Source: a virus | Lineage: Duplodnaviria; Heunggongvirae; Uroviricota; Caudoviricetes | IMG/VR virus record: IMGVR_UViG_2541047730_000004 | Reading direction: 5' to 3' (one strand) | DNA length: 42,322 nucleotides | Part shown: piece after piece, positions 1 through 42,322 of the stretch | How positions within the stretch are numbered: the first letter of the stretch is position 1 | Layout of the letters: every line of letters starts with the position of its first letter | Made by a program: the position numbers and the translations under genes | The notes under the pieces: model-generated | The model's database searches: none | What the model was told of the DNA's origin: nothing | What the model saw: the letters and a program-made list of their open reading frames with translations, nothing else

Positions 1-516
1 ATGAAATTAAAAAAATGTCTTCTGCCTGTGGCAATGTTAGCGTCATTTACTCTGGCAGGATGCCAGTCAAATGCTGATGATCATGCCGCCGATGTTTATC
101 AAACCGATCAACTGAATACCAAACAAGAAACTAAAACCGTTAATATTATTTCCATTCTTCCCGCAAAAGTTGCCGTAGACAACGCCCAAAATAAACGGAA
201 CGCACAAGCCTTCGGCGCGCTTATTGGCGCTGTCGCTGGCGGTGTTATCGGCCACAACGTCGGGTCTGGCAGCAATTCCGGAACGACAGCAGGTGCAGTT
301 GGCGGCGGAGCTGTTGGCGCAGCAGCGGGTTCTATGGTGAATGATAAAACCTTAGTGGAAGGTGTTTCTTTAACATATAAGGAAGGCACCAAAGTGTATA
401 CCTCCACCCAGGTGGGTAAAGAGTGCCAGTTTACGACAGGTTTAGCCGTTGTTATTACCACGACGTATAACGAAACGCGTATTCAGCCAAATACCAAATG
501 TCCTGAAAAGAGCTAA
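1..516 (+). CDS. Lipoprotein with glycine-zipper segment (SlyB/Pcp-like architecture); host flank or terminal cargo
   Basis: Lipobox LAGC after a hydrophobic signal peptide; Gly/Ala-rich GxxxG stretch (GALIGAVAGGVIGHNVG). Followed by a tight operon partner and a strong terminator. Confidence 0.6.
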   Translation: MKLKKCLLPVAMLASFTLAGCQSNADDHAADVYQTDQLNTKQETKTVNIISILPAKVAVDNAQNKRNAQAFGALIGAVAGGVIGHNVGSGSNSGTTAGAVGGGAVGAAAGSMVNDKTLVEGVSLTYKEGTKVYTSTQVGKECQFTTGLAVVITTTYNETRIQPNTKCPEKS

Positions 517-531
517 TAATCAGGAGGAGTC

Positions 532-1072
532 ATGAAGAAAGTTTTTCTTTGCGCCATCTTAGCCTCCTTAAGCTATCCGGCTATCGCCTCATCATTGCAG
601 GATCAACTCTCGGCTGTCGCAGAAGCGGAACAGCAAGGTAAAAATGAAGAGCAAAGGCAGCATGACGAATGGGTCGCGGAGCGCAACAGGGAAATCCAGC
701 AAGAGAAGCAACGTCGCGCAAACGCCCAGGCCGCGGCTAATAAAAGAGCGGCAACGGCAGCAGCGAATAAGAAAGCTCGTCAGGATAAACTGGACGCCGA
801 AGCCACTGCGGACAAAAAAACGCGATCAAAGTTATGAAGATGAGCTACGTAGCTTAGAGATTCAGAAGCAAAAACTGGCGCTGGCGAAAGAAGAAGCCCG
901 CGTTAAGCGCGAAAACGAATTTATCGATCAGGAACTGAAGCACAAAGCTGCGCAAACCGATGTGGTGCAATCTGAAGCTGACGCAAACAGAAATATGACT
1001 GAAGGCGGTCGCGATCTGATGAAAAGCGTGGGTAAAGCAGAAGAGAACAAATCGGACAGCTGGTTTAACTAA
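532..1072 (+). pseudogene. Secreted coiled-coil protein, reading frame broken at an A7 homopolymer (814-820)
   Basis: Signal peptide then a charged Q/E/K/R-rich helix. The ORF starting at 532 stops at 837 and the coiled-coil sequence continues in the +1 frame (644..1072); the shift coincides with the A7 run. RBS AGGAGG precedes the ATG at 532. Confidence 0.45.
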
Positions 1073-1110
1073 GCGATGTCAGTAACTTCAAGCCTATGAT
1101 TCGTGAGTAT

Positions 1111-1143
1111 AAAAAACCCTCTGTAGTAACAGAGGGTTTTGTT
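1111..1143. terminator. Bidirectional rho-independent terminator
   Basis: AAAACCCTCTGT / ACAGAGGGTTTT stem (12 bp, loop AGTA) flanked by an A-run and a T-run. Confidence 0.7.
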
Positions 1144-1290
1144 CATTCATAGTACAGGGTTCAAATCATTCCCACTCAATTATTTACGACAATCATAACC
1201 AATTGAGTGATAACATTTTTCCAAAACTTCATTTTTCTAGTACCGTTTTATATACCGTCACCGGAAATCAGTACCATGAAAAATGCCATG

Positions 1291-1773
1291 CTATCTGGTC
1301 AGGGTGTCGTATTGTTTTTCGCAGACTCTTCCGGCTTCGGCTGCCCGGTCAGCATACTCTGCCAGTTGTCTGTTTCTCTCGAGAGATTTGCTGAGCACGT
1401 CGGCAAGCAAAACTCCGGTGTCTGCGGCTGACGTCCCAGCGCCGACAATGGCGTTATACTGCCTGAGCTGCTCACGGATGGCAAAGAGTTGTTGCTGCAA
1501 CCGGCCAGCGCGAACGGCAGCATCAAGAGCATCATTGCGCGCCTGGTCGATCCTCTGCTGCGCTTCACGTTCATTGATCGATTTCTCCTGTTCGTAGTGC
1601 TGACGAACTACCTCATCTTCAGCTTTGCGGTCTTCCTTCGCCTGCGCATACCCGGCATCGTACTGACGACTGCCGTGTGCATTCCAGGCTACAACTCCTG
1701 ATATGACCAGAACAGCAAGCATCGCCATGATAACCAACTGTTTCCAGTATGTTTTTGCGAATGCCCAGATCAT
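1291..1773 (-). CDS. Rz-like i-spanin (lysis)
   Basis: N-terminal transmembrane anchor then a charged coiled-coil; lies immediately after the endolysin with an overlapping stop/start; a lipoprotein ORF is embedded in another frame. Confidence 0.7.
1299..1535 (-). CDS. Rz1-like o-spanin lipoprotein embedded in the Rz gene
   Basis: Internal Met followed by lipobox ([13 protein letters not shown]) and a Pro/Ser-rich body, entirely inside the Rz reading frame in a different frame. Start chosen by eye. Confidence 0.45.
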   Translation of the reverse strand: MMLLMLPFALAGCSNNSLPSVSSSGSITPLSALGRQPQTPEFCLPTCSANLSRETDNWQSMLTGQPKPEESAKNNTTP

Positions 1774-2402
1774 ACCGCCAGCACCTTACTGGCAGTGATG
1801 TATCGCGCGCGCCGGTCATCAATGCCGTTCCGGCCACCATTGATAAGCAGAGTTACACGTGCAATATCTCCGGTATACTTCATGCAGCCTTTGCTGGAGA
1901 AGAACCACGCCGCGCTACGAGCCGCGTATTCGTCCTGCGCCAGCAGTTCAGGACTCTCCAGCAGGTCAACCTTAAGACCGTTTCCACAGTCACGATAGTT
2001 ATTCAAACCGGTAATCTGGATAAGTCCGCGCCCACGGTAGTTCCAGCCGTCACCAGGGGCATTGTTCCCCATGCGTTTGCTGTACACCAGATTGGCGATC
2101 GCTCGCTGGCGCTCGAGTGGCAATGGTGGCTCACCAGCACGTCGCCCCAGTGCATTAGCCTGCCCCTGAGTGAGACGCCCAGCCCGAACGAAGTTAGCCA
2201 GTCCGCTGACGCTGTAGTTGAAATTCTCCTGCAACCGGGTGAAGCCCACAGACTCATGCCCGACCTGAGCAATAAACATTGCCAGATCTTCTGGTTTGCT
2301 GATACCAAACTCTTTCATCGCAGAAGTTATATGCGAGAACCAGCGTGCGGCCAGCGCCTCGCTAATACCAGCAGCTCGCTGGAATTGTTTAATCTCCATG
2401 TT
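1770..2402 (-). CDS. Endolysin, glycoside hydrolase family 19 (chitinase-like lysozyme)
   Basis: Motifs VGHES, NY...G and [13 protein letters not shown] typical of GH19 phage endolysins. Start taken at MEIKQF; the longer ORF to 2564 is probably an N-terminal over-extension. Confidence 0.8.
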
Positions 2403-2697
2403 TAGACCTCGATATTTTGAAAATCTGAACAACGTTACCGCGTGTTTTAATAACCGCGGCAAGCATGACAGCGTTGATAATGACCTCAGATAAATCCACA
2501 GCCATTGGCGTGCGTAACCAGATTGCATAAGCGACACGAACTGGAATGCTGGCCGCAGCAACAATCAGGAAATAAGCAAGCCACCCACCCCATCGCCTGT
2601 GTTGAGAACCGTTTCTCCGAAATGTGGCAACTCGAACTGCTATACCGGCGCAAATAACCGCATTGGTGATAAGCAAAAAAAGCTCATGAGTTACCAT
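2389..2697 (-). CDS. Small multi-pass membrane protein in the lysis cassette (holin/antiholin-like)
   Basis: About 100 aa with three hydrophobic segments; overlaps the holin end and the endolysin start. Confidence 0.4.
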
Positions 2698-3097
2698 CGT
2701 CTTTTCTCCCCGGAATTAACTCGCGTGGATTATCGGAACGGTGATAGAGCCAGATCCCAATTCGCACAGCGACGATTGCTGACACAAATGCACCGGCAGA
2801 GAAAACAATCCCTTTCTCGAAAGAATCCTGTGTGATTGTAGGGATCAGGCTGGCTATGCCGATAAGAATTGATGCTGCTGGTTTGTAGAATAGAAGTCCG
2901 CAGAGAAAGCTAAGCATCGACAAGAGCACGCGACGACGAATGGGATACTCTACCGCAGAGGTAACAAAAATCACCGCCCCAGCCAAAGACCCCAAAGCAA
3001 CCTCAGGAGGAACTCCTGCTATCACTGCCGCCAAAGAACTCATGCTAAGCCACTGATTTAAAGTTTCACTGGTTAGTTGAGCTGACATGTTTTCCAC
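2684..3097 (-). CDS. Holin-like membrane protein
   Basis: About 135 aa with several transmembrane helices and a charged C-terminus; first gene of the lysis cassette. Alternative start at 3088. Confidence 0.5.
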   Translation of the reverse strand: MENMSAQLTSETLNQWLSMSSLAAVIAGVPPEVALGSLAGAVIFVTSAVEYPIRRRVLLSMLSFLCGLLFYKPAASILIGIASLIPTITQDSFEKGIVFSAGAFVSAIVAVRIGIWLYHRSDNPRELIPGRKDDGNS

Positions 3098-3455
3098 CGT
3101 TTATATGCATAACTACCTCCTGAACAGTAAAGCATTACGCATGATAAACCATTTATGGTTTTTTGTTACCCAATATTACCAATCCAATTCGCGATGGTCA
3201 AAACATATCCACAGCGGTAAGTTTGAGTGTTTTCATTTCCAAAACTTTATACAATAATATATGCAGTCTGTTATTTTTACGCACAATAAAAACACGATAC
3301 CAGCTATTTCGCCATAAATACAATTTCCTTTAATGCTGCCAACAGTGCCTGCAAAACATATAACAGAACACATAAATAACAGGCATAATATAGATTTAAT
3401 AATCTAAGTGCATATAAATATCATTTAAGAAGTTAAGAGCATTATTATAATAACA

Positions 3456-3483
3456 ATAACCCCGCTGTTTTATTCGGGGTTAT
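3456..3483 (-). terminator. Rho-independent terminator just after the tailspike
   Basis: ATAACCCCG / CGGGGTTAT stem followed by T-rich sequence on the minus strand, 12 bp past the tailspike stop. Confidence 0.6.
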
Positions 3484-3494
3484 TGCATTTATTA

Positions 3495-6470
3495 TTACAT
3501 TGACATTAATATAAACATGGCTAATTCGTCATAACGAATTCCGTAGCGTCCTCCTGCTTTTTTTACAAGAATCATATCTCCTGTTTTATATTGAGAATAA
3601 ATTTTCTCACCTGTATCAGGATCTGTGCTCTCTTCAGTTATCACCTCTTCATCCCATACGTCAGGCCATTCATCGTAACACCAAAAAGCATATTGCTCAG
3701 GGTTTAAACCATGCTTTCTAAGAATATCCCCTACGGTTTGAGCGCCAACGCCAAAATGATACCTGGACGACTCAATTCCTTTGTGATTAATTGAGTCATT
3801 AAATTTAAATTTATAGATGACTGACTTTATTTCAATAGCGGCATTACGCTCTGCATTAAGAATATCATATCTTGTTTTAAGAGTTTCATCTGACGTATTG
3901 ATTGACCCGGTTCCTGCATAGATAACAGAGCATCTGTTTGATGGCTGTCCAATAGCTTTAACATTATCATCAACAGGAGCTATTTTATTAGCATCTGCCA
4001 ACCACCAGTCTGTTCCATCAGCGTGACCGATTCTTACTCTTATCCCACTTCTAATATTTAAACTTCCAGTATTACTCTGTAAATTACAATCTCCTGAAGT
4101 TGGTCCAAGCAGTACAGTTTTACCAACACCACATACTACTCTGGCATTTCCTTTTTGTGATACGAGTCTTGACTCACCTCCTGACTGCTCAGGAAGAGAT
4201 TTATGGTCTATAAATGCATCGCGGGGGTTAAATACACCGTCTCCAGAATTATATCTTCCTCCTGTATAGTTGTTAAATACAGGACCCCAGTCAACGCCAT
4301 TGCCTTCAGAGCACCCGACCATTCTAAGCACTCGAGTATTCCCTGCTGCATATGGTAATGAGCTTGTTGATTGCCGGGAAGCTATCATACGTGCTCCATA
4401 ACCAATAGCATTACCACCATTTATAGTTACATATGCTGGCTGGCTTTCGAAATATGTACTGTAAAAGTTCATATTTCCACAGTCATGTAGATGAATAAGA
4501 ACATCATCCCATCCCTGAATGGTTCCTGCATGTACCTGTACACCGCGAACTGGTTCCCCTGAAACCTCCATACACTCTGATGGTCGGCTGAATGGTTGAG
4601 ACAGGTATTGCGATGTGGCAAGCAGATGTGTGTGGTGATACAGGCTGGTAATGTAGCAATCGAAAAATTGCGTTCCCGCCATACCAAAGTTATCTATGTC
4701 ATTTCGCCGTATAGTAGAACCTACTGTTGCCTCAGAAGCGTTAGACACTCCAGTAAATACTAACTTATCACCGGATACGGATAATCCTGAATAAGTGAAA
4801 TTCCTGCCTCCAGATCTTAAAACCCCGGACGTTTCGAAGGTGTGGCTTGCTGACCATGGGATTTCGATAGTGCTGGACGTTACCGCTGTAATTCGGAATA
4901 CATCATGGGCGCGGATCGAAACACCCTTGAATCCCTGGAATCTACAGTGATAATAGTTTTCATCCTCGCCCTGAGCGGCCAGCGTGCCAGATACAGGAAT
5001 GTTCGTTTTTAAAAGTGCCGTCTTGCGCCAGTATCCAACCACCTGCAAATTGCGGTATTCATTGCCAAAAGACGCACGTGACCAAATACCTACATCCCAC
5101 TCATCGCCAAGACCGGTATTTGCAATGTCTTTATAACCATCCAGCCCATTGAAATATGGAACAATACGAAAGTTCTCAAGGCGAACACATCCTGTCTCTG
5201 GCATCAATATTGCGGCAGAGAATGGTTTAAGCGTGGCTCTTGTAGCCCCATTAGCATCACCGTTAGTAAAATCCAATAAATCATATGATGACGCAGGTGC
5301 CGTTGTTGTATACGGGTCTTCGGAAGATGGATTAGAAACCACACCACCACTAACATCCATATTAGAAACACAATCTACAGTATATTTTTTATTTCCTACA
5401 CCGTACATCAGGAATGTGGTCCCTGTGGTAATATCAGGAGCAAATGTTGCAGTATATCCAGAGACCCATTTGCCCACACCAAGACCAATTATCCCACCAC
5501 CAGAAACAGGTGTTAACGTATCCGTTATTACATACGCATTATCAGTACCATAAATAACCTTTCCTGTGTTAATGGCAGCTTGCCACGCGGCCCAGTCTAT
5601 TGACTGAGATAATGAGTCAACAAAAGGATATAAGGATTTTGCTTCAGAAATTGAAGAAAACCTCTCAGATAATGGATGATATTTCCCATCCCCAATTGCT
5701 CCGAATTGTTTTACATTTAAGAAAAGAGCATTGTTTTCATGCTGAGTTATAGTTACAGCCCCGGCAAATGGCTGCCTTACACCAATTAATGCATCACCTT
5801 TTCCTTCTCCTGCGCTAGATAATTGCAGAAGAACATCTGCGGCACTGCCAGAAGGCACAGGTACACCTATAGGTTTACCATTGACGATACCAATGACAGT
5901 TTCTTCCAGTAAATGAACTGGAGGAAGTGGTTCAATAAAATTATCTGGAACCCGTAATGTCCTGTTAATATTCACATTAACAATATTATCAACATAATTC
6001 TTTGTAGCTGCATCTTGAGGCTTGGAAGGATCGCGCAAATTGCGGATGTAATTATTCAAAGCATCGTAATAGTTTGCCACAAATGATGGTTTGCGCAGCG
6101 CCAGGCTAAACCAACTGCGGACTTGCTGTATCAGCATCGTCAGCTTATCTAACGCGTCTTCATGCACCTCAGCGAAAAACTTTCCCTGATTTCGCAGATC
6201 AGTTTCCTGCGTAACCGGTAGCTCTCGTGATATAGAAATCTGATAACCGTTAGCTAACGCCTTCGACAGAATTACATTACCGCCATTATATCCACCAGCC
6301 CCAGTGACAGTGTAATCAGTATCAAGAGCCAGCACAGCGATATTTTCGTCAAGGTCAACCACCTGTACTGCCAGATCAGATTCCTTGAAAACCCTAAAAG
6401 TATACGGAAATGATGTCGTAACGCCGTTACCTGTGTATTCGTTGTGGTCAACTTCGGTTGAGACCGTCAT
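3495..6470 (-). CDS. Tailspike / tail fibre with conserved N-terminal head-binding domain and C-terminal intramolecular chaperone (peptidase S74-type) domain
   Basis: N-terminus MTVSTEVDHNEYTGNGVTTSFPYTFRVF is the conserved tail-fibre anchor; the C-terminal ~150 aa (DILNAERNAAIEIKSV...) resembles the endosialidase-type auto-cleaving chaperone; 991 aa; visibly lower GC than the core virion genes. Confidence 0.8.
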   Translation of the reverse strand: MTVSTEVDHNEYTGNGVTTSFPYTFRVFKESDLAVQVVDLDENIAVLALDTDYTVTGAGGYNGGNVILSKALANGYQISISRELPVTQETDLRNQGKFFAEVHEDALDKLTMLIQQVRSWFSLALRKPSFVANYYDALNNYIRNLRDPSKPQDAATKNYVDNIVNVNINRTLRVPDNFIEPLPPVHLLEETVIGIVNGKPIGVPVPSGSAADVLLQLSSAGEGKGDALIGVRQPFAGAVTITQHENNALFLNVKQFGAIGDGKYHPLSERFSSISEAKSLYPFVDSLSQSIDWAAWQAAINTGKVIYGTDNAYVITDTLTPVSGGGIIGLGVGKWVSGYTATFAPDITTGTTFLMYGVGNKKYTVDCVSNMDVSGGVVSNPSSEDPYTTTAPASSYDLLDFTNGDANGATRATLKPFSAAILMPETGCVRLENFRIVPYFNGLDGYKDIANTGLGDEWDVGIWSRASFGNEYRNLQVVGYWRKTALLKTNIPVSGTLAAQGEDENYYHCRFQGFKGVSIRAHDVFRITAVTSSTIEIPWSASHTFETSGVLRSGGRNFTYSGLSVSGDKLVFTGVSNASEATVGSTIRRNDIDNFGMAGTQFFDCYITSLYHHTHLLATSQYLSQPFSRPSECMEVSGEPVRGVQVHAGTIQGWDDVLIHLHDCGNMNFYSTYFESQPAYVTINGGNAIGYGARMIASRQSTSSLPYAAGNTRVLRMVGCSEGNGVDWGPVFNNYTGGRYNSGDGVFNPRDAFIDHKSLPEQSGGESRLVSQKGNARVVCGVGKTVLLGPTSGDCNLQSNTGSLNIRSGIRVRIGHADGTDWWLADANKIAPVDDNVKAIGQPSNRCSVIYAGTGSINTSDETLKTRYDILNAERNAAIEIKSVIYKFKFNDSINHKGIESSRYHFGVGAQTVGDILRKHGLNPEQYAFWCYDEWPDVWDEEVITEESTDPDTGEKIYSQYKTGDMILVKKAGGRYGIRYDELAMFILMSM

Positions 6471-6573
6471 GTTAAATCTCCAGATAGTCGCAGCACCTGT
6501 TGCGCCGCATATCCGGTTATTCTATTACCTGAAAAACCACATATGGATAGATAACCCATAAATACGAACAGAT

Positions 6574-6590
6574 ATTACCTTTCAGGTGAT
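6574..6590. promoter_or_regulatory. Operator-like palindrome ATTACCTTTCAGGTGAT (TTACC-N5-GGTRA family)
   Basis: Matches the motif repeated at 12 or more intergenic sites; an additional half-site lies at 6525-6529. Confidence 0.45.
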
Positions 6591-6626
6591 TCGCAAAACG
6601 TGCTGGATAGCAAACAAATTATTTGA

Positions 6627-6646
6627 TACTGTATAAATATACAGTT
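6627..6646. promoter_or_regulatory. LexA box (SOS box)
   Basis: ATACTGTATAAATATACAGTTA: CTGT-N8-ACAG with an AT-only spacer and consensus-like flanks, ending 6 bp before the ATG at 6652. Confidence 0.75.
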
Positions 6647-6651
6647 ATTGC

Positions 6652-6924
6652 ATGGAGAAGATTAAGATGCAGCAGTATCACTATCCACTGGAAGACGGAT
6701 TTACCGAAAGGATTCACACGCCGGGAGGCGTCAGGTCACTGGTGGAGGGATCGCACTTGATGAAATTACTCCGGGATCTCGATAAGGATGGATTTAATGT
6801 CGATGGCCCACTTGCCGAACTGACTGCACTGATTAACTACGTCACCAGCTCACAGATGTCTATGCGGGATCTGCAAACACATCTCGACTATTGTGCCGAA
6901 CAATTACGAAAACAAACCACATAA
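6652..6924 (+). CDS. Small stand-alone antirepressor-C-terminal-domain protein, candidate SOS-inducible antirepressor
   Basis: Shares a diverged domain (RSLV..S.LM.LL..L..DG..V.G..AELT....YV......M.DLQTH..Y) with the C-termini of both Ant-like proteins at 8074..8730 and 9513..10451. LexA box immediately upstream. Alternative start at 6667 has a well-spaced GGAG RBS. Confidence 0.55.
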   Translation: MEKIKMQQYHYPLEDGFTERIHTPGGVRSLVEGSHLMKLLRDLDKDGFNVDGPLAELTALINYVTSSQMSMRDLQTHLDYCAEQLRKQTT

Positions 6925-6928
6925 AGAA

Positions 6929-6950
6929 AAGGCCGCAAGAGCGGCCTATC
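6929..6950. terminator. Bidirectional terminator between convergent genes
   Basis: GGCCGC-AAGA-GCGGCC hairpin flanked by an A-rich and a T-rich tract. Confidence 0.6.
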
Positions 6951-7674
6951 GTTTCGCTTTGTGCTCGTCCCAGCACGTTTTGCACCATGCCATTAAGCCA
7001 TCCGCATTTTGATTATTAGGGTAAAAACTGGTTCGTTTTCTGCGGACATTACAAATTGGGCACCACTTCATATGGCGTGTATTCTTTGGGCCATCGAGAC
7101 ACCTTGCACACCACTTAGTCAATCCATCTGGATTTTTTGACGATTTCCTGAATTTTCCATATGGAAGGGTTATTCTGCATCGCAAACACTGCTTGCGGGC
7201 ACTTGAAACTTCGTTAGCTGATTCTTCTTTTGACGGCGATACAGAAGGTATTCTTGCTGGCTCTGATACTGCCTGAGGTGCTTTTTTAGGTGACTGAGAC
7301 GATGTGTCATCACCAGGGAATCTTCCATGATATGCCGGACGCGTTGACACTCCAGGTGGAAGCTCTGCTGTAAATGGCTTTGGCTGAATCAGTTGCCTCT
7401 CTTTTGCTAACTCCTGCTGTTTATAATATGTCTGGATTACCGCACTATCATAAGCAGGAGGTGCGGAAATATTAGGCGCATTACCTCCAGTTTTTTGAAA
7501 CTGAGTAGAGGTGTGTTCTATCACCTGTGTACGATTAATCGTTATCTCCCCATCTTCGGTCTTTATCGTTTTGTTATGATTAACGACCGTACGATCAGAG
7601 ATCTTAGTCTTGTTCTGGTTGATAACGTAAATAATCACCGCAACCACACCAACAACTATCCAGAAAACTTCCAT
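6946..7674 (-). CDS. Membrane-anchored protein with tandem Cys-rich (zinc-ribbon-like) repeats; function unknown
   Basis: N-terminal transmembrane helix (VFWIVVGVVAVIIYVI), Pro/Ser-rich linker, then four CxxC pairs in two internal repeats (NPDGLTKWCARC / NADGLMAWCKTC). Confidence 0.55.
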   Translation of the reverse strand: MEVFWIVVGVVAVIIYVINQNKTKISDRTVVNHNKTIKTEDGEITINRTQVIEHTSTQFQKTGGNAPNISAPPAYDSAVIQTYYKQQELAKERQLIQPKPFTAELPPGVSTRPAYHGRFPGDDTSSQSPKKAPQAVSEPARIPSVSPSKEESANEVSSARKQCLRCRITLPYGKFRKSSKNPDGLTKWCARCLDGPKNTRHMKWCPICNVRRKRTSFYPNNQNADGLMAWCKTCWDEHKAKR

Positions 7675-7692
7675 TGCTTTTCCTCACAATAA

Positions 7693-7711
7693 TATTACCT
7701 TAAAGGTAATA
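7693..7711. promoter_or_regulatory. Operator palindrome TATTACC-TTAAA-GGTAATA (perfect 7-5-7)
   Basis: Perfect inverted repeat in the divergent intergenic region between 6946..7674 (-) and 8074..8730 (+). Confidence 0.6.
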
Positions 7712-7742
7712 TCTTGCTTTCAGGTGATCAAGCGTTAAACGC

Positions 7743-7764
7743 AATCAACCAAATACGGTTGATT
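7743..7764. promoter_or_regulatory. Second, different palindrome AATCAACC-AAATAC-GGTTGATT
   Basis: 8-bp perfect inverted arms; distinct from the TTACC/GGTAA motif; same regulatory region. Confidence 0.35.
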
Positions 7765-7786
7765 TTTATATTTATCAGCGTTTATC

Positions 7787-7804
7787 ATTACCTTTGCGGT
7801 AAAT
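7787..7804. promoter_or_regulatory. Operator palindrome ATTACC-TTTGC-GGTAAAT
   Basis: TTACC-N5-GGTAA family. Confidence 0.5.
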
Positions 7805-7894
7805 TTACATCGCACTCCTCTTGTGCCATAGTAATCGGGCACTGGCAAAATCCAGTGCCGGGATTGGTCTCCCGGATTACTAAGTGGCGCATAC

Positions 7895-7917
7895 CACGCC
7901 AGACGTGGTTTTTTTAT
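7895..7917 (+). terminator. Intrinsic terminator-like hairpin inside the 400-bp leader upstream of the AntA-like gene
   Basis: CCACG-CCAGA-CGTGG followed by TTTTTTT; a longer stem-loop (GCACTGG...CCAGTGC) lies at about 7838-7862. Confidence 0.4.
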
Positions 7918-8073
7918 GCGTATAGCACAGTCATGCCAGAATTATGGTGGGCTGAATGGGGGTCCGAAAGGACGCCGGTACCACTTAGGCCGGTAAGACC
8001 AACTCCGTTCAGTTCACCACCATCTGATTGGTCTCAGCGGTGGTGATGTAATTCGCTAAGTGGAGACGCCATC

Positions 8074-8730
8074 ATGAACGCTCAACTCATCCCCGTATTC
8101 AACGGCACTATATCTAACGAAACAGCCCTACTTTGTAATGCCCGCGATCTGCACGCTTTTTTAGGTGTTAAAAAGGTGTTTGCAGCATGGATTACAAATC
8201 GCATATCAGAATACGAATTCATTGAAAATCAAGACTATATTTTGCTTTCCAATTTGGGAAAGCAAACATCTGGTAGAGGCGGCCACAACCGCAAAGAGTA
8301 CCACCTCACCCTTGATACAGCCAAAGAGCTGGCGATGGTCGAGCGTAACGAAAAAGGTCGCCAGGTGCGACGCTACTTCATTGAATGCGAGAAACGTTTA
8401 AGACAACAAGAAACAAAAGTGGAGAAGGTCTTGTCAGGCTTCATGCCCGCCATTATGGAGGCGATCAAGCTGGAAGACAAAAAAGAATACAGCGCCCCAC
8501 TGAAGCCCGGCTACCGTAGCCTGATTCATTCGCCGTCTGGTGTTCTCGGCCTGACGGAGAACTCACTGCTGATGAATTTGCTGAACCAGTTACAGGAAGA
8601 CGGGCATGACGTATCGGGCGCGGCGGCGGAACTGACCACCATGTTCTGCTACATCGTTGGTGTGAGTAAATGCCTGCGTGATATCCAGACGCACGCGGAG
8701 TACATCAACGACAAGGCAGGGTTCTTCTGA
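8074..8730 (+). CDS. Antirepressor, AntA/Bro-N-like N-terminal domain plus shared Ant C-terminal domain
   Basis: N-terminal region (DLHAFLGV...W...[12 protein letters not shown]...[14 protein letters not shown]...RRYFIECEK) is typical of phage antirepressor N-domains; the C-terminal ~75 aa are near-identical to the C-terminus of 9513..10451; RBS GGAGA upstream. Confidence 0.65.
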
Positions 8731-8752
8731 CGGGCGGCGGCACAGGGATGTG
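8498..8752. repeat. Left arm of ~255-bp inverted repeat (about 95% identical to 9489..9746)
   Basis: Direct comparison of the reverse complement: e.g. ggtggtcagttccgccgccgcgcccgatacgtcatgcccgtcttcctgtaactggttcag versus ggttgtcagctccgccgccgcgcccgatacatcatgcccgtcttcctgtaactggttcag. Confidence 0.85.
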
Positions 8753-8795
8753 CTTCTGACATAATCATTTGCGGTGTGATGTAGATTCACGTAAG

Positions 8796-8812
8796 ATTAC
8801 CTTAAAGGTAAA
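8796..8812. promoter_or_regulatory. Operator palindrome ATTACC-TTAAA-GGTAAA overlapping the RBS/start of 8815
   Basis: TTACC-N5-GGTAA family; ends 3 bp before the ATG. Confidence 0.5.
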
Positions 8813-8814
8813 CC

Positions 8815-9039
8815 ATGAGTTTACATGAGGGGGGAAGCATGGAACTGAACATCATCACATTAATGAAAGCGCTTATTGGCGGTGCAGGAAGTGGCTTTGC
8901 TCTTTCTGGCGGGCTGTCTATGATCATACCTACTTTCACAGTGACGACTGGCGTTGCCTACCTTTTTGCCATTACTGGCGGTCTGGCTATGGCAGGTACT
9001 TACATTTTAAAAAAAATGAGTTCCGGTAGTGCAGACTGA
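8815..9039 (+). CDS. Small glycine-zipper membrane protein (cargo; toxin/holin-like or bacteriocin-like)
   Basis: 74 aa, Gly/Ala-rich transmembrane segments (GGAGSGFALSGG, ITGGLAMAG). Lies in the segment bracketed by the inverted repeats. Alternative start at 8839. Confidence 0.45.
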   Translation: MSLHEGGSMELNIITLMKALIGGAGSGFALSGGLSMIIPTFTVTTGVAYLFAITGGLAMAGTYILKKMSSGSAD

Positions 9040-9376
9040 GATCGTACAAGAATCACATTGGTACAATCCACAGACCGCTCAGGAGCTGGCGATCTTTTAT
9101 TGTATCCTTTGCATTGTGTATATAGTAATCCACCTGATATGGGATTTTCTCTCAAAAGAGACTGGTAGGTTTTCTGTTGTTAACCTTCAGTACAAACTGA
9201 ATGAGGTATATTCATCAACCACATTCGCAACGAGTGGTTTTTTCCTCGTTATGTTATGCGACATGAATAACCCTCTTAGAACATCAGATGCGTTTATCAT
9301 ACCGCTTATCTTGGCAATGCTTACTGGATTCATGATATCAATATCCGCAATAGCGCCAAAAAAAGTTAACATTTAA
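9029..9376 (+). CDS. Small polytopic membrane protein (cargo; possible immunity/partner protein)
   Basis: 115 aa with about three hydrophobic helices; start overlaps the previous gene; intrinsic terminator directly downstream. Confidence 0.45.
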   Translation: MQTEIVQESHWYNPQTAQELAIFYCILCIVYIVIHLIWDFLSKETGRFSVVNLQYKLNEVYSSTTFATSGFFLVMLCDMNNPLRTSDAFIIPLILAMLTGFMISISAIAPKKVNI

Positions 9377-9398
9377 GCCCGCACTGCGGGCTTTTTTG
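9376..9398 (+). terminator. Rho-independent terminator
   Basis: GCCCGC-ACT-GCGGGC followed by TTTTTTG. Confidence 0.65.
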
Positions 9399-9433
9399 TG
9401 TCTGCGGATTCCCGCCCTGGCGGCGGTGGCATT

Positions 9434-9462
9434 CGTTAAAAACAAGGCCGCGAAAGCGGCCT
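9434..9462 (-). terminator. Rho-independent terminator downstream of ant
   Basis: GGCCGC-GAAA-GCGGCC hairpin followed on the minus strand by TTGTTTTTAAC; a perfect 12-bp palindrome GTGACATGTCAC (9463-9474) abuts it. Confidence 0.55.
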
Positions 9463-9488
9463 GTGACATGTCACGATAGTTCAGTTTT

Positions 9489-9746
9489 GCACATCCCTGT
9501 GCCGCCGTTCTGTCAGAAGAACCCTGCCTTGTCGTTGATGTACTCCGCGTGCGTCTGGATATCACGCAGGCATTTGCTCACACCAACGATGTAGCAGAAC
9601 ATGGTTGTCAGCTCCGCCGCCGCGCCCGATACATCATGCCCGTCTTCCTGTAACTGGTTCAGCAGATTCATCAGCAGTGAGTGCTCCGTCAGGCCGAGAA
9701 CACCAGACGGAGAATGAATCAGGCTGCGGTAGCCGGGCTTCAGCGG
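9489..9746. repeat. Right arm of ~255-bp inverted repeat (pairs with 8498..8752)
   Basis: See left arm; covers the 3' end of ant on the minus strand plus about 25 bp past its stop codon. Confidence 0.85.
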
Positions 9747-10451
9747 ATAACCATAACATTTTGTCTGTGTTTTAATTGCCTCACGAAGCGCATCTAACAT
9801 CTTGACTGCCACTTCATCATTCTCTGATGCAGATCCAGCAGGGAGATACTCCCCTTCAAGCGGAACCCGAGCAACAAGAGACAACGCTTCGGCGAATTGA
9901 TCTTCATCAATTTCTTTGTACGAACAGCCAAAATGAGATTTCAGTGACGACCACATGGTGATCATCGCCTTAGCCTGTTTTTCTTTTGGCAGAGACTGAC
10001 CGCGACTCATGACGAGTTGTTTAATGGCTTCCTGCTGTTCAGTGGTGATTTTACCCGGCAACGCCTTTTTAGCTTTGCGTGGGTTAACTACATGGCCTTT
10101 AGTCCAGTAATCGTAGAGCACATCGTCACACTCTTCCTGATACTGGATTACCTTGTCGCGGATTTCAGGGCGTACTTTGTTTGGACTGATGCTGTTCAAC
10201 CAAGCTGCCAATTTTCGTAAAGCCATACAAATCATGGCTTGCACCCCACCGGCAGAAGGTATGGTGATTTCCACCATACCCTTCGAGAAGCGTTGAGAAA
10301 TCTTCTTATGTTGAGATTTCCAGTCTAGCCCCATTCCCTCAACGATAGGTTTCATTGGGGTATACGGTTCACCGTTGTGATTGACAACATAAAGCTCTGC
10401 GCCGTGGAATGGCACGTTGATAGTAGATACCGCTGTTGCTATACTCGTCAT
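9513..10451 (-). CDS. Antirepressor (P22 Ant-like position and architecture)
   Basis: 312 aa directly downstream of an Arc-like RHH gene and divergent from a Mnt-like RHH gene (P22 immI layout); N-terminal domain differs from 8074..8730 but the C-terminal ~75 aa are shared. Confidence 0.65.
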   Translation of the reverse strand: MTSIATAVSTINVPFHGAELYVVNHNGEPYTPMKPIVEGMGLDWKSQHKKISQRFSKGMVEITIPSAGGVQAMICMALRKLAAWLNSISPNKVRPEIRDKVIQYQEECDDVLYDYWTKGHVVNPRKAKKALPGKITTEQQEAIKQLVMSRGQSLPKEKQAKAMITMWSSLKSHFGCSYKEIDEDQFAEALSLVARVPLEGEYLPAGSASENDEVAVKMLDALREAIKTQTKCYGYPLKPGYRSLIHSPSGVLGLTEHSLLMNLLNQLQEDGHDVSGAAAELTTMFCYIVGVSKCLRDIQTHAEYINDKAGFF

Positions 10452-10523
10452 GTCGTTAATTCCTATACGTAGTTTTACGATACTGAAGCCCTGACGGTCT
10501 GGCCACCGTTGGGCTTCGCTGTT

Positions 10524-10691
10524 TTATGCCACGCTATTCTTCTCACCAGTGAGTCCATACACTTTCCTCAGCTGATAGATAATCTCTGTATTGAACTTTC
10601 GGCATTCTTTTTCGCCATTTCTTTCAATAGCTAACTTCACATCGTCCGGAAAACGAACTCGTCGTTGACACATCTCTTTTGCTTTTTGCAT
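10524..10691 (-). CDS. Arc-like ribbon-helix-helix repressor
   Basis: MQKAKEMCQRRVRFPDDVKLAIERNGEKECRKFNTEIIYQLRKVY: beta-strand RVRFP followed by two helices, ~56 aa; AGGAGA RBS 6 nt before this ATG. The longer ORF to 10727 would run through the operator palindrome. Confidence 0.65.
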   Translation of the reverse strand: MQKAKEMCQRRVRFPDDVKLAIERNGEKECRKFNTEIIYQLRKVYGLTGEKNSVA

Positions 10692-10705
10692 TTCATATCT
10701 CCTTA

Positions 10706-10720
10706 GCCCCACGGTGGGGC
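10706..10720. promoter_or_regulatory. Operator palindrome GCCCCAC-G-GTGGGGC; first of three CAC(C/G)GTG elements
   Basis: Perfect 7-1-7 inverted repeat between divergent arc-like and mnt-like genes; related elements CACCGTG (10734-10740) and CACGGTG (10759-10765). Confidence 0.55.
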
Positions 10721-10811
10721 AAAACAATTGTCACACCGTGCGTCATTGATGTCAAGCACACGGTGAGGCATACTTCAATCATTGCAAGTAACTCAATATT
10801 TGGTGAAGAAC

Positions 10812-11243
10812 ATGAGCAGAGAAGATCCACAACTAAGGATCAGACTTCCCGTTGAAGTAAAAGAAAAAATAGAAATTTCTGCAAAAGCCAATAAGCGATC
10901 AATGAACGCTGAAATAGTACAACGTCTTGACACCAGCTTTCTGAAAGATATTCATGAAGATGACGTAATTTCTGCTTATGAAGCAAAAATTATTGCAAAC
11001 AATGCACGGCATGAAATATCAAATATTATTTTCAAAAGAACCTTTAATGAAATTAATAAGAAAATAACACTTGGACATACAAGTTTTTATATAAACCTTA
11101 ATGACCTTGAACTGGAATCACTTGCAGATAATGATTACCAGATCATCTTTGAAAAAACATTTAATAAGCTCAATGAACTAGGTTACATCATCTGTGAAAA
11201 CTCATGGGATGCAGATGGTTTTGGAATTGAAATACCTGAATAG
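10812..11243 (+). CDS. Mnt-like ribbon-helix-helix repressor with a long C-terminal extension
   Basis: PQLRIRLPVEVKEKIEISAKANKRSMNAEIVQRL is an Arc/Mnt-type RHH; divergent from arc-ant; the AT-rich C-terminal ~80 aa have no recognisable motif. Confidence 0.6.
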   Translation: MSREDPQLRIRLPVEVKEKIEISAKANKRSMNAEIVQRLDTSFLKDIHEDDVISAYEAKIIANNARHEISNIIFKRTFNEINKKITLGHTSFYINLNDLELESLADNDYQIIFEKTFNKLNELGYIICENSWDADGFGIEIPE

Positions 11244-11285
11244 GAAGAACAAAAGGCGTGTACATATTACACGTCTTTAATACAA

Positions 11286-11897
11286 TTGAAAAACGCCACA
11301 TTACTGATGTATGTTACAACAAGGAGCGATATTTTGAAAACCATATCTATATTAAAGGTTGCATTAGGCGTCGCTATTATTTTGACTCTCTCAATATTGT
11401 TTTATTTTTACCACAAAAAAAATGCTATTGCTCTTGATGGTCACGCGGCAAACTCATTTTTCTCAGAGTACATAGTGCCGCTATCAGGAAGCGGTATAAC
11501 AAATAAATATACTGACTATGACATCAAATATGGAATTGATGATGGGGAGACTATTGTATTACATGTAATCATTAAAAACCTAATGACAGTAAATAAAAAT
11601 ACAGACTTCAACGATAAAAATACAATACATCACAACAACAGCAAAACATTAATTTCTTATAGTAGCAACATCTATACGGATAAATACCTAAAATACATCT
11701 CAGAAGATACAATAAAAGCAACCAGCGAAAAGTTAAAAAACATATATTGTGCATCCGGCAGTTTTCACAAATTATCGCCGCAGGAGCGTTTATTCTACGA
11801 AGCAAGAAAACAACGTAAGTCAATAATATTACATTATTATGCTGATTCAGGGGAGTCACTCATATTTAATATTGGGGTTTCCCCTGAATCATGCTAA
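11286..11897 (+). CDS. AT-rich membrane-anchored protein at the P22 sieA-equivalent position (candidate superinfection-exclusion/defence cargo)
   Basis: Single N-terminal transmembrane helix (ILKVALGVAIILTLSILFYFY) then an Asn/Lys/Tyr-rich domain; strongly AT-rich; sits between the last internal-core gene and mnt, co-oriented with mnt. Start uncertain. Confidence 0.45.
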   Translation: MKNATLLMYVTTRSDILKTISILKVALGVAIILTLSILFYFYHKKNAIALDGHAANSFFSEYIVPLSGSGITNKYTDYDIKYGIDDGETIVLHVIIKNLMTVNKNTDFNDKNTIHHNNSKTLISYSSNIYTDKYLKYISEDTIKATSEKLKNIYCASGSFHKLSPQERLFYEARKQRKSIILHYYADSGESLIFNIGVSPESC

Positions 11898-11908
11898 AGG
11901 CGTTTAAC

Positions 11909-14900
11909 TCACCGCATCACCGGATCCACCTGGTTTATTAGTGGCGCAATCCAGAACAGGTTATTGCCTGGTATCAGAGTTCGGACATTATGCGCAATAC
12001 GATCACCGGCATCACCATTCAACACTCCTGCGGTCACATCAATGATGCTATCCGCAAGACCAAATGACGGTCCGAATAGAGATCCTACGAATCCACGACT
12101 GGCATACCTAGACTGTGTGCCAGTGCCAAATAAAGCCCCCAGCCCAACAGCACCACCAGTAGCCTTTTCAGCCATGTTGTTATATTCTATCAATGGCCCA
12201 AGAATACCGGATCTATCTATACCCTCAAGCACCAGCTTCTCTGGTGACCAGTCAACATTTTTCCCTTTCGATGCTTCTTTTAGCGCATAGACCAGTGAGC
12301 CAAGAGCAATCTGAAATGCAGTGCCATAATAAAATTGCGCAGTTCCTTCCTGTAACCCACCAAGTAGCGCACGGTTGTATGAAGCCGTTGTGAATGATTT
12401 AAACTGAAATATCGTTCGCCCCATTGGAGTACTCGCCCATAAAGGTGTGTCACCAATACCGGGGGTGATGATAGTGTTATTAACGTCTTTCAGAACCGCT
12501 GACTGGAATACTCCGGCAACGTACTGATCGTCCCATTTATCAAAGTTACCAATGTGCCATCCATCAATTACCTCACCATGTTTCTCGAACTCACTGCGAA
12601 TACGCGCAGCCATATTGTCGTTGATACCGAGTTTTGCCATGCGACGTGCAGAAAACGCACCGGACAAAATACCGTCTGACGTGAGCATTCCGTTCATGGA
12701 TTTGTTTATGTCATTAAATCGATCCATGAGTGTCAGCTTGCCGAAGGCATCAGTAATTCGCTCCATTCCTGCTTCGACTGCTGTTGTCCTGGAAGAACTG
12801 TCAACAAGATCACCAATTGCACGAGAACGTGAATGTAGTACAGCTTCCAATCCAATCCCCATCTTCAACATATCTTCTTTGCTGGCCTTAAATGCCGGTG
12901 ATTGGGATATCTGAGAAGCATAGCCTTTCATGGTGTTACGGAAACCATTAACCATAACCCCTCTGGCCAGATCTGGAATAGCTGATACTGTCATTCCACC
13001 GAGTTTGGTCGTGAAGTTCACATCCCGCAGAAAAGCGCCAGCACGAACAAAAAACGAAGACGGATCATCAGGCATCCCATATGTACCAACAAGACGATCG
13101 CGTAATGCTGTTATGTCTCTGAGATCATTTGCTCTTGATTTTGAAAGTCTGGACTGTTCTTTCCGTAATTCCTTTTCGTACTTTCGCATTAATGAATCGA
13201 GTTTACCCTGAGGAACAACTTCACCATTGCTCTCATAACGTGCTTTCAGATTTGCCACACTTTCGTCATATTTCGCCTTTATTTTTTCAGGCACTTCCCG
13301 TAACAGACTGTCATATTCGTCCTCAATTAATTGCAGACGCTCAGTCATAGTTCGTTTGCCAAATGTTCTCGTCAACTCAATTTCTGCTGCCGCTTCACGG
13401 ATATGACGTTGCAGCACGTAATTCACATCACTTTCAAGATAATCCCTGATAAGACTATCAGGAACATTTAATGTTCTTTCTTTCGTACTACCTGCGGCTT
13501 TTACAGAAAATACGCTGACAAAATCCTGTGGAACCTTAGCACCAGTAATTTTATTAATTACGATATCCGCTGCAATTTCAGCATCCTCAGGATCCAGTGT
13601 TTTATTTCCTCTCGACCACCAGTCAACCAAAATACGTCGAAATTTATCGCGTTCACTGATTATTTTTCCAACTTTATATATGCGTGGGAAATAGCTTGCC
13701 TGGCCTAATGCTTTCAGTTCTTCATCTGGCGGCAATAAACCAAGCTTTTGCATTTCAACTTTCACCCGATTTAATACAGTTCGCATCGCCTGCGCCGTTT
13801 CCTGAACAACAGGATTAGCATGCACATCACCGCTTCGCATAGCATTCCCAACCTGCTGACGAAATGAATCAAAACTCATGTCACCACCATCAGCTTTATA
13901 CTTTGCGTATGCCTGTTTATTTCCGACAACAACAGCAGCTTCTTCACGCTGCCATCCACGTGTACGGGTTTCTACAGCTACCGGTGTTTCAATCCCCCTT
14001 TCATTTCCTTTAAGGGTGAAATTATTTTCGGCTAACTCCAGCGTTGTTTTTCGCACCGTCTTGGACGGAGACTCCATTAACCTTGTCAAAGGAGTAAGAT
14101 AGCTCCCTGCTTTCCATGCAGCCTTTCCAACCCACCCACCGGAAACAGGGGTTAAATCATCCAGAGTCGCTGTATCAATTTTCATAGCACCAACACTACC
14201 ACCATCGGAAAGCGAAGCGGCAGCCCTGTCAGTCACTGATGTAATGCTCATATTATCAAGAGCATCAGCAACCTCACGTGTGGCTGCAGCCCGGACGGAT
14301 GGCGAAAGCGCAACACCAGCACTGGCAAACACGCCGCTCATCATCGCACCCGCTGCAACGTGAGCGGCACTTTCACCCCATGAGCGTGTTATTTGCTGAT
14401 TATTCAGTACAACCTCGCTTAATGCTGTACCGGCAGCACCAATCGCAATCTGTGAGCCAATACGCGCCAGTGCCCCTCCTTGAGCACCGGGAATAAACAT
14501 TGACGCAACAGTAACCGGATCCATTCCCGCAGCAATACTGGCAAGGGTTCCAACTACGCCAGCATCAGACAATAAACGTCTGTCTTCATTTTCATCATCT
14601 ATCTGCTGCTTAATCCACGCCGTTTCCTCTGGCGATCGGGAATCTGCAAATTTCGCCCCCCAGTATTCATAACCGTGCAACTCATTTTTATCAGCATATG
14701 GGTTATAACCCTCGACCGGTTCAAACTGTCTGGCTGGGCGGAAAAAACCAGACAGAATATTGTTCTGTCGCATTGCAGCCCCCCATACGGAAGGCTCAGG
14801 TGGCAATGGCTCAGGATTAGCCCCTTCCGGAAGGGCAACATCAAACCCAGTTTGTTCCGGCAAAACATTACCTGACGGGATCAGTCCGTTATTAAGATCT

Positions 14901-14923
14901 TCAGCTTGTGCATAAACTGGCAT
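11909..14923 (-). CDS. Internal virion (ejection/core) protein, T7 gp16-like position
   Basis: 1004 aa, last gene of the translationally coupled virion operon; start overlaps the upstream stop (TAATG). Confidence 0.6.
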   Translation of the reverse strand: MPVYAQAEDLNNGLIPSGNVLPEQTGFDVALPEGANPEPLPPEPSVWGAAMRQNNILSGFFRPARQFEPVEGYNPYADKNELHGYEYWGAKFADSRSPEETAWIKQQIDDENEDRRLLSDAGVVGTLASIAAGMDPVTVASMFIPGAQGGALARIGSQIAIGAAGTALSEVVLNNQQITRSWGESAAHVAAGAMMSGVFASAGVALSPSVRAAATREVADALDNMSITSVTDRAAASLSDGGSVGAMKIDTATLDDLTPVSGGWVGKAAWKAGSYLTPLTRLMESPSKTVRKTTLELAENNFTLKGNERGIETPVAVETRTRGWQREEAAVVVGNKQAYAKYKADGGDMSFDSFRQQVGNAMRSGDVHANPVVQETAQAMRTVLNRVKVEMQKLGLLPPDEELKALGQASYFPRIYKVGKIISERDKFRRILVDWWSRGNKTLDPEDAEIAADIVINKITGAKVPQDFVSVFSVKAAGSTKERTLNVPDSLIRDYLESDVNYVLQRHIREAAAEIELTRTFGKRTMTERLQLIEDEYDSLLREVPEKIKAKYDESVANLKARYESNGEVVPQGKLDSLMRKYEKELRKEQSRLSKSRANDLRDITALRDRLVGTYGMPDDPSSFFVRAGAFLRDVNFTTKLGGMTVSAIPDLARGVMVNGFRNTMKGYASQISQSPAFKASKEDMLKMGIGLEAVLHSRSRAIGDLVDSSSRTTAVEAGMERITDAFGKLTLMDRFNDINKSMNGMLTSDGILSGAFSARRMAKLGINDNMAARIRSEFEKHGEVIDGWHIGNFDKWDDQYVAGVFQSAVLKDVNNTIITPGIGDTPLWASTPMGRTIFQFKSFTTASYNRALLGGLQEGTAQFYYGTAFQIALGSLVYALKEASKGKNVDWSPEKLVLEGIDRSGILGPLIEYNNMAEKATGGAVGLGALFGTGTQSRYASRGFVGSLFGPSFGLADSIIDVTAGVLNGDAGDRIAHNVRTLIPGNNLFWIAPLINQVDPVMR

Positions 14924-17640
14924 TATTTAGATCCCCACGAAAAGTAATCTTTAAATTTGTCCATACGTTCGTTATGCAGGCGCTGATACTGCTCATCCAG
15001 AGCGCGATGCTTGTCTTTGAAGTTTCGTATAGCCTGTCCACGCATAATTTCTTCCTGCTCGTACTGCTCCCGTTCCTGCTGCATTTTCTTATAAGGTTCC
15101 CAATCTTCTAGTGATGGTTCCCAACGCATAGGACGCCCATGTTTGTTATAAAACGGCTGGACCCGATCGATGCCATTTTCATCCTTAGTTCTTACCATAA
15201 TGGCGTAATCACCATTACGGGGTGTTAACACGTCAGGGGTTATGAATAATTCTCCATTAATACGACTCTCAGGGGTTTTTGTCTCAACTACAGGAGCATT
15301 ACCTGACGTGATCCCAAGCAACGTCGGACTGGTTGTTATAATCTCTTTGCGCTCACCGTACATCAGCCGTTCTTTTTCAGCTTTCCACTGCGCCGCCTGC
15401 CAGCCTGACGGCCCATATTGATAAAGCGCCTCCGGTGCATATTTCATAAACTGCGCTTCTCCGTTAACCTCGCTGATACTCCAAGTGCGGGCTATCTGCT
15501 GGTTGGTCATTTGCTTCGCTACGTCAGCGTTACCACCAGCAACGCGGTAGTTAATGTCATACATCGTCTGATAGTCATTACGGAATCTAGCTGCTTCCGG
15601 CGTCTGGTCATCCGCAGACGGATCCCAACGGAACCACTGCGCCATATTGCTGACAGCAGAATTCATCGCCTTGCTGCGATCATTTTTGTACTCTTTTGAA
15701 CTCTGCGTTGATGCCAATTGAGCTTTAAGTGCATCGGTCTGGTTGTACGTAAGGTTCTGCGCCTGCTCGATAGCCGCATCAGCAGACATGCCAGAATCAG
15801 TTAGTTGCTTAACAGTCAGATAAAAACCCTGCATATCCTTCGGCATATTTCCAATAGATGCATTGTCTGTTTCATATAACCGACTAAACAGTTCCGCCGC
15901 ATTTTTAACCACTTCCTGATTGCTGGATCGGGATACTGCTGAAAGCTGCGTGATGACCTGCGAAGGCATTATGCCAGTCTGAGCCACAAGCCGAACAACC
16001 CCATCATGAGTGGAGACATCATTAATACGAAAGTTCTGCGCCATTTCTGTGTAATCAGCAGCTTTCTGCATTGACTTGTTGCTTGGGTCTAATTTTTCAC
16101 CTATTGTCAGCGCCTCATTGAATCTGCGTGAATCCCGTTGCGCCTGAATTGCTTCATTTGATCTCTGAAGCAATGCAGACAATTTTCCGTAAGCATCGAG
16201 TTTTAACGCATAGTGAGGATCGTTAACCTCAGGCTTCACTTTCTGCATTTCTTCTTGCTGCTGAGAAGGAGGCAAATACTGAATTGCCTGGAATATTCTC
16301 GCGTTATCAATCGCTATATCCAGTTGATTGATTATTTTATCTGCGTTTTTTCCATACCCCCTGATGATGGTCTCCTGAGCCGGTATATAATCTGGAACCT
16401 CACCGTTATATAGCTGGGCCATGGTGTTATTAATAGCTGGCTCAAGCTGTTCTAATATTAACTTCCTTTGCTTTTCTATCTGACTATTAGCAAGGTTATC
16501 TATTTGATAAATAGTCAGTGGATCCATTCCAGTTTTATTTTTTCTATATCGGGAAAGCCACCCTTGTGTTTCTGATGGAAGATTTCGGATAAATTCTTCT
16601 TCTGATATTTCACCTTTACGTGGATCACCGACTTTGGCGATCAGTTTATCCACGTTACCCATCCCCCAGTTATATGCTGCTCCGGTCAATATTTCTGAGC
16701 CGTACTTACCATACAGTTGATTTACATAGTCACTGGCAAGCATTTCATGCTGTTGTTCGTCCGTAGGGTTGTATTCAACGCCACGTTTGGCCGCCAGTTC
16801 TTTCCCTGTGCCCGGCATTAACTGGTATTTCCCCTGGGCCCTCTCTCCAGAAGATGTTTTCGGTCCTTCAAGAATACTACCATCAGGATTAAAATGACGA
16901 TCACCTGATTCAACAAGGCGTATGGCACGCATGTCCATGCCTCCAGAATCATTTTTCTGAAACTGACCATTTAACCATCCTTCCGGATTAGCAGCGGCAT
17001 AATTCTTCGCCCGCATTTCTGTGGCACTGCGATCATCACTTTCTATTTCTTCCAGAATGCGTTCTTGTGACCATCCCCTGGCTGCTCCATATCTGGCAAT
17101 GGCTACCATTCTGGAATTTCTGGCTAAAGTGGCAGTTTGCGGGTCATTCCAGGCATCCGCTTCATTTTGTATCCATAATTTTCTCGTTGCCTGATATTGC
17201 TCATCTTCATAGGCATTTGTCTGCCCTATCTCATGTCTGAGAACTCCAGTACTGAACTGAATTTTCTGTGTTCTGGCTTGTTGCAAAAACATATTTCTTG
17301 CTGCTTCATCAGTCAATGAAGCAGCTATTTCTTCCACATCCTGATCAAATCCAGATATGTACTCTTGCCCCTTACCAATCGCATTTTTGCCTTGTTGTGC
17401 ATAAAAACCGGTTTGAGGGTTATAAAGACGTTCATTGCTGCGCTGATTAAGCTGAAGGATGGCATCCTGAGACAATGCAACATTCGCTTTCTGCCTGGCT
17501 TCACCATATGCCACCGCATACTGATCTGCGACATTCGCCAGCACCTGACCTGCTTGAGGAACATCGAAGGTTTGAAAACCACCGGTTTGCACACCACGAC
17601 TTTGCACCTGGCGTCCGGATGTAGTAGGAACAACAGGCAT
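14923..17640 (-). CDS. Internal virion protein with lytic transglycosylase (SLT) domain
   Basis: Central segment AIRLVESGDRHFNPDGS...GKYQLMPGTGKEL...AYNWGMGNV matches the SLT catalytic-domain pattern (ES...Q.MP...Y.WG); 905 aa. Confidence 0.7.
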   Translation of the reverse strand: MPVVPTTSGRQVQSRGVQTGGFQTFDVPQAGQVLANVADQYAVAYGEARQKANVALSQDAILQLNQRSNERLYNPQTGFYAQQGKNAIGKGQEYISGFDQDVEEIAASLTDEAARNMFLQQARTQKIQFSTGVLRHEIGQTNAYEDEQYQATRKLWIQNEADAWNDPQTATLARNSRMVAIARYGAARGWSQERILEEIESDDRSATEMRAKNYAAANPEGWLNGQFQKNDSGGMDMRAIRLVESGDRHFNPDGSILEGPKTSSGERAQGKYQLMPGTGKELAAKRGVEYNPTDEQQHEMLASDYVNQLYGKYGSEILTGAAYNWGMGNVDKLIAKVGDPRKGEISEEEFIRNLPSETQGWLSRYRKNKTGMDPLTIYQIDNLANSQIEKQRKLILEQLEPAINNTMAQLYNGEVPDYIPAQETIIRGYGKNADKIINQLDIAIDNARIFQAIQYLPPSQQQEEMQKVKPEVNDPHYALKLDAYGKLSALLQRSNEAIQAQRDSRRFNEALTIGEKLDPSNKSMQKAADYTEMAQNFRINDVSTHDGVVRLVAQTGIMPSQVITQLSAVSRSSNQEVVKNAAELFSRLYETDNASIGNMPKDMQGFYLTVKQLTDSGMSADAAIEQAQNLTYNQTDALKAQLASTQSSKEYKNDRSKAMNSAVSNMAQWFRWDPSADDQTPEAARFRNDYQTMYDINYRVAGGNADVAKQMTNQQIARTWSISEVNGEAQFMKYAPEALYQYGPSGWQAAQWKAEKERLMYGERKEIITTSPTLLGITSGNAPVVETKTPESRINGELFITPDVLTPRNGDYAIMVRTKDENGIDRVQPFYNKHGRPMRWEPSLEDWEPYKKMQQEREQYEQEEIMRGQAIRNFKDKHRALDEQYQRLHNERMDKFKDYFSWGSK

Positions 17641-18218
17641 CAGTAACCTCCTATTTTGAATCGGGAGTCAGAATTCATAAAACCTGAGTTAGATAACATT
17701 GGCGTCCCACCACTAGATGTACTTCCTTTAGAGAACGGGCTCCACGTTCCGCCGCCCATCTGGTATGCACCGTATGCTTTTAGTGGTGCCGTTAACAAAG
17801 TGCTGGTCATCGATGATTTAGCAGCCGACTGAGCAGCAGCCCCCTGTGCCTGAGCATTCATTCCCTGAACCTGATACCCATATGCCTCACGCTGAGCATT
17901 ATTCACTGTCGTTAACGCATCAAGAGTGCCGAACTGAGCATTATCCGCAAAAACGTCAAGAGCTGTTCCGCTACTTAATTCCGCACCGGTAGCCCCCATA
18001 GTAGCCGCCGCAGTGCCTGAGCGTTGACGCATTTCACGACGACGCTGATCCGCTTCAATATTCCCACGATTGATTGAATCCTGTGCCTGAGCTTCAGCAA
18101 TTTCAGCATTCCGATCTGCTATGGCTGACTGGTATTTTGCCTGCTTGCTCTGGCTGTACATTGACGCTGCTGTGGATGCCACTGTGACGGCAACCAAAGC
18201 GATGGCTGGGTTACACAT
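17640..18218 (-). CDS. Internal virion protein (T7 gp14-like)
   Basis: N-terminus MCNPAIALVAVTVAS and Ala/Gln-rich composition resemble T7 gp14 as recalled; position after the tail-tube genes. Confidence 0.5.
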   Translation of the reverse strand: MCNPAIALVAVTVASTAASMYSQSKQAKYQSAIADRNAEIAEAQAQDSINRGNIEADQRRREMRQRSGTAAATMGATGAELSSGTALDVFADNAQFGTLDALTTVNNAQREAYGYQVQGMNAQAQGAAAQSAAKSSMTSTLLTAPLKAYGAYQMGGGTWSPFSKGSTSSGGTPMLSNSGFMNSDSRFKIGGY

Positions 18219-18682
18219 TATTTTCTCTCCATGTGAAATCTGTGGAAATTAAGACCAAGAGCACCATAAGGCGCGGCTTCTTCAAGCCTGAATCCAAGCC
18301 AGTGCAGCCATGCTTTGGCAACATGGTTTCGCTCGTCGACGTAGTTTTCCAGGCGCGGATAAACTGCCAGCATCTGCTGCAATACAGGTCGGCAGTGGCG
18401 AAGAAATGTCTTCTGATATTTTTCAATACGGCTGGTTCCGACCAGCCAGGGTGTACCATTGCCACCGATCATTGACGCCGGAGATACACCAAACATGGTT
18501 ACCAGTTCTCCGTTCGCGAACCCTGACCAGGCCATAGTCGCAGTGCGAAGACCAACACGCAGCGCATCTTCGGTAGTCATCAGCGATACCGCATACAGTT
18601 CGTCAATATCAGCCTGACGAACATCCGGCAAAATCATCTGAAGATGCTCTTCGGTGGCGGGAATAATTCGAACATCGATCAT
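18218..18682 (-). CDS. Virion-module protein (T7 gp13-equivalent position)
   Basis: 154 aa, translationally coupled between the tail tube B and gp14-like genes. Confidence 0.45.
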   Translation of the reverse strand: MIDVRIIPATEEHLQMILPDVRQADIDELYAVSLMTTEDALRVGLRTATMAWSGFANGELVTMFGVSPASMIGGNGTPWLVGTSRIEKYQKTFLRHCRPVLQQMLAVYPRLENYVDERNHVAKAWLHWLGFRLEEAAPYGALGLNFHRFHMERK

Positions 18683-21153
18683 CAGAATCCCCCAACAGTA
18701 AGACGAGGAATAACGGCAAGAACAGACAGCGGCAACGGGTCAAGCTGACGGATTCTTACACGTCCGTTTTTGCCCCAGTTACTGTCCAGTTTCACTTCTA
18801 CTTTTCCGGTAGCGTCATCAACAGGATCATCGTAGAACTCGAATTCACGCTGTGGATATTCGTACCATTTACCGCCGGGCGTAGTCGCCCAGATGCCACG
18901 ACTGGCATTCACAACCAGAGTAACGGACTGGATCACCTGTTTTTTGTCCAGCAGCGTTTCCTGTCCGTTAATGTTGATATCCAGTGTTTCGAATTCAGCA
19001 GTTATTGGCAGGCCGATGTGCACAACAGCCCCCGGTGATTCCAGCGTGACGGCACCTCCGGAAACCACTTTCTGTGGTTCCACGTTCGCATCAGAGAGAA
19101 TGTTTACGGTCTGGCCTTCAAGATGAGACAGGCCTCCAAATGTCCGGCGCGCCATCTGCCAGTTCGTGGTAGCCACATTCCTGAGGGATGGCGGGACGTT
19201 CCTGTTAGCACGAACCACTACAGCGGTATTGCTGGTTACAGAAATGATGTCGCAACGTAATTCTTTTGACACTTCATCGCCAGTATCAGGATCAGTTCCG
19301 GTATAAGGGAACTGTAGTTGCGCGCCGACATCACTACTGGTGAAGTACGCACCACCAGAAACACTGATTGTATATTCCGCACGGTAATCCCATTCACCAG
19401 AACCACCAGTGATGGTCATCGTTCTGTCAGACGTATTTCTTCCATCATAGCTAAGGCCAGAATCAACAAAGAAAGCATCTTCATCGCTGGTAAATAAACG
19501 GCTGGACAGTCGCTCTATGTATCTCACTGTTTGCCCGTTAACGGTTCGGTTAACGACGAAATACACCGCATCTTCATTGCCTTCGCTGATACTGCATGTG
19601 CTTTCATATTTTCCGGTACTGGATTGTGGTGCCCATGCAAAAACCTGCTGATCACGCAAATAGGTCATCACCAGTAATTTACCGTCATCACGAATGCAGA
19701 AGGCGCTGGAGTAAGGGACAATCGAGAAGCACCAGTCAACAATGCTGTGCTTCTGAAAAAGATGATTGGCAAGGATGGTCAGGTCGTTCCCCTGATAGCC
19801 GTCAACATCGAATGAGTAGGCCAGATCACGGACAACACTGCCTTTCTCCTGGACGAACAGAGCAATATTCGCCACGGCAATTGGTGGGACATTGCTCGAG
19901 CCATTTGATCCCTGAGAGCTGAATGCAAATGATGATGGGGTAAGCACTTTGTTCTGGTCGCCAGTGATGACGTACTCACCTCCGGAAGTCAGCGCCACCA
20001 GCGAACCAACATCAATCAGGTGACGGATCTCATTAACCTGACGCCCGGCATAGGTGTAGATAATTCTGTCGTCATCCTGCGTAGGATTGCTTTTGCCAAA
20101 ATCCTTATAATCCCCGGTACGGCTGGCCCAGATAGTCTGAGGGAACGCAGTCGATGCGGCGAAGTAAAGGCGTTGTTGATAATAAACAACAGTGCCAGGA
20201 TAACCGTTAATACTGTTCCAGGCATATTTAGCCCATTTATAGCTGGCATTATCCTCGCCAACTACCTGCGAAGGGATATAGGAAATCACCTCGGCAGTTG
20301 CAGTAGTTCCATTTGCAGCAGAGATACGGGCAATGCCAAAACCACTGTGCAGATACTCCCACTCAATGCCGGTATCATCATCACCGGATCCGCCCCAGCC
20401 ATCCCATGATGTGCCTTCTGTATGCGAAGGGCGCAAAGTGCCTGTTTTGCCTGCTGTAACGGCGCGATAGTAGTTACTGTCTGCACGGCGAATATCGCCA
20501 ATCGACGTACTCTTACTGGTTTCCCATACCGGCACAGAATCCACTGCAGGCTGTTCCAGATAGAACAATTTGCCTACCTGCTCCGCGCCAAAAATTGAGG
20601 CGCTTGCCGTTAACGTAATTGTCCCGGTGCTGGCGCTGGCATAAACCGTCACTGACTCGTCAATATTGATATCTTCAAATGGCCCGTTCTTCGTTACCAC
20701 ATCAACCAGTTGCCAGTTGTCATGCGCATAGCGGCGCAGCTCTTTCGGCGGGTATGCCGGGTGAACCAGCGTAAGCACGTCGGCGCTTTGCGTGAATTTA
20801 ATTCGGAACAGATCGGCTTCAGTATATGGCGTGGCAATTTCATAAATAACATTGCTGCTGTTCAGCACCAACGCACCATCTTTGATAACGCGCATGTACT
20901 GGTGTCCGAACTCCAGAGCATAGGTCTGAACCGTCGAGAACTGGAACGGGATCAGGCGGCATTTCCGATTTGGGTATTTGGCGGCACCGACAAAACGCGT
21001 ACCAGGTCGATTCTCAACGCCGCCATACTGCCGCACGATAAAGTTATCGCACTTGCGCAATGCCACCTGGTACTTCGCCATGTCGATACGACCGTACAAC
21101 GACGGTCCAATCTCACCACCGGCAAAGCTGGGCTGGATCCAACTGATAGCCAT
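18682..21153 (-). CDS. Tail tubular protein B-like (nozzle)
   Basis: 823 aa immediately after the gp11-like gene; size and position as in T7-like podoviruses. Confidence 0.6.
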   Translation of the reverse strand: MAISWIQPSFAGGEIGPSLYGRIDMAKYQVALRKCDNFIVRQYGGVENRPGTRFVGAAKYPNRKCRLIPFQFSTVQTYALEFGHQYMRVIKDGALVLNSSNVIYEIATPYTEADLFRIKFTQSADVLTLVHPAYPPKELRRYAHDNWQLVDVVTKNGPFEDINIDESVTVYASASTGTITLTASASIFGAEQVGKLFYLEQPAVDSVPVWETSKSTSIGDIRRADSNYYRAVTAGKTGTLRPSHTEGTSWDGWGGSGDDDTGIEWEYLHSGFGIARISAANGTTATAEVISYIPSQVVGEDNASYKWAKYAWNSINGYPGTVVYYQQRLYFAASTAFPQTIWASRTGDYKDFGKSNPTQDDDRIIYTYAGRQVNEIRHLIDVGSLVALTSGGEYVITGDQNKVLTPSSFAFSSQGSNGSSNVPPIAVANIALFVQEKGSVVRDLAYSFDVDGYQGNDLTILANHLFQKHSIVDWCFSIVPYSSAFCIRDDGKLLVMTYLRDQQVFAWAPQSSTGKYESTCSISEGNEDAVYFVVNRTVNGQTVRYIERLSSRLFTSDEDAFFVDSGLSYDGRNTSDRTMTITGGSGEWDYRAEYTISVSGGAYFTSSDVGAQLQFPYTGTDPDTGDEVSKELRCDIISVTSNTAVVVRANRNVPPSLRNVATTNWQMARRTFGGLSHLEGQTVNILSDANVEPQKVVSGGAVTLESPGAVVHIGLPITAEFETLDININGQETLLDKKQVIQSVTLVVNASRGIWATTPGGKWYEYPQREFEFYDDPVDDATGKVEVKLDSNWGKNGRVRIRQLDPLPLSVLAVIPRLTVGGF

Positions 21154-21761
21154 CAGGACAACCTCGCAATGGTAAACTCGTCAACCGGTGGCTGTGGTTC
21201 CTGTGATTCATTCTGGCTATGCGAGCCAGCACTAAGAATCACGCGATTGTACATATTGAGGGCAAACGTACCGAGGTCTGCATTCCCAGTCAGCGCCATG
21301 TTAATAGCTGCCGCAAGACGCCAGGCCAACGCCTCCATAAAAATGGCATCAAACATGTTCACATCTGAAACGCGAGAGACATACTTGAGCCATGCCTGCG
21401 GCTGGTCTGTGTAGATCAACTTTCCTGTTCCGTCGGTGTCTGCACCAACTTCGTACTGAACGCGCATTGCTGCTGTTGGATTGCGAACACCGGGAAGCAT
21501 GATTTCAGTGATGCGCAGGCAATCAGACGGGTACTGATACGCATACGCCCAGTCAGGCGGTGGATTGCTCGTATCTGCAAGCGCCACGCGTTTGGTAGCA
21601 AAGTTCCAGTCAAAATCAGAAAGCACAGCATCACGACAGGCATCGAAATGCAGGGAACACTCCCCCGCCTCTTTGCTGGCCTCAGTCAGGCTATTGATGC
21701 TGCGACTGTTGCCGATATTCGACAGCGCGCGGTTGCAGATCTCGACAACAGAAGCCATCAC
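21153..21761 (-). CDS. Tail tubular protein A-like (gp11-like adaptor)
   Basis: 202 aa; N-terminus (ICNRALSNIGNS...SLTE) resembles the gp11 N-terminus as recalled; gene order. Confidence 0.55.
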   Translation of the reverse strand: MMASVVEICNRALSNIGNSRSINSLTEASKEAGECSLHFDACRDAVLSDFDWNFATKRVALADTSNPPPDWAYAYQYPSDCLRITEIMLPGVRNPTAAMRVQYEVGADTDGTGKLIYTDQPQAWLKYVSRVSDVNMFDAIFMEALAWRLAAAINMALTGNADLGTFALNMYNRVILSAGSHSQNESQEPQPPVDEFTIARLS

Positions 21762-22087
21762 TCACCCCCGTTACCGTAAAGGGTTTCAGCAGCGGATTTA
21801 TCCGGCTCGCCGGTTGCAGGTGCGATCGCCATGTCGGTGATCTGCAGGTCTGCGCTACGGTTAACGCCGTCATCAGTTTCGCGGGCAGACAGTCCGCGAA
21901 TTACCGCCTTAGCAGTAATCATCACTTCGGTTCCTACACCCTGCGGTTGCGCCTTGAGCTTATTCAGCGTGTCATTGTTCAACGTGATGCAAAGCCCCCA
22001 TGGATATTCGTCGCGGTTTTTGGTTTCTCCGCTCTCGTCCTGGTAGCTGTCGGTGCCGGTTTTGAGGTTGACCAGTTCCATATACAC
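21758..22087 (-). CDS. Hypothetical virion-module protein
   Basis: ORF translationally coupled within the structural operon. Confidence 0.45.
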   Translation of the reverse strand: MYMELVNLKTGTDSYQDESGETKNRDEYPWGLCITLNNDTLNKLKAQPQGVGTEVMITAKAVIRGLSARETDDGVNRSADLQITDMAIAPATGEPDKSAAETLYGNGGE

Positions 22088-22131
22088 TCCTGCAATAAAG
22101 GGGCCGAAGCCCCTTGTCTGATACGCGAGGC

Positions 22132-22467
22132 TTACACGCCCAGTTCTTTGCGCTTATCTGCGATTTTCTCGCGAAGCGTTTCGGCTTTGGCGTTATGGTG
22201 CGGCTTCTCGTTAAAGAGCAGTTCATACTCTTCGCGGATCTTATCCAGATCGCCATCTTCGGCTGCATCGTTGATGGGTTTGGCACTGGTTACGGTTTCT
22301 GCTGCTTTACCTGTAACCTTTGCTTTCGCCGCCTTCGCTGCATCGTTGATGGGCTCCAGTGCACTACCTGGCTCGCCGTCGTATTCAATTTCAGAGCCCT
22401 CCGGCCACAGGTTATTGTGGATATGAGAGAGGCGCAGAACGCGGTACTTCGGTTTCTCACCTGACAT
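22132..22467 (-). CDS. Hypothetical virion-module protein
   Basis: ORF in the structural operon; charged, Ala/Lys-rich. Confidence 0.45.
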   Translation of the reverse strand: MSGEKPKYRVLRLSHIHNNLWPEGSEIEYDGEPGSALEPINDAAKAAKAKVTGKAAETVTSAKPINDAAEDGDLDKIREEYELLFNEKPHHNAKAETLREKIADKRKELGV

Positions 22468-22477
22468 CGATATCCCC

Positions 22478-22915
22478 TTAGCCGGTTACTTTGGAGCGGA
22501 TCGGATACGGCGTATTTGCATCAACATCTAGGTTAATGCCGGAAGTGAATTTGCCGGCCGTTAGTGGGCCAGTTGCGACGGAGTAGTTAACACGCAGATA
22601 TCGCTGAACACCGGCAGGCACCTTTGCAGAAACAACTCGTTTACCTGCTGTCAGGGTAGCCTTTGCCAGTGCGCCACTATCATAAATAGTGGACCATGAG
22701 CTGTTATTCTCACTCGTCTGCAACTGGATGTTTACAGTTGCCTCACCACTTGCCGTGGCGGCTTCGTTAACCAGCGCCCAAAACTCAAGCGGGTAACCCA
22801 CGCCGATATCGCGACGATTTCCATCAATTGGACCTAGATCGATTACGTCAGTAGAAGCCGCGGTATCAGTTACCGCCTGTGCTTCGGAGAACATCAACAG
22901 TTTGTCGGTGATCAT
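22478..22915 (-). CDS. Hypothetical structural protein (possible decoration/adaptor)
   Basis: 145 aa directly downstream of the major capsid gene. Confidence 0.45.
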   Translation of the reverse strand: MITDKLLMFSEAQAVTDTAASTDVIDLGPIDGNRRDIGVGYPLEFWALVNEAATASGEATVNIQLQTSENNSSWSTIYDSGALAKATLTAGKRVVSAKVPAGVQRYLRVNYSVATGPLTAGKFTSGINLDVDANTPYPIRSKVTG

Positions 22916-22966
22916 CTTCTTTCTCCATTAGTGGGTCTGTTACGACCCACTGGTTAATAACAGGCG

Positions 22967-23959
22967 TTACACCACACGGGCTTCTGTTTCCAGAAGCGCA
23001 TCAGTTTCACGGATTGGTACACCACGGAATGAAGTCCACCACTCGCCTTCTGTCTCTTTTACGCTGATCGCCAGAGATGTTTTCTCCAGAGATTGCAGAT
23101 CAAGAGCCTGGCCTACAGTGCGGTTCATGTAGAACACCGGGCGACCCATTCCACGGTTTGGAATGCGATGCAGTGCTTTAACCATCAACTTCGCAATATT
23201 TGCGGCAGAGGAAGGTTCTGAAAGATTGCTGACATCGATGTTTGCAATGCGAACAACATAACGCCAGTCACGCAGAGCAAGTCCGTTGTCCCATTTGTAA
23301 TGGGTGCGATAGCCTTCGTACTTGCCGCCATTAGCATCTTCCAGTGTCACCTGGCCTTTATCTTCCATCTGGATGCCAGCCTTCTGCCCTTTCGGGAAGA
23401 TGCCATGCACGGTGTTTTCGCCCCACACCACTAACCAGATTGAGGTGTTATCTGTACCCGTGCCACCAGCATCAATGATGTTCTGAGCATTACCCGCAGA
23501 CAGGCTGGAATAGCGGGAGGACAGTCCCATAAACTGCTGAGGGTTAACGCTGGAATCACCATAAAACAGTGTCTGCGCCATCTGCTGATTCATCGCTTCA
23601 ATAAATGCGCGGTCTTCAGACAGGCGGAATTCGGCGGTATTACCGTTCAGATCAGCCAGTGACTTATCGACTTCAGCATAGGTTTCCAGCATGCCAACGG
23701 AATCGGTGACCTGCACTGTGGTTGATTTGCTTGGCTGTACACCATAGTTCAGCAAACGCCAGGTAGCTGAAGGTAAACCAGAACGAATGGTGGTTCGGTG
23801 TCCGGTAGGAAGGTTCCCTTCGACAAAAGGCATATCCTGAAGGATCGGGTTAGTTTGACCGAGAAGCTCGATAATCTTATCGACTTTCCCGTTTGGATCG
23901 ACGCGCTTACCCCAGTCAGCCAGCGTTAGCGCAGTTAAGCCTTTAACAGCCATTGTCAT
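22967..23959 (-). CDS. Major capsid protein
   Basis: 330 aa directly after a scaffold-like gene and downstream of the portal; composition and size typical of HK97-fold podovirus capsid proteins. Confidence 0.75.
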   Translation of the reverse strand: MTMAVKGLTALTLADWGKRVDPNGKVDKIIELLGQTNPILQDMPFVEGNLPTGHRTTIRSGLPSATWRLLNYGVQPSKSTTVQVTDSVGMLETYAEVDKSLADLNGNTAEFRLSEDRAFIEAMNQQMAQTLFYGDSSVNPQQFMGLSSRYSSLSAGNAQNIIDAGGTGTDNTSIWLVVWGENTVHGIFPKGQKAGIQMEDKGQVTLEDANGGKYEGYRTHYKWDNGLALRDWRYVVRIANIDVSNLSEPSSAANIAKLMVKALHRIPNRGMGRPVFYMNRTVGQALDLQSLEKTSLAISVKETEGEWWTSFRGVPIRETDALLETEARVV

Positions 23960-23967
23960 TTCCTCTC

Positions 23968-24669
23968 TTATTTGCCATAGAGCACTTCGGCCGCACTACG
24001 CTGGCCTTCATTACCACCGGTGACCATGCCATCTTCAGACATCGCCTTTCCGATTTTCACGAACGTTTTGACCAGATCAGGGTGATTACCCAGCCCGGTG
24101 GTGTTCAGATATTCTTTGAGTTCAGGTGTCCCGAACTGGTCAAGCGCACGCTGTGCGGCGCTAAGGTTAGAAATCAACTTGTCGCCACCGATTTCTTTGT
24201 CAGCTTTTACATCCGCAGCCCACTGCTCGGTTGTTTTCTGCCAGGCTTCTACCTGGCGCTGCTGAACACCTGCCAGAATCTTCGGATAAGCATCAACCAG
24301 CTTTTGCGCTTGCTCGTTGGTCAGGTTTAGTTCTCGCGCCACCGGCTCGAATTCCTTCAACGCTTCTGTATCCAGCTCTACGCCTTCGGCAGCCTGAAAC
24401 TCGTACTTCTCAGGCGCACCCTCTGGTTTATCGCCGTCCTTTTTTTCATCCTGCTTATCGTTTTCAGGATTTTTGTCATCAGCAGGTTTATCGCCATCAG
24501 CAACAGGTTGTGACTTATCACCTTCCGGTTGTGATGGATCACCAACTGGAGCATGGTTATCACCTGCAGGCGCTGACGGTTCTGACGCAGCCGGAGCTGC
24601 TCCACCATCGACTGGTTGCTCATTGCAAAGACGGCGATACAGCAAACGCTCAAATAAATTCATGATCAC
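23968..24669 (-). CDS. Scaffolding protein
   Basis: Acidic, Pro/Asp/Lys-rich low-complexity N-terminus followed by helical segments; located between portal and capsid. Confidence 0.65.
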   Translation of the reverse strand: MIMNLFERLLYRRLCNEQPVDGGAAPAASEPSAPAGDNHAPVGDPSQPEGDKSQPVADGDKPADDKNPENDKQDEKKDGDKPEGAPEKYEFQAAEGVELDTEALKEFEPVARELNLTNEQAQKLVDAYPKILAGVQQRQVEAWQKTTEQWAADVKADKEIGGDKLISNLSAAQRALDQFGTPELKEYLNTTGLGNHPDLVKTFVKIGKAMSEDGMVTGGNEGQRSAAEVLYGK

Positions 24670-24962
24670 TCCTGTTCACTGGCCTCTTTGGCCATCTTCA
24701 AATACTGTTCAGGGCAATGCGCCATAACGCGCTGAAACAGTTCCAGCGCCAGATTGCGTTGCCCCTCATTAAATGCCATTGCCATAGCGTCCATCGGTGA
24801 GATAGCGGAAAACACACGGCCTTTCTCCAGCACCGACCAGACAACGCGACGCCCCTGTTCACTGCTCATGACAAAGCGAATGTCATCAATTTCACGCTGC
24901 GCCATGTCACGTTGCTTACGGGCGTTTTCTTCTTTCAGTTGATCGTCTTCGTAATCTGTCAT
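24666..24962 (-). CDS. Hypothetical small protein between portal and scaffold
   Basis: 98-aa ORF, translationally coupled. Confidence 0.45.
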   Translation of the reverse strand: MTDYEDDQLKEENARKQRDMAQREIDDIRFVMSSEQGRRVVWSVLEKGRVFSAISPMDAMAMAFNEGQRNLALELFQRVMAHCPEQYLKMAKEASEQE

Positions 24963-26638
24963 TGTGATTGCCCACCCTGACCACTAACTGCATTCGCCAT
25001 AGCTGACAACACACTCGGATCCGAAGTTTTAGCTTCGCTTAGCGTCTTGGCCCCCTGTGCCGCCGCCATCCCCATCGCCATCATTTGTTGCTGCTGTTGT
25101 TGCTGTGCCCGTTGCTGGCGAGCCTGCTCAACCTGTTCCTGCGGAACAATGACGGTTGGAGACACTCCGGACATATCAGCGAATGCATCGATCGCCTGAT
25201 CAACGTTGAGTTTGTCGAGAGCTTCTGGTTTCGCTTGCGCAAGTTGACCAATGAAGTTAACCGTGGACGCCAGACTGGACAGGCCGATAGACTTCTGCGC
25301 CTGAGCCATGACGGAAATGTATTCGACCTTCAGGGGCATGCCTTCCATCGCGTCAGGCGGTGGCGGCAGCATGTTTTTGCGCACCATCATCGAGAAAGCG
25401 CGGTCAATGAGAGGATTAAGACATTCGTCGTTCAGACGCTCCAGAACCGGCCCCAACATCAGAAGTTTTTCTTCTTTCATTTCGATCACCGCTTCAACAG
25501 GCATCGAGCGGGTATTGATGTTCTGCAACATCATGAACAGATCGACAAAGTAGGCGCTGTTAATGATTTGACGAGTGTCCTGAATGTCTGCCACCAAATC
25601 TGCTGTACTGGGGTTAACCAGATAAGCAGGCCTGAAGCCATCCTGACCAGTAATCTGATCGATATACGTGATGTCGCCAGGAAGAAGGGAGGCGCGCTGA
25701 TTCTTGAGGGAAGTCGGAGCAACCATCGGCGGATTGGTGGCTTTATCAATCAACTGCGACTTGCGCTTCTGGAGAAGCTGCAATGCCTTAACAGGTCCAA
25801 GCGCCAGCATACCCGGGCATGATGATCCATAAACATCTTCGCCGTTAACTTCCCAGCGCGGAGCCATAATTGGAAACTCATCGAATCCGGACTCACGCAA
25901 CAACTTGTCGTTATCTCCACCAACCTCGTAATAAACCGATTTGAATGGCTTGTTCTTGCTATCCAGCTTCGATGTATCGCGGTCAATGTTCGGGTAAACC
26001 GAATGCATCACTTCGATCCACTTCTCGTAGGTGCCGCTTTCCCACATGCTTTTTACGGATTCGCTGACGTTATTTAGCCCGAACTCCTGAACAAGCTGAC
26101 GAACAGTCATAGAGAACTTGCGAAAACAGGTGTCAACACTGCCACGAGGTGAGTTAGCCAGGTAGTAACTGCCTATCGGGAATGGCATTGTGCGAATGAT
26201 GTCCTCGTCATCCTCCAGCACTGCCATTGCACCAGTGCTGTATGTGCCGAGGCTTCCGTATAACTGCGGAAGAGACTGGTAGAGATTCGACTTATTGAAC
26301 ATATCGTTCATGCGGTTCTGAACTGCCTCAAGCCACAACTTAACAGGGCCATAATCCATCATTTCAGGATCTGGCGTAGCCAGGCGAAACCACGGACGCG
26401 CGGGGCTTGTGATGCCTGACATCATGCCGCTGGCGAGAGTGCGCGCCGCCATAGTCCCGGTCGAATCAATAATGCGTGTATTGCGCCGATCGTTACGGTT
26501 GGCCTCAGAAGTCAGAAAGCGGGAACCACGCGGGTTGATGTAATCACTCAACTCGCGCCAGTGCGGCTCGAACGACTGACGCTCGCTTTCAAGTTGTGCG
26601 AACTGTTTGTTCAATCGCTCTTTAGTTGTTTCCGCCAT
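24959..26638 (-). CDS. Portal (head-tail connector) protein, T7 gp8-like
   Basis: 559 aa; N-terminus MAETTKERL... and the Q/A/M-rich C-terminal tail (QQQQQQQMMAMGMAAAQGA) resemble T7-type connectors; first gene of the virion operon. Confidence 0.75.
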   Translation of the reverse strand: MAETTKERLNKQFAQLESERQSFEPHWRELSDYINPRGSRFLTSEANRNDRRNTRIIDSTGTMAARTLASGMMSGITSPARPWFRLATPDPEMMDYGPVKLWLEAVQNRMNDMFNKSNLYQSLPQLYGSLGTYSTGAMAVLEDDEDIIRTMPFPIGSYYLANSPRGSVDTCFRKFSMTVRQLVQEFGLNNVSESVKSMWESGTYEKWIEVMHSVYPNIDRDTSKLDSKNKPFKSVYYEVGGDNDKLLRESGFDEFPIMAPRWEVNGEDVYGSSCPGMLALGPVKALQLLQKRKSQLIDKATNPPMVAPTSLKNQRASLLPGDITYIDQITGQDGFRPAYLVNPSTADLVADIQDTRQIINSAYFVDLFMMLQNINTRSMPVEAVIEMKEEKLLMLGPVLERLNDECLNPLIDRAFSMMVRKNMLPPPPDAMEGMPLKVEYISVMAQAQKSIGLSSLASTVNFIGQLAQAKPEALDKLNVDQAIDAFADMSGVSPTVIVPQEQVEQARQQRAQQQQQQQMMAMGMAAAQGAKTLSEAKTSDPSVLSAMANAVSGQGGQSQ

Positions 26639-26652
26639 TTCAATGACTCCGG

Positions 26653-26859
26653 TTACTGACCAAGCAGCGTTTTACCGCTGGTATTAGCGGTTGATGTGTC
26701 GCCCTGAGAACCGGTAAGCAGCGTAGAACTACGACCAGCAGCAGCGCGACGGCGACGTGTTTCTTCGTCGCGGGCATCAACAACGGCAGCATCCTGCTCC
26801 TGTGGTGCTGCCTGAACTTCTGGTGTTGCAGGCACTGATGGTGAGCTACCCATGCACAT
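26653..26859 (-). CDS. Possible small ORF upstream of portal
   Basis: 68-aa Ala/Pro/Thr-rich ORF ending 15 bp before the portal start; no motif support. Confidence 0.25.
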   Translation of the reverse strand: MCMGSSPSVPATPEVQAAPQEQDAAVVDARDEETRRRRAAAGRSSTLLTGSQGDTSTANTSGKTLLGQ

Positions 26860-26946
26860 ATCAATGACTCCGTACGCAATTAAATTATCACCAATTTAAC
26901 CACATATGATTTATTTATCGTAGATAGTTGACATTTAACGCGCGAA

Positions 26947-26966
26947 TTATTACCTTTCAGGTAACT
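26947..26966. promoter_or_regulatory. Operator palindrome ATTATTACC-TTTCA-GGTAACT upstream of the virion operon
   Basis: TTACC-N5-GGTAA family; a TTGACA hexamer lies at 26928-26933 on the plus strand. Confidence 0.5.
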
Positions 26967-27286
26967 AAAGAGTTCATTCCGGTTACTAACCTGACTGGCT
27001 TGTCGTTAAATTGAACAGGTGGAGTGAGCTTTTATTTTGAGCAGTACGGCGTATGGCACATGCGACGATAGCGGTCTGGATACGTTTAAGGGGCACCCTC
27101 CCTTGCTCGGGCAAACGAACCAGGTAGCCGGAATGTGCAAGTCGAGCGGTTTTATTCCGCGCACGGGGATTCACCATCCCGGCGATTCGGTGTGACGCCT
27201 CGGAAGAGACGAGGGTACAACGATGAGAGCATTTATGGAGCCGCGACAAAGTGTGGTGCCTTAACAGGCTAAGTGCTCTCAGCGTT

Positions 27287-27363
27287 GTGGCATTAGCTCA
27301 GTTGGACAGAGCAACCGCCTTCTAAGCGGTTGGTCGCAGGTTCGAATCCTGCATGCCACGCCA
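27287..27363 (+). tRNA. tRNA-Arg (anticodon UCU, reads AGA)
   Basis: Cloverleaf by hand: acceptor GTGGCAT/ATGCCAC, D-arm GCTC..GAGC, anticodon stem ACCGC/GCGGT with loop CTTCTAA, T-arm GCAGG-TTCGAAT-CCTGC, discriminator G, encoded CCA. Confidence 0.85.
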
Positions 27364-27406
27364 GAATCACGCCTAAGGACCGTGATGCCAGAAGTTCCAG
27401 GGGCTT

Positions 27407-27449
27407 GGCGGTGATGGTTTCCCTTGAAGGACTATCACCGCCCTTTTTA
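27407..27449 (+). terminator. Terminator-like hairpin downstream of the tRNA
   Basis: GGCGGTGAT...ATCACCGCC stem (9 bp, long loop) followed by CTTTTT. Confidence 0.45.
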
Positions 27450-27526
27450 CAGCAGGACGCCATTGCGATGACTTCATGCTGTAAACCAGTACAGCCACGG
27501 AAGGCATAACTCATTGCTTCCAGTTC

Positions 27527-27550
27527 GCCCGGTTCGCCGGGCATTTTTTT
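27527..27550 (+). terminator. Rho-independent terminator
   Basis: GCCCGG-TTCG-CCGGGC followed by ATTTTTTT. Confidence 0.65.
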
Positions 27551-27565
27551 GCTTGATGACCGCAA

Positions 27566-27582
27566 ATTACCTTAAAGGTATA
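27566..27582. promoter_or_regulatory. Operator palindrome ATTACC-TTAAA-GGTATAA overlapping a consensus -10 (TATAAT 27578-27583)
   Basis: TTACC-N5-GGTAT; TATAAT hexamer; candidate -35 TTGATG at 27553-27558. Confidence 0.5.
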
Positions 27583-27585
27583 ATC

Positions 27586-28404
27586 ATGAAAAACTTCAAG
27601 GTAATTAGCATGTTTGAATCCTTCAAAGAGCTGTTTTTATCTACTGCCAATACTGCCGTGAATCGAGCCAAAAACCCTGTGCTTGGTGCTTTTGTTATGT
27701 CCTGGTGCGCCTTCAACTGGAAATCAATTCTTTATCTATTTTTTAGCAAATCAAACATAATAGATAAAATTTCATATATCTCAGATAACAGCACATGGAA
27801 AACTGTTATGTTTTATCCATGCTTATCTGTAATTGCTATCTGCTGCCTATTACCATGGGTAAACAATATCATTAACGTATGGCAAGCAAAGCCTCTTGAT
27901 AATAATGACTCAATCGATAATCACCTGAAGGCAAGAAAAATCCAGCGTGAAACCAGACTGCAGAGGTTATTGGCTAAAAAAGATGTTACATACGACAAAG
28001 TTAAGACTGGCGCGGAAAAAGACATCCAAGAGATGAAAGAAGAGATTATTCGATCAAAGAATAGTATGGGGGAATTGACTGCCGAGTTGAAAGCTAAAGA
28101 TGACGAATTGAGATCCGCCAGTGCTCAGTTAGCAGCTCTAAATCATTCATTAAAAGAGATATCGGAAACTCTGGGAAGAATGAATGAGGCATATAAGACC
28201 CTCCAAAATGATTTCGACGAATACAAACTCAAATACCCTGAAAAATCTCAAATAAAAAGTCTTGCACTTGGCAACGGCCAAACAATTAGCAACTTTTTGG
28301 AGCAACACAACTTATCCGGATTAAAATCTGGTAAGCCAGACGTTTTTAATAACTTTGGTGTTCTATCTGGATTATCAGGTTTCGAGGATAAAAATAAAGA
28401 CTAA
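27586..28404 (+). CDS. AT-rich cargo gene: membrane protein with two N-terminal transmembrane helices and a C-terminal coiled-coil (candidate abortive-infection/exclusion protein)
   Basis: Opposite strand to the flanking late genes, markedly AT-rich, own promoter and operator. Hydrophobic segments PVLGAFVMSWCAFNW and FYPCLSVIAICCLLPWV, then a heptad-rich K/E/L region. Alternative start at 27610 with an AAGG RBS. Confidence 0.55.
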   Translation: MKNFKVISMFESFKELFLSTANTAVNRAKNPVLGAFVMSWCAFNWKSILYLFFSKSNIIDKISYISDNSTWKTVMFYPCLSVIAICCLLPWVNNIINVWQAKPLDNNDSIDNHLKARKIQRETRLQRLLAKKDVTYDKVKTGAEKDIQEMKEEIIRSKNSMGELTAELKAKDDELRSASAQLAALNHSLKEISETLGRMNEAYKTLQNDFDEYKLKYPEKSQIKSLALGNGQTISNFLEQHNLSGLKSGKPDVFNNFGVLSGLSGFEDKNKD

Positions 28405-29876
28405 GCATATGGATCGTACTCGGTAAGCGCCTTGCCTTGCTGGTTCTGCTGCCCGGGAAGTCGCAGGCGCTTCGACACCGGGAAAGCAAACGTCAGCAGC
28501 AGCGCATCGCCTTTACCCGGCGAACGCCCAAGTCGCTCTTTGATATCTTCCTTCGGTTCGATAACGATTTTACCGTCCACTCGAACTTTGTACTCTGCCG
28601 CCGACAGGTCGTCTGCAGTTTCCTGGTCATCCAGCATGCCGCCCAGCCTCAGCCATGTCTTACATGAGTTGAACATCTCCCCACGCTTGTTGAGCATCTG
28701 CGGGTCAGTAGACGCGCCACCGAACGGAACAAGTTGCCATGTACGACCCCAGCCGTCACCGATTGACTTCAGACCAGTTCCGTAACCGAAGTCGATGAAC
28801 ACTGCGTCAGCCTGGTACTGGTCTTCAAAGTCAGCGATACGCTTCGCCATAATCAGATCGTCAGTGGTCTTGTTGCCAGTCCACAGCACCTTACTGTGCA
28901 GCCCCTGCCGCAGGTATATCACAGCGTCATCAACGCCTGAGTATGCCGGGTCAACGCCGATTATCACCGGAGCATGTGCAACCTGCGCAGCGGTGACCAC
29001 CCGTTTCATTGCCTCGTCAGTAAGTCCGGTAGGGATAAACTGCAATTCAGATGCATCCGGGAATATGCCGCGCACACGGATTTTAACGAAGTCGCTGTCT
29101 TCCCCGTAGTCATCAACCCATTTCTGCAACTGCTGTTTGTTAGTGCCTTCCACCGTCCGGCTGTCAATCTGCGCAGTTTTCCAGCGGTGTTTATATTTGC
29201 GGAAACATTCGCGGAAACGCCCGGTGTTACGTGTAGGGTTTCCGAACGCCACCCAGATAATCTCAGTGTCTTCGTCCGTAAGCGCACCCTCAGCAACTTC
29301 CCACACCAGATCCGCAATGTTCGACGCTTCATCGAATACCACGATGATGCGTTTGCGCTCGTTGTGTAGTCCGGCGAATGCCTCAGTGTTGTGCTCAGAC
29401 CAGGGGATTGCGTCAGCTCGCCACCGCTTGTCGTGCCCAGGATCATTGCTGTACATCGCGGTAGCGGTACAGGTAAACCAGTCTTTCGTGATAGCAAGGT
29501 TCGACCACTTGATAATTTCCGGCCAGGTCTTCGTTCGTAGCTGGTTGTCGGTGTTGGCGGTCACCACGACCTTACAATCCTCGCAAGTGGACATGCCCCA
29601 GTTGATCAGCATTGAGATGAATGCGGATTTACCAATACCGTGACCAGAAGCGCGTGCCAGCATAAGCGGCTGATAGCGCGTCGCTGGATTCTGCAGGTGA
29701 TCACGTATCTCTCGGAACGCATCAGCCTGCCACTGACGTGGGCCGGTAGCATGTGCCAGTTCAGTCCCTTCTTCCCCCCACGGGAACGCATAGAGGGCAT
29801 AGCCAAGCGGATCGTGAGTGAACCCTGCAATATCCTCGATCAACTGCTCTTCAGGAGATAACGCTGTATCTGTCAC
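28401..29876 (-). CDS. Terminase large subunit
   Basis: 491 aa; ATPase P-loop-like GHGIGKS and Walker B-like IVVFDEASN in the N-terminal half, acidic nuclease-type C-terminal half; follows the small subunit with overlapping stop/start. Confidence 0.85.
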   Translation of the reverse strand: MTDTALSPEEQLIEDIAGFTHDPLGYALYAFPWGEEGTELAHATGPRQWQADAFREIRDHLQNPATRYQPLMLARASGHGIGKSAFISMLINWGMSTCEDCKVVVTANTDNQLRTKTWPEIIKWSNLAITKDWFTCTATAMYSNDPGHDKRWRADAIPWSEHNTEAFAGLHNERKRIIVVFDEASNIADLVWEVAEGALTDEDTEIIWVAFGNPTRNTGRFRECFRKYKHRWKTAQIDSRTVEGTNKQQLQKWVDDYGEDSDFVKIRVRGIFPDASELQFIPTGLTDEAMKRVVTAAQVAHAPVIIGVDPAYSGVDDAVIYLRQGLHSKVLWTGNKTTDDLIMAKRIADFEDQYQADAVFIDFGYGTGLKSIGDGWGRTWQLVPFGGASTDPQMLNKRGEMFNSCKTWLRLGGMLDDQETADDLSAAEYKVRVDGKIVIEPKEDIKERLGRSPGKGDALLLTFAFPVSKRLRLPGQQNQQGKALTEYDPYA

Positions 29877-30469
29877 TGATTGCCATCCTGACGTTCTTTC
29901 AGTCTCTTCCTGGCTGCCGCTATGCGATCAGCAATTGTCACATTCACATTAACATCCAGGCGTTCTTTGAACGCGTTGACATCAACATGCTTACCAATCA
30001 GCTCAAGGTTCTTCACCTTGTCAGGCCATTTAATTTTTTTGAGGATTGTCTCTATCGAATCCTCGTTCATGTTCATGATGGTCGATGACAGATCAAAGCC
30101 GCTAAGCGTAGTGCGCCAGATTTTCGGCCACTCACGGATTGGTTTAAGGCTCCCATCGTCGTTGAGGATGTCGATCACGTCCATCTGGTCGATCTCCACC
30201 AGGCGCATGAGAACGTAATCAGCACTGACGCGCATTCGTTTGTTGCGCTCCTCCATCAACTCGGCAATCCGTTTTTGAATGCGTTCATCGCGCATCATGA
30301 CACTGGCTTTAACTGCCGCTGTATTTGGGGAGAATCCTGCGTTAATCGCTGCCTGAGTCTGGTTTTCAGGCGTTTTGATGTATGACTGGCAATAAGCCTC
30401 CTGCATTGCTGTTAGTGGCTTAAATTGCGTTGATTTGCGTTTATAGGTTTTAGGTTCAGCAGGCATCAT
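29873..30469 (-). CDS. Terminase small subunit (Terminase_2/P27-like HTH)
   Basis: Motif YCQSYIKTPENQTQAAINAGFSPNTAAVKAS matches the small-terminase HTH signature (N.TQAAI.AG(F/Y)S..TA). Start taken at MMPAEP because the longer ORF to 30547 runs through a terminator hairpin. Confidence 0.75.
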   Translation of the reverse strand: MMPAEPKTYKRKSTQFKPLTAMQEAYCQSYIKTPENQTQAAINAGFSPNTAAVKASVMMRDERIQKRIAELMEERNKRMRVSADYVLMRLVEIDQMDVIDILNDDGSLKPIREWPKIWRTTLSGFDLSSTIMNMNEDSIETILKKIKWPDKVKNLELIGKHVDVNAFKERLDVNVNVTIADRIAAARKRLKERQDGNQ

Positions 30470-30510
30470 AACCACCGTGGTAATAGTTACCGTTGTGGTA
30501 ATAGTACCAT

Positions 30511-30540
30511 GCAAAATAAAGCCGCCATAGTTGGCGGCAG
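30511..30540 (-). terminator. Rho-independent terminator immediately upstream of the terminase genes
   Basis: GCCGCCA-TAGT-TGGCGGC hairpin followed on the minus strand by TTTATTTTGC. Confidence 0.55.
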
Positions 30541-30587
30541 TATTCAAAACCCGTCAAATTCATCATGCATAATCTACTCGTGACATG

Positions 30588-30929
30588 TCACACTATTAAT
30601 TTCGTTTCATGCCAGCCTTTAGTCACCCAGCATTGTGAGTCACCATTACACGGACATGAATTAACTGGAACTCTCTCGCCGCACTTACCGCAACGTGTTC
30701 TGCTGATCGATTTTATACGCCCGTGCACGCGTGCATCATCCTGGCGGATCAGTAACGCTATATACTCACCAAATTCGTAAGGCGCACGCCCGGGGCGACG
30801 CGTGGCACAGTTACGCTCCAGAATTTCAATTTCCTGAGCATCAAGCACAATCTCCAGCTTACGCACACCAGATGCAGCTTGTCTGGCTCTCTGAGCGGCT
30901 TTGCGCTCTGCTGCTGATTTAGCCATCAA
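30588..30929 (-). CDS. Small Cys-rich protein upstream of terminase (possible late regulator)
   Basis: 113 aa; basic N-terminus and C-terminal cluster CGKCGERVPVNSCPCNGDSQC; no His residues for an HNH call. Confidence 0.45.
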   Translation of the reverse strand: MMAKSAAERKAAQRARQAASGVRKLEIVLDAQEIEILERNCATRRPGRAPYEFGEYIALLIRQDDARVHGRIKSISRTRCGKCGERVPVNSCPCNGDSQCWVTKGWHETKLIV

Positions 30930-30953
30930 TATTTACCTTTATCGCGAACATAC

Positions 30954-31175
30954 TTAGCTGTGTGTTGCCGATGTGCGGAGATTCTCTTCTATCAATTCCA
31001 CGCATTCTGACCGACGAACAAATAATTCGTCTCCGTTATGAATTACGACATAGCCGTAAGCGGTTTTACGCATCACATCGAACTCATCCCATACGGAAAT
31101 ACCGCACTCTGCTAACGAGCAATCCAAATAATCTTCCGGATGCTTGTCGGTGTTATTAATGATGCGAATCCTCAA
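30954..31175 (-). CDS. Hypothetical protein
   Basis: 73-aa ORF in the minus-strand early/nin-like block. Confidence 0.35.
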   Translation of the reverse strand: MRIRIINNTDKHPEDYLDCSLAECGISVWDEFDVMRKTAYGYVVIHNGDELFVRRSECVELIEENLRTSATHS

Positions 31176-31205
31176 ATCTTTTCACCTTTAAGGATAAGTT
31201 GCATG

Positions 31206-32063
31206 TTAGCCACGGTTAACCTCCTTCGGCGGTTCTGGTAGAGGCATCCAGAACAAGGCGTTCCCTAACCAGGATAAAGTGCCGTCGCTCAACTCCACGT
31301 ATTCCCCTTGCACCTGTCCTGCCATATACTCACCGTGCTTTGAATAAATTAAAATCCAATCATCTTGAGCGGGCATTTGCTCACTACAGCTTATCCAACC
31401 ATCCGGAGTTACCGGATAGTTGCCCGATAGCGCGTTCTGCAGTCGCTCCAGTTTCACGTATTCCTGAACCCTGTTTCCGTCGCATGCCCGAAGCCATTGC
31501 GCAGCCTTTTGCGCATCAGTATGAAAGGCACAAGTGCGTCCGTCATCAAATTGCATTTCGTAAAGGTCAGCAACCTGTTCAAAGTGCGTTTGTGGCAAGT
31601 TGTAAGTTTGGCTTACAGGTTTGGCACCATGAAGCATGGTGGCGCTCCGCTCTATGCCATCCAGCGCGATTCGCAGTGCCTGAATTGTGGTAGGGCTATC
31701 GTTTGGGGCTATTCCATATCGCTCGAATACAGCTAAATGGTTGCGCATAATCTCAGGCGTAAGCTCTTTGTAAGCATACGCAAGAGGCTCTGATGCATTA
31801 TCCGGCACAACCGGCGCAGGTGAGTCAGCATAAACAGGAATAACGTCCGGTTGCTCTTTATTGCTTTCATCCGTTAAAGCCCAGAATAATTTCCCGGCCG
31901 GATGTTTGAAAATATAAGCAACTGGTTCTGCTTCCAGTGATGCCAGCGCAATTTTGTATACTTCCAGATCCATTTGTGCAGTTACTAAATCAGGATAACG
32001 ATCCATAACCGTTATATTGCGCTTAATTATCTCTATTAATTGTTCTTTAGTAAAAGTGGTCAT
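31206..32063 (-). CDS. DUF551-like protein (Ead/Ea22 neighbourhood)
   Basis: C-terminal WMPLPEPP signature. Confidence 0.55.
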   Translation of the reverse strand: MTTFTKEQLIEIIKRNITVMDRYPDLVTAQMDLEVYKIALASLEAEPVAYIFKHPAGKLFWALTDESNKEQPDVIPVYADSPAPVVPDNASEPLAYAYKELTPEIMRNHLAVFERYGIAPNDSPTTIQALRIALDGIERSATMLHGAKPVSQTYNLPQTHFEQVADLYEMQFDDGRTCAFHTDAQKAAQWLRACDGNRVQEYVKLERLQNALSGNYPVTPDGWISCSEQMPAQDDWILIYSKHGEYMAGQVQGEYVELSDGTLSWLGNALFWMPLPEPPKEVNRG

Positions 32064-32073
32064 TCGTTATGCC

Positions 32074-32313
32074 TCAATACACAAAATCTGTTTTAAATTC
32101 ATGGTTACATTCTGGGCAGCATGTTTCGTAACCTTTTATTTCTTCACATGCCTGTTTTGCTCCAGAAAATTCCCAGAAATCAGCATCGCAAAGCAGATCG
32201 AAATTGTGGCCGCATTTGGGACATTCGGTATCAAGTGAAAGACTCCAGTAAGCAGTGGTGTTTTTATCCATATCACTCTCCTTTACCCGCTGCTTTCGCC
32301 TGCTCTTTAGCAA
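32074..32313 (-). CDS. Small zinc-ribbon protein
   Basis: Two CxxC pairs (CPKCGHNF ... CCPECNHEF) in 79 aa. Confidence 0.45.
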   Translation of the reverse strand: MLKSRRKQRVKESDMDKNTTAYWSLSLDTECPKCGHNFDLLCDADFWEFSGAKQACEEIKGYETCCPECNHEFKTDFVY

Positions 32314-32536
32314 GTCGATCCGCTTCTCTGAAATCCCAATCCACTCGATGTGCTATATCAATTGCAGAACGCACGGTCCGTTCAATTAGCGTGTCCAGAT
32401 TATCAATTGTCATTGCCATATCTGGATTGCGAGATAAAATCTCCGCCCTCTGAATCTGCCAGTTGTTGCAGGTTTCAAGTAATGAGTTAGCCATATCACT
32501 CTCCTTTGATACGAATGCCAGCGGCGCGGATTGCAT
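32273..32536 (-). CDS. Hypothetical small protein
   Basis: 87-aa ORF overlapping neighbours in the operon. Confidence 0.35.
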   Translation of the reverse strand: MQSAPLAFVSKESDMANSLLETCNNWQIQRAEILSRNPDMAMTIDNLDTLIERTVRSAIDIAHRVDWDFREADRLAKEQAKAAGKGE

Positions 32537-33245
32537 CGATGACTTCAGAAACTTTGTATGCCATTACCGTTTGGTAATCATCGTGAAAATCTGTTCGATG
32601 AAGCATGCTGCTACGTTCCGGGAGCGATATTTCCCGAGCATCCAGTTCCTTAACGCGTTCCTCCAGTTCGTAGACCCTGCATTGTTCTCTATCATCAATC
32701 AGATATAACCCAAGACATTCGCTTTCTACCCAACCACCAAAATCATGATCGTAACGCTCACATGAAAACTCACCGTCACCGTCCTTTGTTGGAATGGTGT
32801 AACTATCTAATGGGCCACCATACGTCGGCACATTTCCCAATGTTGGATGCTCAATCCACATGAAAAATGCACGTCCGGTTATTGGGCAAATATCTGGCCG
32901 CCATTGGTTACGAACAGCCTTGGTTTCAGATAATTCTTCAGCGTGTTGTTTTACTTCCTCAAGCTCAACTCTCAGCTTCCCAACCGTAAGAGCAATATCC
33001 TCGTTCTCCTGGTCGCGGCGTTTGATGTATTGCTGGTTTCTTTCCCGTTCATCCAGTAGTGCCAGCACGGTTTCTGATCCGGCCAGAAATTTGAAGGCGT
33101 TGAGCGCATCAATATCCACACCGTAATCCTTAAGTTCCTGTTCAGTTAACAAATCATCATCAACTGGCAACATTAACAGGCGTTCCATTGCCGGAATTGC
33201 ACGCTCTGCCGCCTCACGCAGTGCCTGATAATCAATCTTGCTCAC
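32496..33245 (-). CDS. Ead/Ea22-like protein
   Basis: Acidic coiled-coil N-terminus and composition typical of lambdoid Ea22-like early proteins; position. Confidence 0.5.
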   Translation of the reverse strand: MSKIDYQALREAAERAIPAMERLLMLPVDDDLLTEQELKDYGVDIDALNAFKFLAGSETVLALLDERERNQQYIKRRDQENEDIALTVGKLRVELEEVKQHAEELSETKAVRNQWRPDICPITGRAFFMWIEHPTLGNVPTYGGPLDSYTIPTKDGDGEFSCERYDHDFGGWVESECLGLYLIDDREQCRVYELEERVKELDAREISLPERSSMLHRTDFHDDYQTVMAYKVSEVIDAIRAAGIRIKGE

Positions 33246-33766
33246 TGGTTGCCTCCTTTGCGAAGCTGTTCAGCAATACTTACGCATATCTCTGCGCCTC
33301 TAATCAGCCCCGGAACGTTCTTGTTTGGCCCAACTTCACCATCGACAAAATCAATCATCGCGTTACGAGCCATATCCACACCCTGCGCCCGCACTTCAGC
33401 AAGGGAGGCGTCGGTGGCTGGGGTTTCTGGCATACAGTCAGCAGCGTCGAAATACTCTTCACTTTTGTCATCCCAAATCCAGCAATCATCTTTGATGAAC
33501 TTGTTCAGCCCCGCATTCTCCGCCGCCAGCGCCGAAAACTTCTCGTGTGCCAACTTAACAGCCGAATCAGCCTGCTTAATTGACTCAATCGCTCTCTGGT
33601 GGTCTTCGGCCAGCGCATTAGCACGCACCAGTTGCACTTCCAGTTGCGCTGCCAAATCGCTGATCAGCTTTGCCACACTGCGCATATCAACGGCACCACA
33701 TTCTGCTTTCAGTTCCGAAGCCATCTCATGCCCGGCGGCAACTAACCCTTTGATATTACTTTCCAT
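33242..33766 (-). CDS. Hypothetical early protein
   Basis: 174-aa ORF coupled to the downstream gene. Confidence 0.45.
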   Translation of the reverse strand: MESNIKGLVAAGHEMASELKAECGAVDMRSVAKLISDLAAQLEVQLVRANALAEDHQRAIESIKQADSAVKLAHEKFSALAAENAGLNKFIKDDCWIWDDKSEEYFDAADCMPETPATDASLAEVRAQGVDMARNAMIDFVDGEVGPNKNVPGLIRGAEICVSIAEQLRKGGNQ

Positions 33767-33827
33767 CTTTACCCTCGCTTATCCACATAACTTATTGATT
33801 ACATTGATAACTAAAAAGATCGTCTAT

Positions 33828-34172
33828 TCAGAACTCTTCGATGTTCCAGCCACCACCTGCTTTCTTTGGCTTAACCGTTACCCCGATGATTCGGAACGGA
33901 TACTGATCTGCGGCGACTTTGGTTTTCACCCTGGCGTCGTCGGTCCAGAAACCTTTCACTTCGTGCAGTTCCATCTCGCCGGTGGCGAGCATCACAGCAA
34001 AATCGGGCGTATAGAACGTGTTGTCAGCTAACCGCAACTTGATACCCTCGAATCGATACCAGGCGATTTCCCCTGCACGTTTACGCTGCTCAAGGTGCTG
34101 GCAATACGCAGATTCTGTTTTGTTCATCTGGCCTGTTTTGAGTCGACCAAGAGCCTGTATCTGTTTTCTCAT
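33828..34172 (-). CDS. Small putative nuclease-like protein (nin region)
   Basis: 114 aa with ...TPDF...E.HEVKG... resembling small PD-(D/E)xK-type phage nucleases; first gene after the replication module. Confidence 0.4.
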   Translation of the reverse strand: MRKQIQALGRLKTGQMNKTESAYCQHLEQRKRAGEIAWYRFEGIKLRLADNTFYTPDFAVMLATGEMELHEVKGFWTDDARVKTKVAADQYPFRIIGVTVKPKKAGGGWNIEEF

Positions 34173-34235
34173 GATTTACCCCTGAGGTAATTAAAAACCA
34201 CATAAGACACGAAATCAATAGATCTTAGAACATTT

Positions 34236-34254
34236 TATTACCTAGCAGGTAATA
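34236..34254. promoter_or_regulatory. Operator palindrome TATTACC-TAGCA-GGTAATA (perfect 7-5-7)
   Basis: Between the P-like gene end and the nin-like block. Confidence 0.55.
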
Positions 34255-34289
34255 ATCAAAACGTAAAAAAATGCGCTATCGCGCTGGTA

Positions 34290-35090
34290 TTACTTGATAA
34301 ATCCTGCCGCCTTTCCCCGCCTGTATTCCTCCATCAGCCACTGCGCCGGTGTTATTCCCCCCAGGGTAGCGGCGTTAGGCATACACCCGAAACTTCGCCC
34401 TGGTGGATGGTAAACGTCTCTCCCTGTGTCCGGAGGCGTACTCATGGGTTCTGGCTTTGCCTGTATGCTGATCACCGGATCGGGTATCTGCTGTCCGGAA
34501 GCCACCTTTTTCGCCCAATCATCAAGCAGCCTGCGCGCGTGTTTCTCAACCTCAATCTCGCTAAGCTGGCGCTGATACATTGCACGGCGGGTATCACATA
34601 CGACCCAGTACATAACCGGATGCCGCCACGGGAATCTTTCGGGACCACCAGGATATAAACTTTTTTCCTTGCTATACCGGTGAAACTCCGCCATCACATC
34701 GTCAATGGTGACGCCAAGAACCATCTTGCTGTCTTTACACCACTTGATAAATTGCCCTGGCGACGGCCAGAACGGAGATTCACTGGCGCGGGCGTGGCGC
34801 ATACCAGCAGAAACCTGTTCACGGGTTCGGATCCCCCCTTCGGCAAACGCAGCAATCCACTGCTGTTTTGCAGCAACTTCCTGCTCTGGCGTCTTCAGGT
34901 TGGTTACCACTGCCGCCGGAAACAGTTGTTTCAACTGTTTGAAAAGGGCATCAACAAGCCTCTCTGCTGACATGTTCACTACGTTGTCATTGTTGGTGTA
35001 CTGATGCTCATAACCTGACATGCGAGAAAGGGCTTCTCCGTCACGGTTTTGTATCGCGGTAAAAACGTTGTTCACAAGAAATCCTCCCAT
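34290..35090 (-). CDS. Replication protein P-like (DnaB helicase loader)
   Basis: QQWIAAFAEGGIRTREQVSAGMRHARASESPFWPSPGQFIKWC aligns with lambda P (RRQWVLAFRENGITTMEQVNAGMRVARRQNRPFLPSPGQFVAWC). True start may be the internal Met at about 35021. Confidence 0.8.
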   Translation of the reverse strand: MGGFLVNNVFTAIQNRDGEALSRMSGYEHQYTNNDNVVNMSAERLVDALFKQLKQLFPAAVVTNLKTPEQEVAAKQQWIAAFAEGGIRTREQVSAGMRHARASESPFWPSPGQFIKWCKDSKMVLGVTIDDVMAEFHRYSKEKSLYPGGPERFPWRHPVMYWVVCDTRRAMYQRQLSEIEVEKHARRLLDDWAKKVASGQQIPDPVISIQAKPEPMSTPPDTGRDVYHPPGRSFGCMPNAATLGGITPAQWLMEEYRRGKAAGFIK

Positions 35091-35887
35091 GCTTCAGGGC
35101 TGTTCCAGTGCGGAACGTTGTTATCAGGTAATGTTGATTGCTTCTGTCTGCTAATCTGCAGCCGCCTTGCCAGCTTCTGCTCCCACTGTGCCTGATGGTA
35201 TGCCTTACCCTCAGCCATCCAGTAAATTCTGAACTCTGCAAGTTCCTGTGCCGTTGGCAGACTGTCTAGGTAGATCCCCTGCAATGAGCTTTTCCGAAGA
35301 AAGTCATCTGATGGTTGCCATTGTTCATGCATGACAAATTTGCCTAATTGCCCTGGCCCACCAGGAGGAACAAAGTTATTCATCACGGCGTTGTTTGCGC
35401 CGGGGTCATGAGGCACAGAATCCCCGCTTTTTGTCCTGCTCTCCCTCTCTTGGTTAAATGACTGGTTATATGACTGGTTCTGGATCCCGTTTTTGGGATC
35501 ATTCAACATCCCGTTTTTGGGATCATTCAACATCCCGTTTTTGGGTATATTCCCGTTTTCGGTAACATTACCGCTTTCGGGTTCATTACCCCCTTCCCGG
35601 TTGCCTTTAATGTTCCCGTTTTTGGTTATATTAAGAGAGAAAACCCGCACTCTTTTCGTCGCTCCCTTTCTCTCTCCGGTATCTGAAATAAGCCCCATTT
35701 TCATGAGCGATATAAGCCCGGCCTGCACGGTTTTTTTATTCAGGCAAGTGTCTTTAACGAGGCGTTCTATGCTGGGGTAGCAGAGGTTATATTCATCGGC
35801 TCTGTCAGCCATCGAGAGCAGTATGAGCTTTAATGACGAGCTACCTGGATCTGTCTCCCAGGCCCAATCTGTTGCATGTCTGCTCAT
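35072..35887 (-). CDS. Replication initiator (O-like, winged-helix N-terminus) containing the origin iterons
   Basis: Position directly upstream of the P homologue; HTH-like N-terminus; internal peptide repeat NDPKNGMLNDPKNGMLNDPKNG encoded by the DNA iterons. Confidence 0.7.
   Translation of the reverse strand: MSRHATDWAWETDPGSSSLKLILLSMADRADEYNLCYPSIERLVKDTCLNKKTVQAGLISLMKMGLISDTGERKGATKRVRVFSLNITKNGNIKGNREGGNEPESGNVTENGNIPKNGMLNDPKNGMLNDPKNGIQNQSYNQSFNQERESRTKSGDSVPHDPGANNAVMNNFVPPGGPGQLGKFVMHEQWQPSDDFLRKSSLQGIYLDSLPTAQELAEFRIYWMAEGKAYHQAQWEQKLARRLQISRQKQSTLPDNNVPHWNSPEAWEDFL
35484..35627. repeat. Origin iterons: about 7 copies of (T/A)YCCCGTTTT(T/C)GG
   Basis: Three perfect 24-bp tandem units ATCCCGTTTTTGGGATCATTCAAC followed by degenerate copies, inside the O-like gene. 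Confidence 0.75.
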
Positions 35888-35902
35888 GATTAATCTCCGC
35901 TA

Positions 35903-36103
35903 TCAGCTTGAATGTTGTGGGGAGGAATTAATCATGATCTGCTTAATCTCTGCCCTGATACGACGGTTTGATTCCATGGTGCACTCAACACAGTGTCCAT
36001 TGTAAACCCAGCGTTCACTGTCATGTCCGTGCTTACATGTTTTTCCGGTGTAGTAGCGTTTAAGTCCGCGCTTTGCGGCATCAATACGTGTAATGATTTC
36101 CAT
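35903..36103 (-). CDS. Small zinc-finger protein at the cII-equivalent position
   Basis: Between the cro-like and O-like genes; Cys/His cluster CKHGHDSERWVYNGHCVEC; start taken at MEIITR. Confidence 0.4.
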   Translation of the reverse strand: MEIITRIDAAKRGLKRYYTGKTCKHGHDSERWVYNGHCVECTMESNRRIRAEIKQIMINSSPQHSS

Positions 36104-36182
36104 GGTAAGCCCTGTTATTAGTATTGGGATTACGGTTATTTTGTGCTGACACAAAAAAAAGATCAACCATATTTGGTTTTTT

Positions 36183-36199
36183 ATTACCTTTAAGGTGCG
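36183..36199. promoter_or_regulatory. Operator-like site ATTACC-TTTAA-GGTGCGA
   Basis: TTACC-N5-GGTG; between the cro-like gene and the cII-position gene. Confidence 0.4.
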
Positions 36200-36253
36200 A
36201 ATAGATATGAAAAGACCGCCGGGTGGCGGTCTACAGAGGGGTGTAGCTGGATA

Positions 36254-36484
36254 TCATGAGTAGAAGAAGTATGCCAGTTCTGCTTTTGAGCGCAACCATT
36301 GTCTTGTTTTACAGGCTTTAAAAAGCCCATTCATCAATACTTTACCTGGCATTTTGCGCTTACCTGTTAAGTGAGTCTGGATATAGTGACTCGTCGTTCC
36401 GGCTTCCTGTGCGAAGGCTTCACGCTCATCCGGAGTAAGTGCAAGCCAGTGCTTTTTGAAATCGAAATGTTCGTTATCGCTCAT
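36254..36484 (-). CDS. Cro-like small HTH regulator
   Basis: 76 aa, divergent from the CI-like gene across an operator-containing 154-bp region; HTH-like segment AGTTSHYIQTHLTGKR. Confidence 0.5.
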   Translation of the reverse strand: MSDNEHFDFKKHWLALTPDEREAFAQEAGTTSHYIQTHLTGKRKMPGKVLMNGLFKACKTRQWLRSKAELAYFFYS

Positions 36485-36496
36485 AGCTATTGCCTG

Positions 36497-36520
36497 ATAT
36501 TTATTTCAGATAATAAATAT
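36497..36520. promoter_or_regulatory. AT-rich 9-6-9 palindrome ATATTTATT-TCAGAT-AATAAATAT in the switch region
   Basis: Perfect inverted arms; may be a promoter element or a second operator type. Confidence 0.35.
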
Positions 36521-36550
36521 TCACCCATAAGGTAACAAAAATCAAGGATA

Positions 36551-36585
36551 GTTACCTATGAGGTGCATTTACCTGTTGGGTAATA
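36551..36585. promoter_or_regulatory. OR-equivalent: two adjacent operator sites
   Basis: AGTTACC-TATGA-GGTGCAT and TTTACC-TGTTG-GGTAATA between the cro-like and CI-like genes. Confidence 0.6.
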
Positions 36586-36638
36586 TTGCTTTAAATTGAA
36601 TCATCTACTGATTCATATATGAGGCGATTTTCCAGAAA

Positions 36639-37223
36639 ATGAAAAGTATCCAGGACGTCCGCAGGCAAAATCTCAACGACTTGATCGACCGTGAATTCAA
36701 TGGTGTTCAGACGCGGATGGCAGAAAAACTTGGAACTCAGGCAAATCTGGTAAACCGCTGGGCTCTTGGCAAGAAGGTTATCGGCGACCAGGTTGCGCGA
36801 AAAATTGAAGCTGCCGCCAATAAACCACGTAACTGGCTTGATATCGATCGCTCGCTTTCTCAGGAAGGTTTTCAGCCTGTCGGCCCAAGCGACATTGGTC
36901 AGCTGGCGGCTCACAACCTGGAACGCTGGATGAGCGAAAGCCGCGACCTTTCAACACAGGGAAAACTTCACCGCGCATCCGGCGTCGCCCAGGTGACAAT
37001 CAGCCGCCTGTTAAACAATGAGGTCAGCGTTTCCATTTCCACCCTGGAGAATGTTGCATCCGCATTCGGGCGTCACGGCTATGAATTACTGATTCACCCG
37101 CACGACCCTGCGACCATCAACTATGACCGCTCGCGCTACGCATTGTTACCCGAAACCGAGAAAGCAAAGATCGAAAGTTATATTGAATTTGTCATCAACC
37201 AGAACGAAAAAAACAAACAATAA
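36639..37223 (+). CDS. CI-like repressor with two HTH (XRE-type) segments and no LexA-like peptidase domain
   Basis: HTH-like RMAEKLGTQANLVNRWALGKK and ASGVAQVTISRLLNNEVSVSISTLENVASAFG. No Ala-Gly / GDSM / Lys autocleavage signature. Divergent from cro; terminator and OL-like sites downstream. Confidence 0.65.
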   Translation: MKSIQDVRRQNLNDLIDREFNGVQTRMAEKLGTQANLVNRWALGKKVIGDQVARKIEAAANKPRNWLDIDRSLSQEGFQPVGPSDIGQLAAHNLERWMSESRDLSTQGKLHRASGVAQVTISRLLNNEVSVSISTLENVASAFGRHGYELLIHPHDPATINYDRSRYALLPETEKAKIESYIEFVINQNEKNKQ

Positions 37224-37243
37224 AATCATACTTTTCAGTAAGT

Positions 37244-37268
37244 AAGCCGCCTTCTGGCGGCTTTTTTA
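37244..37268 (+). terminator. Rho-independent terminator after the repressor gene
   Basis: GCCGCC-TTCT-GGCGGC followed by TTTTTTATT. Confidence 0.75.
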
Positions 37269-37278
37269 TTGCCTATAC

Positions 37279-37297
37279 TATTACCTAATAGGTAATT
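37279..37297. promoter_or_regulatory. OL-equivalent operator 1: TATTACC-TAATA-GGTAATT
   Basis: Near-perfect palindrome upstream of the plus-strand early operon. Confidence 0.6.
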
Positions 37298-37340
37298 TTT
37301 TTAACTCATATCTATTGACATCAAACCAAATACGCATAAT

Positions 37341-37359
37341 TATTACCTCAACGGTAACA
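37341..37359. promoter_or_regulatory. OL-equivalent operator 2: TATTACC-TCAAC-GGTAACA, with TTGACA (37315-37320) upstream
   Basis: TTACC-N5-GGTAA; followed by the direct repeat GGTAACAGACCGAGGTAAC. Confidence 0.55.
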
Positions 37360-37376
37360 GACCGAGGTAACAAGTT

Positions 37377-37529
37377 ATGCAGTGGAAAATCATCAACGGT
37401 TGGTACTGCGTTACTGCATGCGGATTCATGAGCTGGAAGTTCCGCACCTTACAGGAAGGCATTAAGTGGGCTTTCGTCAGCAAAGAAGCTCGCGATGTGG
37501 CCAACGATAACGAGATATGGGAGGGCTGA
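37377..37529 (+). CDS. Small ORF, first gene of the early-left operon
   Basis: 50-aa ORF starting 18 bp after the operator (below the ORF-track cutoff); stop overlaps the next start. Confidence 0.3.
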   Translation: MQWKIINGWYCVTACGFMSWKFRTLQEGIKWAFVSKEARDVANDNEIWEG

Positions 37530-37531
37530 TA

Positions 37532-37831
37532 ATGAACGTTAATCAGCAGAAAAATCTTCAAAAAATCATGCTGGCATTCGACAAGGACTACCGCCTGTCA
37601 GAACAGCTATATGACCGACAAGTTGAACTGATCGAGAGCATCCGGCTTCATCAACTGGCCTCAACTTTTGACGCTGTAACAGGCAAAGGAGTTCGCCAGG
37701 AAGTGCTGGAGGCAGCTAAAGACAGCCCTGAGTTCGAAGAACTTATGGATGCCTACCGGCGCGAGGCAATGGCAATTATCGCCCGCTGGGATCTGGCGGA
37801 TCGGATTGATGGGCAGAGGGAAGCGGCATGA
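37532..37831 (+). CDS. Hypothetical early protein
   Basis: 99 aa, helical/charged; start ATG directly after the previous stop. Confidence 0.45.
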   Translation: MNVNQQKNLQKIMLAFDKDYRLSEQLYDRQVELIESIRLHQLASTFDAVTGKGVRQEVLEAAKDSPEFEELMDAYRREAMAIIARWDLADRIDGQREAA

Positions 37832-38649
37832 AACCGGGAATTTATTTCGACATCAGCAACGAAGACTACCACGCCGGTGACGGCGTGAGTAAGTCGCAAC
37901 TGGACATGGTTGCCAAGAATCCGGCGCTTCTTAAATGGGTTCAGGCAGCACCAGAAGACGAAGAGAAAAAGTCTGCACTGGATATGGGAACCGCATTGCA
38001 CTGTCTGCTTCTGGAGCCTGGAGAATTCGACAAACGCTTCATTGTTTCACCGAAGTTCGATCGTCGGACAAAACAAGGTAAAGCTGACGAAGAAGCATTT
38101 CTTCGTGATGTGGCGGATATGGGTATTACGGTACTTGATGTCGAGCAGTGGCGAAAACTGGAGCTGATGCGTGATAGCGCAATGGCTCATCCGGCGGCAC
38201 GCTGGATGCTGGAAGCACCTGGTTACTGCGAAGCATCAATGTACTGGAACGATGAAGAGACGGGTGAGTTGTGCCGAATTCGTCCAGACAAATGGCTGAA
38301 CGAGCACAACGTGATCGTCGACGTGAAAAAGGTTGCAGATATGGACCGTTTTGCACGCCACATCGAGGAATTCCGCTACCACGTGCAGGACGCAATGTAC
38401 CGCGAAGGCGCAATGAGGGTTACTGGTCAGCCGCATGGTTTTTTCTTTCTTGCCGTGAGCGAAAGCATTGATTGTGGTCGGTATCCGGTACGCGTGTTCG
38501 AGCTGGATGCGCCAGATGTCGATGCCGGGCACGCTCTGTTCCGCCGGGATCTGAATACCTATCACGAATGCCGCATCAACGATGAATGGGGCGGAGTGGA
38601 AATTATTAAACGCCCTGACTGGGCACGTAAACAGGATATGTACGTATGA
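37828..38649 (+). CDS. RecE-like exonuclease (PD-(D/E)xK, exodeoxyribonuclease VIII-type domain)
   Basis: N-terminal GIYFDISNEDYHAGDGVSKSQL and a central D...E.K-type core; immediately upstream of recT. Confidence 0.7.
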   Translation: MKPGIYFDISNEDYHAGDGVSKSQLDMVAKNPALLKWVQAAPEDEEKKSALDMGTALHCLLLEPGEFDKRFIVSPKFDRRTKQGKADEEAFLRDVADMGITVLDVEQWRKLELMRDSAMAHPAARWMLEAPGYCEASMYWNDEETGELCRIRPDKWLNEHNVIVDVKKVADMDRFARHIEEFRYHVQDAMYREGAMRVTGQPHGFFFLAVSESIDCGRYPVRVFELDAPDVDAGHALFRRDLNTYHECRINDEWGGVEIIKRPDWARKQDMYV

Positions 38650-39527
38650 GCAATGATATCGCAATCACATCACAACCAGGCGCAACTGTAGGCACTGCTG
38701 CGGCAATCTTCAGCCCCGAGGGCATGAATCAACTGGTGCGTTTCGCTGAGTTGATGTCACAAAGCAAAGCGACTGTACCGAAACATCTTGAAGGCAAACC
38801 TGCCGATTGCCTGGCGGTGACCATGCAGGCGGCACAGTGGGGAATGAACCCTTTCGCCGTGGCGCAGAAAACGCATGTGGTAAACGGAACGTTAGGCTAC
38901 GAAGCACAGTTGGTAAACGCGGTCGTATCCTCTTCCAGCCTGCTAGCGACACGCCTGAATTATCGCTGGAGCGGTGACTGGTCGAATGTTAACGGCAAAA
39001 CAGATAAATCACCGAATCTGACGGTAACTGTGTCAGCAGTCCTTAAAGGAGAAGCAGAACCACGTGAGCTTACCATCAGTATGGCGCAAGCCGGAGTGCG
39101 TAACTCTCCATTGTGGGAACAGGATCCGCGCCAGCAACTTGCCTATCTTTGCACGAAACGATGGGCTCGCCTGCACGCTCCTGATGTACTTCTTGGTGTT
39201 TACACCCCTGACGAATTACAGGAAACGGCACCGCGCGTTGAGCGAGACATTACTCCGCAAACAACTACTGCTGCGGGAATGAACAGTCTGATCAACGCTA
39301 AACCAGTGAAAAAGCCTGATGAGCAAACGCGTAAAGCGGATAGCCGTGATCCAGAAGAAATGCTGATGGCCTTTACCAGCGCAGCGATGAATTACAGCAC
39401 TGTCTCCGAACTGGATAAGGCTTACAAATACATTGCACAAAAACTTTCAGATGATGACGAACTGCTGGCAAAAGCCACCGACGTTTACAGCGTTCGTCGG
39501 GAAGAATTAAACGAAACATCTATGTAA
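38646..39527 (+). CDS. recT: RecT single-strand annealing recombinase
   Basis: 293 aa with RecT-family features; coupled to the exonuclease gene. Confidence 0.8.
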   Translation: MSNDIAITSQPGATVGTAAAIFSPEGMNQLVRFAELMSQSKATVPKHLEGKPADCLAVTMQAAQWGMNPFAVAQKTHVVNGTLGYEAQLVNAVVSSSSLLATRLNYRWSGDWSNVNGKTDKSPNLTVTVSAVLKGEAEPRELTISMAQAGVRNSPLWEQDPRQQLAYLCTKRWARLHAPDVLLGVYTPDELQETAPRVERDITPQTTTAAGMNSLINAKPVKKPDEQTRKADSRDPEEMLMAFTSAAMNYSTVSELDKAYKYIAQKLSDDDELLAKATDVYSVRREELNETSM

Positions 39528-39576
39528 CCACCACCGCGGCGCCACACGCGCCGCACTGCAACCAAGAGAGGTATTT

Positions 39577-39825
39577 ATGAAAGGTGCATTAGGTAAGAAG
39601 GAACTCCTGGCGGTGGTGCCACTGTCATGGAGCACTATCGACCGTATGGAGCGCGCAGGGGAATTTCCTAAACGCTGGTATATCACTGACAAACGCTGCG
39701 CATGGAACCGTGACGAAGTTGAGCGTTGGCTTGATGAACGTCAGGCAGCAAGCCCGGCAGAGTTCCAGGGTAAAAAACCTCCTGTTCAGCAACGTGTATA
39801 TCGTCCCGTGAGCAACGCTGCATGA
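39577..39825 (+). CDS. AlpA-family HTH protein (excisionase-like)
   Basis: ELLAVVPLSWSTIDRMERAGEFPKRWYITDKRCAWNRDEVERWL matches the AlpA/Xis pattern. Confidence 0.65.
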   Translation: MKGALGKKELLAVVPLSWSTIDRMERAGEFPKRWYITDKRCAWNRDEVERWLDERQAASPAEFQGKKPPVQQRVYRPVSNAA

Positions 39826-39934
39826 GTGCGCTGCTAAGGCACTGGATCAAATGGTCAGGATGGTACTTATTCCTGGCCTCTGTTTCAGCATGGCTTTATC
39901 TGCTGGCATTAATTTTCAGAGAGGGTTGGATTAA

Positions 39935-40234
39935 GTGAGAAAGTTAAGCCGACTTGAAAAATATCACATGAATAAGGTTTCAATGCGCAGTCCGTCAAAG
40001 ATTGTCGCCGTTACTCCTGCGGCGATAGAGATCGAAAAACGCGCGATTGAAAGAGAGAAAAAAGGGCAGTTCCGCATTGCCGCCCACCTTTGGCTTCAGT
40101 GTATGGATGTTGCTTCTGGTGATGTTGAACGTGCAAGGATCGCGATTCGCAGGGACCAATGTATCACAAAAGGTAACGGACTTCGCCGTGGCGACTATAG
40201 CGGCATAGGATGTTGTGGGGTGGTTTATGACTAA
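39935..40234 (+). CDS. PerC/ANR-family small regulator
   Basis: EREKKGQFRIAAHLWLQCMDVA fits the ANR/PerC signature (G.WR.AA.LWLQ). Start uncertain (39935 or 39968). Confidence 0.5.
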   Translation: MRKLSRLEKYHMNKVSMRSPSKIVAVTPAAIEIEKRAIEREKKGQFRIAAHLWLQCMDVASGDVERARIAIRRDQCITKGNGLRRGDYSGIGCCGVVYD

Positions 40235-40877
40235 GAAATACACACTAATCTATGCAGATCCACCCTGGGCATACCGGGACAAAGCCACAGATGGTAATCG
40301 CGGTGCCGGTTTTAAATATCCGGTTATGAGTGTGCTGGATATCTGCCGCCTTCCTGTGTGGGATTTGGCCGGTGAAAACTGTCTGTTGGCCATGTGGTGG
40401 GTGCCAACACAACCACTCGAAGCACTAAAAGTTGTTGAAGCCTGGGGATTCCGTCTGATGACCATGAAGGGCTTCACGTGGATAAAATGTGGTAGTCGAC
40501 AACCAGATAAACTGGTTATGGGTATGGGACACATGACTCGCGCCAATAGTGAAGATTGCCTGTTTGCGGTAAAGGGAAAACTACCTCCGCGCATTAATGC
40601 AGGTATCGTTCAGTCATTTACCGCACCGCGGCTTGAGCATTCAAGAAAACCAGATGTCGTTCGTGAAAAACTTGTGCAATTATTAGGCGATGTTTCTCGC
40701 ATTGAACTGTTCGCCCGCCAGACGTCTCATGGCTTCGATGTTTGGGGTAATCAGTGCGAAGACCCGGCAGTGCAACTACACCCTGGATACGCGTTGGATA
40801 TTGGCGGATTAACAAATGCATTCAGCAATGCTCCGCTGTCACCAACAGACAACCAGGGGCGGGAGCGTGCTGCATGA
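40227..40877 (+). CDS. DNA N6-adenine methyltransferase, MT-A70 family
   Basis: Catalytic DPPW motif (YADPPWAY) near the N-terminus; about 216 aa; orphan (no restriction enzyme gene seen). Confidence 0.8.
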   Translation: MTKKYTLIYADPPWAYRDKATDGNRGAGFKYPVMSVLDICRLPVWDLAGENCLLAMWWVPTQPLEALKVVEAWGFRLMTMKGFTWIKCGSRQPDKLVMGMGHMTRANSEDCLFAVKGKLPPRINAGIVQSFTAPRLEHSRKPDVVREKLVQLLGDVSRIELFARQTSHGFDVWGNQCEDPAVQLHPGYALDIGGLTNAFSNAPLSPTDNQGRERAA

Positions 40878-41068
40878 ACAGGGCATCACCAGCAGATTTA
40901 AGAAAATGCCTTGAAACTGCAAACATGCTTGCACACAGCGGGATCAGGTTTGTTCCAATTCCCGCTGTCACTGATGCTGAATTTGCAACACTGTCAGCAA
41001 TATTCGAAAACAAAATTGAATCACTGGCAGCAGAAGCAGAGATGGAAGAAAATCAGCAGAACTATTAA
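40874..41068 (+). CDS. Hypothetical small protein
   Basis: 65-aa ORF; ATG overlaps the methyltransferase stop. Confidence 0.35.
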   Translation: MNRASPADLRKCLETANMLAHSGIRFVPIPAVTDAEFATLSAIFENKIESLAAEAEMEENQQNY

Positions 41069-41071
41069 ACG

Positions 41072-42322
41072 TTATTCCCCCGCCATCCACTTCTCAAACT
41101 TCGACGGGGAGAACGGAATAAGATCCGTATGCTCCCCGTTAATCCAGGAATCAATCATATCGGCCCACTGCTGCAACATGTAGGCGCGCTGTCTGGCGTA
41201 TTCCGCTTTGTTATATACGGCGCGCACACCTTTCTGCTCATGTGCCAGAGCCTTTTCAATCCAGTCTGAAGGATAACCAGCCTCATGCAACAACGTACTT
41301 GCTGTACGGCGCATATCGTGTACGGTGAAGTCCTGAATATGCTCACCATCTTCATTTATTATTTTCACCGTTCTGTCGATCAGAGAGTTCAGCGCGGCAT
41401 TAGATAATGGCTTCCGGAAATTGTAACGACCAGGAACCAGATATTCACTTCCACCAGCGCACATCTGCAACCCGACCAATATATCCTGTGCCTGTTTAGG
41501 CAGGTAAATAACGTGCGCCCGGCTTCCCTTCATGCGGTCTGGAGGAATTGTCCATGTCCATTTTTTAAAATCTATTTCATCCCACGTTGCATTGGTGAAT
41601 TCGCCCTTACGAACCATAGTGATAAGCACCAGTTTTAAAGCCATTTTCATAGTGCCCATAGCACCAATGGCATCCAGCGTGCGGAAGAACAGGCCAATTT
41701 CTTCTGGTGTCAGTGTTCGCTCTCGTGGTTTAAATATGGCGATAGACGAAGGTTTAATGTCAGCCGCAGGATTAAACAAACCATGACCACGGTCATTGGC
41801 GTGACGGTATACGCTACTGATGATCTCCCTGGCCTGCACTGCTGTTGCCCGACCACCGCGTTCGACAATCCGGTCACATAAATCACGAACCATCGATGTG
41901 GTAATTTCAGCCATCATTTTGTTGCCAAGAACCGGAAGTATGTCACGGTCGATCACCGCCTGCTTCATTGCGCGGGTACTGTCAGCCAGGATGACGTGTT
42001 TCATATAACTGTCGGTATGTACCGCAAACGTCTCGGCACCACGAATCTTTTTGATACCGTCACGTTTAGCCGCAGCCGGCGACTGGCCTGCTTTAAGCAG
42101 CTTCTTTGCAGCAATCAGTTCTTCTCGCGCTTCTGCCAGGCTGATACCGTCACGCCCATACTGCCCGATTACCAGTGTTTCGCGGCGACCGTTGATACGG
42201 TAGTCATAGCGAAACGAGACCGTGCCTGACGTAAGCACAGCTACATACAGCCCGTCACGATCGGAGACCTTGTACAGTTTGTCCTGCGGCTTGAGGTTTT
42301 TTAATTTTGTATCGGTAAGCAC
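41072..42322 (-). CDS. int: Tyrosine integrase (P4-like), N-terminus truncated by the window edge
   Basis: C-terminal catalytic signature (HDMRRT...LAH...Y); N-terminal arm-binding-type region LTDTKLKNLKPQDKLYKVSDRDGLYV; the ORF runs off the right end of the window. Confidence 0.85.
   Translation of the reverse strand: MLTDTKLKNLKPQDKLYKVSDRDGLYVAVLTSGTVSFRYDYRINGRRETLVIGQYGRDGISLAEAREELIAAKKLLKAGQSPAAAKRDGIKKIRGAETFAVHTDSYMKHVILADSTRAMKQAVIDRDILPVLGNKMMAEITTSMVRDLCDRIVERGGRATAVQAREIISSVYRHANDRGHGLFNPAADIKPSSIAIFKPRERTLTPEEIGLFFRTLDAIGAMGTMKMALKLVLITMVRKGEFTNATWDEIDFKKWTWTIPPDRMKGSRAHVIYLPKQAQDILVGLQMCAGGSEYLVPGRYNFRKPLSNAALNSLIDRTVKIINEDGEHIQDFTVHDMRRTASTLLHEAGYPSDWIEKALAHEQKGVRAVYNKAEYARQRAYMLQQWADMIDSWINGEHTDLIPFSPSKFEKWMAGE

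Follow-up and report, generated by a model that had tools for sequence, protein, structure and literature searches.

Phage tailspikes built from a tail anchor, a beta-helix and an S74-type chaperone are a standard layout, and swaps of receptor-binding modules between podophage genera are well documented (PMC10408124). In the Uetakevirus phages epsilon15 and phiV10, the spike is placed after the ejection or core genes and the divergently transcribed gp19 gene, and before the holins. K1F endoNF (3GW6) offers a parallel at the level of the protein: its anchor carries a capsule-degrading body and a stalk, and its S74 chaperone is cleaved off at a Ser-Lys dyad. The window analysed here, a 42,322-nucleotide stretch of a caudoviricete genome (IMGVR_UViG_2541047730_000004), shares the gene order of the former and, with a putatively capsule-degrading body, the protein layout of the latter. 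Positions 3495..6470 of the minus strand form a single ORF (start ATG, stop TAA at 3495-3497), a match to PHROG 1171 (tail spike protein) covers the full length of its 991-aa product, and a 100%-identical E. coli prophage carries the spike as RefSeq WP_021524913.1; the genome matching the window most closely is AHB29. The neighbours of the gene encode a T7 gp14-family core protein, an SLT protein, a gp19 homologue (83% identity), and holins with a GH19 endolysin, and this epsilon15-like synteny is found together with a gp20-type N-terminal anchor (70% identity to epsilon15 gp20 over aa 1-230). The locus encodes the single tailspike, an ordinary modular one, of an epsilon15-like (Uetakevirus-type) temperate podophage that resides as a prophage beside yfgI in E. 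coli. Our overall reading, to which we give a probability of about 0.6, is that the anchor carries an exchanged unit of beta-helix, stalk, and chaperone whose substrate is most likely a group 2 capsule built by KrkA. The features are the following.

3495..6470, minus strand: tailspike gene (ORF and translation); 991 aa, 108 kDa precursor
6081..6470, minus strand: N-terminal tail-anchor domain of the epsilon15 gp20 / T7 gp17 N-terminal type, aa 1-130 (phmmer, Foldseek)
5811..6080, minus strand: epsilon15-type neck or linker, aa 131-220, common to Uetakevirus spikes
5802..5855, minus strand: module junction between the receptor-binding unit and its various anchors, aa ~206-223 (match starts in relatives)
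4191..5720, minus strand: right-handed parallel beta-helix, putative depolymerase body, aa 251-760 (predicted fold)
3894..4190, minus strand: C-terminal stalk before the cleavage site, aa 761-859 (Pfam, alignment)
3498..3893, minus strand: S74-type C-terminal intramolecular chaperone domain, aa 860-991 (Pfam, phmmer, Foldseek)
3891-3893 and 3876-3878, minus strand: predicted cleavage dyad, S860 and K865, with the cut between T859 and S860
3447..3495, minus strand: terminator-like hairpin whose 12-bp core stem (AAUAACCCCGCU.../...CGGGGUUAUU) closes a 10-nt loop and is followed by an A/U-rich tail; it overlaps the stop codon
6930..6947, minus strand: canonical intrinsic terminator of the upstream minus-strand gene (6946-7674); 7-bp stem with 6 GC pairs, followed by UUUUCUUU

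Anchor, chaperone, and the exchanged unit

The N-terminal module is 70-76% identical to those of the epsilon15, phiV10, and SPN1S spikes, and identity reaches aa 230 against epsilon15 gp20 and aa 219 against phiV10; from aa ~230 on, the receptor-binding part is, in contrast, unrelated to that of either phage. The initial annotation, which had set the conserved N-terminus at ~120 aa, was right on conservation but too short on length: the epsilon15-type part spans ~220-230 aa, and it is the structural anchor domain within it that is limited to the first ~130. This domain matches the Klebsiella Dpo31/Dpo36 chains over aa 1-129 (phmmer, E 2.7e-25) and, in Foldseek searches with the full-length model that returned low TM-scores, the Carin-1 fibre (8ck1_B) and the T7 gp17 N-terminus (7boz/7ey9). 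The full-length AlphaFold2 model has pLDDT values of 75-88 at aa 10-90, and values below 50 in the neck (aa 131-220, model 1).

At the other end of the protein, the score against the Pfam S74 profile (PF13884) is 21.9 bits, 0.1 bit under the gathering cutoff of 22, and phmmer matches the domain to the Klebsiella phage Kp7 fibre gp51 (7y5s, E 5e-23), which has this chaperone in common with our spike, and to endoNF (3gw6, 9.3e-14), T5 pb1 (4uw8, 1.1e-11), and GA-1 (3gud, 3.5e-9). Foldseek also matches 3gw6, 4uw8, and 3gud with the full-length model, at low TM-scores. The proposal of a conserved C-terminal module of ~150 aa agrees with these matches to solved chaperone domains (E 1e-14 to 5e-23). 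Its first residue is the Ser in INT-S860-DETL-K865, an S-x4-K motif; in the alignment, S860 falls on Ala in 3gw6 and 4uw8 and on Ser in 7y5s, and K865 on Lys in all three. The 3gw6 and 4uw8 constructs are mutants in which Ala stands in for the nucleophilic Ser, and the cut in these two chaperones is reported to lie N-terminal to the Ser. Ser860 and Lys865 match the cleavage dyad of endoNF and T5 pb1, and the domain is on this alignment a predicted self-cleaving chaperone, as the initial annotation had it. The stalk that precedes it can be aligned to the segments before the cleavage site in 7y5s, 3gw6, and 4uw8, and the C-terminal end of Pfam End_tail_spike matches aa 825-859. This stalk is probably interlocked within the trimer, and its low confidence in a monomer (pLDDT 45-75 in the domain model) would then be expected.

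Searches with the spike itself as query were swamped by more than 100 near-identical prophage copies, and the distant relatives KMB14, P0135, and P0136 were used as queries. The protein P0001 alone is present on 142 contigs, and the host contigs number ~300. Matches to relatives begin at aa 206 in the P22-type P0110 (97%), aa 217 in YZ1, aa 191 in a PF18668-type spike, and aa 225 in KMB14; DNA identity with P22-type prophages ends at window position 5802, and aa 221-270 are similar to the linker of the Sf6/P22 spikes. Four complete genomes have the unit of aa ~206-991 joined to a P22-type head-binding anchor, and these P22-type (PF09008) prophage tailspikes, e.g. WP_110221334.1, are 97-99% identical over aa 206-991. 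The receptor-binding protein of Kayfunavirus YZ1 (AUX83623.1) carries the same helix, stalk, and chaperone at 72% identity over aa 217-991 on an anchor that differs from ours in being T7-like, and the PF18668-type spikes and Vectrevirus KMB14 carry it at ~70% and 41%, respectively. Sequence comparison thus delimits an exchangeable module, aa ~206-991, in which body and chaperone move jointly and which is found on at least four other anchor types. The picture of a variable middle between conserved ends holds for the body, but the chaperone belongs to the travelling unit.

The beta-helix body

A first AlphaFold2 run, on the full length with 25 sequences, gave a mean pLDDT of 51 and low Foldseek TM-scores, and in place of this poor model we used a domain run built on a more diverse alignment. 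In the domain model, the central domain is predicted as a right-handed parallel beta-helix whose closest structural counterparts are phage depolymerases acting on capsule or O-antigen, and lyases of pectin or alginate. A depolymerase of this fold had been proposed for the middle of the protein, with structure prediction as the check and a fold unrelated to glycans as the contrary outcome; the beta-helix was borne out, and its depolymerase and lyase matches predict the activity. In this the body differs from that of the K1 endosialidases, which is a sialidase beta-propeller.

When the helix body was searched as a profile against PDB sequences, no match extended past the N-terminal cap; aa ~340-820 thus have no solved relative at the level of sequence, and hence no catalytic residues can be transferred by homology. 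Identity in the helix body is below 20% to phi297 gp27 (4RU5) and LKA1 gp49 (4RU4), which act on Pseudomonas O-antigen, and to Kp7 gp51, which acts on Klebsiella capsule, and their catalytic residues are not transferable either. This failure of homology to assign a catalytic residue is what would favour a spike that only binds its receptor, with the beta-helix acting as a non-catalytic adhesin. We consider this highly improbable, because the charged residues D459, R520, D523, H612, E635, R642, and E675 are conserved at 90-99% (145 representatives at <60% identity) in a family that spans divergence down to ~30% identity, as is typical of an active site. Their conservation fits a catalytic site acting on an acidic glycan. 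The enzyme may be a hydrolase or a lyase.

The ORF, its domain homologies and fold, the conserved dyad, the exchange of modules, and the association with the K locus of the hosts are observed, and we infer trimerisation, autoproteolysis, enzymatic activity, the bond that is cleaved, and capsule specificity. The proposed process would involve 1) docking of the trimer on the tail by the N-terminal ~130 aa, given their homology to the epsilon15 gp20 and T7 gp17 anchors; 2) a neck common to the genus, formed by aa ~131-220; 3) past the junction at aa ~206-223, a horizontally exchanged receptor-binding unit made of the helix (aa ~251-760), the stalk (~761-859), and the chaperone (860-991); 4) folding of the trimer driven by the chaperone, after which Ser860, assisted by Lys865, would attack the T859-S860 bond and leave a mature spike of ~93 kDa (calculated masses of the predicted products, 92.7 kDa for the spike and 15.3 kDa for the released chaperone); and 5) binding and cleavage of the host surface polysaccharide by the beta-helix, by which the virion would tunnel to the outer membrane.

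O-antigen and capsule loci of the hosts

Spikes of Uetakevirus and Lederbergvirus are by default taken to be O-antigen-specific (PMC10408124), and the present spike might be expected to cut the O polysaccharide of its lysogen as do those of epsilon15 (gp20), phiV10, P22, Sf6, and HK620. The start of its helix resembles the spikes LKA1 gp49 and phi297 gp27, both O-antigen-specific. The galF-gnd clusters were located in three of the hosts. Spikes with an identity of 99% or more reside in hosts with three unrelated O clusters: of the O120 family (AHB29), of the O102 family (YDC107), and O153-like (702/18, XH992, HS4, E22, and SBF22). A single O-antigen common to the lysogens of one spike was accordingly rejected. 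That five hosts have the O153-like cluster, present in only 77 of 5,426 genomes, would speak for O-antigen specificity, but these five look like one clone. Moreover, the O-antigen conversion genes that follow the spike in epsilon15 have no counterpart here, where an empty, AT-rich gap of 397 bp is found instead, and the YZ1 subtype of receptor-binding protein was flagged in the literature as multi-serogroup, occurring in O102, O6, O1, and O153 strains, with a K antigen suggested as its target (PMC10408124). An O-antigen-specific tailspike is therefore very unlikely.

The comparison with host surface polysaccharides recommended in the initial annotation gave a different outcome for the capsule. 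Region 2 of the kps locus of YDC107 encodes a 1114-aa 'HAD hydrolase' and an acetyltransferase, and a region 2 of this type is found by megablast in only 65 of 5,426 complete genomes (1.2%). The large protein is a variant of KrkA: its sequence departs at 48 of 1114 positions, chiefly within the C-terminal tail, from the copy in the K13 reference strain NCTC9022, which we checked by accession to be WP_001336789, the enzyme for which synthesis of the K13/K20/K23 backbone has been demonstrated in biochemical work (PMC12887879). A KrkA-type region 2 occurs in 11 of the 15 spike-carrying genomes (8/11 with the epsilon15-type spike and 3/4 with the P22-type), an association with a hypergeometric P of 4e-19 when shared ancestry is left uncorrected. 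Since the hosts have three O clusters and yet 11 of 15 share this rare region 2, the likely receptor and substrate is the capsule built by KrkA, i.e. the polymer ->3)-beta-D-Ribf-(1->7)-beta-D-Kdop-(2-> of K13/K20/K23 and close variants, rather than the O-antigen. The presumed Ribf-Kdo substrate sets the spike apart from the K1 endosialidases, which act on polysialic acid. The O2:K1:H7 APEC strain E18055 has an endosialidase spike at this slot of the same prophage lineage, a precedent for a capsule-targeting spike at this position.

The link is an association with four exceptions, AHB29, LS45, XH992, and 23CRST013, in which no KrkA locus was found at megablast sensitivity; divergent KrkA clusters, of 46-48% identity (PMC12887879), escape megablast. 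Region 2 of AHB29 is clearly different, containing wecC together with a large glycosyltransferase and DUF6270; a search for the kps locus of XH992 did not locate it, and the cases of LS45 and 23CRST013 rest on megablast lists. Several of the spike hosts clearly belong to a single clone, sharing their O cluster and the spacing between prophage and locus. A single chromosomal layout across the hosts was also considered, and it fails for 702/18, YDC107, and AHB29. These exceptions, AHB29 with its different K locus above all, would be expected if the spike bound or degraded another glycan or a wider set of capsules (another acidic polymer, colanic acid, or ECA) and the KrkA association reflected mainly co-inheritance in a few successful clones; the statistics ignore phylogeny, and recombination can swap prophage spikes after lysogeny. 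However, the association holds on both the epsilon15-type and the P22-type phage chassis, with the K13-identical as well as the YDC107-type variant of the K locus, and in no fewer than two O types, and loci for colanic acid and ECA, being near-universal, cannot account for a restriction to 1.2% of genomes. We regard this broader specificity as unlikely, and the KrkA-built capsule as the preferred substrate.

If so, a further step can be proposed, tentatively and at rather less than even odds: the spike and its YZ1, P22-type, and PF18668-type relatives could be the gene family of the K13/K20/K23 Kdo-ribofuranose capsule glycanase, with a beta-helix that would cleave the beta-Kdo or beta-ribofuranosyl linkage and constitute a glycoside hydrolase or lyase family that no solved or sequence-defined enzyme yet represents. 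Reportedly, a phage glycanase that cuts the beta-Kdo linkages of K13/K20/K23-type capsules was described in the 1980s. Our literature search found no gene for a K13/K20/K23- or Kdo-cleaving phage enzyme, and no experimentally assigned receptor for the YZ1 protein or the P22-type relatives. The receptor assignment is the part of this reading that would matter: K13_K23 is reported to rank with the K types that have the strongest link to invasive disease (PMC13171606), and it was not until 2026 that its biosynthetic enzyme, KrkA, was characterised (PMC12887879). If the assignment is true, a widely distributed enzyme is ready for typing or stripping K13/K20/K23-type capsules, temperate epsilon15-like and P22-like E. 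coli phages read K as well as O antigens, and the multi-serogroup YZ1 subtype of earlier work is explained.

Transcription signals, flanking tract, and base composition

In epsilon15, the stretch from the core genes to the spike holds nothing but gp18, a terminator, and gp19, whereas here 5.4 kb of antirepressor modules intervene. This tract (6471-11908), which separates the spike from the virion genes, encodes AntA, a P22_AR_N antirepressor (153.8 bits, 9513-10451, minus strand), and Arc (54.3 bits, 10782-11243, plus strand), and contains sar (45.2 bits, GA 43, 10453-10520), C4, and isrK RNAs, all over their Rfam gathering scores. With two antirepressors, one accompanied by the sar antisense RNA, and an Arc-family repressor, it has the features of a P22-type immI and confirms that an immI-like region sets the spike apart from the virion operon. 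The core of the earlier reading, a conserved anchor, a variable beta-helix, a chaperone predicted by alignment to cleave itself, and this separation, is supported.

A scan upstream of the spike start gave no convincing sigma-70 promoter. A LexA box lies upstream of the gp19-like gene, from which control by the SOS response is predicted. The canonical terminator at 6930..6947 insulates the spike gene against read-through from the gene at 6946-7674. Right after the spike stop codon, a consensus terminator scan did not pick up the strong hairpin at 3447-3495, because its loop has 10 nt and its U-tract is interrupted (UUAUUAUAAUAAU); it was noticed by reading and folding (dG -20.4 kcal/mol, z -4.59, 0/200 shuffles equal). 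That the spike has its own terminator is plausible, but the terminator would be non-canonical. Finally, GC content decreases along the gene, from 46.4% in aa 1-130 (GC3 0.45) to about 43% in aa 131-859 (GC3 ~0.31) and 36.1% in the chaperone (aa 860-991, GC3 0.27). The middle, described at first as lower in GC than both conserved ends, is so relative to the N-terminus but not to the C-terminus, the chaperone having the lowest GC of the gene.

Tailspike architecture

The tailspike of the initial annotation is real: one minus-strand frame encodes it, and PHROG 1171 'tail spike protein' matches the whole of its product.

3495-6470, minus strand: tailspike ORF, single unbroken frame of 991 codons, ATG start, TAA at 3495-3497

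Its DNA is 100% identical to the RefSeq gene of WP_021524913.1 ('tail fiber domain-containing protein') of Escherichia coli AHB29, where the copy lies in a prophage adjoining yfgH-yfgI. On the 3' side stand two holins, a GH19 endolysin and an Rz-like gene; on the 5' side, past an accessory tract, come a T7-gp14-family core protein, an SLT-domain protein and other virion genes. This order agrees with the annotated epsilon15 genome, and because of these neighbours the phage type is epsilon15-like.

The interpretation as a standard modular tailspike is essentially right, and we can place its borders. The anchor (aa 1-129) aligns with solved Klebsiella phage fibre/depolymerase anchors (E 2.7e-25) and, in a first AlphaFold2 model, superposes on the N-terminal domains of the Carin-1 fibre and T7 gp17. 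The spikes of epsilon15, phiV10 and SPN1S share this N-terminal part at 70-76% identity, but the likeness ends sharply at aa ~220-230. The linker (aa 221-270) resembles that of the Sf6/P22 spikes, and the start of the helix (aa 251-336) resembles the starts of the phi297 gp27 (E 1e-16) and LKA1 gp49 (E 1e-13) beta-helices. Towards the C-terminus, the Pfam hits to the end of End_tail_spike (aa 825-859) and to Peptidase_S74 (aa 860-922) each lie within a few bits of threshold, and solved chaperone domains match this end unambiguously (7y5s, E 5e-23; endoNF 3gw6, 9e-14; T5 pb1 4uw8, 1e-11). In these alignments Ser860 occupies the nucleophile position, which is Ser in 7y5s and Ala in mutant crystal constructs, and Lys865 that of the conserved Lys. 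The chaperone proposed earlier is recovered, and we infer from the aligned dyad a self-cleavage at T859/S860, with predicted products of 92.7 kDa (spike) and 15.3 kDa (chaperone).

The picture of conserved ends around a variable middle holds for the anchor and neck (aa 1 to ~220) and fails for the rest, since helix, stalk and chaperone form one mobile unit. This unit recurs 1) on a P22-type head-binding domain (PF09008) at 97-99% identity, in argW prophages of four complete genomes; 2) on lytic Kayfunavirus YZ1 at 72%; 3) on PF18668-type anchors at about 70%; and 4) on Vectrevirus KMB14 at 41%. The GC profile agrees with an anchor/neck carrying a single mobile unit: 46.4% at aa 1-130 (GC3 0.45), about 43% at aa 131-859 and 36.1% in the chaperone, the virion genes being at 45-55%. 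The middle is therefore lower in GC than the N-terminus, as had been noted, but not lower than the C-terminus.

The beta-helix body

The full-length AlphaFold2 model, made from a shallow alignment, was of low quality (pLDDT 51). Using distant relatives as queries gave about 30 spike homologues at 30-48% identity, and a second run on aa 221-870 reached a mean pLDDT of 83 and a pTM of 0.80; confidence is high up to about aa 760 and low in the stalk (aa 761-870), as expected when a trimer-interlocked region is modelled from a single chain. The BFVD matches of the modelled central domain are phage 'pectate lyase superfamily' proteins. The initial annotation had staked its reading on the fold of this domain, and the model together with these matches indicates a glycan-active fold, so that the reading withstands its own refutation test. 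A family profile search for solved sequence relatives returned none for aa ~340-820. The helix family is sizeable and uncharacterised (153 clusters at E <= 1e-30 and 1,183 at E <= 1e-3 in an exhaustive search). Across 145 members at <60% identity, D459, R520, D523, H612, E635, R642 and E675 are 90-99% conserved, which argues for a putative catalytic site rather than binding alone.

Host surface glycans and the predicted receptor

Eleven complete E. coli genomes carry the epsilon15-type spike at >= 99% identity, and four more carry the P22-type version, the same unit on a PF09008 anchor. The comparison with host surface antigens suggested earlier points towards the capsule: O clusters vary among these hosts, and a capsule locus encoding KrkA is present in 11 of the 15. 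AHB29 has an 'O120 family' cluster and YDC107 an 'O102 family' one, and an O153-like cluster is common to 702/18, XH992, HS4, E22 and SBF22. In 702/18 (host locus L009, 39145-41533) its short flippase gene (927 bp) has an IS1 copy after it, and gne, on its 5' side, is a pseudogene; the five O153-like lysogens may for this reason make little or no O-antigen, which would leave the capsule exposed as main receptor. The receptor-binding protein (RBP) subtype of YZ1 is found in several serogroups (O102, O6, O1, O153), and a K-antigen receptor was proposed for it (PMC10408124).

The serotype-specific region 2 of the YDC107 group 2 capsule locus encodes a 1114-aa 'HAD hydrolase' and an acetyltransferase. 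YDC107-type region 2 is present in 65 of 5,426 genomes, including 8/11 hosts of the epsilon15-type spike and 3/4 of the P22-type version (hypergeometric P = 4e-19, uncorrected for kinship, which overstates the number of independent events because several hosts are one clone). The association is seen on both phage chassis, with two variants of the K locus and in at least two O types. A variant identical to that of NCTC9022 occurs in 11 genomes, two of them spike hosts. The NCTC9022 protein is WP_001336789, KrkA, shown in 2026 to make alone the ->3)-beta-D-Ribf-(1->7)-beta-D-Kdop-(2-> backbone of K13, K20 and K23 (PMC12887879). YDC107-type KrkA has 48 differences from it over 1114 residues, most of them within the C-terminal membrane-association tail, and its partner is another acetyltransferase. 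From this co-occurrence we predict, testably, that the spike receptor is a K13/K20/K23-family capsule, which gives a candidate receptor to an RBP subtype left unplaced by earlier work. An old biochemical study reportedly described a phage glycanase that cleaves beta-Kdo linkages in these capsules; our literature search did not find that report.

By megablast, four spike-carrying genomes are without the KrkA locus, among them AHB29, the best match to the window, whose region 2 instead holds wecC and a large glycosyltransferase. Such hosts may have switched capsule after lysogeny, the spike may have been exchanged by recombination, or its receptor range may be broader. The gene order of AHB29 (NZ_OZ547246.1; loci L001, L017-L019) implies a large inversion when set against K-12: the 4.3-Mb and 2.6-Mb regions of K-12 are neighbours in it, and kps is where an rrnG-rrnH inversion would place it. 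AHB29 also has two copies of a pap/PAI segment.

Closely related prophages at yfgI show how spikes are naturally exchanged on a shared chassis. The same slot holds an endosialidase spike in E. coli O2:K1:H7 APEC E18055 (locus L021, 4112-7231), and SGNH/GDSL hydrolases or a GH28-related protein in related prophages. On this precedent, capsule-matched spikes are normal for this phage group.

The tract between spike and virion genes

The 5.4-kb tract separating the spike from the virion genes was fairly named an immI region, as it holds three genes and three RNAs of this kind.

7839-7915, plus strand: isrK RNA (Rfam, 67.7 bits, above gathering score)
7940-8024, plus strand: C4 antisense RNA (Rfam, 61.2 bits, above gathering score)
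8074-8730, plus strand: AntA antirepressor
9513-10451, minus strand: P22_AR_N antirepressor
10453-10520: sar RNA (Rfam, 45.2 bits, GA 43), abutting the 5' end of the P22_AR_N gene
10782-11243, plus strand: Arc-family protein
6930-6947: canonical terminator of the minus-strand gene 6946-7674, just 5' of the spike region
3447-3495: strong hairpin containing the spike stop codon (dG -20.4, z -4.6), with an interrupted U-tract after it

Directly 5' of the AntA gene, within 7826-8024 on the plus strand, lie isrK, the C4 RNA and a sub-threshold c4 a1b1 target, and by sequence isrK, C4 and AntA appear to constitute a P1/P7-immI-like antisense control module in an epsilon15-like prophage. The sar RNA, P22_AR_N and Arc-family genes (9513-11243) would be a second, P22-immI-like module; as this adds to the others, the prophage may have as many as three antirepressor systems. 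A near-consensus LexA box (TACTGTATAAATATACAGTT, 6627-6646) stands about 20 nt 5' of an 85-aa ORF (6667-6924, plus strand), transcribed divergently from the spike, 83% identical to epsilon15 gp19 and weakly matching an anti-repressor PHROG. The epsilon15-like phage SPC32H has an SOS-controlled small antirepressor switch, which this arrangement looks like. A second CTGT-N8-ACAG match (27479-27494), inside the virion gene block, is probably due to chance.

The 242-aa product of the minus-strand gene at 6946-7674 (PHROG 6762) has no assigned function; its last ~45 aa, at the C-terminus, resemble zinc-ribbon, endonuclease VII or Lar-like modules. A sigma-70 promoter scan 5' of the spike gave no good candidate. 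Between spike and holin genes lies a 397-bp gap (3098-3494; 31% GC) that is free of ORFs, whereas epsilon15 has O-antigen conversion genes in its place; YDC107_2 is the only phage record with the whole of this gap.

Follow-up and report, generated by a model that had tools for sequence, protein, structure and literature searches.

A probable SPC32H-type antirepression switch, with two further Ant-domain antirepressors, in an epsilon15-like Escherichia coli prophage

Results

The features of the 42,322-nt stretch of DNA analyzed here (the window) are collected in Table 1. The small antirepressor gene, ant, is divergent from the tailspike gene, and the gene order tailspike, ant, structural genes is the same as in phage SPC32H.

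Table 1. Genes, RNAs and sites of the antirepression loci, with their coordinates in the window
Feature	Coordinates	Strand	Context	Basis
Rep-operator-like palindrome TTACCTTTCAGGTGA	6575..6589		tailspike-ant intergenic, ~40 bp upstream of LexA box	motif search
LexA (SOS) box TACTGTATAAATATACAGTT	6627..6646		20 nt upstream of ant ATG	weight-matrix score, conserved position
ant, small antirepressor (predicted SOS-controlled), 85 aa	6667..6924	+		PDB 5D50_E, phrog_450, TL-2011b annotation
GC-rich hairpin, likely bidirectional terminator	6930..6947		between convergent ant and 6946..7674(-)	terminator scan
isrK-type sRNA with own terminator	7839..7915	+		Rfam RF01394, 67.7 bits (gathering score 50)
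C4-type antisense RNA	7940..8024	+		Rfam RF01695, 61.2 bits (gathering score 45)
Large antirepressor 1, 218 aa, AntA N-terminal and SPC32H-Ant-like C-terminal domain	8074..8730	+		Pfam AntA, 4e-26; phrog_377, full length
235-nt inverted repeat, 96% identity	8497..8731 (left arm), 9512-9746 (right arm)		two Ant-domain coding segments	repeat search
Large antirepressor 2, 312 aa, P22_AR_N N-terminal part and SPC32H-Ant-like C-terminal domain	9513..10451	-		Pfam P22_AR_N (PF10547), 2.5e-45
sar-type antisense RNA	10453..10520	+	over arc-ant junction and ant RBS	Rfam RF00262, 45.2 bits (gathering score 43; marginal)
arc-like ribbon-helix-helix (RHH) repressor gene, 55 aa	10524..10691	-	first of arc-ant operon	phrog_228 "Arc-like repressor", 3.4e-5
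Pant-like promoter (TTGACA-17-GACAAT with TG) of arc-ant	10727..10755	-		promoter scan, 10/12 matches
mnt-like repressor, 143 aa, N-terminal Arc/RHH domain	10812..11243	+	divergent from arc-ant	Pfam Arc, 1.1e-14; phrog_1388, full length
cro-like gene	36254..36484	-	divergent from rep	phrog_35 "transcriptional repressor", 5.7e-13
Three operator-like palindromes	36521..36583 (at 36521, 36552, 36569)		rep-cro intergenic	motif search, direct reading
rep, prophage repressor, 194 aa, two HTH domains	36639..37223	+		PDB 5D50_A, Pfam

A LexA box upstream of the small ant gene

The near-consensus LexA box of the original prediction, which has 2 mismatches against TACTGTATATATATACAGTA, was scored with a weight matrix built from 19 E. 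coli SOS boxes; its 27.9 bits exceeded the 26.9 bits of the best training site. The runner-up LexA site in the window reached 11.0 bits, and the best site per shuffle averaged 12.3 bits (sd 2.4, 200 shuffles); nothing else in the 42 kb is credible as a LexA site. When ten related loci, from phages of E. coli, Salmonella, Enterobacter and Klebsiella and with SPC32H among them, were compared, a LexA box was found 18–20 nt upstream of ant in all ten. In the ant upstream region, SPC32N differs from SPC32H by a single C-to-A change, which falls in the CAG of the box and lowers its score from 25.9 bits (SPC32H) to 19.6 bits (SPC32N). This box mutation of the constitutively lytic SPC32N reportedly makes Ant constitutive, as Kim & Ryu are said to have described in 2013. 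The box had also been placed directly on the ant promoter/RBS; it does lie just upstream of the RBS, but we infer its exact overlap with the promoter because a simple promoter scan gave no consensus sigma-70 promoter for ant.

The gene start first assigned at 6652, with a 90-aa product, is probably wrong. In TL-2011b, SPC32H and epsilon15 the first of the two ATGs does not lie in frame with the gene, and both the annotated and the crystallized Ant begin at the downstream ATG, which here is at 6667, with the SD GGAG at 6654-6657. The TL-2011b annotation likewise has an 85-aa protein at ant. The small Ant aligned with SPC32H Ant (PDB 5D50_E) over 84 aa (E 5e-47), with about 87% identity, and also matched phrog_450; it had no significant Pfam match. 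At the position equivalent to the hairpin that follows ant, epsilon15 has an annotated terminator.

The repressor and its candidate operators

Residues 1-190 of Rep aligned with SPC32H Rep (PDB 5D50_A, E 4e-42; 5D4Z_A, E 4e-20), and Pfam placed HTH_3, matched in two stretches, at residues 106-147 and another HTH-type match at residues 21-61. That the repressor has no autocleavage module, as was originally claimed, was borne out by a profile search, which returned no Peptidase_S24 (PF00717) match at E <= 1, and the Rep sequence contains no AG, CG or GDSM. Rep shows 100% identity to the repressor of phiV10 and, over its full length, 41.8% identity to SPC32H Rep. Because the latter value is so different from that of Ant, conservation of the Ant-Rep interface is only assumed. 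Ant and Rep were found together in the same Uetakevirus records of the phage database.

Motifs of the ATTACC-N5-GGTAAT family occur 17 times in the window, compared with 0.87 expected, and Rep probably binds them as operators. The epsilon15 site equivalent to the palindrome in the tailspike-ant intergenic region is annotated "protein_bind repressor". This palindrome 5' of ant hints at an extra control of ant by Rep, which lies outside the model proposed below.

Two large antirepressors that carry the Ant domain

The small protein had been taken for a stand-alone copy of the C-terminal domain present in both larger antirepressors, and this relationship is real, with 43-44% identity over ~85 aa. 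In the 218-aa AntA-domain protein, the small Ant aligned with residues 128-210 (43% identity, E 5e-18), and in the 312-aa P22_AR_N-domain protein it aligned with residues 224-308 (44% identity, E 4e-17). The last ~85 aa of the two large proteins are near-identical to each other. The Ant domain is joined to five unrelated N-terminal families (AntA, Bro-N, Rha, ORF6N and P22_AR_N). All 34 phage-database records with the domain also encode this Rep family.

The large antirepressors had been described as constitutive-looking. They are not: one is accompanied by isrK/C4 RNA control and the other by Mnt/Arc/sar control. Upstream of the 218-aa gene, scans placed a promoter-like site at 7804-7832 and a terminator at 7893-7909 for the isrK-type sRNA, which carries CTAAGTGG (7880-7887), identical to the C4 target at the RBS of that gene. 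The target itself (8056-8063), which overlaps the SD, is complementary to the C4 loop CCACTTAG (7981-7988). Loop and RBS target covary: TL-2011b/phiV10, Tyrion and a Klebsiella phage have changes that compensate each other, and the isrK, C4 and sar RNAs recur 5' of the large Ants in these four phages. In Gifsy-1, IsrK activates translation of the downstream antirepressor (PMC4825925). The presence of the C4 target sequence in the isrK-type sRNA would fit a similar activation of translation in trans, as for anrP.

The 312-aa protein matched PDB 5D50_E over residues 231-307 (E 1.3e-13). Over aa 1-222 it shares 88% identity with CUS-3 Ant, and it is unrelated beyond; Pfam gave no P22_AR_C match in this protein, and the hhalign probability was 0.2%. 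For the sar-type RNA, an element that is also present in TL-2011b, scans gave a promoter-like site at 10417-10445 and a terminator at 10496-10515. The arc-like 55-aa product had no Pfam match, and the syntenic TL-2011b gene is annotated as Arc-like.

Discussion

We read the window as an epsilon15-like (Uetakevirus, phiV10/TL-2011b type) E. coli prophage that uses an SPC32H-type antirepression switch, and we put the probability of this reading at about 0.88. What the sequences show directly is the homology of Ant and Rep, a Rep that lacks S24, and a LexA box that is both strong and conserved. In the lysogen, Rep would hold the prophage silent, probably via the ATTACC-N5-GGTAAT operators, and host LexA would occupy its box just 5' of the ant RBS, silencing ant. 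Upon DNA damage, activated RecA would trigger the self-cleavage of LexA, ant would be transcribed, and the 85-aa Ant would bind Rep and dismantle its DNA-binding oligomer. Rep would then leave its operators, turning on the lytic genes; since it has no S24 protease module, Rep itself would not undergo RecA-mediated cleavage. From the SPC32H experiments, this phage would be expected to show SOS inducibility, binding of LexA to its box and binding of Ant to Rep.

The central claim of the original prediction, that SOS induction runs through a LexA-repressed antirepressor and not through autocleavage, is therefore supported by direct homology to an experimentally shown system. It is correct but ordinary because the same switch has already been worked out and crystallized for the Salmonella phage SPC32H. 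A LexA-gated small antirepressor with a non-self-cleaving repressor is already known from SPC32H (Kim & Ryu 2013; Kim et al. 2016), so the mechanism is not a novelty. Two further papers state that Ant of Salmonella prophages depends on LexA (PMC7380047, citing Kim & Ryu 2013) and that the Ant tetramer disrupts the Rep tetramer in SPC32H (PMC9638917). The modestly new detail is the presence of two additional antirepressors that share the Ant domain, each under another known control.

Could the two large antirepressors act on the same repressor? Because the Ant domain occurs only in phage-database genomes with this Rep family, a single repressor is probably the common target of all three antirepressors, each with its own wiring, to judge from the sequences; this would be modestly new. 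Most likely, both large Ants target Rep as infection-time/superinfection "anti-immunity" functions and not as SOS sensors. In phage ZX5, overexpression of a Bro-N-type large Ant (ORF4) reduced lysogens about 1000-fold, an effect of overexpression alone, and the small LexA-controlled Ant and the shared domain went unnoticed in that study (PMC9782041). ZX5 and the window have an identical Rep, and the C-terminal domain of the ZX5 Ant shows 93% identity. No description of a three-input, one-target arrangement was found in the literature searched; Kim & Ryu 2013, outside that search, may mention fused homologues.

A wider model, to which we give somewhat less than even odds, has a non-self-cleaving Rep faced by three antirepressors with a portable ~80-aa Rep-binding domain, gated by LexA, IsrK/C4 and Mnt/Arc/sar, respectively, with the domain serving as a recently grafted target-specificity cassette. 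The 96% identity of the 235-nt inverted repeat suggests that the C-terminal domain was grafted recently onto N-terminal scaffolds from P22-like and P1/Gifsy-like immI modules.

Alternatively, the large Ants could target heteroimmune Rep variants encoded by other prophages in the same cell instead of their own Rep, in a cross-talk such as that of Gifsy and Fels-2. The C-terminal domain of the large Ants shares only 43-44% identity with the small Ant that this phage encodes and has a 12-residue motif in common with small Ants of other genera, and Salmonella antirepressors acting in trans are documented (PMC3121763). However, the domain is near-invariant in E. coli Uetakeviruses, whose Rep is identical throughout, and in the Tyrion and Klebsiella phages the domain and Rep diverge together. 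Cross-talk is made unlikely by these patterns, and also by the alteration of ZX5's own lysogeny upon ORF4 overexpression and by the fact that the phage database never has the Ant domain without Rep.

We consider it quite improbable that the Ant-like C-terminal domain is a mere oligomerization (tetramerization) module, with the Bro-N, AntA or P22_AR_N N-termini acting on a non-Rep target. Such a module would agree with the tetrameric state of SPC32H Ant itself and with the fusion of the domain to five unrelated N-terminal families, but not with its strict co-occurrence with the Rep family. The clean swap of just the C-terminal ~90 aa relative to CUS-3 Ant is better suited to a target-specificity cassette, and the positions invariant among small Ants are all kept in both large proteins, which again argues against a role in oligomerization only.

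As for the switch itself, SOS signals might inactivate Rep directly, by non-canonical RecA-dependent cleavage or a host protease, with the LexA-controlled small gene as an accessory; P22 shows that an antirepressor and a cleavable repressor can coexist. We found no support for this in the window and regard it as very improbable, since Rep has neither an S24 domain nor an Ala-Gly or Cys-Gly site and is a full-length homologue of a repressor crystallized as two HTH domains, and since the SPC32N box mutation matches the constitutive-lysis phenotype reported for that phage. Less credible still is a chance origin of the palindrome at 6627-6646, or a role for it at the tailspike gene, whose start lies 157 nt away across the divergent intergenic region, instead of at ant, given a score far above the shuffles, its uniqueness in the window and a spacing to the ant ATG that stays at 18-20 nt over four host genera while the flanks diverge.

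Comparison with known systems

The closest system is that of SPC32H (J Virol 87:11775; PNAS 113:E2480; PDB 5D50, 5D4Z), also a Uetakevirus, which has an orthologous Ant, an orthologous two-HTH Rep, and the same gene order and distance of the LexA box to ant. The Rep of the window, which is of the phiV10 type, is considerably diverged from that of SPC32H, and SPC32H and epsilon15 are without the ~5 kb ant-adjacent insert that carries the two further Ant-domain antirepressors. In phage 186 (Tum) and in Gifsy-1, Gifsy-3 and Fels-2, a non-autocleaving repressor is similarly inactivated by a small LexA-repressed protein (Shearwin 1998; Lemire 2011). The parallel with Tum and Gifsy drawn originally holds for this logic, but the resemblance to the Tum and the Gifsy GfoA-GfhA families is a functional analogy only. 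The closest relative is SPC32H Ant. Kim & Ryu are said to have described SPC32H Ant as structurally distinct from the Tum/Gifsy-type antirepressors. With the Peptidase_S24 repressors (lambda CI, P22 C2, LexA-type), Rep shares an N-terminal HTH DNA-binding domain and the role of a maintenance repressor, whereas it has no S24 domain, Ala-Gly site or Ser/Lys dyad motif, and its second half is HTH-like.

The two large antirepressors resemble different immI modules. As in P1 immI (c4-icd-ant) and Gifsy-1 (isrK-orf45-anrP), isrK-type and C4-type RNAs lie directly 5' of an AntA-domain antirepressor, and the loop of C4 shows complementarity to the region of the RBS. Unlike those modules, a superficial look identified no icd- or orf45-like ORF between C4 and ant, and the antirepressor ends in the Uetakevirus Ant domain. 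The 312-aa protein and its neighbors recall P22 immI (mnt - Pant/Pmnt - arc - sar - ant) in the P22_AR_N domain, with its identity to the P22-like CUS-3 Ant, in the sar element across the ant RBS, in the similarly arranged Arc-like and Mnt-like RHH repressors, and in the strong Pant-like promoter. They differ from P22 immI in that the Mnt-like protein, at 143 aa, has an additional C-terminal part and in that the C-terminal ~90 aa of the antirepressor have been swapped for an SPC32H-Ant-like domain.

Support for a LexA-Controlled Antirepressor Switch

Across the small-ant region, the window is 97–98% identical to the Escherichia phages TL-2011b and phiV10 and 76–79% identical to Salmonella phages of the epsilon15/SPC32H group, and positions 6400–11950 are matched at 100% by the E. 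coli chromosome NZ_OZ547246.1. These matches indicate that the window is an epsilon15-like (genus Uetakevirus) prophage of E. coli. Prophages of the phiV10/TL-2011b type occur widely in pathogenic E. coli; of 5426 complete genomes, 1297 gave partial matches. The tailspike carries a C-terminal endosialidase-chaperone (Peptidase_S74) signature together with a weak endosialidase match, and its receptor-binding part is unlike that of phiV10 or TL-2011b, which fits tailspike swapping among such prophages. The prophage also encodes a tRNA-Arg with the anticodon UCU (rare AGA codon), with an operator-like palindrome on either side, at 26950 and 27567.

Coordinates of genes, RNA elements and sites in the window
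Feature	Position	Strand	Remark
Tailspike gene	3495..6470	-	991 aa
LexA box	6627-6646		27.9 bits
Small ant	6667..6924	+	85 aa; start almost certain
ORF convergent with small ant	6946..7674	-	242 aa
isrK-type sRNA	7839-7915		Rfam 67.7 (gathering 50)
Octamer within isrK element	7880-7887
C4-type antisense RNA	7940-8024		Rfam 61.2 (gathering 45)
C4 loop	7981-7988
C4 loop target	8056-8063
AntA-domain large Ant	8074..8730	+	218 aa
Inverted repeat arms	8497-8731 / 9512-9746		235 nt, 96% identity
Small membrane-protein ORFs	8815..9039, 9029..9376
P22_AR_N-domain large Ant	9513..10451	-	312 aa
sar RNA	10453-10520		Rfam 45.2 (gathering 43)
Arc-like gene	10524..10691		55 aa; phrog_228
tRNA-Arg	27287..27363	+	anticodon UCU
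cro-like gene	36254..36484	-
rep	36639..37223	+	194 aa
ATTACC-N5-GGTAAT sites (15 nt, intergenic; predicted Rep operators)	6575, 7695, 7788, 8797, 26950, 27567, 34176, 34238, 36184, 36521, 36552, 36569, 37281, 37343

The CI-like repressor (Rep) was confirmed to have two helix-turn-helix matches and to be devoid of an autocleavage module, as had been proposed: a profile search gave no Peptidase_S24 match at E ≤ 1, and neither an Ala-Gly nor a Cys-Gly dipeptide is present in the repressor sequence. Residues 1–190 match the 'Repressor' chain of PDB entry 5D50 (E 4e-42), and the C-terminal-domain structure 5D4Z was matched as well; these two entries represent the Rep–Ant complex of Salmonella phage SPC32H, in whose GenBank record the genes at the syntenic positions are named ant and rep. 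The small Ant, in turn, matches the 'Anti-repressor protein' chain of 5D50 over 84 residues (E 5e-47) and is 87% identical to SPC32H Ant, being much better conserved than Rep, which shows 41.8% identity to SPC32H Rep and 100% to that of phiV10. Full-length Rep was found in 36 records and ant in 35, in the same set of E. coli, Salmonella, Enterobacter and Klebsiella phages. The identification helps the annotation of such prophages: the small ant is still labelled 'hypothetical' in the phiV10/TL-2011b-type records examined, and the stand-alone Ant family, phrog_450, is of 'unknown function' in PHROGs.

The start of this gene at 6652, giving a 90-aa ORF, had to be abandoned. The upstream ATG lies within a conserved ATGGAG. 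In TL-2011b, SPC32H and epsilon15 it is not in the ant reading frame, the difference being a 1-nt insertion in the window that places the ATG of this Shine–Dalgarno-containing motif in frame with ant and thus produces the misleading ORF call. When window positions 6652–6669 are compared with four related phage loci (L001–L004), the insertion is seen as GATTAAGATG versus GA-TAAGATG of TL-2011b. The true start is almost certainly the downstream ATG, for which GGAG at 6654–6657 is a good Shine–Dalgarno sequence and at which the annotated 85–86-aa relatives and the crystallised chain all begin.

The product of the convergent 242-aa ORF is hydrophobic in an N-terminal segment and rich in Cys towards its C-terminus, where it resembles a zinc finger; phrog_6762 matches it from end to end, and it has weak matches to the endonuclease VII/HNH and Lar-like families. 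The equivalent stretch of TL-2011b is annotated as a misc_feature only.

The near-consensus LexA box upstream of the small ant, TACTGTATAAATATACAGTT, from which the textbook consensus differs at two positions, proved to be an outstanding site. With a non-curated weight matrix made from 19 E. coli SOS boxes, it scored above all the training sites; the second-best site in the window reached 11.0 bits, and the best sites of 200 shuffles averaged 12.3. Elsewhere in the window, CTGT-N8-ACAG is matched exactly only at 27479, with a GC-rich spacer and 8.5 bits, and a search for further boxes at the large Ants and rep found none, the next-best site having 11 bits. Furthermore, the top matrix match lies 18–20 nt upstream of the ant ATG, with no close second there, in 10 of 10 loci (the window, TL-2011b, phiV10, SPC32H, SPC32N, epsilon15, Tyrion, BUCT554 and two Klebsiella phages). 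In the alignment of the SPC32H and SPC32N upstream regions, the sole difference is a C-to-A change in the CAG of the box, which lowers the score from 25.9 to 19.6 bits; according to the abstract of Kim and Ryu, one altered base in the SPC32N LexA site reportedly renders Ant constitutive. No consensus sigma-70 promoter for the small ant passed the promoter scan, and the invariant TGGATA-17-TACTGT is our guess at its promoter arrangement.

The same abstract reportedly describes Rep as uncleaved in the SOS response and ant as repressed by LexA. In several Salmonella prophages, LexA self-cleavage permits the synthesis of an antirepressor, by which the lysogenic repressor is inactivated (PMC7380047, with reference to Kim & Ryu 2013 and other work); the DNA-binding form of Rep, a tetramer, is broken up when an Ant tetramer engages two Rep dimers (PMC9638917). 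Close homology to this experimentally and structurally characterised system supports the original prediction that SOS induction would be routed through a LexA-controlled antirepressor and not through repressor autocleavage. The mechanism is already known, however, because the close homologue has been characterised, and it carries little weight as a main point, since for the sister phage the genetics of the switch were worked out in 2013 and its structure in 2016.

One Antirepressor Domain in Three Proteins

The small protein is indeed, as had been suggested, a stand-alone copy of the C-terminal domain of the two large Ants: the final ~85 residues of the 218-aa protein are 43–44% identical to it (E 5e-18), those of the 312-aa protein are equally similar (E 4e-17), and the C-termini of the large Ants are near-identical to each other. 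Residues 231–307 of the 312-aa protein match SPC32H Ant (5D50 chain E) directly (E 1.3e-13), whereas over residues 1–222 it shares 88% identity with Ant of CUS-3, a P22-like phage, and beyond that point the two are unrelated, a pattern of domain swapping. The P22-type C-terminal domain was also considered as distant kin of the SPC32H Ant domain and rejected (hhalign probability against CUS-3 Ant, 0.2%).

When 1.84 billion representative proteins were searched exhaustively by profile, the Ant domain turned up in only 65 clusters, either stand-alone (~85–95 aa) or as C-terminal fusions of 150–319 aa, with AntA, Bro-N, Phage_pRha and ORF6N as partners and P22_AR_N in the window. The fusions were visible only by this search, a word-indexed search with the small Ant returning close stand-alone Ants only; in PHROGs, the fused forms are the 'anti-repressor Ant' families phrog_377, phrog_245 and phrog_1760.

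The Ant-domain coding ends of the large genes form an inverted repeat whose high identity suggests recent recombination or gene conversion and which could permit inversion of the 780-nt segment between its arms. This segment holds the two small membrane-protein ORFs; in TL-2011b (10669–11214) and in several E. coli prophages, a YafO-family toxin gene takes their place, the inter-Ant segment being a variable cargo slot.

Control Modules of the Large Antirepressors

The original prediction had linked the small SOS-controlled protein to two constitutive-looking Ants. The relationship is real, but the constitutive expression did not hold for either, as both genes lie behind well-known control modules. 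An Rfam search at gathering thresholds returned three regulatory RNAs in the window, two of which, the isrK and C4 elements, immediately precede the AntA-type gene. The C4 loop CCACTTAG and CTAAGTGG, which overlaps the Shine–Dalgarno sequence of that gene, are perfect complements, and the octamer CTAAGTGG recurs in the isrK element. The isrK–C4–antirepressor cassette is also present in TL-2011b, phiV10, Tyrion and one Klebsiella phage, and loop and target covary (CCTTTTAG with CTAAAAGG in TL-2011b and phiV10, CCTTTGTAG with CTACAAAGG in Tyrion and, in the Klebsiella phage, a variant compatible with G:U pairing). The 8–9-nt C4 loop, the antirepressor RBS and the single-stranded isrK stretch change together among the window and four related phage loci (L001, L006, L008 and L009), which suggests that IsrK may be a decoy relieving C4-type repression.

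The third RNA, a sar element, runs antisense across the point where the Arc-like gene meets the 312-aa ant. The promoter scan detected a strong promoter-like site, TTGACA-17-GACAAT, directed into arc-ant, and Mnt's place is taken by a divergently encoded protein of 143 aa that carries an Arc/RHH domain (Pfam 1.1e-14). In TL-2011b, the equivalent genes are annotated as 'Arc-like repressor' and 'anti-repressor Ant'.

Target of the Large Antirepressors

Could the large Ants be directed against the same Rep? The Ant domain is present in 34 of 50,697 phage records, and the Rep family is encoded in all 34. The large-type C-terminal domain is 90–100% identical among E. coli phages with identical Rep, 74% in Tyrion (Rep 78%) and 52% in Klebsiella phages (Rep 45%). 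In phage vB_EcoP_ZX5, whose Rep is identical to that of the window, the Bro-N 'ORF4 anti-repressor' has this domain at 93% identity. Overexpression of ORF4 reduced the lysogen titre from 10^9 to 10^6 and rep transcription by 75%, in a study that mentions no LexA, SPC32H or small ant (PMC9782041). From the co-occurrence, the parallel divergence and the ORF4 effect, we infer that the large Ants would target the same Rep, acting as infection-time anti-immunity functions. Other readings of these data are that the large Ants cross-talk with heteroimmune Reps, which we consider unlikely, or that the Ant-like domain has an oligomerising role alone in the large proteins, which seems more improbable still. 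The sharing of the domain also raises the idea that the C-terminal domain would decide which repressor an Ant/Bro/Rha-type protein attacks.

Predicted Rep Operators

The palindrome ATTACC-N5-GGTAAT has 17 matches in the window at ≤ 2 mismatches, compared with 0.87 expected. Three lie between rep and cro, two just 3' of rep and several at operon starts; one is ~40 bp upstream of the LexA box, and two are upstream of the isrK/C4 module. The epsilon15 record annotates the same motif as 'repressor' sites, one of them in the gap that separates gp19 (ant) from the tail fibre gene. These sites are probably a genome-wide Rep operator set, as predicted from the motif, and if Rep binds them, the small ant may have a second control layer.

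Comparison with Known Systems

A modest and seemingly undescribed point is that, within one prophage, the same portable and probably Rep-directed domain is common to three antirepressors with different gates. One Rep-binding domain behind LexA, antisense-RNA and Mnt/Arc locks would offer a natural example of modular antirepressor evolution. The isrK/C4 module matches the logic of P1 immI. It likewise matches the isrK-orf45-anrP arrangement of Gifsy-1, in which mRNA made by read-through is translationally silent and IsrK, supplied in trans, raises translation of the antirepressor-like AnrP 140-fold (PMC4825925). The Mnt-like/arc/sar/ant region of the 312-aa Ant, on the other hand, has the same layout as P22 immI.

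Follow-up and report, generated by a model that had tools for sequence, protein, structure and literature searches.

Two described systems come closest to the locus considered here, the immI region of phages P1 and P7 and the isrK-orf45(STnc1160)-anrP locus of Gifsy-1. Two papers (PMC8546580, PMC11143913) cite the repression of Ant by the antisense RNA C4 and the maturation of C4 by RNase P. The Salmonella prophage Gifsy-1 produces IsrK, an RNA of approximately 77 nt that ends at a terminator, with partial read-through into the antirepressor gene (PMC4825925). IsrK supplied in trans raised the translation of anrP 139-fold, the compensatory pairs G28A/C162U and G31A/C159U proved the a1/a' pairing, and a processed STnc1160 RNA is described (PMC4825925). 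Going by nucleotide numbering only, the pairs G28-C162 and G31-C159 would fall in a1 (26-32) and a' (158-164). The model of activation put forward by the same authors has the long transcript refold and an upstream ORF translated, and IsrK is called a structural homologue of seqA of phage P4 (PMC4825925).

We analyzed a stretch of viral DNA of 42,322 nucleotides, hereafter the window. Its interval 7675-8073 is a complete RNA cassette of the P1/P7 immI type upstream of an antirepressor gene, and the host of the cassette is an epsilon15-like (Uetakevirus, TL-2011b-like) prophage of E. coli (Table 1). Two RNAs, a small one of the IsrK/a1b1 type and an antisense one of the C4 type, most likely settle the translation of the antirepressor jointly. 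The cassette is a real but ordinary, previously unannotated example of the established C4/IsrK system, and the class of mechanism is not new. A close copy of the interval is present in 467 of 5426 complete E. coli genomes (approximately 9%), with nothing annotated there. Records of epsilon15-like phages describe the interval as a hypothetical region; it can now carry the label of an immI-type RNA switch controlling an antirepressor.

Table 1. Features of the cassette and of the gene that follows it, in window coordinates.
Feature	Position	Strand	Remarks
Palindrome, operator-like, O1	7692-7712	.	ATATTACCTTAAAGGTAATAT; 10-bp arms; core TTACC-N5-GGTAA at 7695-7709
Third, different palindrome	7743-7764	.	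AATCAACC-N6-GGTTGATT, then T-rich run
Operator-like palindrome O2	7788-7802	.	TTACCTTTGCGGTAA; ends 1 base before -35 of isrK-type promoter
Sigma-70 promoter, predicted	7804-7832	+	-35 TTTACA 7804-7809; 17-nt spacer; extended -10 TG-n-CATAGT 7827-7832
IsrK/c4-a1b1-type small RNA, 77 nt	7839-7915	+	Rfam match and fold
Hairpin 1 of small RNA	7839-7858	+	99.7% paired; 4/7 pairs compensatory
Hairpin 2 of small RNA	7859-7874	+	loop carries a1 (TTGGTCT, 7864-7870)
b1	7880-7887	+	CTAAGTGG, in single-stranded linker of small RNA
Clamp helix around terminator	7888-7920	+	CGCATA (7888-7893) pairs with TATGCG (7915-7920)
Intrinsic terminator of small RNA	7893-7915	+	stem 7893-7909, U7 at 7909-7915
C4-type antisense RNA	7940-8024	+	long closing stem, two inner hairpins
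b'	7981-7988	+	CCACTTAG, loop of C4 hairpin 2
a'	7996-8002	+	AGACCAA, single-stranded joint of C4
Alternative hairpin	8014-8046	+	C4 3' arm TCACCACC (8014-8021) pairs with GGTGGTGA (8039-8046)
a2	8028-8034	+	TTGGTCT; matches C4 a'
b2	8056-8063	+	CTAAGTGG; overlaps Shine-Dalgarno GGAG (8062-8065) of ant
ant, 218-aa antirepressor	8074-8730	+	AntA N-terminal domain (Pfam, E = 4e-26)

An earlier, sequence-only reading of this DNA had drawn attention to three palindromes, a stem-loop at 7838-7862 and a hairpin followed by seven T, all of which we found, above chance. The first two palindromes, which it took for operators, indeed belong to an over-represented family. The motif TTACC-N5-GGTAA occurs in the window in 10 exact copies, and in 15 copies when up to one mismatch is allowed; at the latter setting shuffled sequences are expected to hold 0.66 copies and none reach 15. 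As the motif so far exceeds the shuffles, O1 and O2 are members of a real operator family. Within a divergent control region, O1 lies 18 nt upstream from the start codon (ATG) of a minus-strand gene (6946-7674), and copies of the motif, arranged in pairs, flank an HTH repressor-like ORF (36639-37223). From these motif statistics we infer both the identity of the prophage's own repressor and the role of O2 as its putative operator. The third palindrome, which has a fold z-score of -4.6 as RNA, shares bases with the -35-like TTGATT that belongs to a second promoter-like site further upstream (7759-7788). It was rejected as a repeated operator, being present as a single copy in the window.

The predicted sigma-70 promoter would start transcription near G7839. 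Its counterpart in the alignment to P1 is the annotated promoter P1c4 (-10 TATAGT), where 6 nt lie between the end of the -10 and the first position of the isrK model match in P1. A -35/-10 pair stands at an equal distance in homologues with otherwise unrelated upstream sequence. The O2 motif is found at the matching site only in a Uetakevirus-like subset of the homologues, other lineages having other palindromes, and P1 carries its C1 operator Oc4 at the equivalent position. The position of the promoter is conserved, while each phage lineage has operators of its own. We considered and rejected control by LexA: there is no LexA box within 7675-7840, and the sole perfect box nearby (6629-6644) serves another ORF.

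The predicted small RNA is a full-length match to the Rfam family isrK (RF01394; 67.7 bits, gathering score 50, model positions 1-77 of 77), and it folds as is typical of the family, with a pair of hairpins on the 5' side, then a linker that stays single-stranded, then a Rho-independent terminator. A match to c4-a1b1 (RF03163; 39.9 bits, E = 1e-8, at 7826-7878) falls below its gathering score of 46.7, and its bases are claimed by isrK above the threshold of that family. The stem-loop at 7838-7862 proved as stable as had been proposed (-15.3 kcal/mol, z = -4.5, none of 200 shuffles equally good), and the small RNA as a whole has a fold z-score of -2.9. The hairpin with its T-run has a terminator-like score (-7.2 kcal/mol, z = -3.3) and ends 159 nt upstream of the ATG of ant, where the earlier estimate was about 160 bp. 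The suggestion that it forms the 3' end of a small RNA holds up, in that it is the terminator of the isrK match, and hairpin and U-run are kept in 52 of 52 homologues. Around the terminator a clamp helix can be formed in read-through transcripts only. It is present in the full-length minimum-energy fold, and its complementarity averages 5.3 for own pairs against 4.0 for non-own pairs (0 of 5000 permutations).

When the small RNA was folded alone, the terminator in the window was replaced in the minimum-energy fold by a structure that uses the 3' flank of b1. This exchange, along with the presence of a hairpin and U7 within the leader, would suit attenuation of the kind seen in P4, whereby C4 bound to the nascent a1/b1 promotes termination at the terminator, or Rho-dependent termination further on. 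Biere and colleagues reportedly observed in 1992 that a translational block in icd of P1 leads to polar loss of ant transcription, a result that favors the same reading. There is also the structural parallel to P4 seqA/CI/seqC, where the CI RNA causes termination (PMC4825925). However, only 6 of the 52 homologues have the alternative structure as their fold of minimum energy, and the terminator hairpin wins unaided in the other 46; we did not accept a b1-dependent antiterminator as conserved. The segment of b1 that would act in this switch is nearly invariant, hence covariation lends it no support, and the fact that the overlap between b2 and the Shine-Dalgarno sequence is conserved indicates translational control. 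In Gifsy-1, moreover, constitutive STnc1160 left the effect of IsrK undiminished (PMC4825925). We regard control chiefly by attenuation as unlikely.

The C4 RNA, the probable repressor element and the strongest structure of the interval, was absent from the sequence-only reading. It matches the Rfam family C4 (RF01695) over model positions 1-87 of 87 with 61.2 bits (gathering score 45), and the 85-nt element folds with -41.2 kcal/mol (z = -5.5). When aligned with P1 c4, whose ends are annotated, the mature C4 is predicted to span 7946-8021. Across the homologues the 17 pairs of the closing stem are 99.3% paired, and in 11 of them both partners have changed; for hairpin 2 the figure is 93.6%. 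The alternative hairpin, which excludes the closing stem of C4, has a small inner stem whose loop shows a2; its helix is 95.2% paired, and five of its eight pairs are compensatory.

The C4 3' arm has in this manner two mutually exclusive partners, with covariation for both, which fits a conformational switch such as that described for Gifsy-1. There, an inactive read-through fold, in which a1/b1 are bound to a'/b', would be opened by the short IsrK, an upstream ORF at the AUG of the C4 arm would be translated with ant coupled to it, and C4 would be no repressor itself. The locus is homologous to isrK-orf45-anrP, for which experimental data exist, and its full-length minimum-energy fold agrees with the published "structure A" (PMC4825925). 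Yet the AUG in the C4 5' arm (7944-7946), invariant among the homologues, opens only Met-Val-Gly-stop in the window, and the frame that starts from it ranges from 3 to 178 codons among the homologues, the position of the stop not being conserved. An orf45-type upstream ORF was rejected on the basis of this 3-codon frame. Conservation of the invariant UAUGG is explicable by RNA processing, since this is where the 5' end of mature c4 is annotated in P1. Furthermore, ant has its own Shine-Dalgarno sequence, which b2 overlaps directly, and the G28A/C162U double mutant of Gifsy-1 stays at 224 units versus 4 for the wild type (PMC4825925), as would be expected of a C4 unable to bind a2. Activation through refolding and a coupled upstream ORF strikes us as improbable for this locus.

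The structures bear as well on two simpler accounts. Open frames are present in the interval (a 110-aa ORF at 7714-8046, a 26-aa ORF at 7916-7996 and a 37-aa frame from the ATG at 7933), and the interval might encode protein, with the hairpins being incidental. These frames, however, lie wholly over the two RNA-family matches, their lengths are not conserved, and the homologues show loop indels of 1-2 nt along with compensatory stem changes, the pattern of an RNA; a coding role is very improbable. Short hairpins and T-runs are common, as reflected in nine terminator-like sites in a scan of 6800-9200, and one could invoke chance hairpins or the plain terminator of a neighboring gene. This we deem the least probable account of all: the upstream neighbor is on the opposite strand, the folds have z-scores between -3 and -5.5, two Rfam matches score above gathering, and dozens of homologues with covariation contradict it.

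Both a1 and a2 are the exact reverse complement of a' (7 nt), and both b1 and b2 that of b' (8 nt). We compared 52 distinct homologues, which comprise 16 variants of a' and 38 variants of b'. The complementarity to the own partner had means of 7.0-8.1 nt, versus 3.5-4.0 nt to non-own partners, in all four pairings (0 of 5000 permutations); for b' and b2 the means were 8.1 nt and 4.0 nt (0 of 5000). The cross-controls a1/b' and b2/a' were null in this test of the 52 homologues. In the alignment, a1/a' is 100% paired across the 52 sequences, with six of the seven pairs changed on both sides, and a'/a2 is 87-96% paired. Variable loop lengths put b' and b2 out of register in the MAFFT alignment, where only 34-38% seem paired, and the alignment-free comparison of own and other partners was therefore used. 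Energies of the 7-8 bp duplexes in the single sequence are only modestly beyond those of shuffles (3-19 of 500 as good), and support for the pairings thus comes mainly from covariation. In the full-length minimum-energy fold, a1/b1 are paired with a'/b' in cis. That all three partners vary together is strong comparative evidence for a real interaction between the putative upstream a1/b1 RNA and C4.

Exact and co-varying complementarity between the C4 loops and the ribosome-binding region of ant supports the proposal that ant is controlled at the level of RNA. The relevant precedent for it is not the one that had been named, the cis-antisense RNA Sar of P22, but the system of P1/P7 c4 and Gifsy-1 IsrK, encoded on the same strand and acting in trans. 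A search of 7650-8150 gave no match to Sar (RF00262), even at E up to 5; the Rfam match to Sar in the window, at 10453-10520, serves a second ant gene. The gene at 8074 had been called AntA-like, and Pfam agrees. Its C-terminal domain is common to the second Ant (9513-10451) and to a 90-aa ORF (6652-6924), as seen by BLASTP. Its ATG (8074-8076) is separated from the end of b2 by 10 nt, equal to the spacing between b2 and icd in P1. The first ORF after b2 is this AntA-domain protein, and icd is absent from the window. Among the homologues, the downstream genes are of antirepressor type (AntA, Bro-N, ORF6N, pRha, P22_AR_N) or Icd-like, the Icd-like proteins (NF033153) standing directly after b2 in 18 of 52. 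BLASTP of the 64-aa downstream proteins against P1 Icd found nothing; the NCBIfam Icd-like profile matches both. The window Ant has no detectable similarity to P1 Ant1 (E = 0.37).

We consider it probable that an RNA switch of the P1/P7 immI type governs the antirepressor in this epsilon15-like prophage, by a decoy-type relief of the C4 block. Transcription would proceed from the sigma-70 promoter near 7839, whose -35 abuts the putative operator of the prophage's own repressor, as the motif statistics suggest. By analogy to Gifsy-1, the majority of the transcripts would end at the weak terminator and give the 77-nt IsrK/a1b1-type RNA, and a fraction would continue past it to include the C4 element and the ant mRNA. 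C4 would be excised from the read-through RNA, its 5' end being made by RNase P in P1, to yield the predicted mature species. Pairing of a' with a2 and of b' with b2, for which the complementarity is seen here, would then bring about repression, as in P1. Owing to the overlap between b2 and the Shine-Dalgarno sequence of ant, ribosomes would be excluded and no antirepressor would be made. The IsrK-type RNA would bind the a'/b' surfaces of C4, since a1 and b1 copy a2 and b2 exactly. Relief may occur in cis, where a1/b1 would mask a'/b' in the unprocessed read-through RNA, as the full-length fold predicts, and in trans, where the short RNA would compete with the mRNA for C4 and turn on translation of ant, for which Gifsy-1 is the precedent. 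The repressor would thus set the level of transcription, the balance between IsrK-type RNA and C4 would then decide the translation of ant, and the a and b sequences would serve as a phage-specific address. The block by processed C4 and its relief by the IsrK-type RNA, for both of which P1 and Gifsy-1 are the precedents, are the most likely mechanism.

Gifsy-1 is not in full agreement with a decoy model, in that G28A, a mutation of a1 in cis, raised basal expression there from 4 to 93 units (PMC4825925). The GenBank record of P1 labels a1 and b1 only as "putative" target sites, and it is on this role that the co-variation bears. Pure competition, with the short RNA always in excess of C4, would leave ant permanently on, and differences in stability, Hfq binding or timing must be assumed. 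A more elaborate version, which we offer tentatively and hold to be rather doubtful, has the IsrK/a1b1 RNA as a dedicated anti-antisense target mimic that titrates C4, in a three-RNA toggle with a private two-part barcode. The phage would have three antirepressor inputs, each wired separately, of which this toggle is one, the others being the 90-aa protein behind a LexA box and the Sar-controlled P22-type Ant; the C-terminal domain common to the three is presumably repressor-targeting. Were this version true, induction would combine SOS, RNA-ratio and Arc/Mnt signals, and cross-talk could arise between co-resident prophages that have the same barcode. Because both icd and orf45 are absent, the window is a cleaner test case for the decoy, refolding and termination models.

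The comparison with the known systems places the cassette as follows. Sar of P22 is likewise a small RNA that limits antirepressor synthesis, but it is an opposite-strand cis-antisense RNA across the ribosome-binding site of ant, whereas the element of the window is on the ant strand and has two short trans-pairing sites. CI of P4 acts by premature transcription termination. The P4 CI/seqA/seqC system resembles the cassette in its small RNA, processed from the leader of the operon that it controls, as is predicted for C4 here, and in complementary sites on both sides; it differs in that the conserved ribosome-binding-site overlap here indicates translational control and that a C4-dependent antiterminator is not conserved. 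With Gifsy-1 the window shares a three-hairpin RNA, here predicted, of 77 nt with a leaky terminator, followed by a C4-like RNA that would be processed and by an antirepressor gene, and the short RNA would act on its own read-through transcript; it has no equivalent of orf45, and its a and b address sequences are different. Salmonella phage SW-37 (not Gifsy-1) carries the same cassette. P1/P7 immI differs from the window in several respects: the window is without icd, and b2 overlaps the Shine-Dalgarno sequence of ant itself; its antirepressor is of the AntA type, dissimilar to P1 Ant1; its putative operators differ in sequence and would belong to a different repressor; and its phage is a podovirus-type prophage, whereas P1 is a plasmid prophage. 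The parts nevertheless stand in one order in the two: operator (putative in the window) and promoter, a1 (7 nt), b1 (8 nt), a C4 of approximately 77 nt with a'/b', a2 and b2, and then 10 nt up to the first start codon. P1 also has a hairpin and U-run after b1, and its immI region matches c4-a1b1 (51 bits), isrK (35 bits) and C4 (68.8 bits) in the same order as the window. In both, C4 and its target are on one transcript, and the operon encodes an antirepressor.

Rfam searches covered the whole window, first with the gathering thresholds and then with permissive settings. Upstream of the AntA-type antirepressor gene ant (8074-8730), full-length matches were found to isrK (RF01394; 7839-7915, 67.7 bits, threshold 50) and to the C4 antisense RNA (RF01695; 7940-8024, 61.2 bits, threshold 45), together with a match to c4-a1b1 (RF03163, 'a1, b1 targets of C4 antisense RNA') at 7826-7878 that lies below its threshold of 46.7 (39.9 bits, E = 1e-8). 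The sequence-only reading had proposed a structured leader or small RNA here, with a hairpin followed by T7. The features that it listed are all present, and folding against shuffles bears out both the stem-loop 7838-7862 (-15.3 kcal/mol, z = -4.5) and the hairpin 7893-7909 with T7 at 7909-7915 (z = -3.3). It overlooked 7940-8024, which folds more stably than anything else in the interval (-41.2 kcal/mol, z = -5.5; none of 200 shuffles did as well). This element has the C4 architecture of two inner hairpins inside a long closing stem, and when it is aligned with P1 c4, for which the ends are annotated, the mature RNA is predicted to span 7946-8021. TTGGTCT occurs twice, as site a1 in the isrK-type RNA and as a2 in the ant leader, and its exact complement in C4 is a' (AGACCAA). 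CTAAGTGG likewise occurs as b1 and b2, with its complement CCACTTAG in C4 as b'. Part of b2 is shared with GGAG (8062-8065), the Shine-Dalgarno sequence that serves the ATG at 8074.

Features of the ant control region and of related modules (window coordinates)
Feature	Position	Strand	Remarks
Palindrome O1, ATATTACCTTAAAGGTAATAT	7692-7712		perfect, 10-bp arms
Third palindrome, AATCAACC-N6-GGTTGATT	7743-7764		differs from the other two
Palindrome O2, TTACCTTTGCGGTAA	7788-7802		
Further exact TTACC-N5-GGTAA copies	8797-8811, 26950, 30487, 34176, 34238, 36569, 37281, 37343		
Sigma-70 promoter	-35 TTTACA 7804-7809; -10 CATAGT 7827-7832	+	17-nt spacer, TG-extended -10
isrK-type small RNA	hairpin 1 7839-7858; hairpin 2 7859-7874	+	then linker and terminator
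a1	7864-7870		hairpin 2 loop
b1	7880-7887		linker
b'	7981-7988		C4 hairpin 2 loop
a'	7996-8002		C4 single-stranded joint
a2	8028-8034		
b2	8056-8063		
ant with P22_AR_N domain	9513-10451	-	
sar	10453-10520	+	Rfam, 45.2 bits
Small ORF in arc position	10524-10727	-	no Pfam match
Arc-domain, Mnt-like ORF	10782-11243	+	
tRNA-Arg (anticodon tct)	27287-27363		Rfam, 73.3 bits

To collect homologues, viral contigs were pattern-scanned and nhmmer was then run; this gave about 58 distinct segments, 52 of which were aligned. Paired cells amounted to 99.7% in hairpin 1 (both partners altered in 4 of 7 pairs), 99.3% in the C4 closing stem (11 of 17) and 93.6% in C4 hairpin 2 (3 of 6), against 38-50% in slid controls. 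Protein coding and chance structure were both excluded by the pattern of substitutions, insertions and deletions. The address sequences are diverse (16 a' 7-mers and 38 b' loops in the 52 homologues), and their partners change along with them: a1/a' was paired in 100% of cells, with both sides changed in 6 of 7 pairs, and a'/a2 in 87-96%. An alignment-free test compared complementarity with a phage's own partner and with partners from other phages over 5000 permutations. Own and non-own values were 7.0 and 3.6 nt for a1/a', 7.0 and 3.9 nt for a2/a', 7.2 and 3.5 nt for b1/b', and 8.1 and 4.0 nt for b2/b', and none of the 5000 permutations reached the observed value for any of the four pairings. 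The same test gave null results for the cross-controls a1/b' and b2/a'.

When the read-through RNA (7839-8090) was folded, a' and b' were taken in cis by a1 and b1, and the C4 3' arm (8014-8021) paired with 8039-8046, displaying a2 in a loop; without the small RNA, C4 took the family structure. The alternative helix is conserved (95% paired, 5 of 8 pairs compensatory), so the C4 3' arm has two conserved, mutually exclusive partners. Refolding acting with orf45, as published for the Salmonella prophage Gifsy-1, cannot apply in that form because the invariant AUG opens only 3 codons here and 3-178 elsewhere; this AUG also sits at the P1 c4 processing site. A terminator hairpin occurs in 52/52 homologues, and in 46/52 the minimum-energy fold contains it. 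These hairpins are weak (mean -8.7 kcal/mol), which fits leaky termination. Termination of the P4 type may act as an extra layer, but the homologues do not conserve a C4-dependent antiterminator. Sequence after the U-run can also pair with sequence before the hairpin, in a clamp helix (7888-7893/7915-7920) that encloses the terminator and co-varies (own 5.3, non-own 4.0 nt, 0/5000 permutations). This clamp is possible in the read-through RNA alone.

The isrK model has its position 1 at G7839. The promoter, whose -10 ends 6 nt upstream of that base, keeps this distance in all homologues, also where the upstream sequence is unrelated. The operator-like core TTACC-N5-GGTAA has 10 exact copies in the window and 15 with at most one mismatch (0.66 expected from dinucleotide shuffles). 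Among homologues it is limited to a Uetakevirus-like subset, and other palindromes take its place in other lineages. Two pairs have 62-bp spacing (34176/34238 and 37281/37343); the latter, with the copy at 36569, flanks a helix-turn-helix ORF (36639-37223) without a peptidase S24 domain. O1 lies 18 nt upstream of the start codon of a divergent ORF (6946-7674, minus strand; 242 aa) with a hydrophobic N-terminal segment, a Cys-rich C-terminus and a weak, sub-threshold Stc1 match, and the copy at 8797-8811 stops 3 nt short of the start codon (ATG) of ORF 8815-9039. The third palindrome, which a T-rich stretch follows, occurs once in the window. It shares bases with the -35-like hexamer of another promoter-like site, TTGATT-18-TATCAT (palindrome and site together span 7743-7788); beside the main promoter, this site is reminiscent of P1 with its P2c4 and P1c4 promoters in tandem.

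The window holds an epsilon15-like (Uetakevirus) genome. Escherichia phage TL-2011b comes closest to it, with 96% identity across 82% of the first 25 kb, and phiv142-3 matches 7782-8200 at 99.5%. Neither record carries an RNA annotation at the interval. Of 5426 complete E. coli genomes (RefSeq), 467 carry a copy of 7782-8073 at ≥80% identity, nearly always chromosomal; the 8 records listed (H53-H60) all lack an annotated feature at the match. In records of the aphid-symbiont phage APSE, an isrK RNA and then a C4 RNA are annotated upstream of a Bro-N gene (PMC7313666). The first gene after b2 in the homologues is of AntA, Bro-N, ORF6N, pRha or P22_AR_N type, and is Icd-like in 18/52. The cassette stands in front of antirepressors with at least five unrelated N-terminal domains (viral contigs L004-L122 of the homologue alignment) and behaves as a portable regulatory module; in one homologue class, the small RNA and C4 are separated by an additional insert of about 40 nt.

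A P22-type immI module is also present (9513-11243), so the phage carries two RNA-controlled antirepressors. At their 3' ends, the two ant genes form a 235-bp inverted repeat (8497-8731 and 9512-9746, 96% complementary), and the common C-terminal domain of the proteins is identical at 88 of 121 residues. Inversion or an exchange of domains might take place at this repeat. The 780 bp between its arms hold the 8797-8811 operator copy and two small membrane-like ORFs (8815-9039 and 9029-9376). Further upstream, a perfect LexA-box-like CTGTATAAATATACAG (6629-6644) stands 7 nt (6645-6651) before a 90-aa ORF (6652-6924) that resembles the C-terminal domain of the AntA-type antirepressor (43% identity, E = 5e-18) and may be an SOS-controlled mini-antirepressor.

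Phage P1 has the same layout, in the order Oc4 (a C1 operator), P2c4 and P1c4, a1 (7 nt), b1 (8 nt), c4 (77 nt), a2 and b2; b2 ends 10 nt before the start codon both in P1 (icd) and in the window, and in both a hairpin and U-run follow b1. Rfam matches in the P1 region were C4 (68.8 bits), c4-a1b1 (51 bits) and isrK (35 bits, E = 4.5e-6), the last starting 6 nt past the P1c4 -10 hexamer. One and the same upstream RNA is therefore described twice, as the isrK family and as the a1b1 motif. The window lacks the icd of P1 and the orf45 of Gifsy-1, so that ant would be the direct target. According to PMC8546580 and PMC11143913 (citing Citron and Schuster 1990, 1992; Hartmann et al. 1995), P1/P7 C4 is cut from the read-through transcript and acts in trans to repress the synthesis of Ant, and C4 would act likewise here, blocking the ant ribosome-binding site. 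The Gifsy-1 short RNA stops at its own terminator with partial read-through, pairs through its middle part with a C4-like region, and raises antirepressor translation 139-fold in trans (PMC4825925). By analogy, the short RNA here would end at its terminator with some read-through. The isrK-type RNA, itself a copy of the target, would compete for C4 in two ways, in cis as part of the precursor and in trans once it is a separate short RNA. The prophage repressor would restrict input. The published Gifsy-1 compensatory pairs G28A/C162U and G31A/C159U (PMC4825925) would map onto a1 (26-32) and a' (158-164) in our numbering. A pure decoy model does not account for the rise in Gifsy-1 expression that G28A causes in cis. 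The locus is a new, previously unannotated member, useful for annotation, of a system whose two RNAs are curated families and which has already been studied experimentally in P1/P7 and Gifsy-1.

Follow-up and report, generated by a model that had tools for sequence, protein, structure and literature searches.

We analysed a window of 42,322 nucleotides (the whole stretch of DNA, in whose coordinates all positions below are given), which is an E. coli prophage integrated at guaA and similar to phages phiV10 and epsilon15 (Uetakevirus-type). Two convergent antirepressor genes, each with its own control elements, enclose a short cassette in this prophage, and their 3' ends form an inverted repeat. 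From left to right, the segment contains the following features.

7694..7803, no strand: promoter region of the left module, with the palindrome ATTACC-N5-GGTAAT twice (7694-7710 and 7787-7803; motif scan)
7839..7915, plus strand: isrK-type sRNA or leader with terminator (Rfam RF01394, 67.7 bits, gathering score 50)
7940..8024, plus strand: C4-type antisense RNA element ahead of the left antirepressor gene (Rfam RF01695, 61.2 bits, gathering score 45)
8074..8730, plus strand: left antirepressor, an AntA N-terminus fused to an SPC32H-type Ant domain (PF08346, residues 22-92; phrog_450, residues 135-216; homology to 5D50)
8497..8753, plus strand: left arm of the repeat, Ant domain codons and 23 nt of 3' untranslated DNA (repeat search, gapped local alignment)
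8754..9488, plus strand: variable accessory cassette of 735 bp with two ORFs (cargo differs among 17 related loci)
8796-8812, no strand: operator-like palindrome at the promoter end of the cassette (motif scan)
8839-9039, plus strand: cassette ORF 1, hydrophobic, 66 aa (phrog_13406)
9029-9376, plus strand: cassette ORF 2, hydrophobic, up to 115 aa (phrog_36716)
9375-9393, plus strand: strong terminator-like hairpin (hairpin scan)
9445-9462, minus strand: strong terminator-like hairpin (hairpin scan)
9489..9746, minus strand: right arm of the repeat (repeat search, gapped local alignment)
9513..10451, minus strand: right antirepressor, a fusion of a P22_AR_N N-terminus and a middle region with the same Ant domain (PF10547, residues 12-121, E 2.5e-45; phrog_450, residues 230-310)
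10453..10520, plus strand: sar-type antisense RNA facing the arc-ant junction from the other strand (Rfam RF00262, 45.2 bits, gathering score 43)
10524..10691, minus strand: small Arc-like repressor gene ahead of the right ant (phrog_228 on the frame 10524-10727, E 2.3e-5; WP_001167931.1)
10812..11243, plus strand: divergent Arc-family repressor gene in the Mnt position (PF03869 Arc on the frame 10782-11243, E 1.2e-14; RefSeq 'Arc family DNA-binding protein')

The left module resembles immI of P1/P7 (c4 RNA-icd-ant) and isrK-orf45-anrP of Gifsy-1 (PMC4825925), with isrK and C4 elements directly upstream of an antirepressor-family gene. Unlike in these loci, a search ahead of the left ant gave no coupling ORF of the orf45 or icd kind (only five codons are open in the frame that overlaps the ATG at 8074), and the antirepressor carries an SPC32H-type domain. 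A c4 target element (RF03163) scored 39.9 bits, below the gathering score of 46.7. The palindrome of the left promoter region is found throughout the window with 17 strand-hits at 10 sites, compared with 0.05 expected; a sequence of these palindromic sites is ATTACCTTAAAGGTAAT. The right module is like P22 immI (mnt-arc-ant, sar): its Ant has a P22_AR_N domain and an Arc-like gene upstream, an Arc-family gene lies divergently, and there is a sar RNA, near which the plus strand has a promoter-like site (10417-10445) and a terminator-like site (10496-10515). It is unlike P22 immI in that an SPC32H-type Ant domain stands in place of the C-terminal part that a P22-type Ant has, and in that the module lies in a Uetakevirus-type and not a P22-like genome.

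The initial annotation had held that the two antirepressors have unrelated N-terminal domains and arose by domain shuffling, and both statements were borne out. The N-terminus is PF08346 AntA on the left and PF10547 P22_AR_N on the right. Over residues 1-222, the right Ant protein has 88% identity with the Ant of the P22-like phage CUS-3, and beyond them the two are unrelated; its homologues in other species align only with residues 1-203, and no Pfam match to P22_AR_C was found in it. On the left, the gene in related prophages carries AntA, BRO-N or ORF6N N-termini on the same arm, all joined at the same junction. One full-length homologue of the right Ant was found outside E. coli, in Klebsiella grimontii (L016). 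That locus lacks inverted repeats of ≥40 nt, so the two-arm layout was found only in E. coli phiV10-like prophages. PGAP names these proteins by their N-terminal domains only (AntA, Bro-N, P22_AR_N), never by the shared Ant domain.

The Ant domain is present in the window a third time, as a gene of its own, and a repressor gene related to that of SPC32H lies further downstream.

6629..6644, no strand: LexA box CTGTATAAATATACAG, shortly before the free-standing ant gene (exact match to CTGT-N8-ACAG)
6667..6924, plus strand: free-standing antirepressor, SPC32H Ant orthologue and third copy of the domain (phrog_450, E 3.8e-48; WP_001188255.1)
36639..37223, plus strand: prophage repressor, SPC32H Rep homologue (phmmer against PDB: 5d50_A 'Repressor', E 4e-42, residues 1-190)

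Exact matches to CTGT-N8-ACAG occur twice in the window, at 6629-6644 and 27479-27494. The open frame of the free-standing ant begins at 6652, and its product shows 86% identity with the Ant chain in PDB 5D50, the structure of SPC32H Ant in complex with its repressor. A profile of the shared domain matched 5d50_E 'Anti-repressor protein' (E 4e-33). When an AF2 model of the domain (pLDDT 79.5) was used in Foldseek, chains G and H of 5D50 were the sole PDB matches (38-39% identity, TM 0.59-0.72), and a fold search of BFVD gave no significant match. A homologue search with the 84-aa domain yielded no architectures, only 17 short fragments; an exhaustive representative search gave 34 clusters, a small family in which the domain is free-standing or C-terminal. 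These sequence and fold matches indicate that the shared C-terminal domain is the antirepressor proper, of the SPC32H type, and not an accessory tail; it is most likely the part of both proteins that carries antirepressor function.

PMC9638917 describes SPC32H Ant as a tetramer to which two Rep dimers bind, and according to PMC7380047 Ant of the SPC32H type is produced once LexA has been cleaved. The prophage shares with the Rep-Ant system of Salmonella phage SPC32H (PDB 5D50; Kim and Ryu 2013 and Kim et al. 2016, both cited through PMC7380047 and PMC9638917) a LexA-boxed free-standing Ant (86%) and a Rep homologue, and both arms encode the same fold and family. Unlike in SPC32H, the Ant domain here also forms the C-terminus of two larger proteins with AntA and P22_AR_N N-termini. 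These fused copies stand under non-LexA modules; no LexA box was found upstream of either fused ant gene, where there are RNA or Arc-type controls instead. By analogy with SPC32H, the Rep homologue at 36639-37223 is the likely target of the Ant domains, and the fused domains, only ~38% identical to SPC32H Ant and 38% identical in protein to the free-standing paralogue, may also bind this phage's Rep. Together, the anti-immunity region holds three copies of one SPC32H-type Ant domain, each under a different control circuit.

We then compared the arms themselves. The repeat search gave ungapped arms at 8497-8731 and 9512-9746 (235 nt, 96% complementary, 780 nt apart), and gapped local alignment gave arms of 257 and 258 nt with 12 differences, one of them a 1-nt indel. 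The initial annotation had proposed inverted repeats of ~255 bp and ~95% identity, and its coordinates held to within 1 nt. Similarity extends ~23 nt beyond both stop codons. The last 77 residues of the two antirepressors differ at one position (N/H), and the 231 coding nt contain eight synonymous and one non-synonymous differences (dS 0.16, dN 0.006). When the same protein was back-translated with this phage's codon usage in 5,000 trials, the identity expected from the protein alone was 75.2 ± 2.2%, with a maximum of 83.5%, compared with 96.1% between the arms; the repeat is thus more similar than amino-acid conservation would make it. Because dS between them is 0.16, the arms of the window have not been homogenised recently. 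Among 28 arms there were no fixed differences between left and right, and 28 of the 47 variable sites were polymorphic in both sets, so that the crossover point is unmappable. Judged by these sites, the arms appear as one pool shuffled across genomes. Concerted evolution of the arms within genomes is weak: left and right arms differed by 10.6 positions within a genome and by 12.3 between the left and right groups overall.

The segment between the arms, described earlier as 736 bp, indeed contains two hydrophobic ORFs, the palindrome at 8796-8812 and two terminator-like hairpins. A consensus promoter scan of its left end gave no promoter-like site that passed. RefSeq annotates only the ORF at 8839-9039 of the two. 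Comparison of related prophages, which the initial annotation had pointed to as a way of finding cassette variation, revealed at least nine sets of cargo among 17 loci, including a YafO-family toxin, DUF4760, DUF2335 and unnamed ORFs. Pfam and PADLOC searches with the cargo proteins from ten loci gave no matches. The cassette behaves as a moron or accessory slot, with a gene content that varies at the same position among related phages.

The repeat had been put forward as a substrate for homologous inversion, and natural isoforms agree with this. Among 5,426 complete E. coli genomes, 36 have the two-arm layout, defined by the right-hand junction, with orientation settled by direct comparison of loci. 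Thirty-three are oriented as in the window, two are inverted (ETEC4085 and SCU-387) and one is chimeric (ETEC1749). A query for the inverted junction, which joined the 59-nt left end of the window's cassette to the right flank, found no genome at ≥80% coverage; the left ends of the inverted loci are other variants. The flanks of ETEC4085 and UTAK-6 are the same (600 of 600 nt to the left and to the right), and their cassettes, 1,006 bp each, agree at 1004 positions (99.8%), only as reverse complements. A second inversion pair with different cargo, SCU-387 and KC-Dl-1, matches at 1060 of 1065. The same cassette protein accessions were found in both orientations. In the first pair the left arms are identical and the right arms differ at 15 sites, 13 of which make the ETEC4085 right arm equal to the left. 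This right arm thus carries a gene-conversion tract, which fits double-strand-break repair with crossover. ETEC1749 joins a TL-2011b-like left half to an ETEC4085-like right half at a shared terminator and has promoter-type ends at both arms. Inversion is therefore real in nature, as seen between strains' assemblies, and neither the lack of isoforms nor the lack of cassette variation that would have spoken against the proposal was found. The initial annotation had also predicted that inversion would swap the C-terminal domains and flip the cassette. The flip is seen in the natural isoforms, whereas the swap would be nearly silent: the copies differ by one residue, so inversion leaves both antirepressors essentially unchanged.

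These observations are probably best explained by an inverted repeat made of antirepressor domains, between whose arms general homologous recombination inverts and exchanges the accessory cassette. A P22-like ant would have lost its own C-terminus and gained the resident Ant domain by recombinational domain replacement. The left (AntA::Ant) and right (P22_AR_N::Ant) genes would then converge with near-identical 3' ends, giving the 257-bp inverted repeat around an accessory slot that, in relatives with one antirepressor, sits downstream of the left antirepressor. Recombination between the arms would occasionally flip the cassette, and the arms would also permit cassette exchange between phages in either orientation. 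The enzyme may be host RecA or the phage's own recombination pair, which is encoded as follows.

37828..39527, plus strand: recombination genes, a PD-(D/E)XK nuclease-like protein (37828-38649) and RecT (38646-39527) (RefSeq products, ORFs matched by gene length)

After a flip, the cassette would follow the right operon and no longer the left one, its promoter end and terminators moving along with it, and regulation might change.

The cassettes might instead never flip in place, but be imported from other phages by double crossover in both arms with the donor antiparallel. The highly variable cargo, the ETEC1749 chimera and the shuffled pool of arms would fit such imports, and two co-resident phages that recombine by an antiparallel double crossover would give the same isoforms as an intramolecular inversion. 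However, with the flanks of ETEC4085 and UTAK-6 identical over 600 nt and their cassettes at 99.8%, an event in place is the most economical, and we consider import alone unlikely. It would use the same arms and machinery and so is a variant of the main explanation, not an alternative to it. Rather less probable is a recombinase-free switch, in which RecA or the RecT/nuclease pair flips the cassette at appreciable frequency in lysogen populations as a form of bet-hedging. If that were true, flips would move the cassette between the isrK/C4-controlled and the Arc/Mnt/sar-controlled operons, and subpopulations would express accessory membrane or toxin genes under different conditions. The orientation ratio of 33:2:1 argues for rare evolutionary events, or for one favoured orientation, rather than a fast switch.

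We also asked if the inverted forms could be assembly errors: short reads do not reveal the orientation of a 1-kb unit that lies between inverted repeats of 257 bp, and only three of the 36 genomes deviate. This is very improbable: the three deviating genomes were assembled independently, come from two laboratories and carry two different cargos, mis-orientation would not create the 13 left-type substitutions in the ETEC4085 right arm, and contig flipping could not give ETEC1749 promoter-type ends at both arms.

Even less credence can be given to a programmed element inverted by a site-specific recombinase, possibly acting in trans from the host or from a second prophage. Invertase-driven invertible segments include Mu G (Gin), P1 C (Cin), the e14 P segment (Pin) and the Salmonella Hin segment, and E. 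coli strains can carry Pin-type invertases elsewhere. Like those segments, the one described here is phage DNA with inverted repeats in gene 3' ends, and both orientations occur in nature. Unlike them, it lacks an invertase: as the initial annotation had noted for the vicinity, no site-specific invertase gene was found, and the RefSeq annotation of the whole prophage contains neither a serine invertase nor an extra tyrosine recombinase, the only site-specific recombinase being the tyrosine integrase at the att end, ~31 kb from the segment. Its arms are 257-bp coding repeats, not crossover sites of roughly 26-34 bp, and its two alternative C-termini are almost identical, so inversion switches no protein. 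Furthermore, the orientation ratio is strongly skewed, and the 13-site conversion tract is patchy across an arm in a near-isogenic pair, where conservative exchange gives none; such tracts point to homologous recombination rather than to exchange by an invertase.

Equally implausible is that the repeat is a mere by-product of purifying selection on a shared domain, with no recombinational history or consequence, for although dN/dS of ~0.04 reflects strong protein-level constraint on both copies of a functional antirepressor fold, the excess nucleotide identity, the ~23 nt of similarity in non-coding DNA, the free-standing paralogue at only 38% protein identity under the same kind of constraint, the polymorphisms common to left and right arms and the existence of inverted isoforms all speak against it. 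The synonymous-site test and the natural inversion pairs refute selection alone as the origin of the repeat.

Homologous recombination between coding repeats, as we favour here, has a parallel in Staphylococcus aureus, where hsdMS-mediated chromosomal inversion is reversible and proceeds by homologous recombination between inverted paralogous genes (PMC6778178). Both systems have inverted related coding copies, recombination signatures across many genomes and both orientations in isolates; unlike the S. aureus case, which involves half a chromosome, the present one involves 1 kb inside one prophage and is seen from assemblies. The joining of AntA, BRO-N, ORF6N and P22_AR_N to one C-terminal module at one junction is like the 'boundary sequences' of mosaic phages (annotated in CUS-3), where conserved segments flank exchangeable modules. 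It is also like the domain shuffling among KilA-N/Bro-N/ANT-type phage regulators that Iyer, Koonin and Aravind reportedly described in 2002. Unlike in that shuffling, the conserved segment is present here twice, inverted, in one genome, and near-isogenic isoforms document its use. In the literature on phiV10 and TL-2011b phages we found no description of this architecture.

With its near-isogenic isoforms and conversion tract, the locus is a natural example of structural instability that a shared protein module brings to part of a prophage. One stretch of 257 bp would serve as an antirepressor domain, as the joint at which N-termini are shuffled and as the homology through which an accessory slot is inverted and exchanged. 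Assemblers and annotators should expect either orientation at this segment. One phage would also direct a single repressor-targeting domain from three inputs, LexA/SOS, the isrK/C4 RNAs and a P22-type Arc/Mnt/sar module, and this wiring provides a testable model of multi-signal prophage induction.

We found the inverted repeat proposed by the initial annotation: a gapped alignment paired 8497-8753 with 9489-9746 (257 and 258 nt) with 12 differences, one of them an indel, and a repeat search of the window returned ungapped arms at 8497-8731 and 9512-9746 (235 nt, 96% complementary). Each arm forms the 3' end of one of two convergent genes, and in the gapped alignment their similarity extends about 23 nt past both stop codons.

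8074-8730, + strand: left gene; Pfam AntA at residues 22-92
9513-10451, - strand: right gene (right Ant); Pfam P22_AR_N at residues 12-121

The two products show one mismatch in their last 77 residues, and eight of the nine coding differences between the arms are synonymous (dS 0.16, dN 0.006). Coding identity was 96.1%, whereas the same peptide back-translated with phage codon usage gave 75.2 +/- 2.2% (maximum 83.5%, 5,000 trials). The similarity of the arms thus greatly exceeds what the protein sequence demands, and amino-acid conservation, the explanation against which the initial annotation had set its proposal, does not account for the repeat.

The shared C-terminus was assigned to phrog_450 (PHROGs), together with a free-standing ORF at 6652-6924. 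Modelled with AlphaFold (pLDDT 79.5), the domain was mostly helical, and Foldseek gave it only two hits in the PDB, both of them Ant chains of 5D50, in which Rep and Ant of Salmonella phage SPC32H are complexed (38-39% identity); a sequence profile also reached the Ant chain of 5D50 (E 4e-33). The free-standing ORF shares 86% identity with this Ant and follows a perfect LexA box (CTGTATAAATATACAG, 6629-6644), and the prophage repressor (Rep, 36639-37223) is homologous to SPC32H Rep (E 4e-42). Because of this family placement, the fold and profile matches and the presence of an SPC32H-like Ant and Rep, the arms encode the antirepressor domain proper, which the prophage holds in three copies. 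An accessory tail was rejected as the identity of the arms on the phrog_450 and 5D50 Ant matches. Ant of the SPC32H type is described as being produced once LexA has been cleaved and as inactivating the repressor through protein-protein binding (PMC7380047). The fused domains, only 38% identical to SPC32H Ant, would still bind the Rep of this phage. This is a small family (34 clusters at 50% identity in a set of 1.84 billion representatives), in which the domain stands alone (~85-95 aa) or makes up the C-terminus of proteins of 183-319 aa. The free-standing gene at 6667-6924 encodes 85 aa and is labelled hypothetical in RefSeq.

Rfam placed three RNAs beside the two fused genes.

7839-7915: isrK, directly upstream of the left gene (67.7 bits, gathering score 50)
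7940-8024: C4 antisense RNA, directly upstream of the left gene (61.2 bits, gathering score 45)
10453-10520: sar RNA, opposite the 5' end of the right gene (45.2 bits, gathering score 43)

The isrK and C4 RNAs thus identify the left module as one like P1/P7 immI or Gifsy isrK-anrP (cf. PMC4825925). The sar RNA, an Arc-like gene preceding the right gene and a divergent Arc-family gene facing it make the right module a P22-type immI. A c4-a1b1 target match at 7826-7878, below threshold, overlaps isrK. The right Ant shares 88% identity with that of CUS-3, a P22-like phage, over residues 1-222 and is unrelated beyond, and its homologues in twelve other species match only over residues 1-203 or so. 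In relatives, left genes begin with AntA, BRO-N or ORF6N, each fused to the same arm. These comparisons show the domain shuffling suggested by the initial annotation, with the arm as the common joint; the repeat may have originated when a P22-type ant picked up the resident Ant domain.

A 17-bp palindrome, ATTACC-N5-GGTAAT, occurs at ten sites (17 strand-hits, 0.05 expected).

Sites 1-5: 6574-6590, 7694-7710, 7787-7803, 8796-8812, 26949-26965
Sites 6-10: 27566-27582, 34237-34253, 36183-36199, 37280-37296, 37342-37358

Those checked precede the free-standing ant and the left module, mark the left end of the cassette (the segment between the arms) or closely follow rep; the palindrome resembles an operator read by a single phage regulator, perhaps Rep. 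A 242-aa ORF (6946-7674, - strand, phrog_6762) separates the left module from the free-standing ant and constitutes an indel: it is present in some relatives only (ETEC4085, HB37, APEC E18055), a pseudogene in TL-2011b and missing from most others. Its N-terminus contains a hydrophobic stretch, and its C-terminus Cys-rich repeats weakly resembling HNH/endonuclease VII zinc motifs. A 187-aa ORF of low GC (~31%) and no assigned function (11334-11897, + strand, phrog_8033), between the Arc-family gene and a 1,004-aa virion gene, is found with the P22-type module in every two-arm locus.

In the seventeen related loci fetched, the arms enclosed at least nine different cargos, among them a YafO-family toxin, DUF4760, DUF2335 and several unnamed ORFs, so the cassette is variable, as the initial annotation had proposed to check. 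The cargo proteins gave no Pfam or PADLOC match beyond names already in the annotation. The window cargo, two hydrophobic ORFs, recurs in strain HB37 (NZ_CP053080.1, positions 4574-5964 of the fetched locus), which lacks the entire right module; its left antirepressor and two-ORF cassette are 99% identical to the window, and similarity stops near 9464, ~25 nt short of the right arm. This recurrence shows that the cassette slot pre-exists in one-antirepressor phages. The gene for WP_000708858.1, a conserved 53-aa membrane-anchored protein, has a 3' end that is overlapped by the cassette's terminator end in most relatives; the window retains only a 3'-end remnant of this gene (9401-9439). Against the RefSeq record, which it matches in every other respect, the window has a 1-nt indel within 8813-9400, seen as a shift of one in the offset between the two coordinate systems. 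A G-run at ~8822-8827, closely preceding the first cassette ORF, is a candidate place for it, and it may reflect a homopolymer sequencing difference.

No fixed left/right difference was seen across 28 arms drawn from 14 loci, and 28 of 47 variable sites were polymorphic in both sets. Arms differed on average at 12.3 sites between the left and right groups and at 10.6 within a group, a differentiation that is weak yet significant (observed gap reached in 0 of 2,000 label permutations). The arms thus act as a single pool that is partly mixed, so exchange between them must have taken place repeatedly. Those of the window differ at dS 0.16 and so have had no recent homogenisation.

The sequence joining the right arm to P22_AR_N was found in 36 of 5,426 complete E. 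coli genomes. The terminator end adjoins the right arm, as in the window, in 33 of these; the exceptions are ETEC4085, SCU-387 and ETEC1749. In ETEC4085 and SCU-387 the cassette ends are swapped relative to conserved flanks. The SCU-387 arm-cassette-arm block matches the reverse complement of that of KC-Dl-1 at 98.3% over 1,581 nt, with collinear flanks. The cleanest case is ETEC4085 and UTAK-6, which are identical at 600 of 600 nt outside each arm and have the same accessions for their left antirepressor and for each of their three cassette proteins; their 1,006-bp cassettes agree at 1004 positions as reverse complements, against 543 directly. Their left arms are identical and their right arms differ at 15 sites, and at 13 of these the right arm of ETEC4085 agrees with the left. 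The unchanged partner arm, patchily converted recipient and crossover would be the expected trace of double-strand-break repair between the arms, and an assembly error would not yield them. Two different cargos each occur in both orientations, suggesting at least two independent inversion events; the substrate for homologous inversion postulated by the initial annotation thus has natural isoforms.

The third exception, ETEC1749 (NZ_CP122712.1, positions 2444-4500 of the fetched locus), is a chimera whose TL-2011b-like left half and ETEC4085-like right half meet at a shared palindromic terminator, leaving promoter-type ends at both arms. Its cargo is convergent (YafO toxin on +, two small ORFs on -), and the 162-bp membrane-anchor gene that is usual elsewhere is missing. 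Recombination between window-like and inverted parents apparently gave rise to this cassette.

The window is a complete prophage, 100% identical to one between guaA and yfgI in E. coli AHB29 (NZ_OZ547246.1) and related to phiV10, TL-2011b and other Uetakevirus-type phages. Its annotated recombination genes are one tyrosine integrase (far end), a RecT recombinase and a PD-(D/E)XK nuclease; no invertase is annotated anywhere in the prophage, which extends the initial annotation's remark that none lies nearby. Exchange between the arms would be catalysed by RecA or the phage RecT system, and inversion would shift the cassette from left-operon to right-operon read-through. The swap leaves the antirepressor proteins essentially unchanged, since the copies differ at one residue. 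The 33:2:1 ratio of window-like, inverted and chimeric genomes, a rough guide only, with many of the 33 genomes clonally related, argues against rapid neutral flipping. That the arm-flanked cassette serves as a recombinase-free switch at the population level is very unlikely.

Domain shuffling among KilA-N/Bro-N/ANT proteins is known, and so are the other ingredients: SPC32H-type antirepression, P22 and P1/Gifsy-type immI control, and moron slots. Homologous recombination between inverted paralogues is likewise known to cause inversion, for example in S. aureus hsdMS (PMC6778178). The window element does not belong with invertase-driven invertible segments, as it has neither an invertase nor their short-site features. 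No description of the combination was found in the literature searched, and one Rep-targeting domain in three copies under three control circuits, with two copies as an inverted repeat, appears undescribed. These two Ant copies demonstrably invert and exchange an accessory cassette.

Follow-up and report, generated by a model that had tools for sequence, protein, structure and literature searches.

Results and Discussion

Two adjacent genes of an Escherichia coli prophage, here called A and B, encode small, conserved membrane proteins and form a self-contained accessory unit that has a terminator and a putative promoter under operator control of its own, in line with the small membrane protein pair proposed by a first-pass annotation of the sequence. 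Based on the gene neighbourhoods of the pair, we tentatively propose that the two proteins assemble in the inner membrane into a heteromeric complex for exclusion or defence, and we put the probability of this reading at roughly 0.3. The pair lies in a 42,322-nt IMG/VR contig (the window, L041 in our set of loci), which is an epsilon15/phiV10/TL-2011b-like (Uetakevirus) prophage with its lysis cassette, tailspike and integrase at the places expected for Uetakevirus. Over positions 6500 to 12000 the closest phage is TL-2011b (81% coverage, 95.8% identity), and the region of the pair recurs at 99.9% identity in two E. coli chromosomes, over 98-100% of the query. The features discussed below are collected in Table 1.

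Table 1. Features of the A-B unit and its surroundings, by position in the window
Feature	Position	Strand	Description and evidence
Phage_holin_3_7 gene	2389-2697		lysis cassette
Phage_holin_8 gene	2684-3097		lysis cassette
ant1, AntA-type antirepressor gene	8074-8730		Pfam
Left repeat arm	8497-8753	.	3' end of ant1 plus about 20 nt
Putative sigma-70 promoter	8769-8797	+	-35 TTGCGG (8769-8774), 17-nt spacer, -10 TAAGAT (8792-8797)
17-bp operator ATTACCTTAAAGGTAAA	8796-8812	.	matches Uetakevirus main-repressor motif; overlaps -10 and transcription start
Ribosome-binding site of gene A, GAGGGGGG	8827-8834	+	read from sequence
Gene A	8839-9039	+	66-aa two-helix membrane hairpin; PGAP, phrog_13406, dN/dS, AlphaFold2
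Gene B	9029-9376	+	115-aa polytopic membrane protein, GTG start; phrog_36716, dN/dS, hydropathy
Intrinsic terminator	9375-9400	+	stem 9375-9393 plus T-run
3' remnant of deleted third slot gene	9401-9439	+	alignment with L003, TL-2011b and L002
Right repeat arm	9489-9746	.	3' end of ant2 plus about 20 nt
ant2, P22_AR_N antirepressor gene	9513-10451	-	Pfam
Candidate main repressor gene, HTH_3	36639-37223	+	Pfam HTH_3; flanking operator clusters

Genes A and B encode conserved small membrane proteins

The open reading frame that holds gene A runs from 8815 to 9039 on the plus strand, and the first-pass annotation had taken its product to be 74 aa long. The protein has 66 aa instead: the ATG at 8839, 4 nt downstream of the ribosome-binding site, is conserved as the start among relatives, which do not keep the ATG at 8815 in frame, and the PGAP product in a near-identical genome is 66 aa. 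At the position of the ribosome-binding site, relatives keep AGGAGG or GAGGGGG. Both reading frames are genuine coding genes, as had been assumed. Measured against locus L002, which is 85% identical in DNA, dN/dS is 0.089 for gene A and 0.051 for gene B, indicating strong purifying selection on each, and each protein matches a PHROG family of its own (A, phrog_13406, E=2.6e-36, residues 1-62 of 62 profile positions; B, phrog_36716, E=3.9e-60, 86 of 86 profile positions).

The glycine-zipper membrane segments described earlier for the smaller protein are borne out. Protein A consists of 38% glycine, alanine and serine, and AlphaFold2 predicts a helical hairpin with helices at residues 5-29 and 37-61 (mean pLDDT 80). 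Helix 1 carries a small-xxx-small ladder, A11-G15-G19-S23-S27, within a conserved zipper pattern, K-x4-GGAG-x-G-x4-GG-x-S. Among 36 homologues, conservation is centred on helix 1 and the turn, with K10, G15, A16, G17, A21, G24, S27, P31, T34 and T36 invariant and G14 nearly so (alanine in 6 members), while helix 2 is variable. The C-terminal side has a KK motif at 58-59. In architecture, and in architecture only, A is of the holin type: a small protein that has two or more membrane helices and ends in a short charged tail.

Protein B had been described as polytopic, which agrees with its hydropathy (two strong hydrophobic helices and one weaker central one) and with the three helices that AlphaFold2 predicts at low confidence (pLDDT 62, too uncertain a model for fold comparison). 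Its core, YSSxTFATS...NPLRTSDAF, is conserved. The gene has a GC content of 38.8%, against 47.6% for the window; it has no annotation in a near-identical genome and is skipped by gene callers in many genomes. The overlap between the two genes that the first-pass annotation had reported is one between the 3' end of A and the start of B, 11 nt long (9029-9039). The junction is close in all readable loci, with either a 1-nt gap or an overlap of 8-11 nt, and A stands directly upstream of B wherever both positions can be read, in about 39 loci. We infer that translation of the two genes is coupled.

The putative promoter carries a main-repressor operator motif

The putative promoter of the unit is a weak match to the consensus (7/12) and is missing from the promoter-scan list; the arrangement of TTGCxx, a 17-nt spacer and TAAGAT or TACTAT is found at the same spot in the diverged loci L003 and L016. 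An operator had been placed across the first ribosome-binding site. The palindrome is real, but it overlaps the putative -10 element and the transcription start rather than the ribosome-binding site. It also points to a regulator other than one of immI type, as it departs by one mismatch from ATTACC-N5-GGTAAT, the motif annotated for the main repressor: the epsilon15 GenBank record annotates ATTACCTGTAAGGTAAT as 'protein_bind: repressor, lysogeny'. The paper on phage ZX5 makes no mention of operators (PMC9782041). When the window was scanned on both strands with up to 3 mismatches, this motif gave 37 matches against 3.2 expected, with clusters at 36520-36584 and 37280-37358, on either side of an HTH_3 repressor gene. 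The product of that gene is probably the trans-acting regulator of the A-B unit. We also considered the palindrome as an operator of Mnt or Arc and rejected this, since the motif is phage-wide, flanks the HTH repressor gene and has no copy in the arc/mnt intergenic region in the scan of the window.

We examined 20 viral loci, 19 of which have gene A. The operator lies 38-48 nt upstream of A in 17 of the 19, and the other two keep the operator core with one mismatch. It accompanies A-B even in loci where the pair is found on the other side of a Bro-N gene. At the far end, the terminator is kept in L002, L003 and TL-2011b, where the cargo before it differs, so that the unit extends from promoter and operator to terminator, about 8769-9400.

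Because the core of the main-repressor operator is present on the promoter in all 19 viral loci with gene A, the phage unit should, as judged from sequence, be silent in the lysogen and become active upon infection or induction. The operator likewise suggests that A-B is expressed together with ant1, early or under derepression, and is no part of lysogenic conversion. In a phiv142-3 lysogen exposed to serum, the cargo of the same slot was reported to go up together with the replication genes (PMC7724020), which is consistent with early or derepressed expression of slot cargo.

The unit occupies a cargo slot between two antirepressor modules

The surroundings of the pair had been called immI-like, and this holds: Pfam matches AntA, P22_AR_N and Arc domains there, and Rfam matches sar, C4 and isrK RNAs (E-value scan of 6400-11500). 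The gene ant1 is preceded by a P1-like C4/isrK RNA leader, and ant2 lies within a P22-like mnt-arc-sar-ant module. The accessory placement proposed for the pair is likewise upheld, as it sits between these two antirepressor modules in a slot that holds other cargo in sister phages.

Inverted repeats flank the slot (235 nt at 96%, 8497-8731 and 9512-9746, plus 19 nt at 100%). They are the homologous 3' ends, encoding shared C-terminal domains, of the convergent genes ant1 and ant2. The first-pass annotation had the unit bounded by terminators and by these repeats; the terminator does bound it, with a conserved stem and T-run, whereas the repeats delimit the variable cargo slot and not the A-B unit. 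They seem to be domains common to both antirepressors at which recombination can join different cargo. We considered and rejected the idea that they end an invertible segment, because A-B keeps one orientation with respect to the tailspike in 15 loci.

What the slot contains differs among close relatives. In the window, alignment with L003, TL-2011b and L002 reveals the clean deletion of a third slot gene, with its junction at 9400/9401; in relatives this gene encodes a 53-aa peptide with a signal-peptide-like N-terminus. TL-2011b has the same promoter, operator and terminator around a 59-aa ORF and a YafO-family toxin gene (gp45 and gp44; YafO_toxin match of 26.3 bits). The frame is therefore fixed and its payload exchangeable. 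The slot of phiv142-3 holds a third kind of cargo, and that of phiV10 almost none. We had considered phiv142-3 as a carrier of A-B, and rejected it on account of this other cargo.

Distribution of the pair in prophages and chromosomes

Prophages of E. coli, Salmonella and Klebsiella carry A-B pairs, and the pair is found in the same gene order in Providencia. The A family comprises 51 clusters, all from Enterobacterales. The B profile reaches 84 representatives at 50% clustering, among them members from Providencia, Erwinia and an Oceanospirillaceae bin; the wide B-family alignment is too diverse for a locus scan. On a marine Oceanospirillaceae contig, B is about 36% identical, and the 59-aa protein encoded upstream of it still reads KSIIGGAG. 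Among complete E. coli genomes the pair is rare and patchy, with 22 carriers (3 + 19) in 5426, all at a query coverage of 87-100%.

In Yersinia, A-B is flanked by zntB and a gene for a peptide-binding protein, in synteny across at least 10 species and with no operator upstream. This locus looks vertically inherited, and in Y. enterocolitica the A protein is found on well over a thousand contigs. Three islands next to guaA (in Kosakonia and on two other contigs) retain A-B alone, together with a degenerate relic of the operator, ATTCCCCCACAGATAAT; phiV10, epsilon15 and ZX5 are reported to use the 3' end of guaA as their attachment site (PMC9782041). The guaA islands with their decayed operator and the core locus in Yersinia are the forms that would count as domesticated if the pair acts against phages.

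In locus L014, A-B adjoins a Drt1a/Drt1b system, and on the marine contig the gene directly after B matches PD-Lambda-2_B at 1e-28 (both by PADLOC). Other neighbours include hipBA, higB and SUKH-type immunity genes. Such neighbours, and the fact that the pair outlasts prophage decay, may mean that it benefits the cell or that it persists by addiction.

Searches for known protein and RNA families

The only family matches of A and B were phrog_13406 and phrog_36716, both of unknown function. The first-pass annotation had pointed to holin, Hok-like and bacteriocin families, all of which are covered by the libraries that we searched, and for A and B these comparisons were negative in Pfam, PHROGs, NCBIfam, PADLOC and the PDB sequence profiles. 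Neither protein matched any profile of Pfam, NCBIfam, PADLOC or PDB, and a profile search of 36 A and 50 B homologues recovered no known family. More specifically, no holin profile matched A or B in Pfam or PHROGs, nor any of the 36 A homologues at E-values up to 10, and no Hok/Gef or other toxin profile matched in Pfam, NCBIfam, PHROGs or PADLOC. PADLOC assigned no family to A, B or their L003 homologues at E-values up to 1, and matched only their neighbours. A single A member of the 36 touched a bacteriocin profile (BacteriocIIc_cy, E=0.094). Foldseek against viral structures returned nothing below E=0.1 for either model.

At the RNA level, Rfam gave no antisense antitoxin RNA inside 8815-9376, the only hit being a sub-threshold Trp_leader on the terminator. 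Among the called neighbours in the loci examined there was no C39-peptidase ABC exporter, and between 6400 and 12000 there was no wzy-like polymerase gene. Three specific relationships were tried with hhalign and rejected: epsilon15 gp22, which has the same length as A (probability 0.2%), P22 SieA, compared with the B-family profile (probability 0.2%), and P22 orf59a.

Proposed function and alternative explanations

In the mechanism that we propose, one weak promoter with the main-repressor operator over its -10/+1 region, gene A, gene B and a terminator would work as an autonomous accessory unit. Translational coupling would supply A, the glycine-zipper hairpin, and B, with its two to three membrane helices, in roughly fixed proportion, and the two would assemble into one heteromeric inner-membrane complex. 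That A and B form a single complex is suggested by how strictly they are paired, by the coupling of their translation and by helices with complementary small residues. The phage-encoded complex would be missing in the lysogen and made along with the antirepressor once the repressor is gone, at infection or induction. At the cytoplasmic membrane it may then stop DNA entry or membrane damage by rival phages, in an early superinfection exclusion like that of T4 Imm. Where the operator is decayed or absent, as in the guaA islands and on the Yersinia chromosome, A-B might instead act as a constitutive host defence. Taken this far, the pair could be an unrecognised two-protein anti-phage system, of the exclusion or the abortive type, in which the polytopic partner gates the hairpin, and which Uetakevirus phages have spread as an early cassette under repressor control and bacteria have repeatedly domesticated; we offer this as a possibility that stands well short of even odds.

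The exclusion or defence reading draws on the survival of A-B by itself in decayed islands beside guaA, on the defence, toxin-antitoxin and immunity genes in its vicinity, and on the sister phages with other cargo in the slot, the YafO-family toxin gene included. Against it stand the lack of homology to characterised exclusion, defence, toxin, holin or bacteriocin families and the fact that the neighbourhood support comes from a few loci only. The Yersinia locus beside zntB lies outside defence islands, and an ordinary membrane function would fit it equally well. That syntenic chromosomal locus goes partway towards the housekeeping homology which the first-pass annotation had named as a point against its proposal. 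A prophage-expressed exclusion function of the P22 sieA kind is a poor fit to the operator core found on the promoter in 19 of 19 viral loci with A: repressed in the lysogen, A-B could not protect it as P22 SieA does.

We rank exclusion or defence above two further explanations, each of which we consider possible though doubtful. The pair may be a toxin/antidote module for addiction or abortive infection, in which A would oligomerise through its glycine zipper into a pore that depolarises the membrane, B, translated in step with A, would bind and neutralise it, and imbalance would kill or arrest the cell. A small glycine-zipper hairpin would suit such a toxin, and A strictly co-occurs with a coupled downstream B; the pair is still there in decayed remnants of prophages, next to hipBA and higB, shares its slot with the YafO-family toxin gene of TL-2011b, and is present at 87-100% query coverage in 22 of the 22 E. 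coli complete genomes that have it. The searches, however, found no Hok/Gef or other toxin profile (Pfam, NCBIfam, PHROGs, PADLOC) and, apart from the Trp_leader below threshold on the terminator, no Rfam family inside the unit. The strong conservation of helix 1 and the turn, with K10, P31, T34 and T36 invariant, also suggests a dedicated contact surface more than an unspecific pore, and synteny across at least 10 Yersinia species is unusual for an addiction module. That same core, syntenic and apparently vertically inherited locus is the best support for the other explanation, an ordinary cellular membrane complex (a small channel, or a factor in membrane stress or assembly), neither toxin nor defence, which these phages would have taken over to prepare the host membrane early in infection. 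Copies on the chromosomes of Providencia and Erwinia, marine bacterial relatives, strong purifying selection on both genes and the lack of any sequence feature pointing to toxicity are in keeping with a cellular role. It is harder to reconcile with the examined Enterobacteriaceae and Providencia copies, which lie in Uetakevirus prophages or beside guaA, the reported attachment site of such phages (PMC9782041), with the rare and patchy occurrence in E. coli (22/5426 complete genomes), and with non-phage neighbours that are defence, toxin-antitoxin or immunity genes.

Three other explanations are unlikely. An accessory holin/antiholin-like pair that tunes lysis timing would account for the size and architecture of A, whose weakly hydrophobic, Gly/Ala/Ser-rich first helix is pinholin-like. 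The pinholin S21 of phage 21 has about 66-70 aa and two helices, the first rich in glycine, alanine and serine, and B could modulate A as a second membrane protein; a few holins also appear among weak Foldseek matches, all with E above 1. Yet no holin profile matched, the promoter is probably repressor-controlled and lies outside the late operon, and the pair is retained in non-phage chromosomes. The phage moreover has its own lysis cassette elsewhere (about 1291-3097, with Phage_holin_3_7, Phage_holin_8, a Glyco_hydro_19-like endolysin-like ORF and DUF2514), more than 5 kb from A-B and with the tailspike gene in between. Less probable still is a surface-conversion factor that inhibits the host O-antigen polymerase, like the alpha-polymerase inhibitors epsilon15 gp22 and D3 Iap. 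The unit is near the tailspike gene, and gp22, from the same genus, is also a 66-aa protein with two membrane helices, but hhalign gave a probability of 0.2% for its comparison with A and neither inhibitor shows similarity to A. There is no wzy-like polymerase gene adjacent, and gp22 is encoded at a different locus, on the other side of the tailspike. The expression logic would be the opposite one as well, conversion genes needing expression in the lysogen and the A-B promoter carrying the repressor operator. Least probable of all is a microcin-like peptide with a double-glycine leader (MELNIITLMKALIGG|AG...) and B as its membrane immunity protein. The near-invariant G14 and invariant G15 are followed by a Gly-rich hydrophobic peptide, and the small polytopic partner downstream recalls the order in which a bacteriocin gene is followed by that of a small immunity protein. 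Residues 1-13 of A, however, are uniformly hydrophobic and predicted to belong to helix 5-29, which looks unlike an amphipathic leader with the usual acidic position; only one of the 36 members touches a bacteriocin profile (E=0.09), and no C39-peptidase ABC exporter was found near any locus examined.

Relation to known systems and significance

The A-B family is uncharacterised and of a familiar kind, the small accessory membrane proteins of phages. T4 Imm, like Sp, is an early-expressed small inner-membrane protein of superinfection exclusion. It resembles our proposal for A-B in being a small protein with two membrane helices that is made soon after infection and not by a prophage, and that is proposed to act on incoming phage DNA at the cytoplasmic membrane. 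The differences are that there is no sequence relation, no Pfam family of any kind having matched A-B at the thresholds used, and that A-B would be a system of two obligate partners in a temperate phage, wired to the repressor. [quoted passage not shown] Like B, it is polytopic, and its gene too neighbours immI (mnt-arc-ant) in a temperate phage with a short tail; unlike A-B, it acts alone and is expressed from the prophage, whereas A-B is a pair whose promoter has a main-repressor operator. A parallel in arrangement is the TL-2011b cargo, which has an identical promoter/operator/terminator frame between the ant genes and likewise consists of two genes with the small one first. Its products are unrelated cytoplasmic proteins, in contrast to A and B, which are membrane proteins without a toxin signature.

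If A-B is an exclusion or defence complex, or a membrane toxin/antidote pair, it would be an additional system of small size, about 540 bp, which Klebsiella prophages commonly carry, which is core in Yersinia enterocolitica, and whose gene B current annotation largely misses. Should A-B have no phage-related phenotype, it would simply join the other conserved families of small membrane proteins with unknown function. In epsilon15-like phages, accessory cargo appears to be plugged into a fixed promoter-operator-terminator frame. Such a frame would put the cargo in the lytic or early programme and not in lysogenic conversion, and would change the way in which 'morons' are to be read here.

Antirepressor systems of the prophage

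Two RNAs, isrK and C4, together with a sub-threshold c4 a1/b1 target element, precede ant1 (the AntA-type antirepressor gene, 8074-8730) and jointly span 7826-8024 (+). Based on these Rfam matches, we propose that ant1 is subject to a P1/P7-type antisense-RNA immI control. The gene also appears to be controlled by a copy of the main-repressor operator at 7787-7803. Downstream, positions 9513-11243 hold a complete P22-type immI module, comprising ant2 (the P22_AR_N antirepressor gene), sar RNA, and arc-like and mnt-like genes. With both sets present, the single prophage carries two distinct antirepressor systems that face each other.

The window holds three copies of an antirepressor C-terminal domain (phrog_450 / phrog_15539), one as a stand-alone gene and one within each antirepressor gene. 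The three copies look like recombination joints within a very mosaic region, and gene orders there are rearranged in the compared loci L040 and L053.

Features in and around the immunity region and elsewhere in the window
Feature	Position	Strand	Details
171-aa ORF	1-516	+	Listed from base 1; Rick_17kDa_Anti glycine-zipper domain match, E=4.8e-8
C-terminal domain, stand-alone	6652-6924		90-aa gene, homologous to epsilon15 gp19
242-aa protein gene	6946-7674	-	Divergent from operator 7694-7710
c4 a1/b1 target element	7826-7878	+	39.9 bits (gathering score, 46.7 bits)
isrK RNA	7839-7915	+	67.7 bits
C4 antisense RNA	7940-8024	+	61.2 bits
C-terminal domain in ant1	8497-8731
Third slot gene remnant	9401-9439		Last 13 codons only
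C-terminal domain in ant2	9512-9746
ant2	9513-10451	-	P22_AR_N antirepressor
sar RNA	10453-10520	+	45.2 bits
arc-like gene	10524-10727	-
mnt-like gene	10782-11243	+	Arc family
17-bp operator copies	6574, 7694, 7787, 8796, 26949, 27566, 30486, 34237, 36568, 37280, 37342 and others

Cargo slot and membrane-protein pair

Gene B (9029-9376), the second gene of the membrane-protein pair between the antirepressors, is absent from the PGAP annotation of a near-identical genome and uncalled in the Klebsiella and Yersinia loci inspected; the loci concerned are L001 and L016-L024. It is nevertheless intact and under purifying selection, and was likely overlooked because its GC content is low (38.8%) and many loci have a start that overlaps or is not ATG. 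In three guaA-adjacent islands (L013, L014, and L032), the pair persists alone, beside either guaA or an IS element. A mutated relic of the operator (ATTCCCCCACAGATAAT) keeps its original spacing to gene A there, and the arrangement resembles domestication following prophage decay. Drt1a/Drt1b are also present in L014.

A third slot gene, lost from the window by a clean deletion (junction 9400/9401), is kept in L002, L003, TL-2011b, and phiv142-3. Its product, a peptide of 53-58 aa whose N-terminus resembles a signal peptide, is annotated as a "transmembrane anchored protein." In the same slot of phiv142-3, the published 52-aa serum-resistance gene "orf10" (PMC7724020) sits within a 193-aa ORF of a different frame (L038, 3045-3626), which is unrelated to the YafO-family gene of TL-2011b. 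The reported serum-resistance phenotype may be attributable to this larger, unannotated ORF.

Other genes and dispersed operators

The 171-aa ORF, which also matches TraT below threshold, may represent a moron that encodes a surface lipoprotein, or else a host gene at the flank. The 242-aa protein has a hydrophobic N-terminal stretch, and its C-terminal part matches endonuclease VII-type PHROG families; the TL-2011b counterpart carries no annotation beyond a misc_feature. Copies of the 17-bp operator extend genome-wide, beyond the immunity region. Their distribution suggests that promoters under repressor control are likewise dispersed, among them the ones that serve the gp19-like gene, ant1, and the divergent 242-aa gene.

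Follow-up and report, generated by a model that had tools for sequence, protein, structure and literature searches.

The stretch of DNA analysed here (the window, 42,322 nucleotides over its whole length) comes from an E. coli prophage. The phage that carries the locus is not P22-like but a podophage of the TL-2011b type, and its core proteins are T7-like. At 9513-11897 lies a complete module of the P22 immI type, made up of the antirepressor gene ant, the antisense RNA sar, the gene of an Arc-like protein, a divergent region with three operator sites and the gene of a Mnt homologue (Mnt-long), with a further gene, ORF187, downstream of the latter (Table 1). All the elements described in the first-pass annotation lay at or near where it had placed them, and its comparison with P22 immI held: Mnt, Arc and Ant have their P22 counterparts, as does sar, which it had overlooked. 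The five components agree with P22 immI (NC_002371) in order, in orientation and in lying beside the last ejection-protein gene; counted from the ejection gene, the genes follow one another as in P22 16 / sieA / mnt / arc / ant. The AT-richness that it had pointed out is also real, with a GC content of 30-33% over ~10900-11900 against 45-48% in the flanks. Genes for an SLT-transglycosylase protein and a T7 gp14-family core protein are located upstream of the 1004-aa ejection gene.

Three of the listed open reading frames probably start further in. For Mnt-long (listed 10782-11243, +) the likely start is the ATG at 10812, as in the PGAP annotation of AHB29, a 100% identical genome; for the Arc-like protein (listed 10524-10727, -) it is the ATG at 10691, preceded by a TAAGGAG Shine-Dalgarno sequence; and for ORF187 (listed 11286-11897, +) it is the TTG at 11334, as annotated in both TL-2011b and AHB29.

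Table 1. Genes, RNA, promoters and operator sites of the immI-type module and of the adjoining ORF187 and ejection genes.
Feature	Position	Strand	Remarks
ant, antirepressor, 312 aa	9513-10451	-	Pfam P22_AR_N (PF10547) 2.5e-45; PHROG 524/245 'anti-repressor Ant'
Predicted sar promoter	10417-10445	+	TTGATA-17 nt-TATACT, TG-extended; consensus scan 10/12 matches
sar antisense RNA	10453-10520	+	Rfam RF00262, 45.2 bits (gathering 43), E 2.5e-7, full model 1-68
Arc-like ribbon-helix-helix (RHH) protein, 55 aa	10524-10691	-	First gene of the ant operon; P22 Arc by BLASTP; PHROG 228
Operator site 1, GCCCCAC-G-GTGGGGC	10705-10721		Perfect palindrome 10707-10719, at +1 of the predicted ant promoter
Predicted ant promoter	10727-10755	-	-35 TTGACA 10755-10750, 17 nt, TG-extended -10 GACAAT 10732-10727; scan 10/12
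Operator site 2, TGTCACACCGTGCGTCA	10729-10745		In the ant promoter spacer, the place of the P22 arc operator
Putative mnt promoter	10746-10774	+	-35 TTGATG 10746-10751, 17 nt, -10 CATACT 10769-10774; read from sequence
Operator site 3, AGCACACGGTGAGGCA	10754-10770		In the spacer of the putative mnt promoter
Mnt-long, 143 aa	10812-11243	+	RHH domain, long helix, extra alpha/beta domain
Mnt-long RHH domain, residues 1-46	10812-10949	+	
Mnt-long long helix, residues 55-86	10974-11069	+	
Mnt-long extra alpha/beta domain, residues 87-143	11070-11240	+	
Hairpin between mnt-long and ORF187, AAAGGCGTGTA / TACACGTCTTT	11252-11278	+	Inverted repeat I6; at best a weak terminator
ORF187, putative exported protein, 187 aa	11334-11897	+	N-terminal membrane helix and periplasmic alpha/beta domain (predicted)
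Large internal virion (ejection) protein, 1004 aa	11909-14923	-	phrog_342 'internal virion protein'; convergent with ORF187

P22 Ant and the ant product share 40% identity over 217 aa (E 2e-38). The sar RNA is complementary to the arc-ant junction and to the ant ribosome-binding site, and is predicted to fold into two hairpins with a run of U after them (z = -2.84), with a terminator-like hairpin at 10496-10515. Its predicted promoter falls inside ant, at the 5' end and in antisense orientation, the same placement relative to ant as that of the Psar annotated in P22, and the RNA would block the translation of ant. The Arc-like protein was matched to P22 Arc by BLASTP (33% identity over 40 aa, E 4e-5) and to the PHROG 228 family 'Arc-like repressor' (3.4e-5), with no Pfam match at E < 0.1, and its gene adjoins Mnt-long in all the relatives. 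The beta-strand of the protein reads Q-R-(K/R)-(V/I)-R in these relatives, and the Q/R/R residues share alignment columns (alignment A2) with Q9/N11/R13 of P22 Arc and H6/N8/R10 of P22 Mnt.

Mnt-long was recognized by the Pfam Arc family (1.1e-14), and its N-terminal domain was related to P22 Mnt by hhalign (97.35%, 46% identity over 41 aa), the homology in this comparison not extending past residue 41 of Mnt-long. Both proteins cover the same span of phrog_795, and residues ~50-84 of Mnt-long fall within the stretch of the profile to which the whole of P22 Mnt aligns, tetramerisation helix included, a correspondence of helices that is based on the PHROG profile span only. The excess of about 60 aa noted earlier is exact, given 143 aa against the 83 aa of P22 Mnt; as for the tail having been taken as extra throughout, this stands for ~57 aa and not for residues ~50-84. 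The added alpha/beta domain, absent from P22 Mnt, was predicted as a compact unit (pLDDT 82-92), and no credible family was found for it in Pfam, NCBIfam or PADLOC. A protein of this length is not unique to the locus: Mnt-long belongs to a large and widespread prophage family (262 clusters), and its N-terminus, MSREDPQLRIRLP, was invariant in 32 Mnt-long sequences. An apparent +1 G frameshift is present in the mnt region of TL-2011b. In many unrelated prophages the Arc-like gene and the three operators accompany Mnt-long, and there the downstream membrane gene is missing; the cassette was also found inserted in siphophage tail clusters.

The divergent region between the two repressor genes (10692-10811) measures exactly 120 bp and holds the CAC(C/G)GTG motif in three copies, at 10710, 10734 and 10759 (spacings of 24 and 25 bp), confirming the array reported previously. 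The bare 7-mer was not enriched over the whole window (6 observed, 4.6 expected); the extended motif CNCACSGTGNG was confined in the window to the three sites (3 observed, 0.21 expected; 3 were reached in 0/100 shuffles). Operator positions were fixed across 17 diverged modules of other Enterobacterales, whose module proteins are 52-69% identical: 12 of 16 diverged relatives, from at least 10 genera, carried the three sites at -102 to -106, -78 and -53 from the Mnt start, and the central base of one or both outer sites was altered in the other four. Site 1 (GCCCCACGGTGGGGC) matched the P22 mnt operator (GGTCCACGGTGGACC) at 11/15 bases and begins 6 nt past the -10 element of ant, as compared with 7 nt for the P22 mnt operator; both systems place a CCAC(G/C)GTGG palindrome 6-7 nt past the ant -10, and in both the spacer of the ant promoter holds another operator. 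Site 2 was near-invariant across the 16 relatives, and site 3 is a perfect CCCCAC(C/G)GTGGGG palindrome in most of them. An arc operator of a distinct sequence class, with TAGA-type half-sites, was absent, the spacer site (TGTCACACCGTGCGTCA) having the common CAC(C/G)GTG core; three operators of one sequence class are present here, whereas P22 has two unrelated ones.

The layout of the predicted ant promoter parallels that of P22 Pant. The putative mnt promoter, whose -35 and that of ant overlap in a back-to-back arrangement, has 8/12 consensus matches, which is below the scan threshold and would make it a weak promoter; relatives show TTGAAG, 17 nt and CATAAT at the same place. The starts of the two promoters would be ~60 bp apart, while those of P22 are almost fully superimposed. 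A base-contacting pattern, Q-x-R-x-R, is common to both RHH proteins, in contrast to P22, where it is H-N-R in Mnt and Q-N-R in Arc.

By this layout, the ant promoter would transcribe arc-like and then ant. In the lysogen, Mnt-long, probably a tetramer held through helix 55-86, would sit on the site 1 palindrome at the start of the ant promoter and keep the antirepressor off, and it would likely also occupy site 3, in the spacer of its own promoter. After infection or derepression, the Arc-like protein would turn the ant promoter off again at site 2. With Q-x-R-x-R in both proteins and a single core common to the three operators, competition or cooperation of the two repressors on related sites is probable, in place of the use of two unrelated operators seen in P22. 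The sites are assigned to Mnt-long or to the Arc-like protein by analogy only, and the assignment could be the opposite, site 2 being the most invariant, yet the invariant N-terminus being that of Mnt-long. Covariation between the Arc-like beta-strand variants (QRRVR, QRKVR, QKKIR) and the operator variants was too sparse to assign sites to proteins.

ORF187 has a GC content of 32.6%, is preceded by a strong AAGGAG Shine-Dalgarno sequence 6 nt ahead of its TTG start and was intact in 36 genomes. It is probably expressed separately from the switch; the hairpin that precedes it is not followed by a proper T-run on the + strand, and sigma-70 scans upstream of ORF187 and its homologues scored no better than the shuffle expectation. 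No credible match was obtained in Pfam, NCBIfam or PADLOC, and TL-2011b was the only isolated phage with the gene. A word-indexed protein search returned only copies above 93% identity, an exhaustive HMMER search being needed to reach the family, which is small and comprises, besides ORF187 itself (phrog_8033), full-length homologues at 27-43% identity. Twelve residues are invariant in it (Y46, P49, Y62, I74, L134, Y138, C139, Y168, Y169, F178, P184 and C187), and the homologues carry classical signal peptides or N-terminal anchors. The AF2 model of ORF187 was confident, with a single N-terminal helix (residues 2-28) and a predicted fold that follows the alpha1-beta1-beta2-beta3-alpha2-alpha3-beta4-beta5-alpha4 order of P. 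aeruginosa PA3611 and the AspS pilotin (GspS-beta/YghG; PDB references 4ftf and 3npd; Dunstan et al. 2013, PMC3542185), the only structural neighbours found. With a small family and a PA3611/AspS-like predicted fold, the product is no longer one of no recognisable family, as the first-pass annotation had it. Cysteines C139, at the end of helix 124-138, and C187, at the C-terminus, are placed in the model as are those of the disulfide between alpha2 and the C-terminal segment in AspS and PA3611. In ORF187 itself, lysines come after the hydrophobic segment, which leaves some ambiguity in the topology.

The BFVD viral fold library gave no match at E <= 0.001. A PADLOC hit to a ThsB TIR-like protein (E 0.0049, 15 bits), considered for ORF187 or for the C-terminal domain of Mnt-long, was taken as noise, and an iota-carbonic anhydrase that recurred weakly when the PDB sequences were searched with the ORF187 family profile (per-domain E 2.8-9) was judged spurious.

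In every context examined, with or without immI, genes of the ORF187 family were immediately convergent with the large ejection gene; the left neighbour varied and the ejection gene was constant. The homologues were 27-30% identical where the adjoining ejection proteins were 42-73% identical. In related E. coli prophages the ORF187 slot holds a different, N-terminally anchored 175-aa protein (WP_000451652.1), which is unrelated to ORF187, as is a 175-aa secreted protein of Providencia; nor are these two related to each other. The same ejection gene (99.3% identical) also occurs with an unrelated cassette, so that there is no tight co-evolution, and simple vertical inheritance at a hot-spot for morons could account for the linkage. 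The downstream gene is linked to the ejection gene and not to Mnt, with which it had been joined into one module.

In P22 the equivalent slot holds SieA, and mutants that escape it map to the ejection proteins gp16 and gp20 (PMC10883804). The proposal that ORF187 occupies the sieA slot stands as to position: like sieA, it is the first gene after the last ejection-protein gene, convergent with it, ahead of mnt, and lies on the opposite strand between the last ejection gene and the tailspike region. A predicted inner-membrane association, patchy presence in related prophages and high divergence between types are further likenesses. As to sequence the proposal fell, and a SieA relative was rejected, hhalign of the family profile against P22 SieA (phrog_8033 versus phrog_7745) giving 0.3%. 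SieA is a polytopic protein that has 3-4 transmembrane segments and, on its cytoplasmic side, the motif FxRYPxEAxxFNK (Leavitt et al. 2024, PMC10883804), whereas ORF187 has no RYP motif in its sequence and is modelled with one N-terminal helix, a large periplasmic domain and two conserved cysteines. Differences from AspS and PA3611 were found as well: ORF187 has no lipobox, its predicted fate is secretion or anchoring through a transmembrane helix, it contains an Asn-rich insertion of 29 aa, its similarity to AspS/YghG was undetectable at the sequence level (hhalign, 0.67%), and its gene is part of a prophage, next to ejection genes, and not of a T2SS cluster.

Taken together, the locus quite possibly consists of two independent units, an immI-type antirepressor switch and an AT-rich moron, ORF187, as a candidate superinfection blocker. 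An exclusion role is plausible from the position, the export signals and the rapid evolution of ORF187, which has no sequence similarity to any known exclusion protein. The product would be inserted in or secreted across the inner membrane and would fold in the periplasm as a disulfide-stabilised PA3611/AspS-like domain, and it would most likely shield the lysogen by binding a periplasmic part of an incoming T7-gp14/15/16-type ejection conduit, as a functional analogue of SieA and not as its homologue. T4 Sp and Imm, P1 Sim, HK97 gp15, T5 Llp and Cor are small exported phage or prophage proteins that keep DNA from entering the cell through an action on the injection apparatus or on its receptor. 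None of them was retrieved with ORF187 by sequence or fold searches, and the likeness, a functional one only, is speculative.

How far this can be extended, and what else the two genes might do, was weighed against the same data. We consider it unlikely that phrog_8033 and its relatives at 27-43% identity form a new exclusion class and that Mnt-long marks a widespread three-operator variant of immI. ORF187 would then be an inner-membrane-tethered or secreted, disulfide-bonded periplasmic protein of pilotin fold that captures a segment of the T7-gp14/15/16-type ejection conduit when podophages come in, rather as a pilotin takes hold of the C-terminal peptide of a secretin, and for that reason it would always lie against an ejection gene and evolve several times faster than that gene; the domain added to Mnt-long would couple repressor tetramers or take in a signal. 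Higher-order assembly or signal input is our best guess for this ~57-aa domain. A possible, if rather doubtful, alternative is that it serves as a sensor or partner-binding domain through which the switch becomes inducible (by its binding, for instance, Arc, Ant, some host factor or a small molecule) and is no oligomerisation aid, consistent with its compactness, with its following a segment that already matches the whole of P22 Mnt, tetramerisation helix included, and with its conservation, which extends to nine invariant residues (G88, F92, D98, L99, L101, T116, Y125, F137 and I141). It is improbable that ORF187 is instead a lysogenic-conversion factor directed at a host envelope machine and not at an incoming phage, binding a secretin S-domain (T2SS GspD, filamentous-phage or pilus) or another periplasmic partner and altering secretion, piliation or envelope properties. 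That its only structural neighbours are PA3611 and AspS, that AspS binds the secretin S-domain (PMC3542185), with an AspS-type system, yghG-gsp, present in E. coli, and that its AT-rich moron character is typical of conversion genes would all fit such a role; however, the lack of a lipobox argues that ORF187 is not outer-membrane-directed like pilotins, there is no sequence similarity to YghG, the family was never near secretion genes and always beside ejection genes, and so rapid a divergence suits an arms race better than a conserved host partner.

A functional pair of Mnt-long and ORF187 is highly improbable, whether as a regulator with its dedicated target or as a toxin-antitoxin or abortive infection system, in which the RHH antitoxin Mnt-long would neutralise a membrane toxin through its C-terminal domain. 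Comparative data largely refute it, each family being found without the other in all the contexts outside E. coli, and on that ground a type II toxin-antitoxin pair was rejected. The chance that ORF187 is a spurious or decaying reading frame in AT-rich intergenic DNA is practically negligible. Its low GC content, its TTG start and the lack of matches in Pfam, NCBIfam and isolated phages other than TL-2011b might suggest so, but full-length homologues with conserved motifs and two invariant cysteines, the confident AF2 model, the strong Shine-Dalgarno sequence and its intactness across genomes refute it in our view.

Were ORF187 not an exclusion gene, the locus would be an ordinary accessory-gene slot. 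As a candidate, it offers a cheap and direct way to test for a new mechanism that excludes podophages whose ejection proteins are T7-like, a group for which no prophage-encoded injection blocker turned up in the searches made here, and exclusion genes of this kind would be of importance to host range in phage therapy against pathogenic E. coli and Proteeae. Switches of the immI type decide whether a prophage stays silent, and the present one, which departs from textbook P22 in operator logic and repressor architecture, is a defined system in which to ask how two RHH repressors share one operator class. The switch cassette (Mnt-long, three related operators, the small Arc and sar) is almost absent from isolated phages; it is portable, and hundreds of prophages of Enterobacterales carry it, among them prophages of Yersinia pestis and of clinical Enterobacter.

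The window is a prophage of E. coli in which the Mnt-, Arc- and Ant-like proteins all matched their P22 counterparts and the sar antisense RNA, a component absent from the first-pass annotation, was found as well; the proposed immI module is real and complete. The 143-aa Mnt homologue (Mnt-long) matched Pfam Arc (1.1e-14) and P22 Mnt (hhalign, 97.35%; 46% identity across residues 1-41). The Arc-like protein had no match in the Pfam search, matched the PHROG "Arc-like repressor" (3.4e-5) and was 33% identical to P22 Arc (E 4e-5), while Ant carried a P22_AR_N domain (2.5e-45) and was 40% identical to P22 Ant. The sar match (Rfam, full-length, 45.2 bits; gathering score 43) has a hairpin and U-run at its end, and promoter-like site, sar and terminal hairpin are laid out exactly as in P22; the Enterobacter relative L002 likewise has a sar match exceeding the gathering score. 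Once reverse-complemented, the genes follow the P22 order 16 / sieA / mnt / arc / ant, with an SLT-transglycosylase protein and a T7 gp14-family core protein encoded upstream of the 1004-aa gene, and GC dips to 30-33% across about 10900-11900. Positions 10692-11900 were 100% identical to strain AHB29 and were carried, whole in every carrier, by 36 of the 5426 complete E. coli genomes; the sole close isolated phage was TL-2011b (96.2% over 9400-12000).

Features of the immI region and its flanks (window positions)
Feature	Position	Strand	Remark
AntA-type antirepressor	8074-8730	+	repeat-encoded C-terminal domain
Terminators, back to back	9375-9393; 9462-9445	+; -	
Ant (P22_AR_N-type antirepressor)	9513-10451	-	repeat-encoded C-terminal domain
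sar promoter-like site	10417-10445		TG-extended; upstream of sar match
sar	10453-10520	+	
Arc-like	10524-10691	-	
Divergent region	10692-10811		120 bp
ant promoter (predicted)	10755-50; 10732-27		-35 TTGACA; -10 TG-GACAAT
mnt promoter (weak, inferred)	10746-51; 10769-74		-35 TTGATG; 17 nt; -10 CATACT
Mnt-long	10812-11243	+	
ORF187	11334-11897	+	
Internal virion (ejection) protein	11909-14923	-	1004 aa

The three CAC(C/G)GTG copies reported in the divergent region were confirmed at 10710, 10734 and 10759 (sites 1, 2 and 3). The bare 7-mer showed no enrichment in the window; the 11-mer CNCACSGTGNG occurred three times, all at these sites, with 0.21 expected. Among 16 relatives with Mnt proteins 52-69% identical, 12 had the sites at -102 to -106, -78 and -53 relative to the start of Mnt, and the remaining four had the central base altered in one outer site or in both. 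The predicted ant promoter has site 1, a perfect 6-1-6 palindrome, at its start point and site 2 in its spacer, while site 3 falls within the spacer of the inferred mnt promoter, whose -10 element is CATAAT in relatives; the two -35 hexamers are back to back and overlap. Site 1 has 11 of 15 bases in common with the P22 mnt operator and begins 6 nt past the -10 element (7 nt in P22). Unlike in P22, the ant-spacer operator (site 2) shares its sequence class with the mnt-type operator. The residues Arc Q9/N11/R13 and Mnt H6/N8/R10 contact bases in the Arc and Mnt complexes, and in alignment A2 a Q, an R and an R of both RHH proteins fall in these columns. Arc-like and Mnt-long would thus recognise related half-sites. 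This unit is an immI-type switch of variant design.

The original observation stood, as did its immI reading, but neither the local oddity of the long Mnt nor the orphan status of the gene downstream did. Mnt-long belongs to a family of 262 clusters of the long form (142-152 aa, 58-69% identity; N-terminus MSREDPQLRIRLP invariant across 32 Mnt-long sequences) from Citrobacter, Enterobacter, Salmonella, Yersinia (including Y. pestis), Proteus, Xenorhabdus and other hosts. Inside siphophage tail clusters of Enterobacter and Y. pestis it was accompanied by the 55-aa Arc-like gene and an antirepressor of Bro-N type, with convergent structural genes directly next; this marks the cassette as portable, with a variable antirepressor under its control. 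Since positions 13-96 of phrog_795 were matched both by residues 1-82 of P22 Mnt and by residues 1-84 of Mnt-long, helix 55-86, the long one in the AF2 model (pLDDT 79.7), is probably the equivalent of the Mnt tetramerisation helix. In a set of 50,697 phage records TL-2011b alone had the C-terminal domain; bacterial genomes carry it commonly (hundreds of clusters, one listed in 1637 contig-collection blocks). In TL-2011b an additional G (GG -> GGG) at mnt-long codon 9 (L001 about 7440-7445; window equivalent about 10838) shifts the reading frame within the RHH domain and accounts for the gene's annotation as a 113-aa hypothetical protein; the insertion reflects either an error in sequencing a homopolymer or a genuinely mnt-defective phage.

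The likely start of ORF187 is TTG 11334, with AAGGAG 6 nt before it, supported by PGAP and the TL-2011b annotation. An indexed protein search found nothing beyond near-identical copies; an exhaustive search retrieved homologues at 27-43% identity (Providencia and Proteus where the source was named) whose shared features are a signal peptide or anchor at the N-terminus, a set of conserved motifs (LSG..A..FF..Y.VP, YG, YC, YYD, SP.SC) and two invariant cysteines, so the gene does have a recognisable family. These features fit a predicted disulfide-bonded periplasmic domain, and the AF2 model (pLDDT 80, pTM 0.69) comprises an alpha/beta domain and a single N-terminal helix. E. coli YghG, the AspS counterpart, showed no sequence similarity to ORF187.

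In every context retrieved (L035-L039 and L046-L049; convergent gene truncated at the contig end in L046 and L049), the ORF187-family gene was immediately convergent with a 937-1137-aa ejection gene. Its opposite neighbour varied (secreted 175-aa protein, 98-aa ORF, ORF6N antirepressor, terminase subunit or 216-aa ORF): the family is linked with the ejection gene rather than with immI. Its divergence far outpaces that of the ejection gene (27-30% vs 42-73% identity), and at all loci its genes have a higher AT content than those beside them. ORF187 was present in 36 of the 44 E. coli genomes having the ejection gene; in the two genomes without it that were examined (L042 and L043, both 5448-5975) the slot was filled by WP_000451652.1 (175 aa, phrog_21690, unknown function), which has an N-terminal hydrophobic segment, is unrelated to ORF187 and lies beside an ejection gene 96-99% identical. 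The slot behaves like a cassette site at which membrane-protein genes can be exchanged. In Providencia prophages a second secreted protein (L035 5352-5879, -; 175 aa, signal peptide), which had no family in the PHROG search, is encoded divergently from the ORF187 homologue.

ORF187 is an independently inherited accessory gene for a predicted exported protein. It occupies the genomic position of P22 sieA, and the mutations that let phages escape SieA lie in ejection proteins (PMC10883804). Kinship with SieA was rejected (hhalign 0.3%, separate PHROG families, and topology and motif unlike those described in PMC10883804). Because of this position and escape-mutant mapping, the predicted periplasmic location and peptide-gripping fold class and the fast evolution, blocking of injection would be the single most likely function, as a tentative assignment; its chief rival is a conversion function directed at the host. 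An exported accessory protein expressed in lysogeny is a much safer reading and a likely one. A toxin-antitoxin pairing with Mnt-long was rejected on co-occurrence and a spurious ORF on family conservation.

The C-terminus of one homologue, P0142 (264 aa), runs on into sequence like the ejection-protein N-terminus (…VEGYNPF…SPEET…), which suggests a rearranged or fused locus on that contig. A 45-bp piece of the ejection-gene 3' end (11915-11959) occurs alone elsewhere, 100% identical and unannotated, and explains why some of the 80 matching genomes had only low coverage (at least 17, including ST131 strains); among the matches listed, these copies lie mostly near 1.32-1.42 Mb or 3.2-3.4 Mb and may be a prophage remnant or recombination boundary.

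At the ant end of immI, a 235-nt inverted repeat (8497-8731 and 9512-9746, 96% complementary) encodes the same ~78-aa C-terminal domain on two otherwise different antirepressors. The 780-bp segment between its arms holds the terminators and two small hydrophobic membrane ORFs (8815-9039, phrog_13406; 9029-9376, phrog_36716; unknown function); either homologous recombination could invert this segment, or the common domain could be a repressor-binding or oligomerisation module. At the equivalent of 8815-9376, TL-2011b has instead genes for a YafO-family toxin and a "transmembrane anchored protein", and the region between the two antirepressor genes is therefore a variable accessory island.
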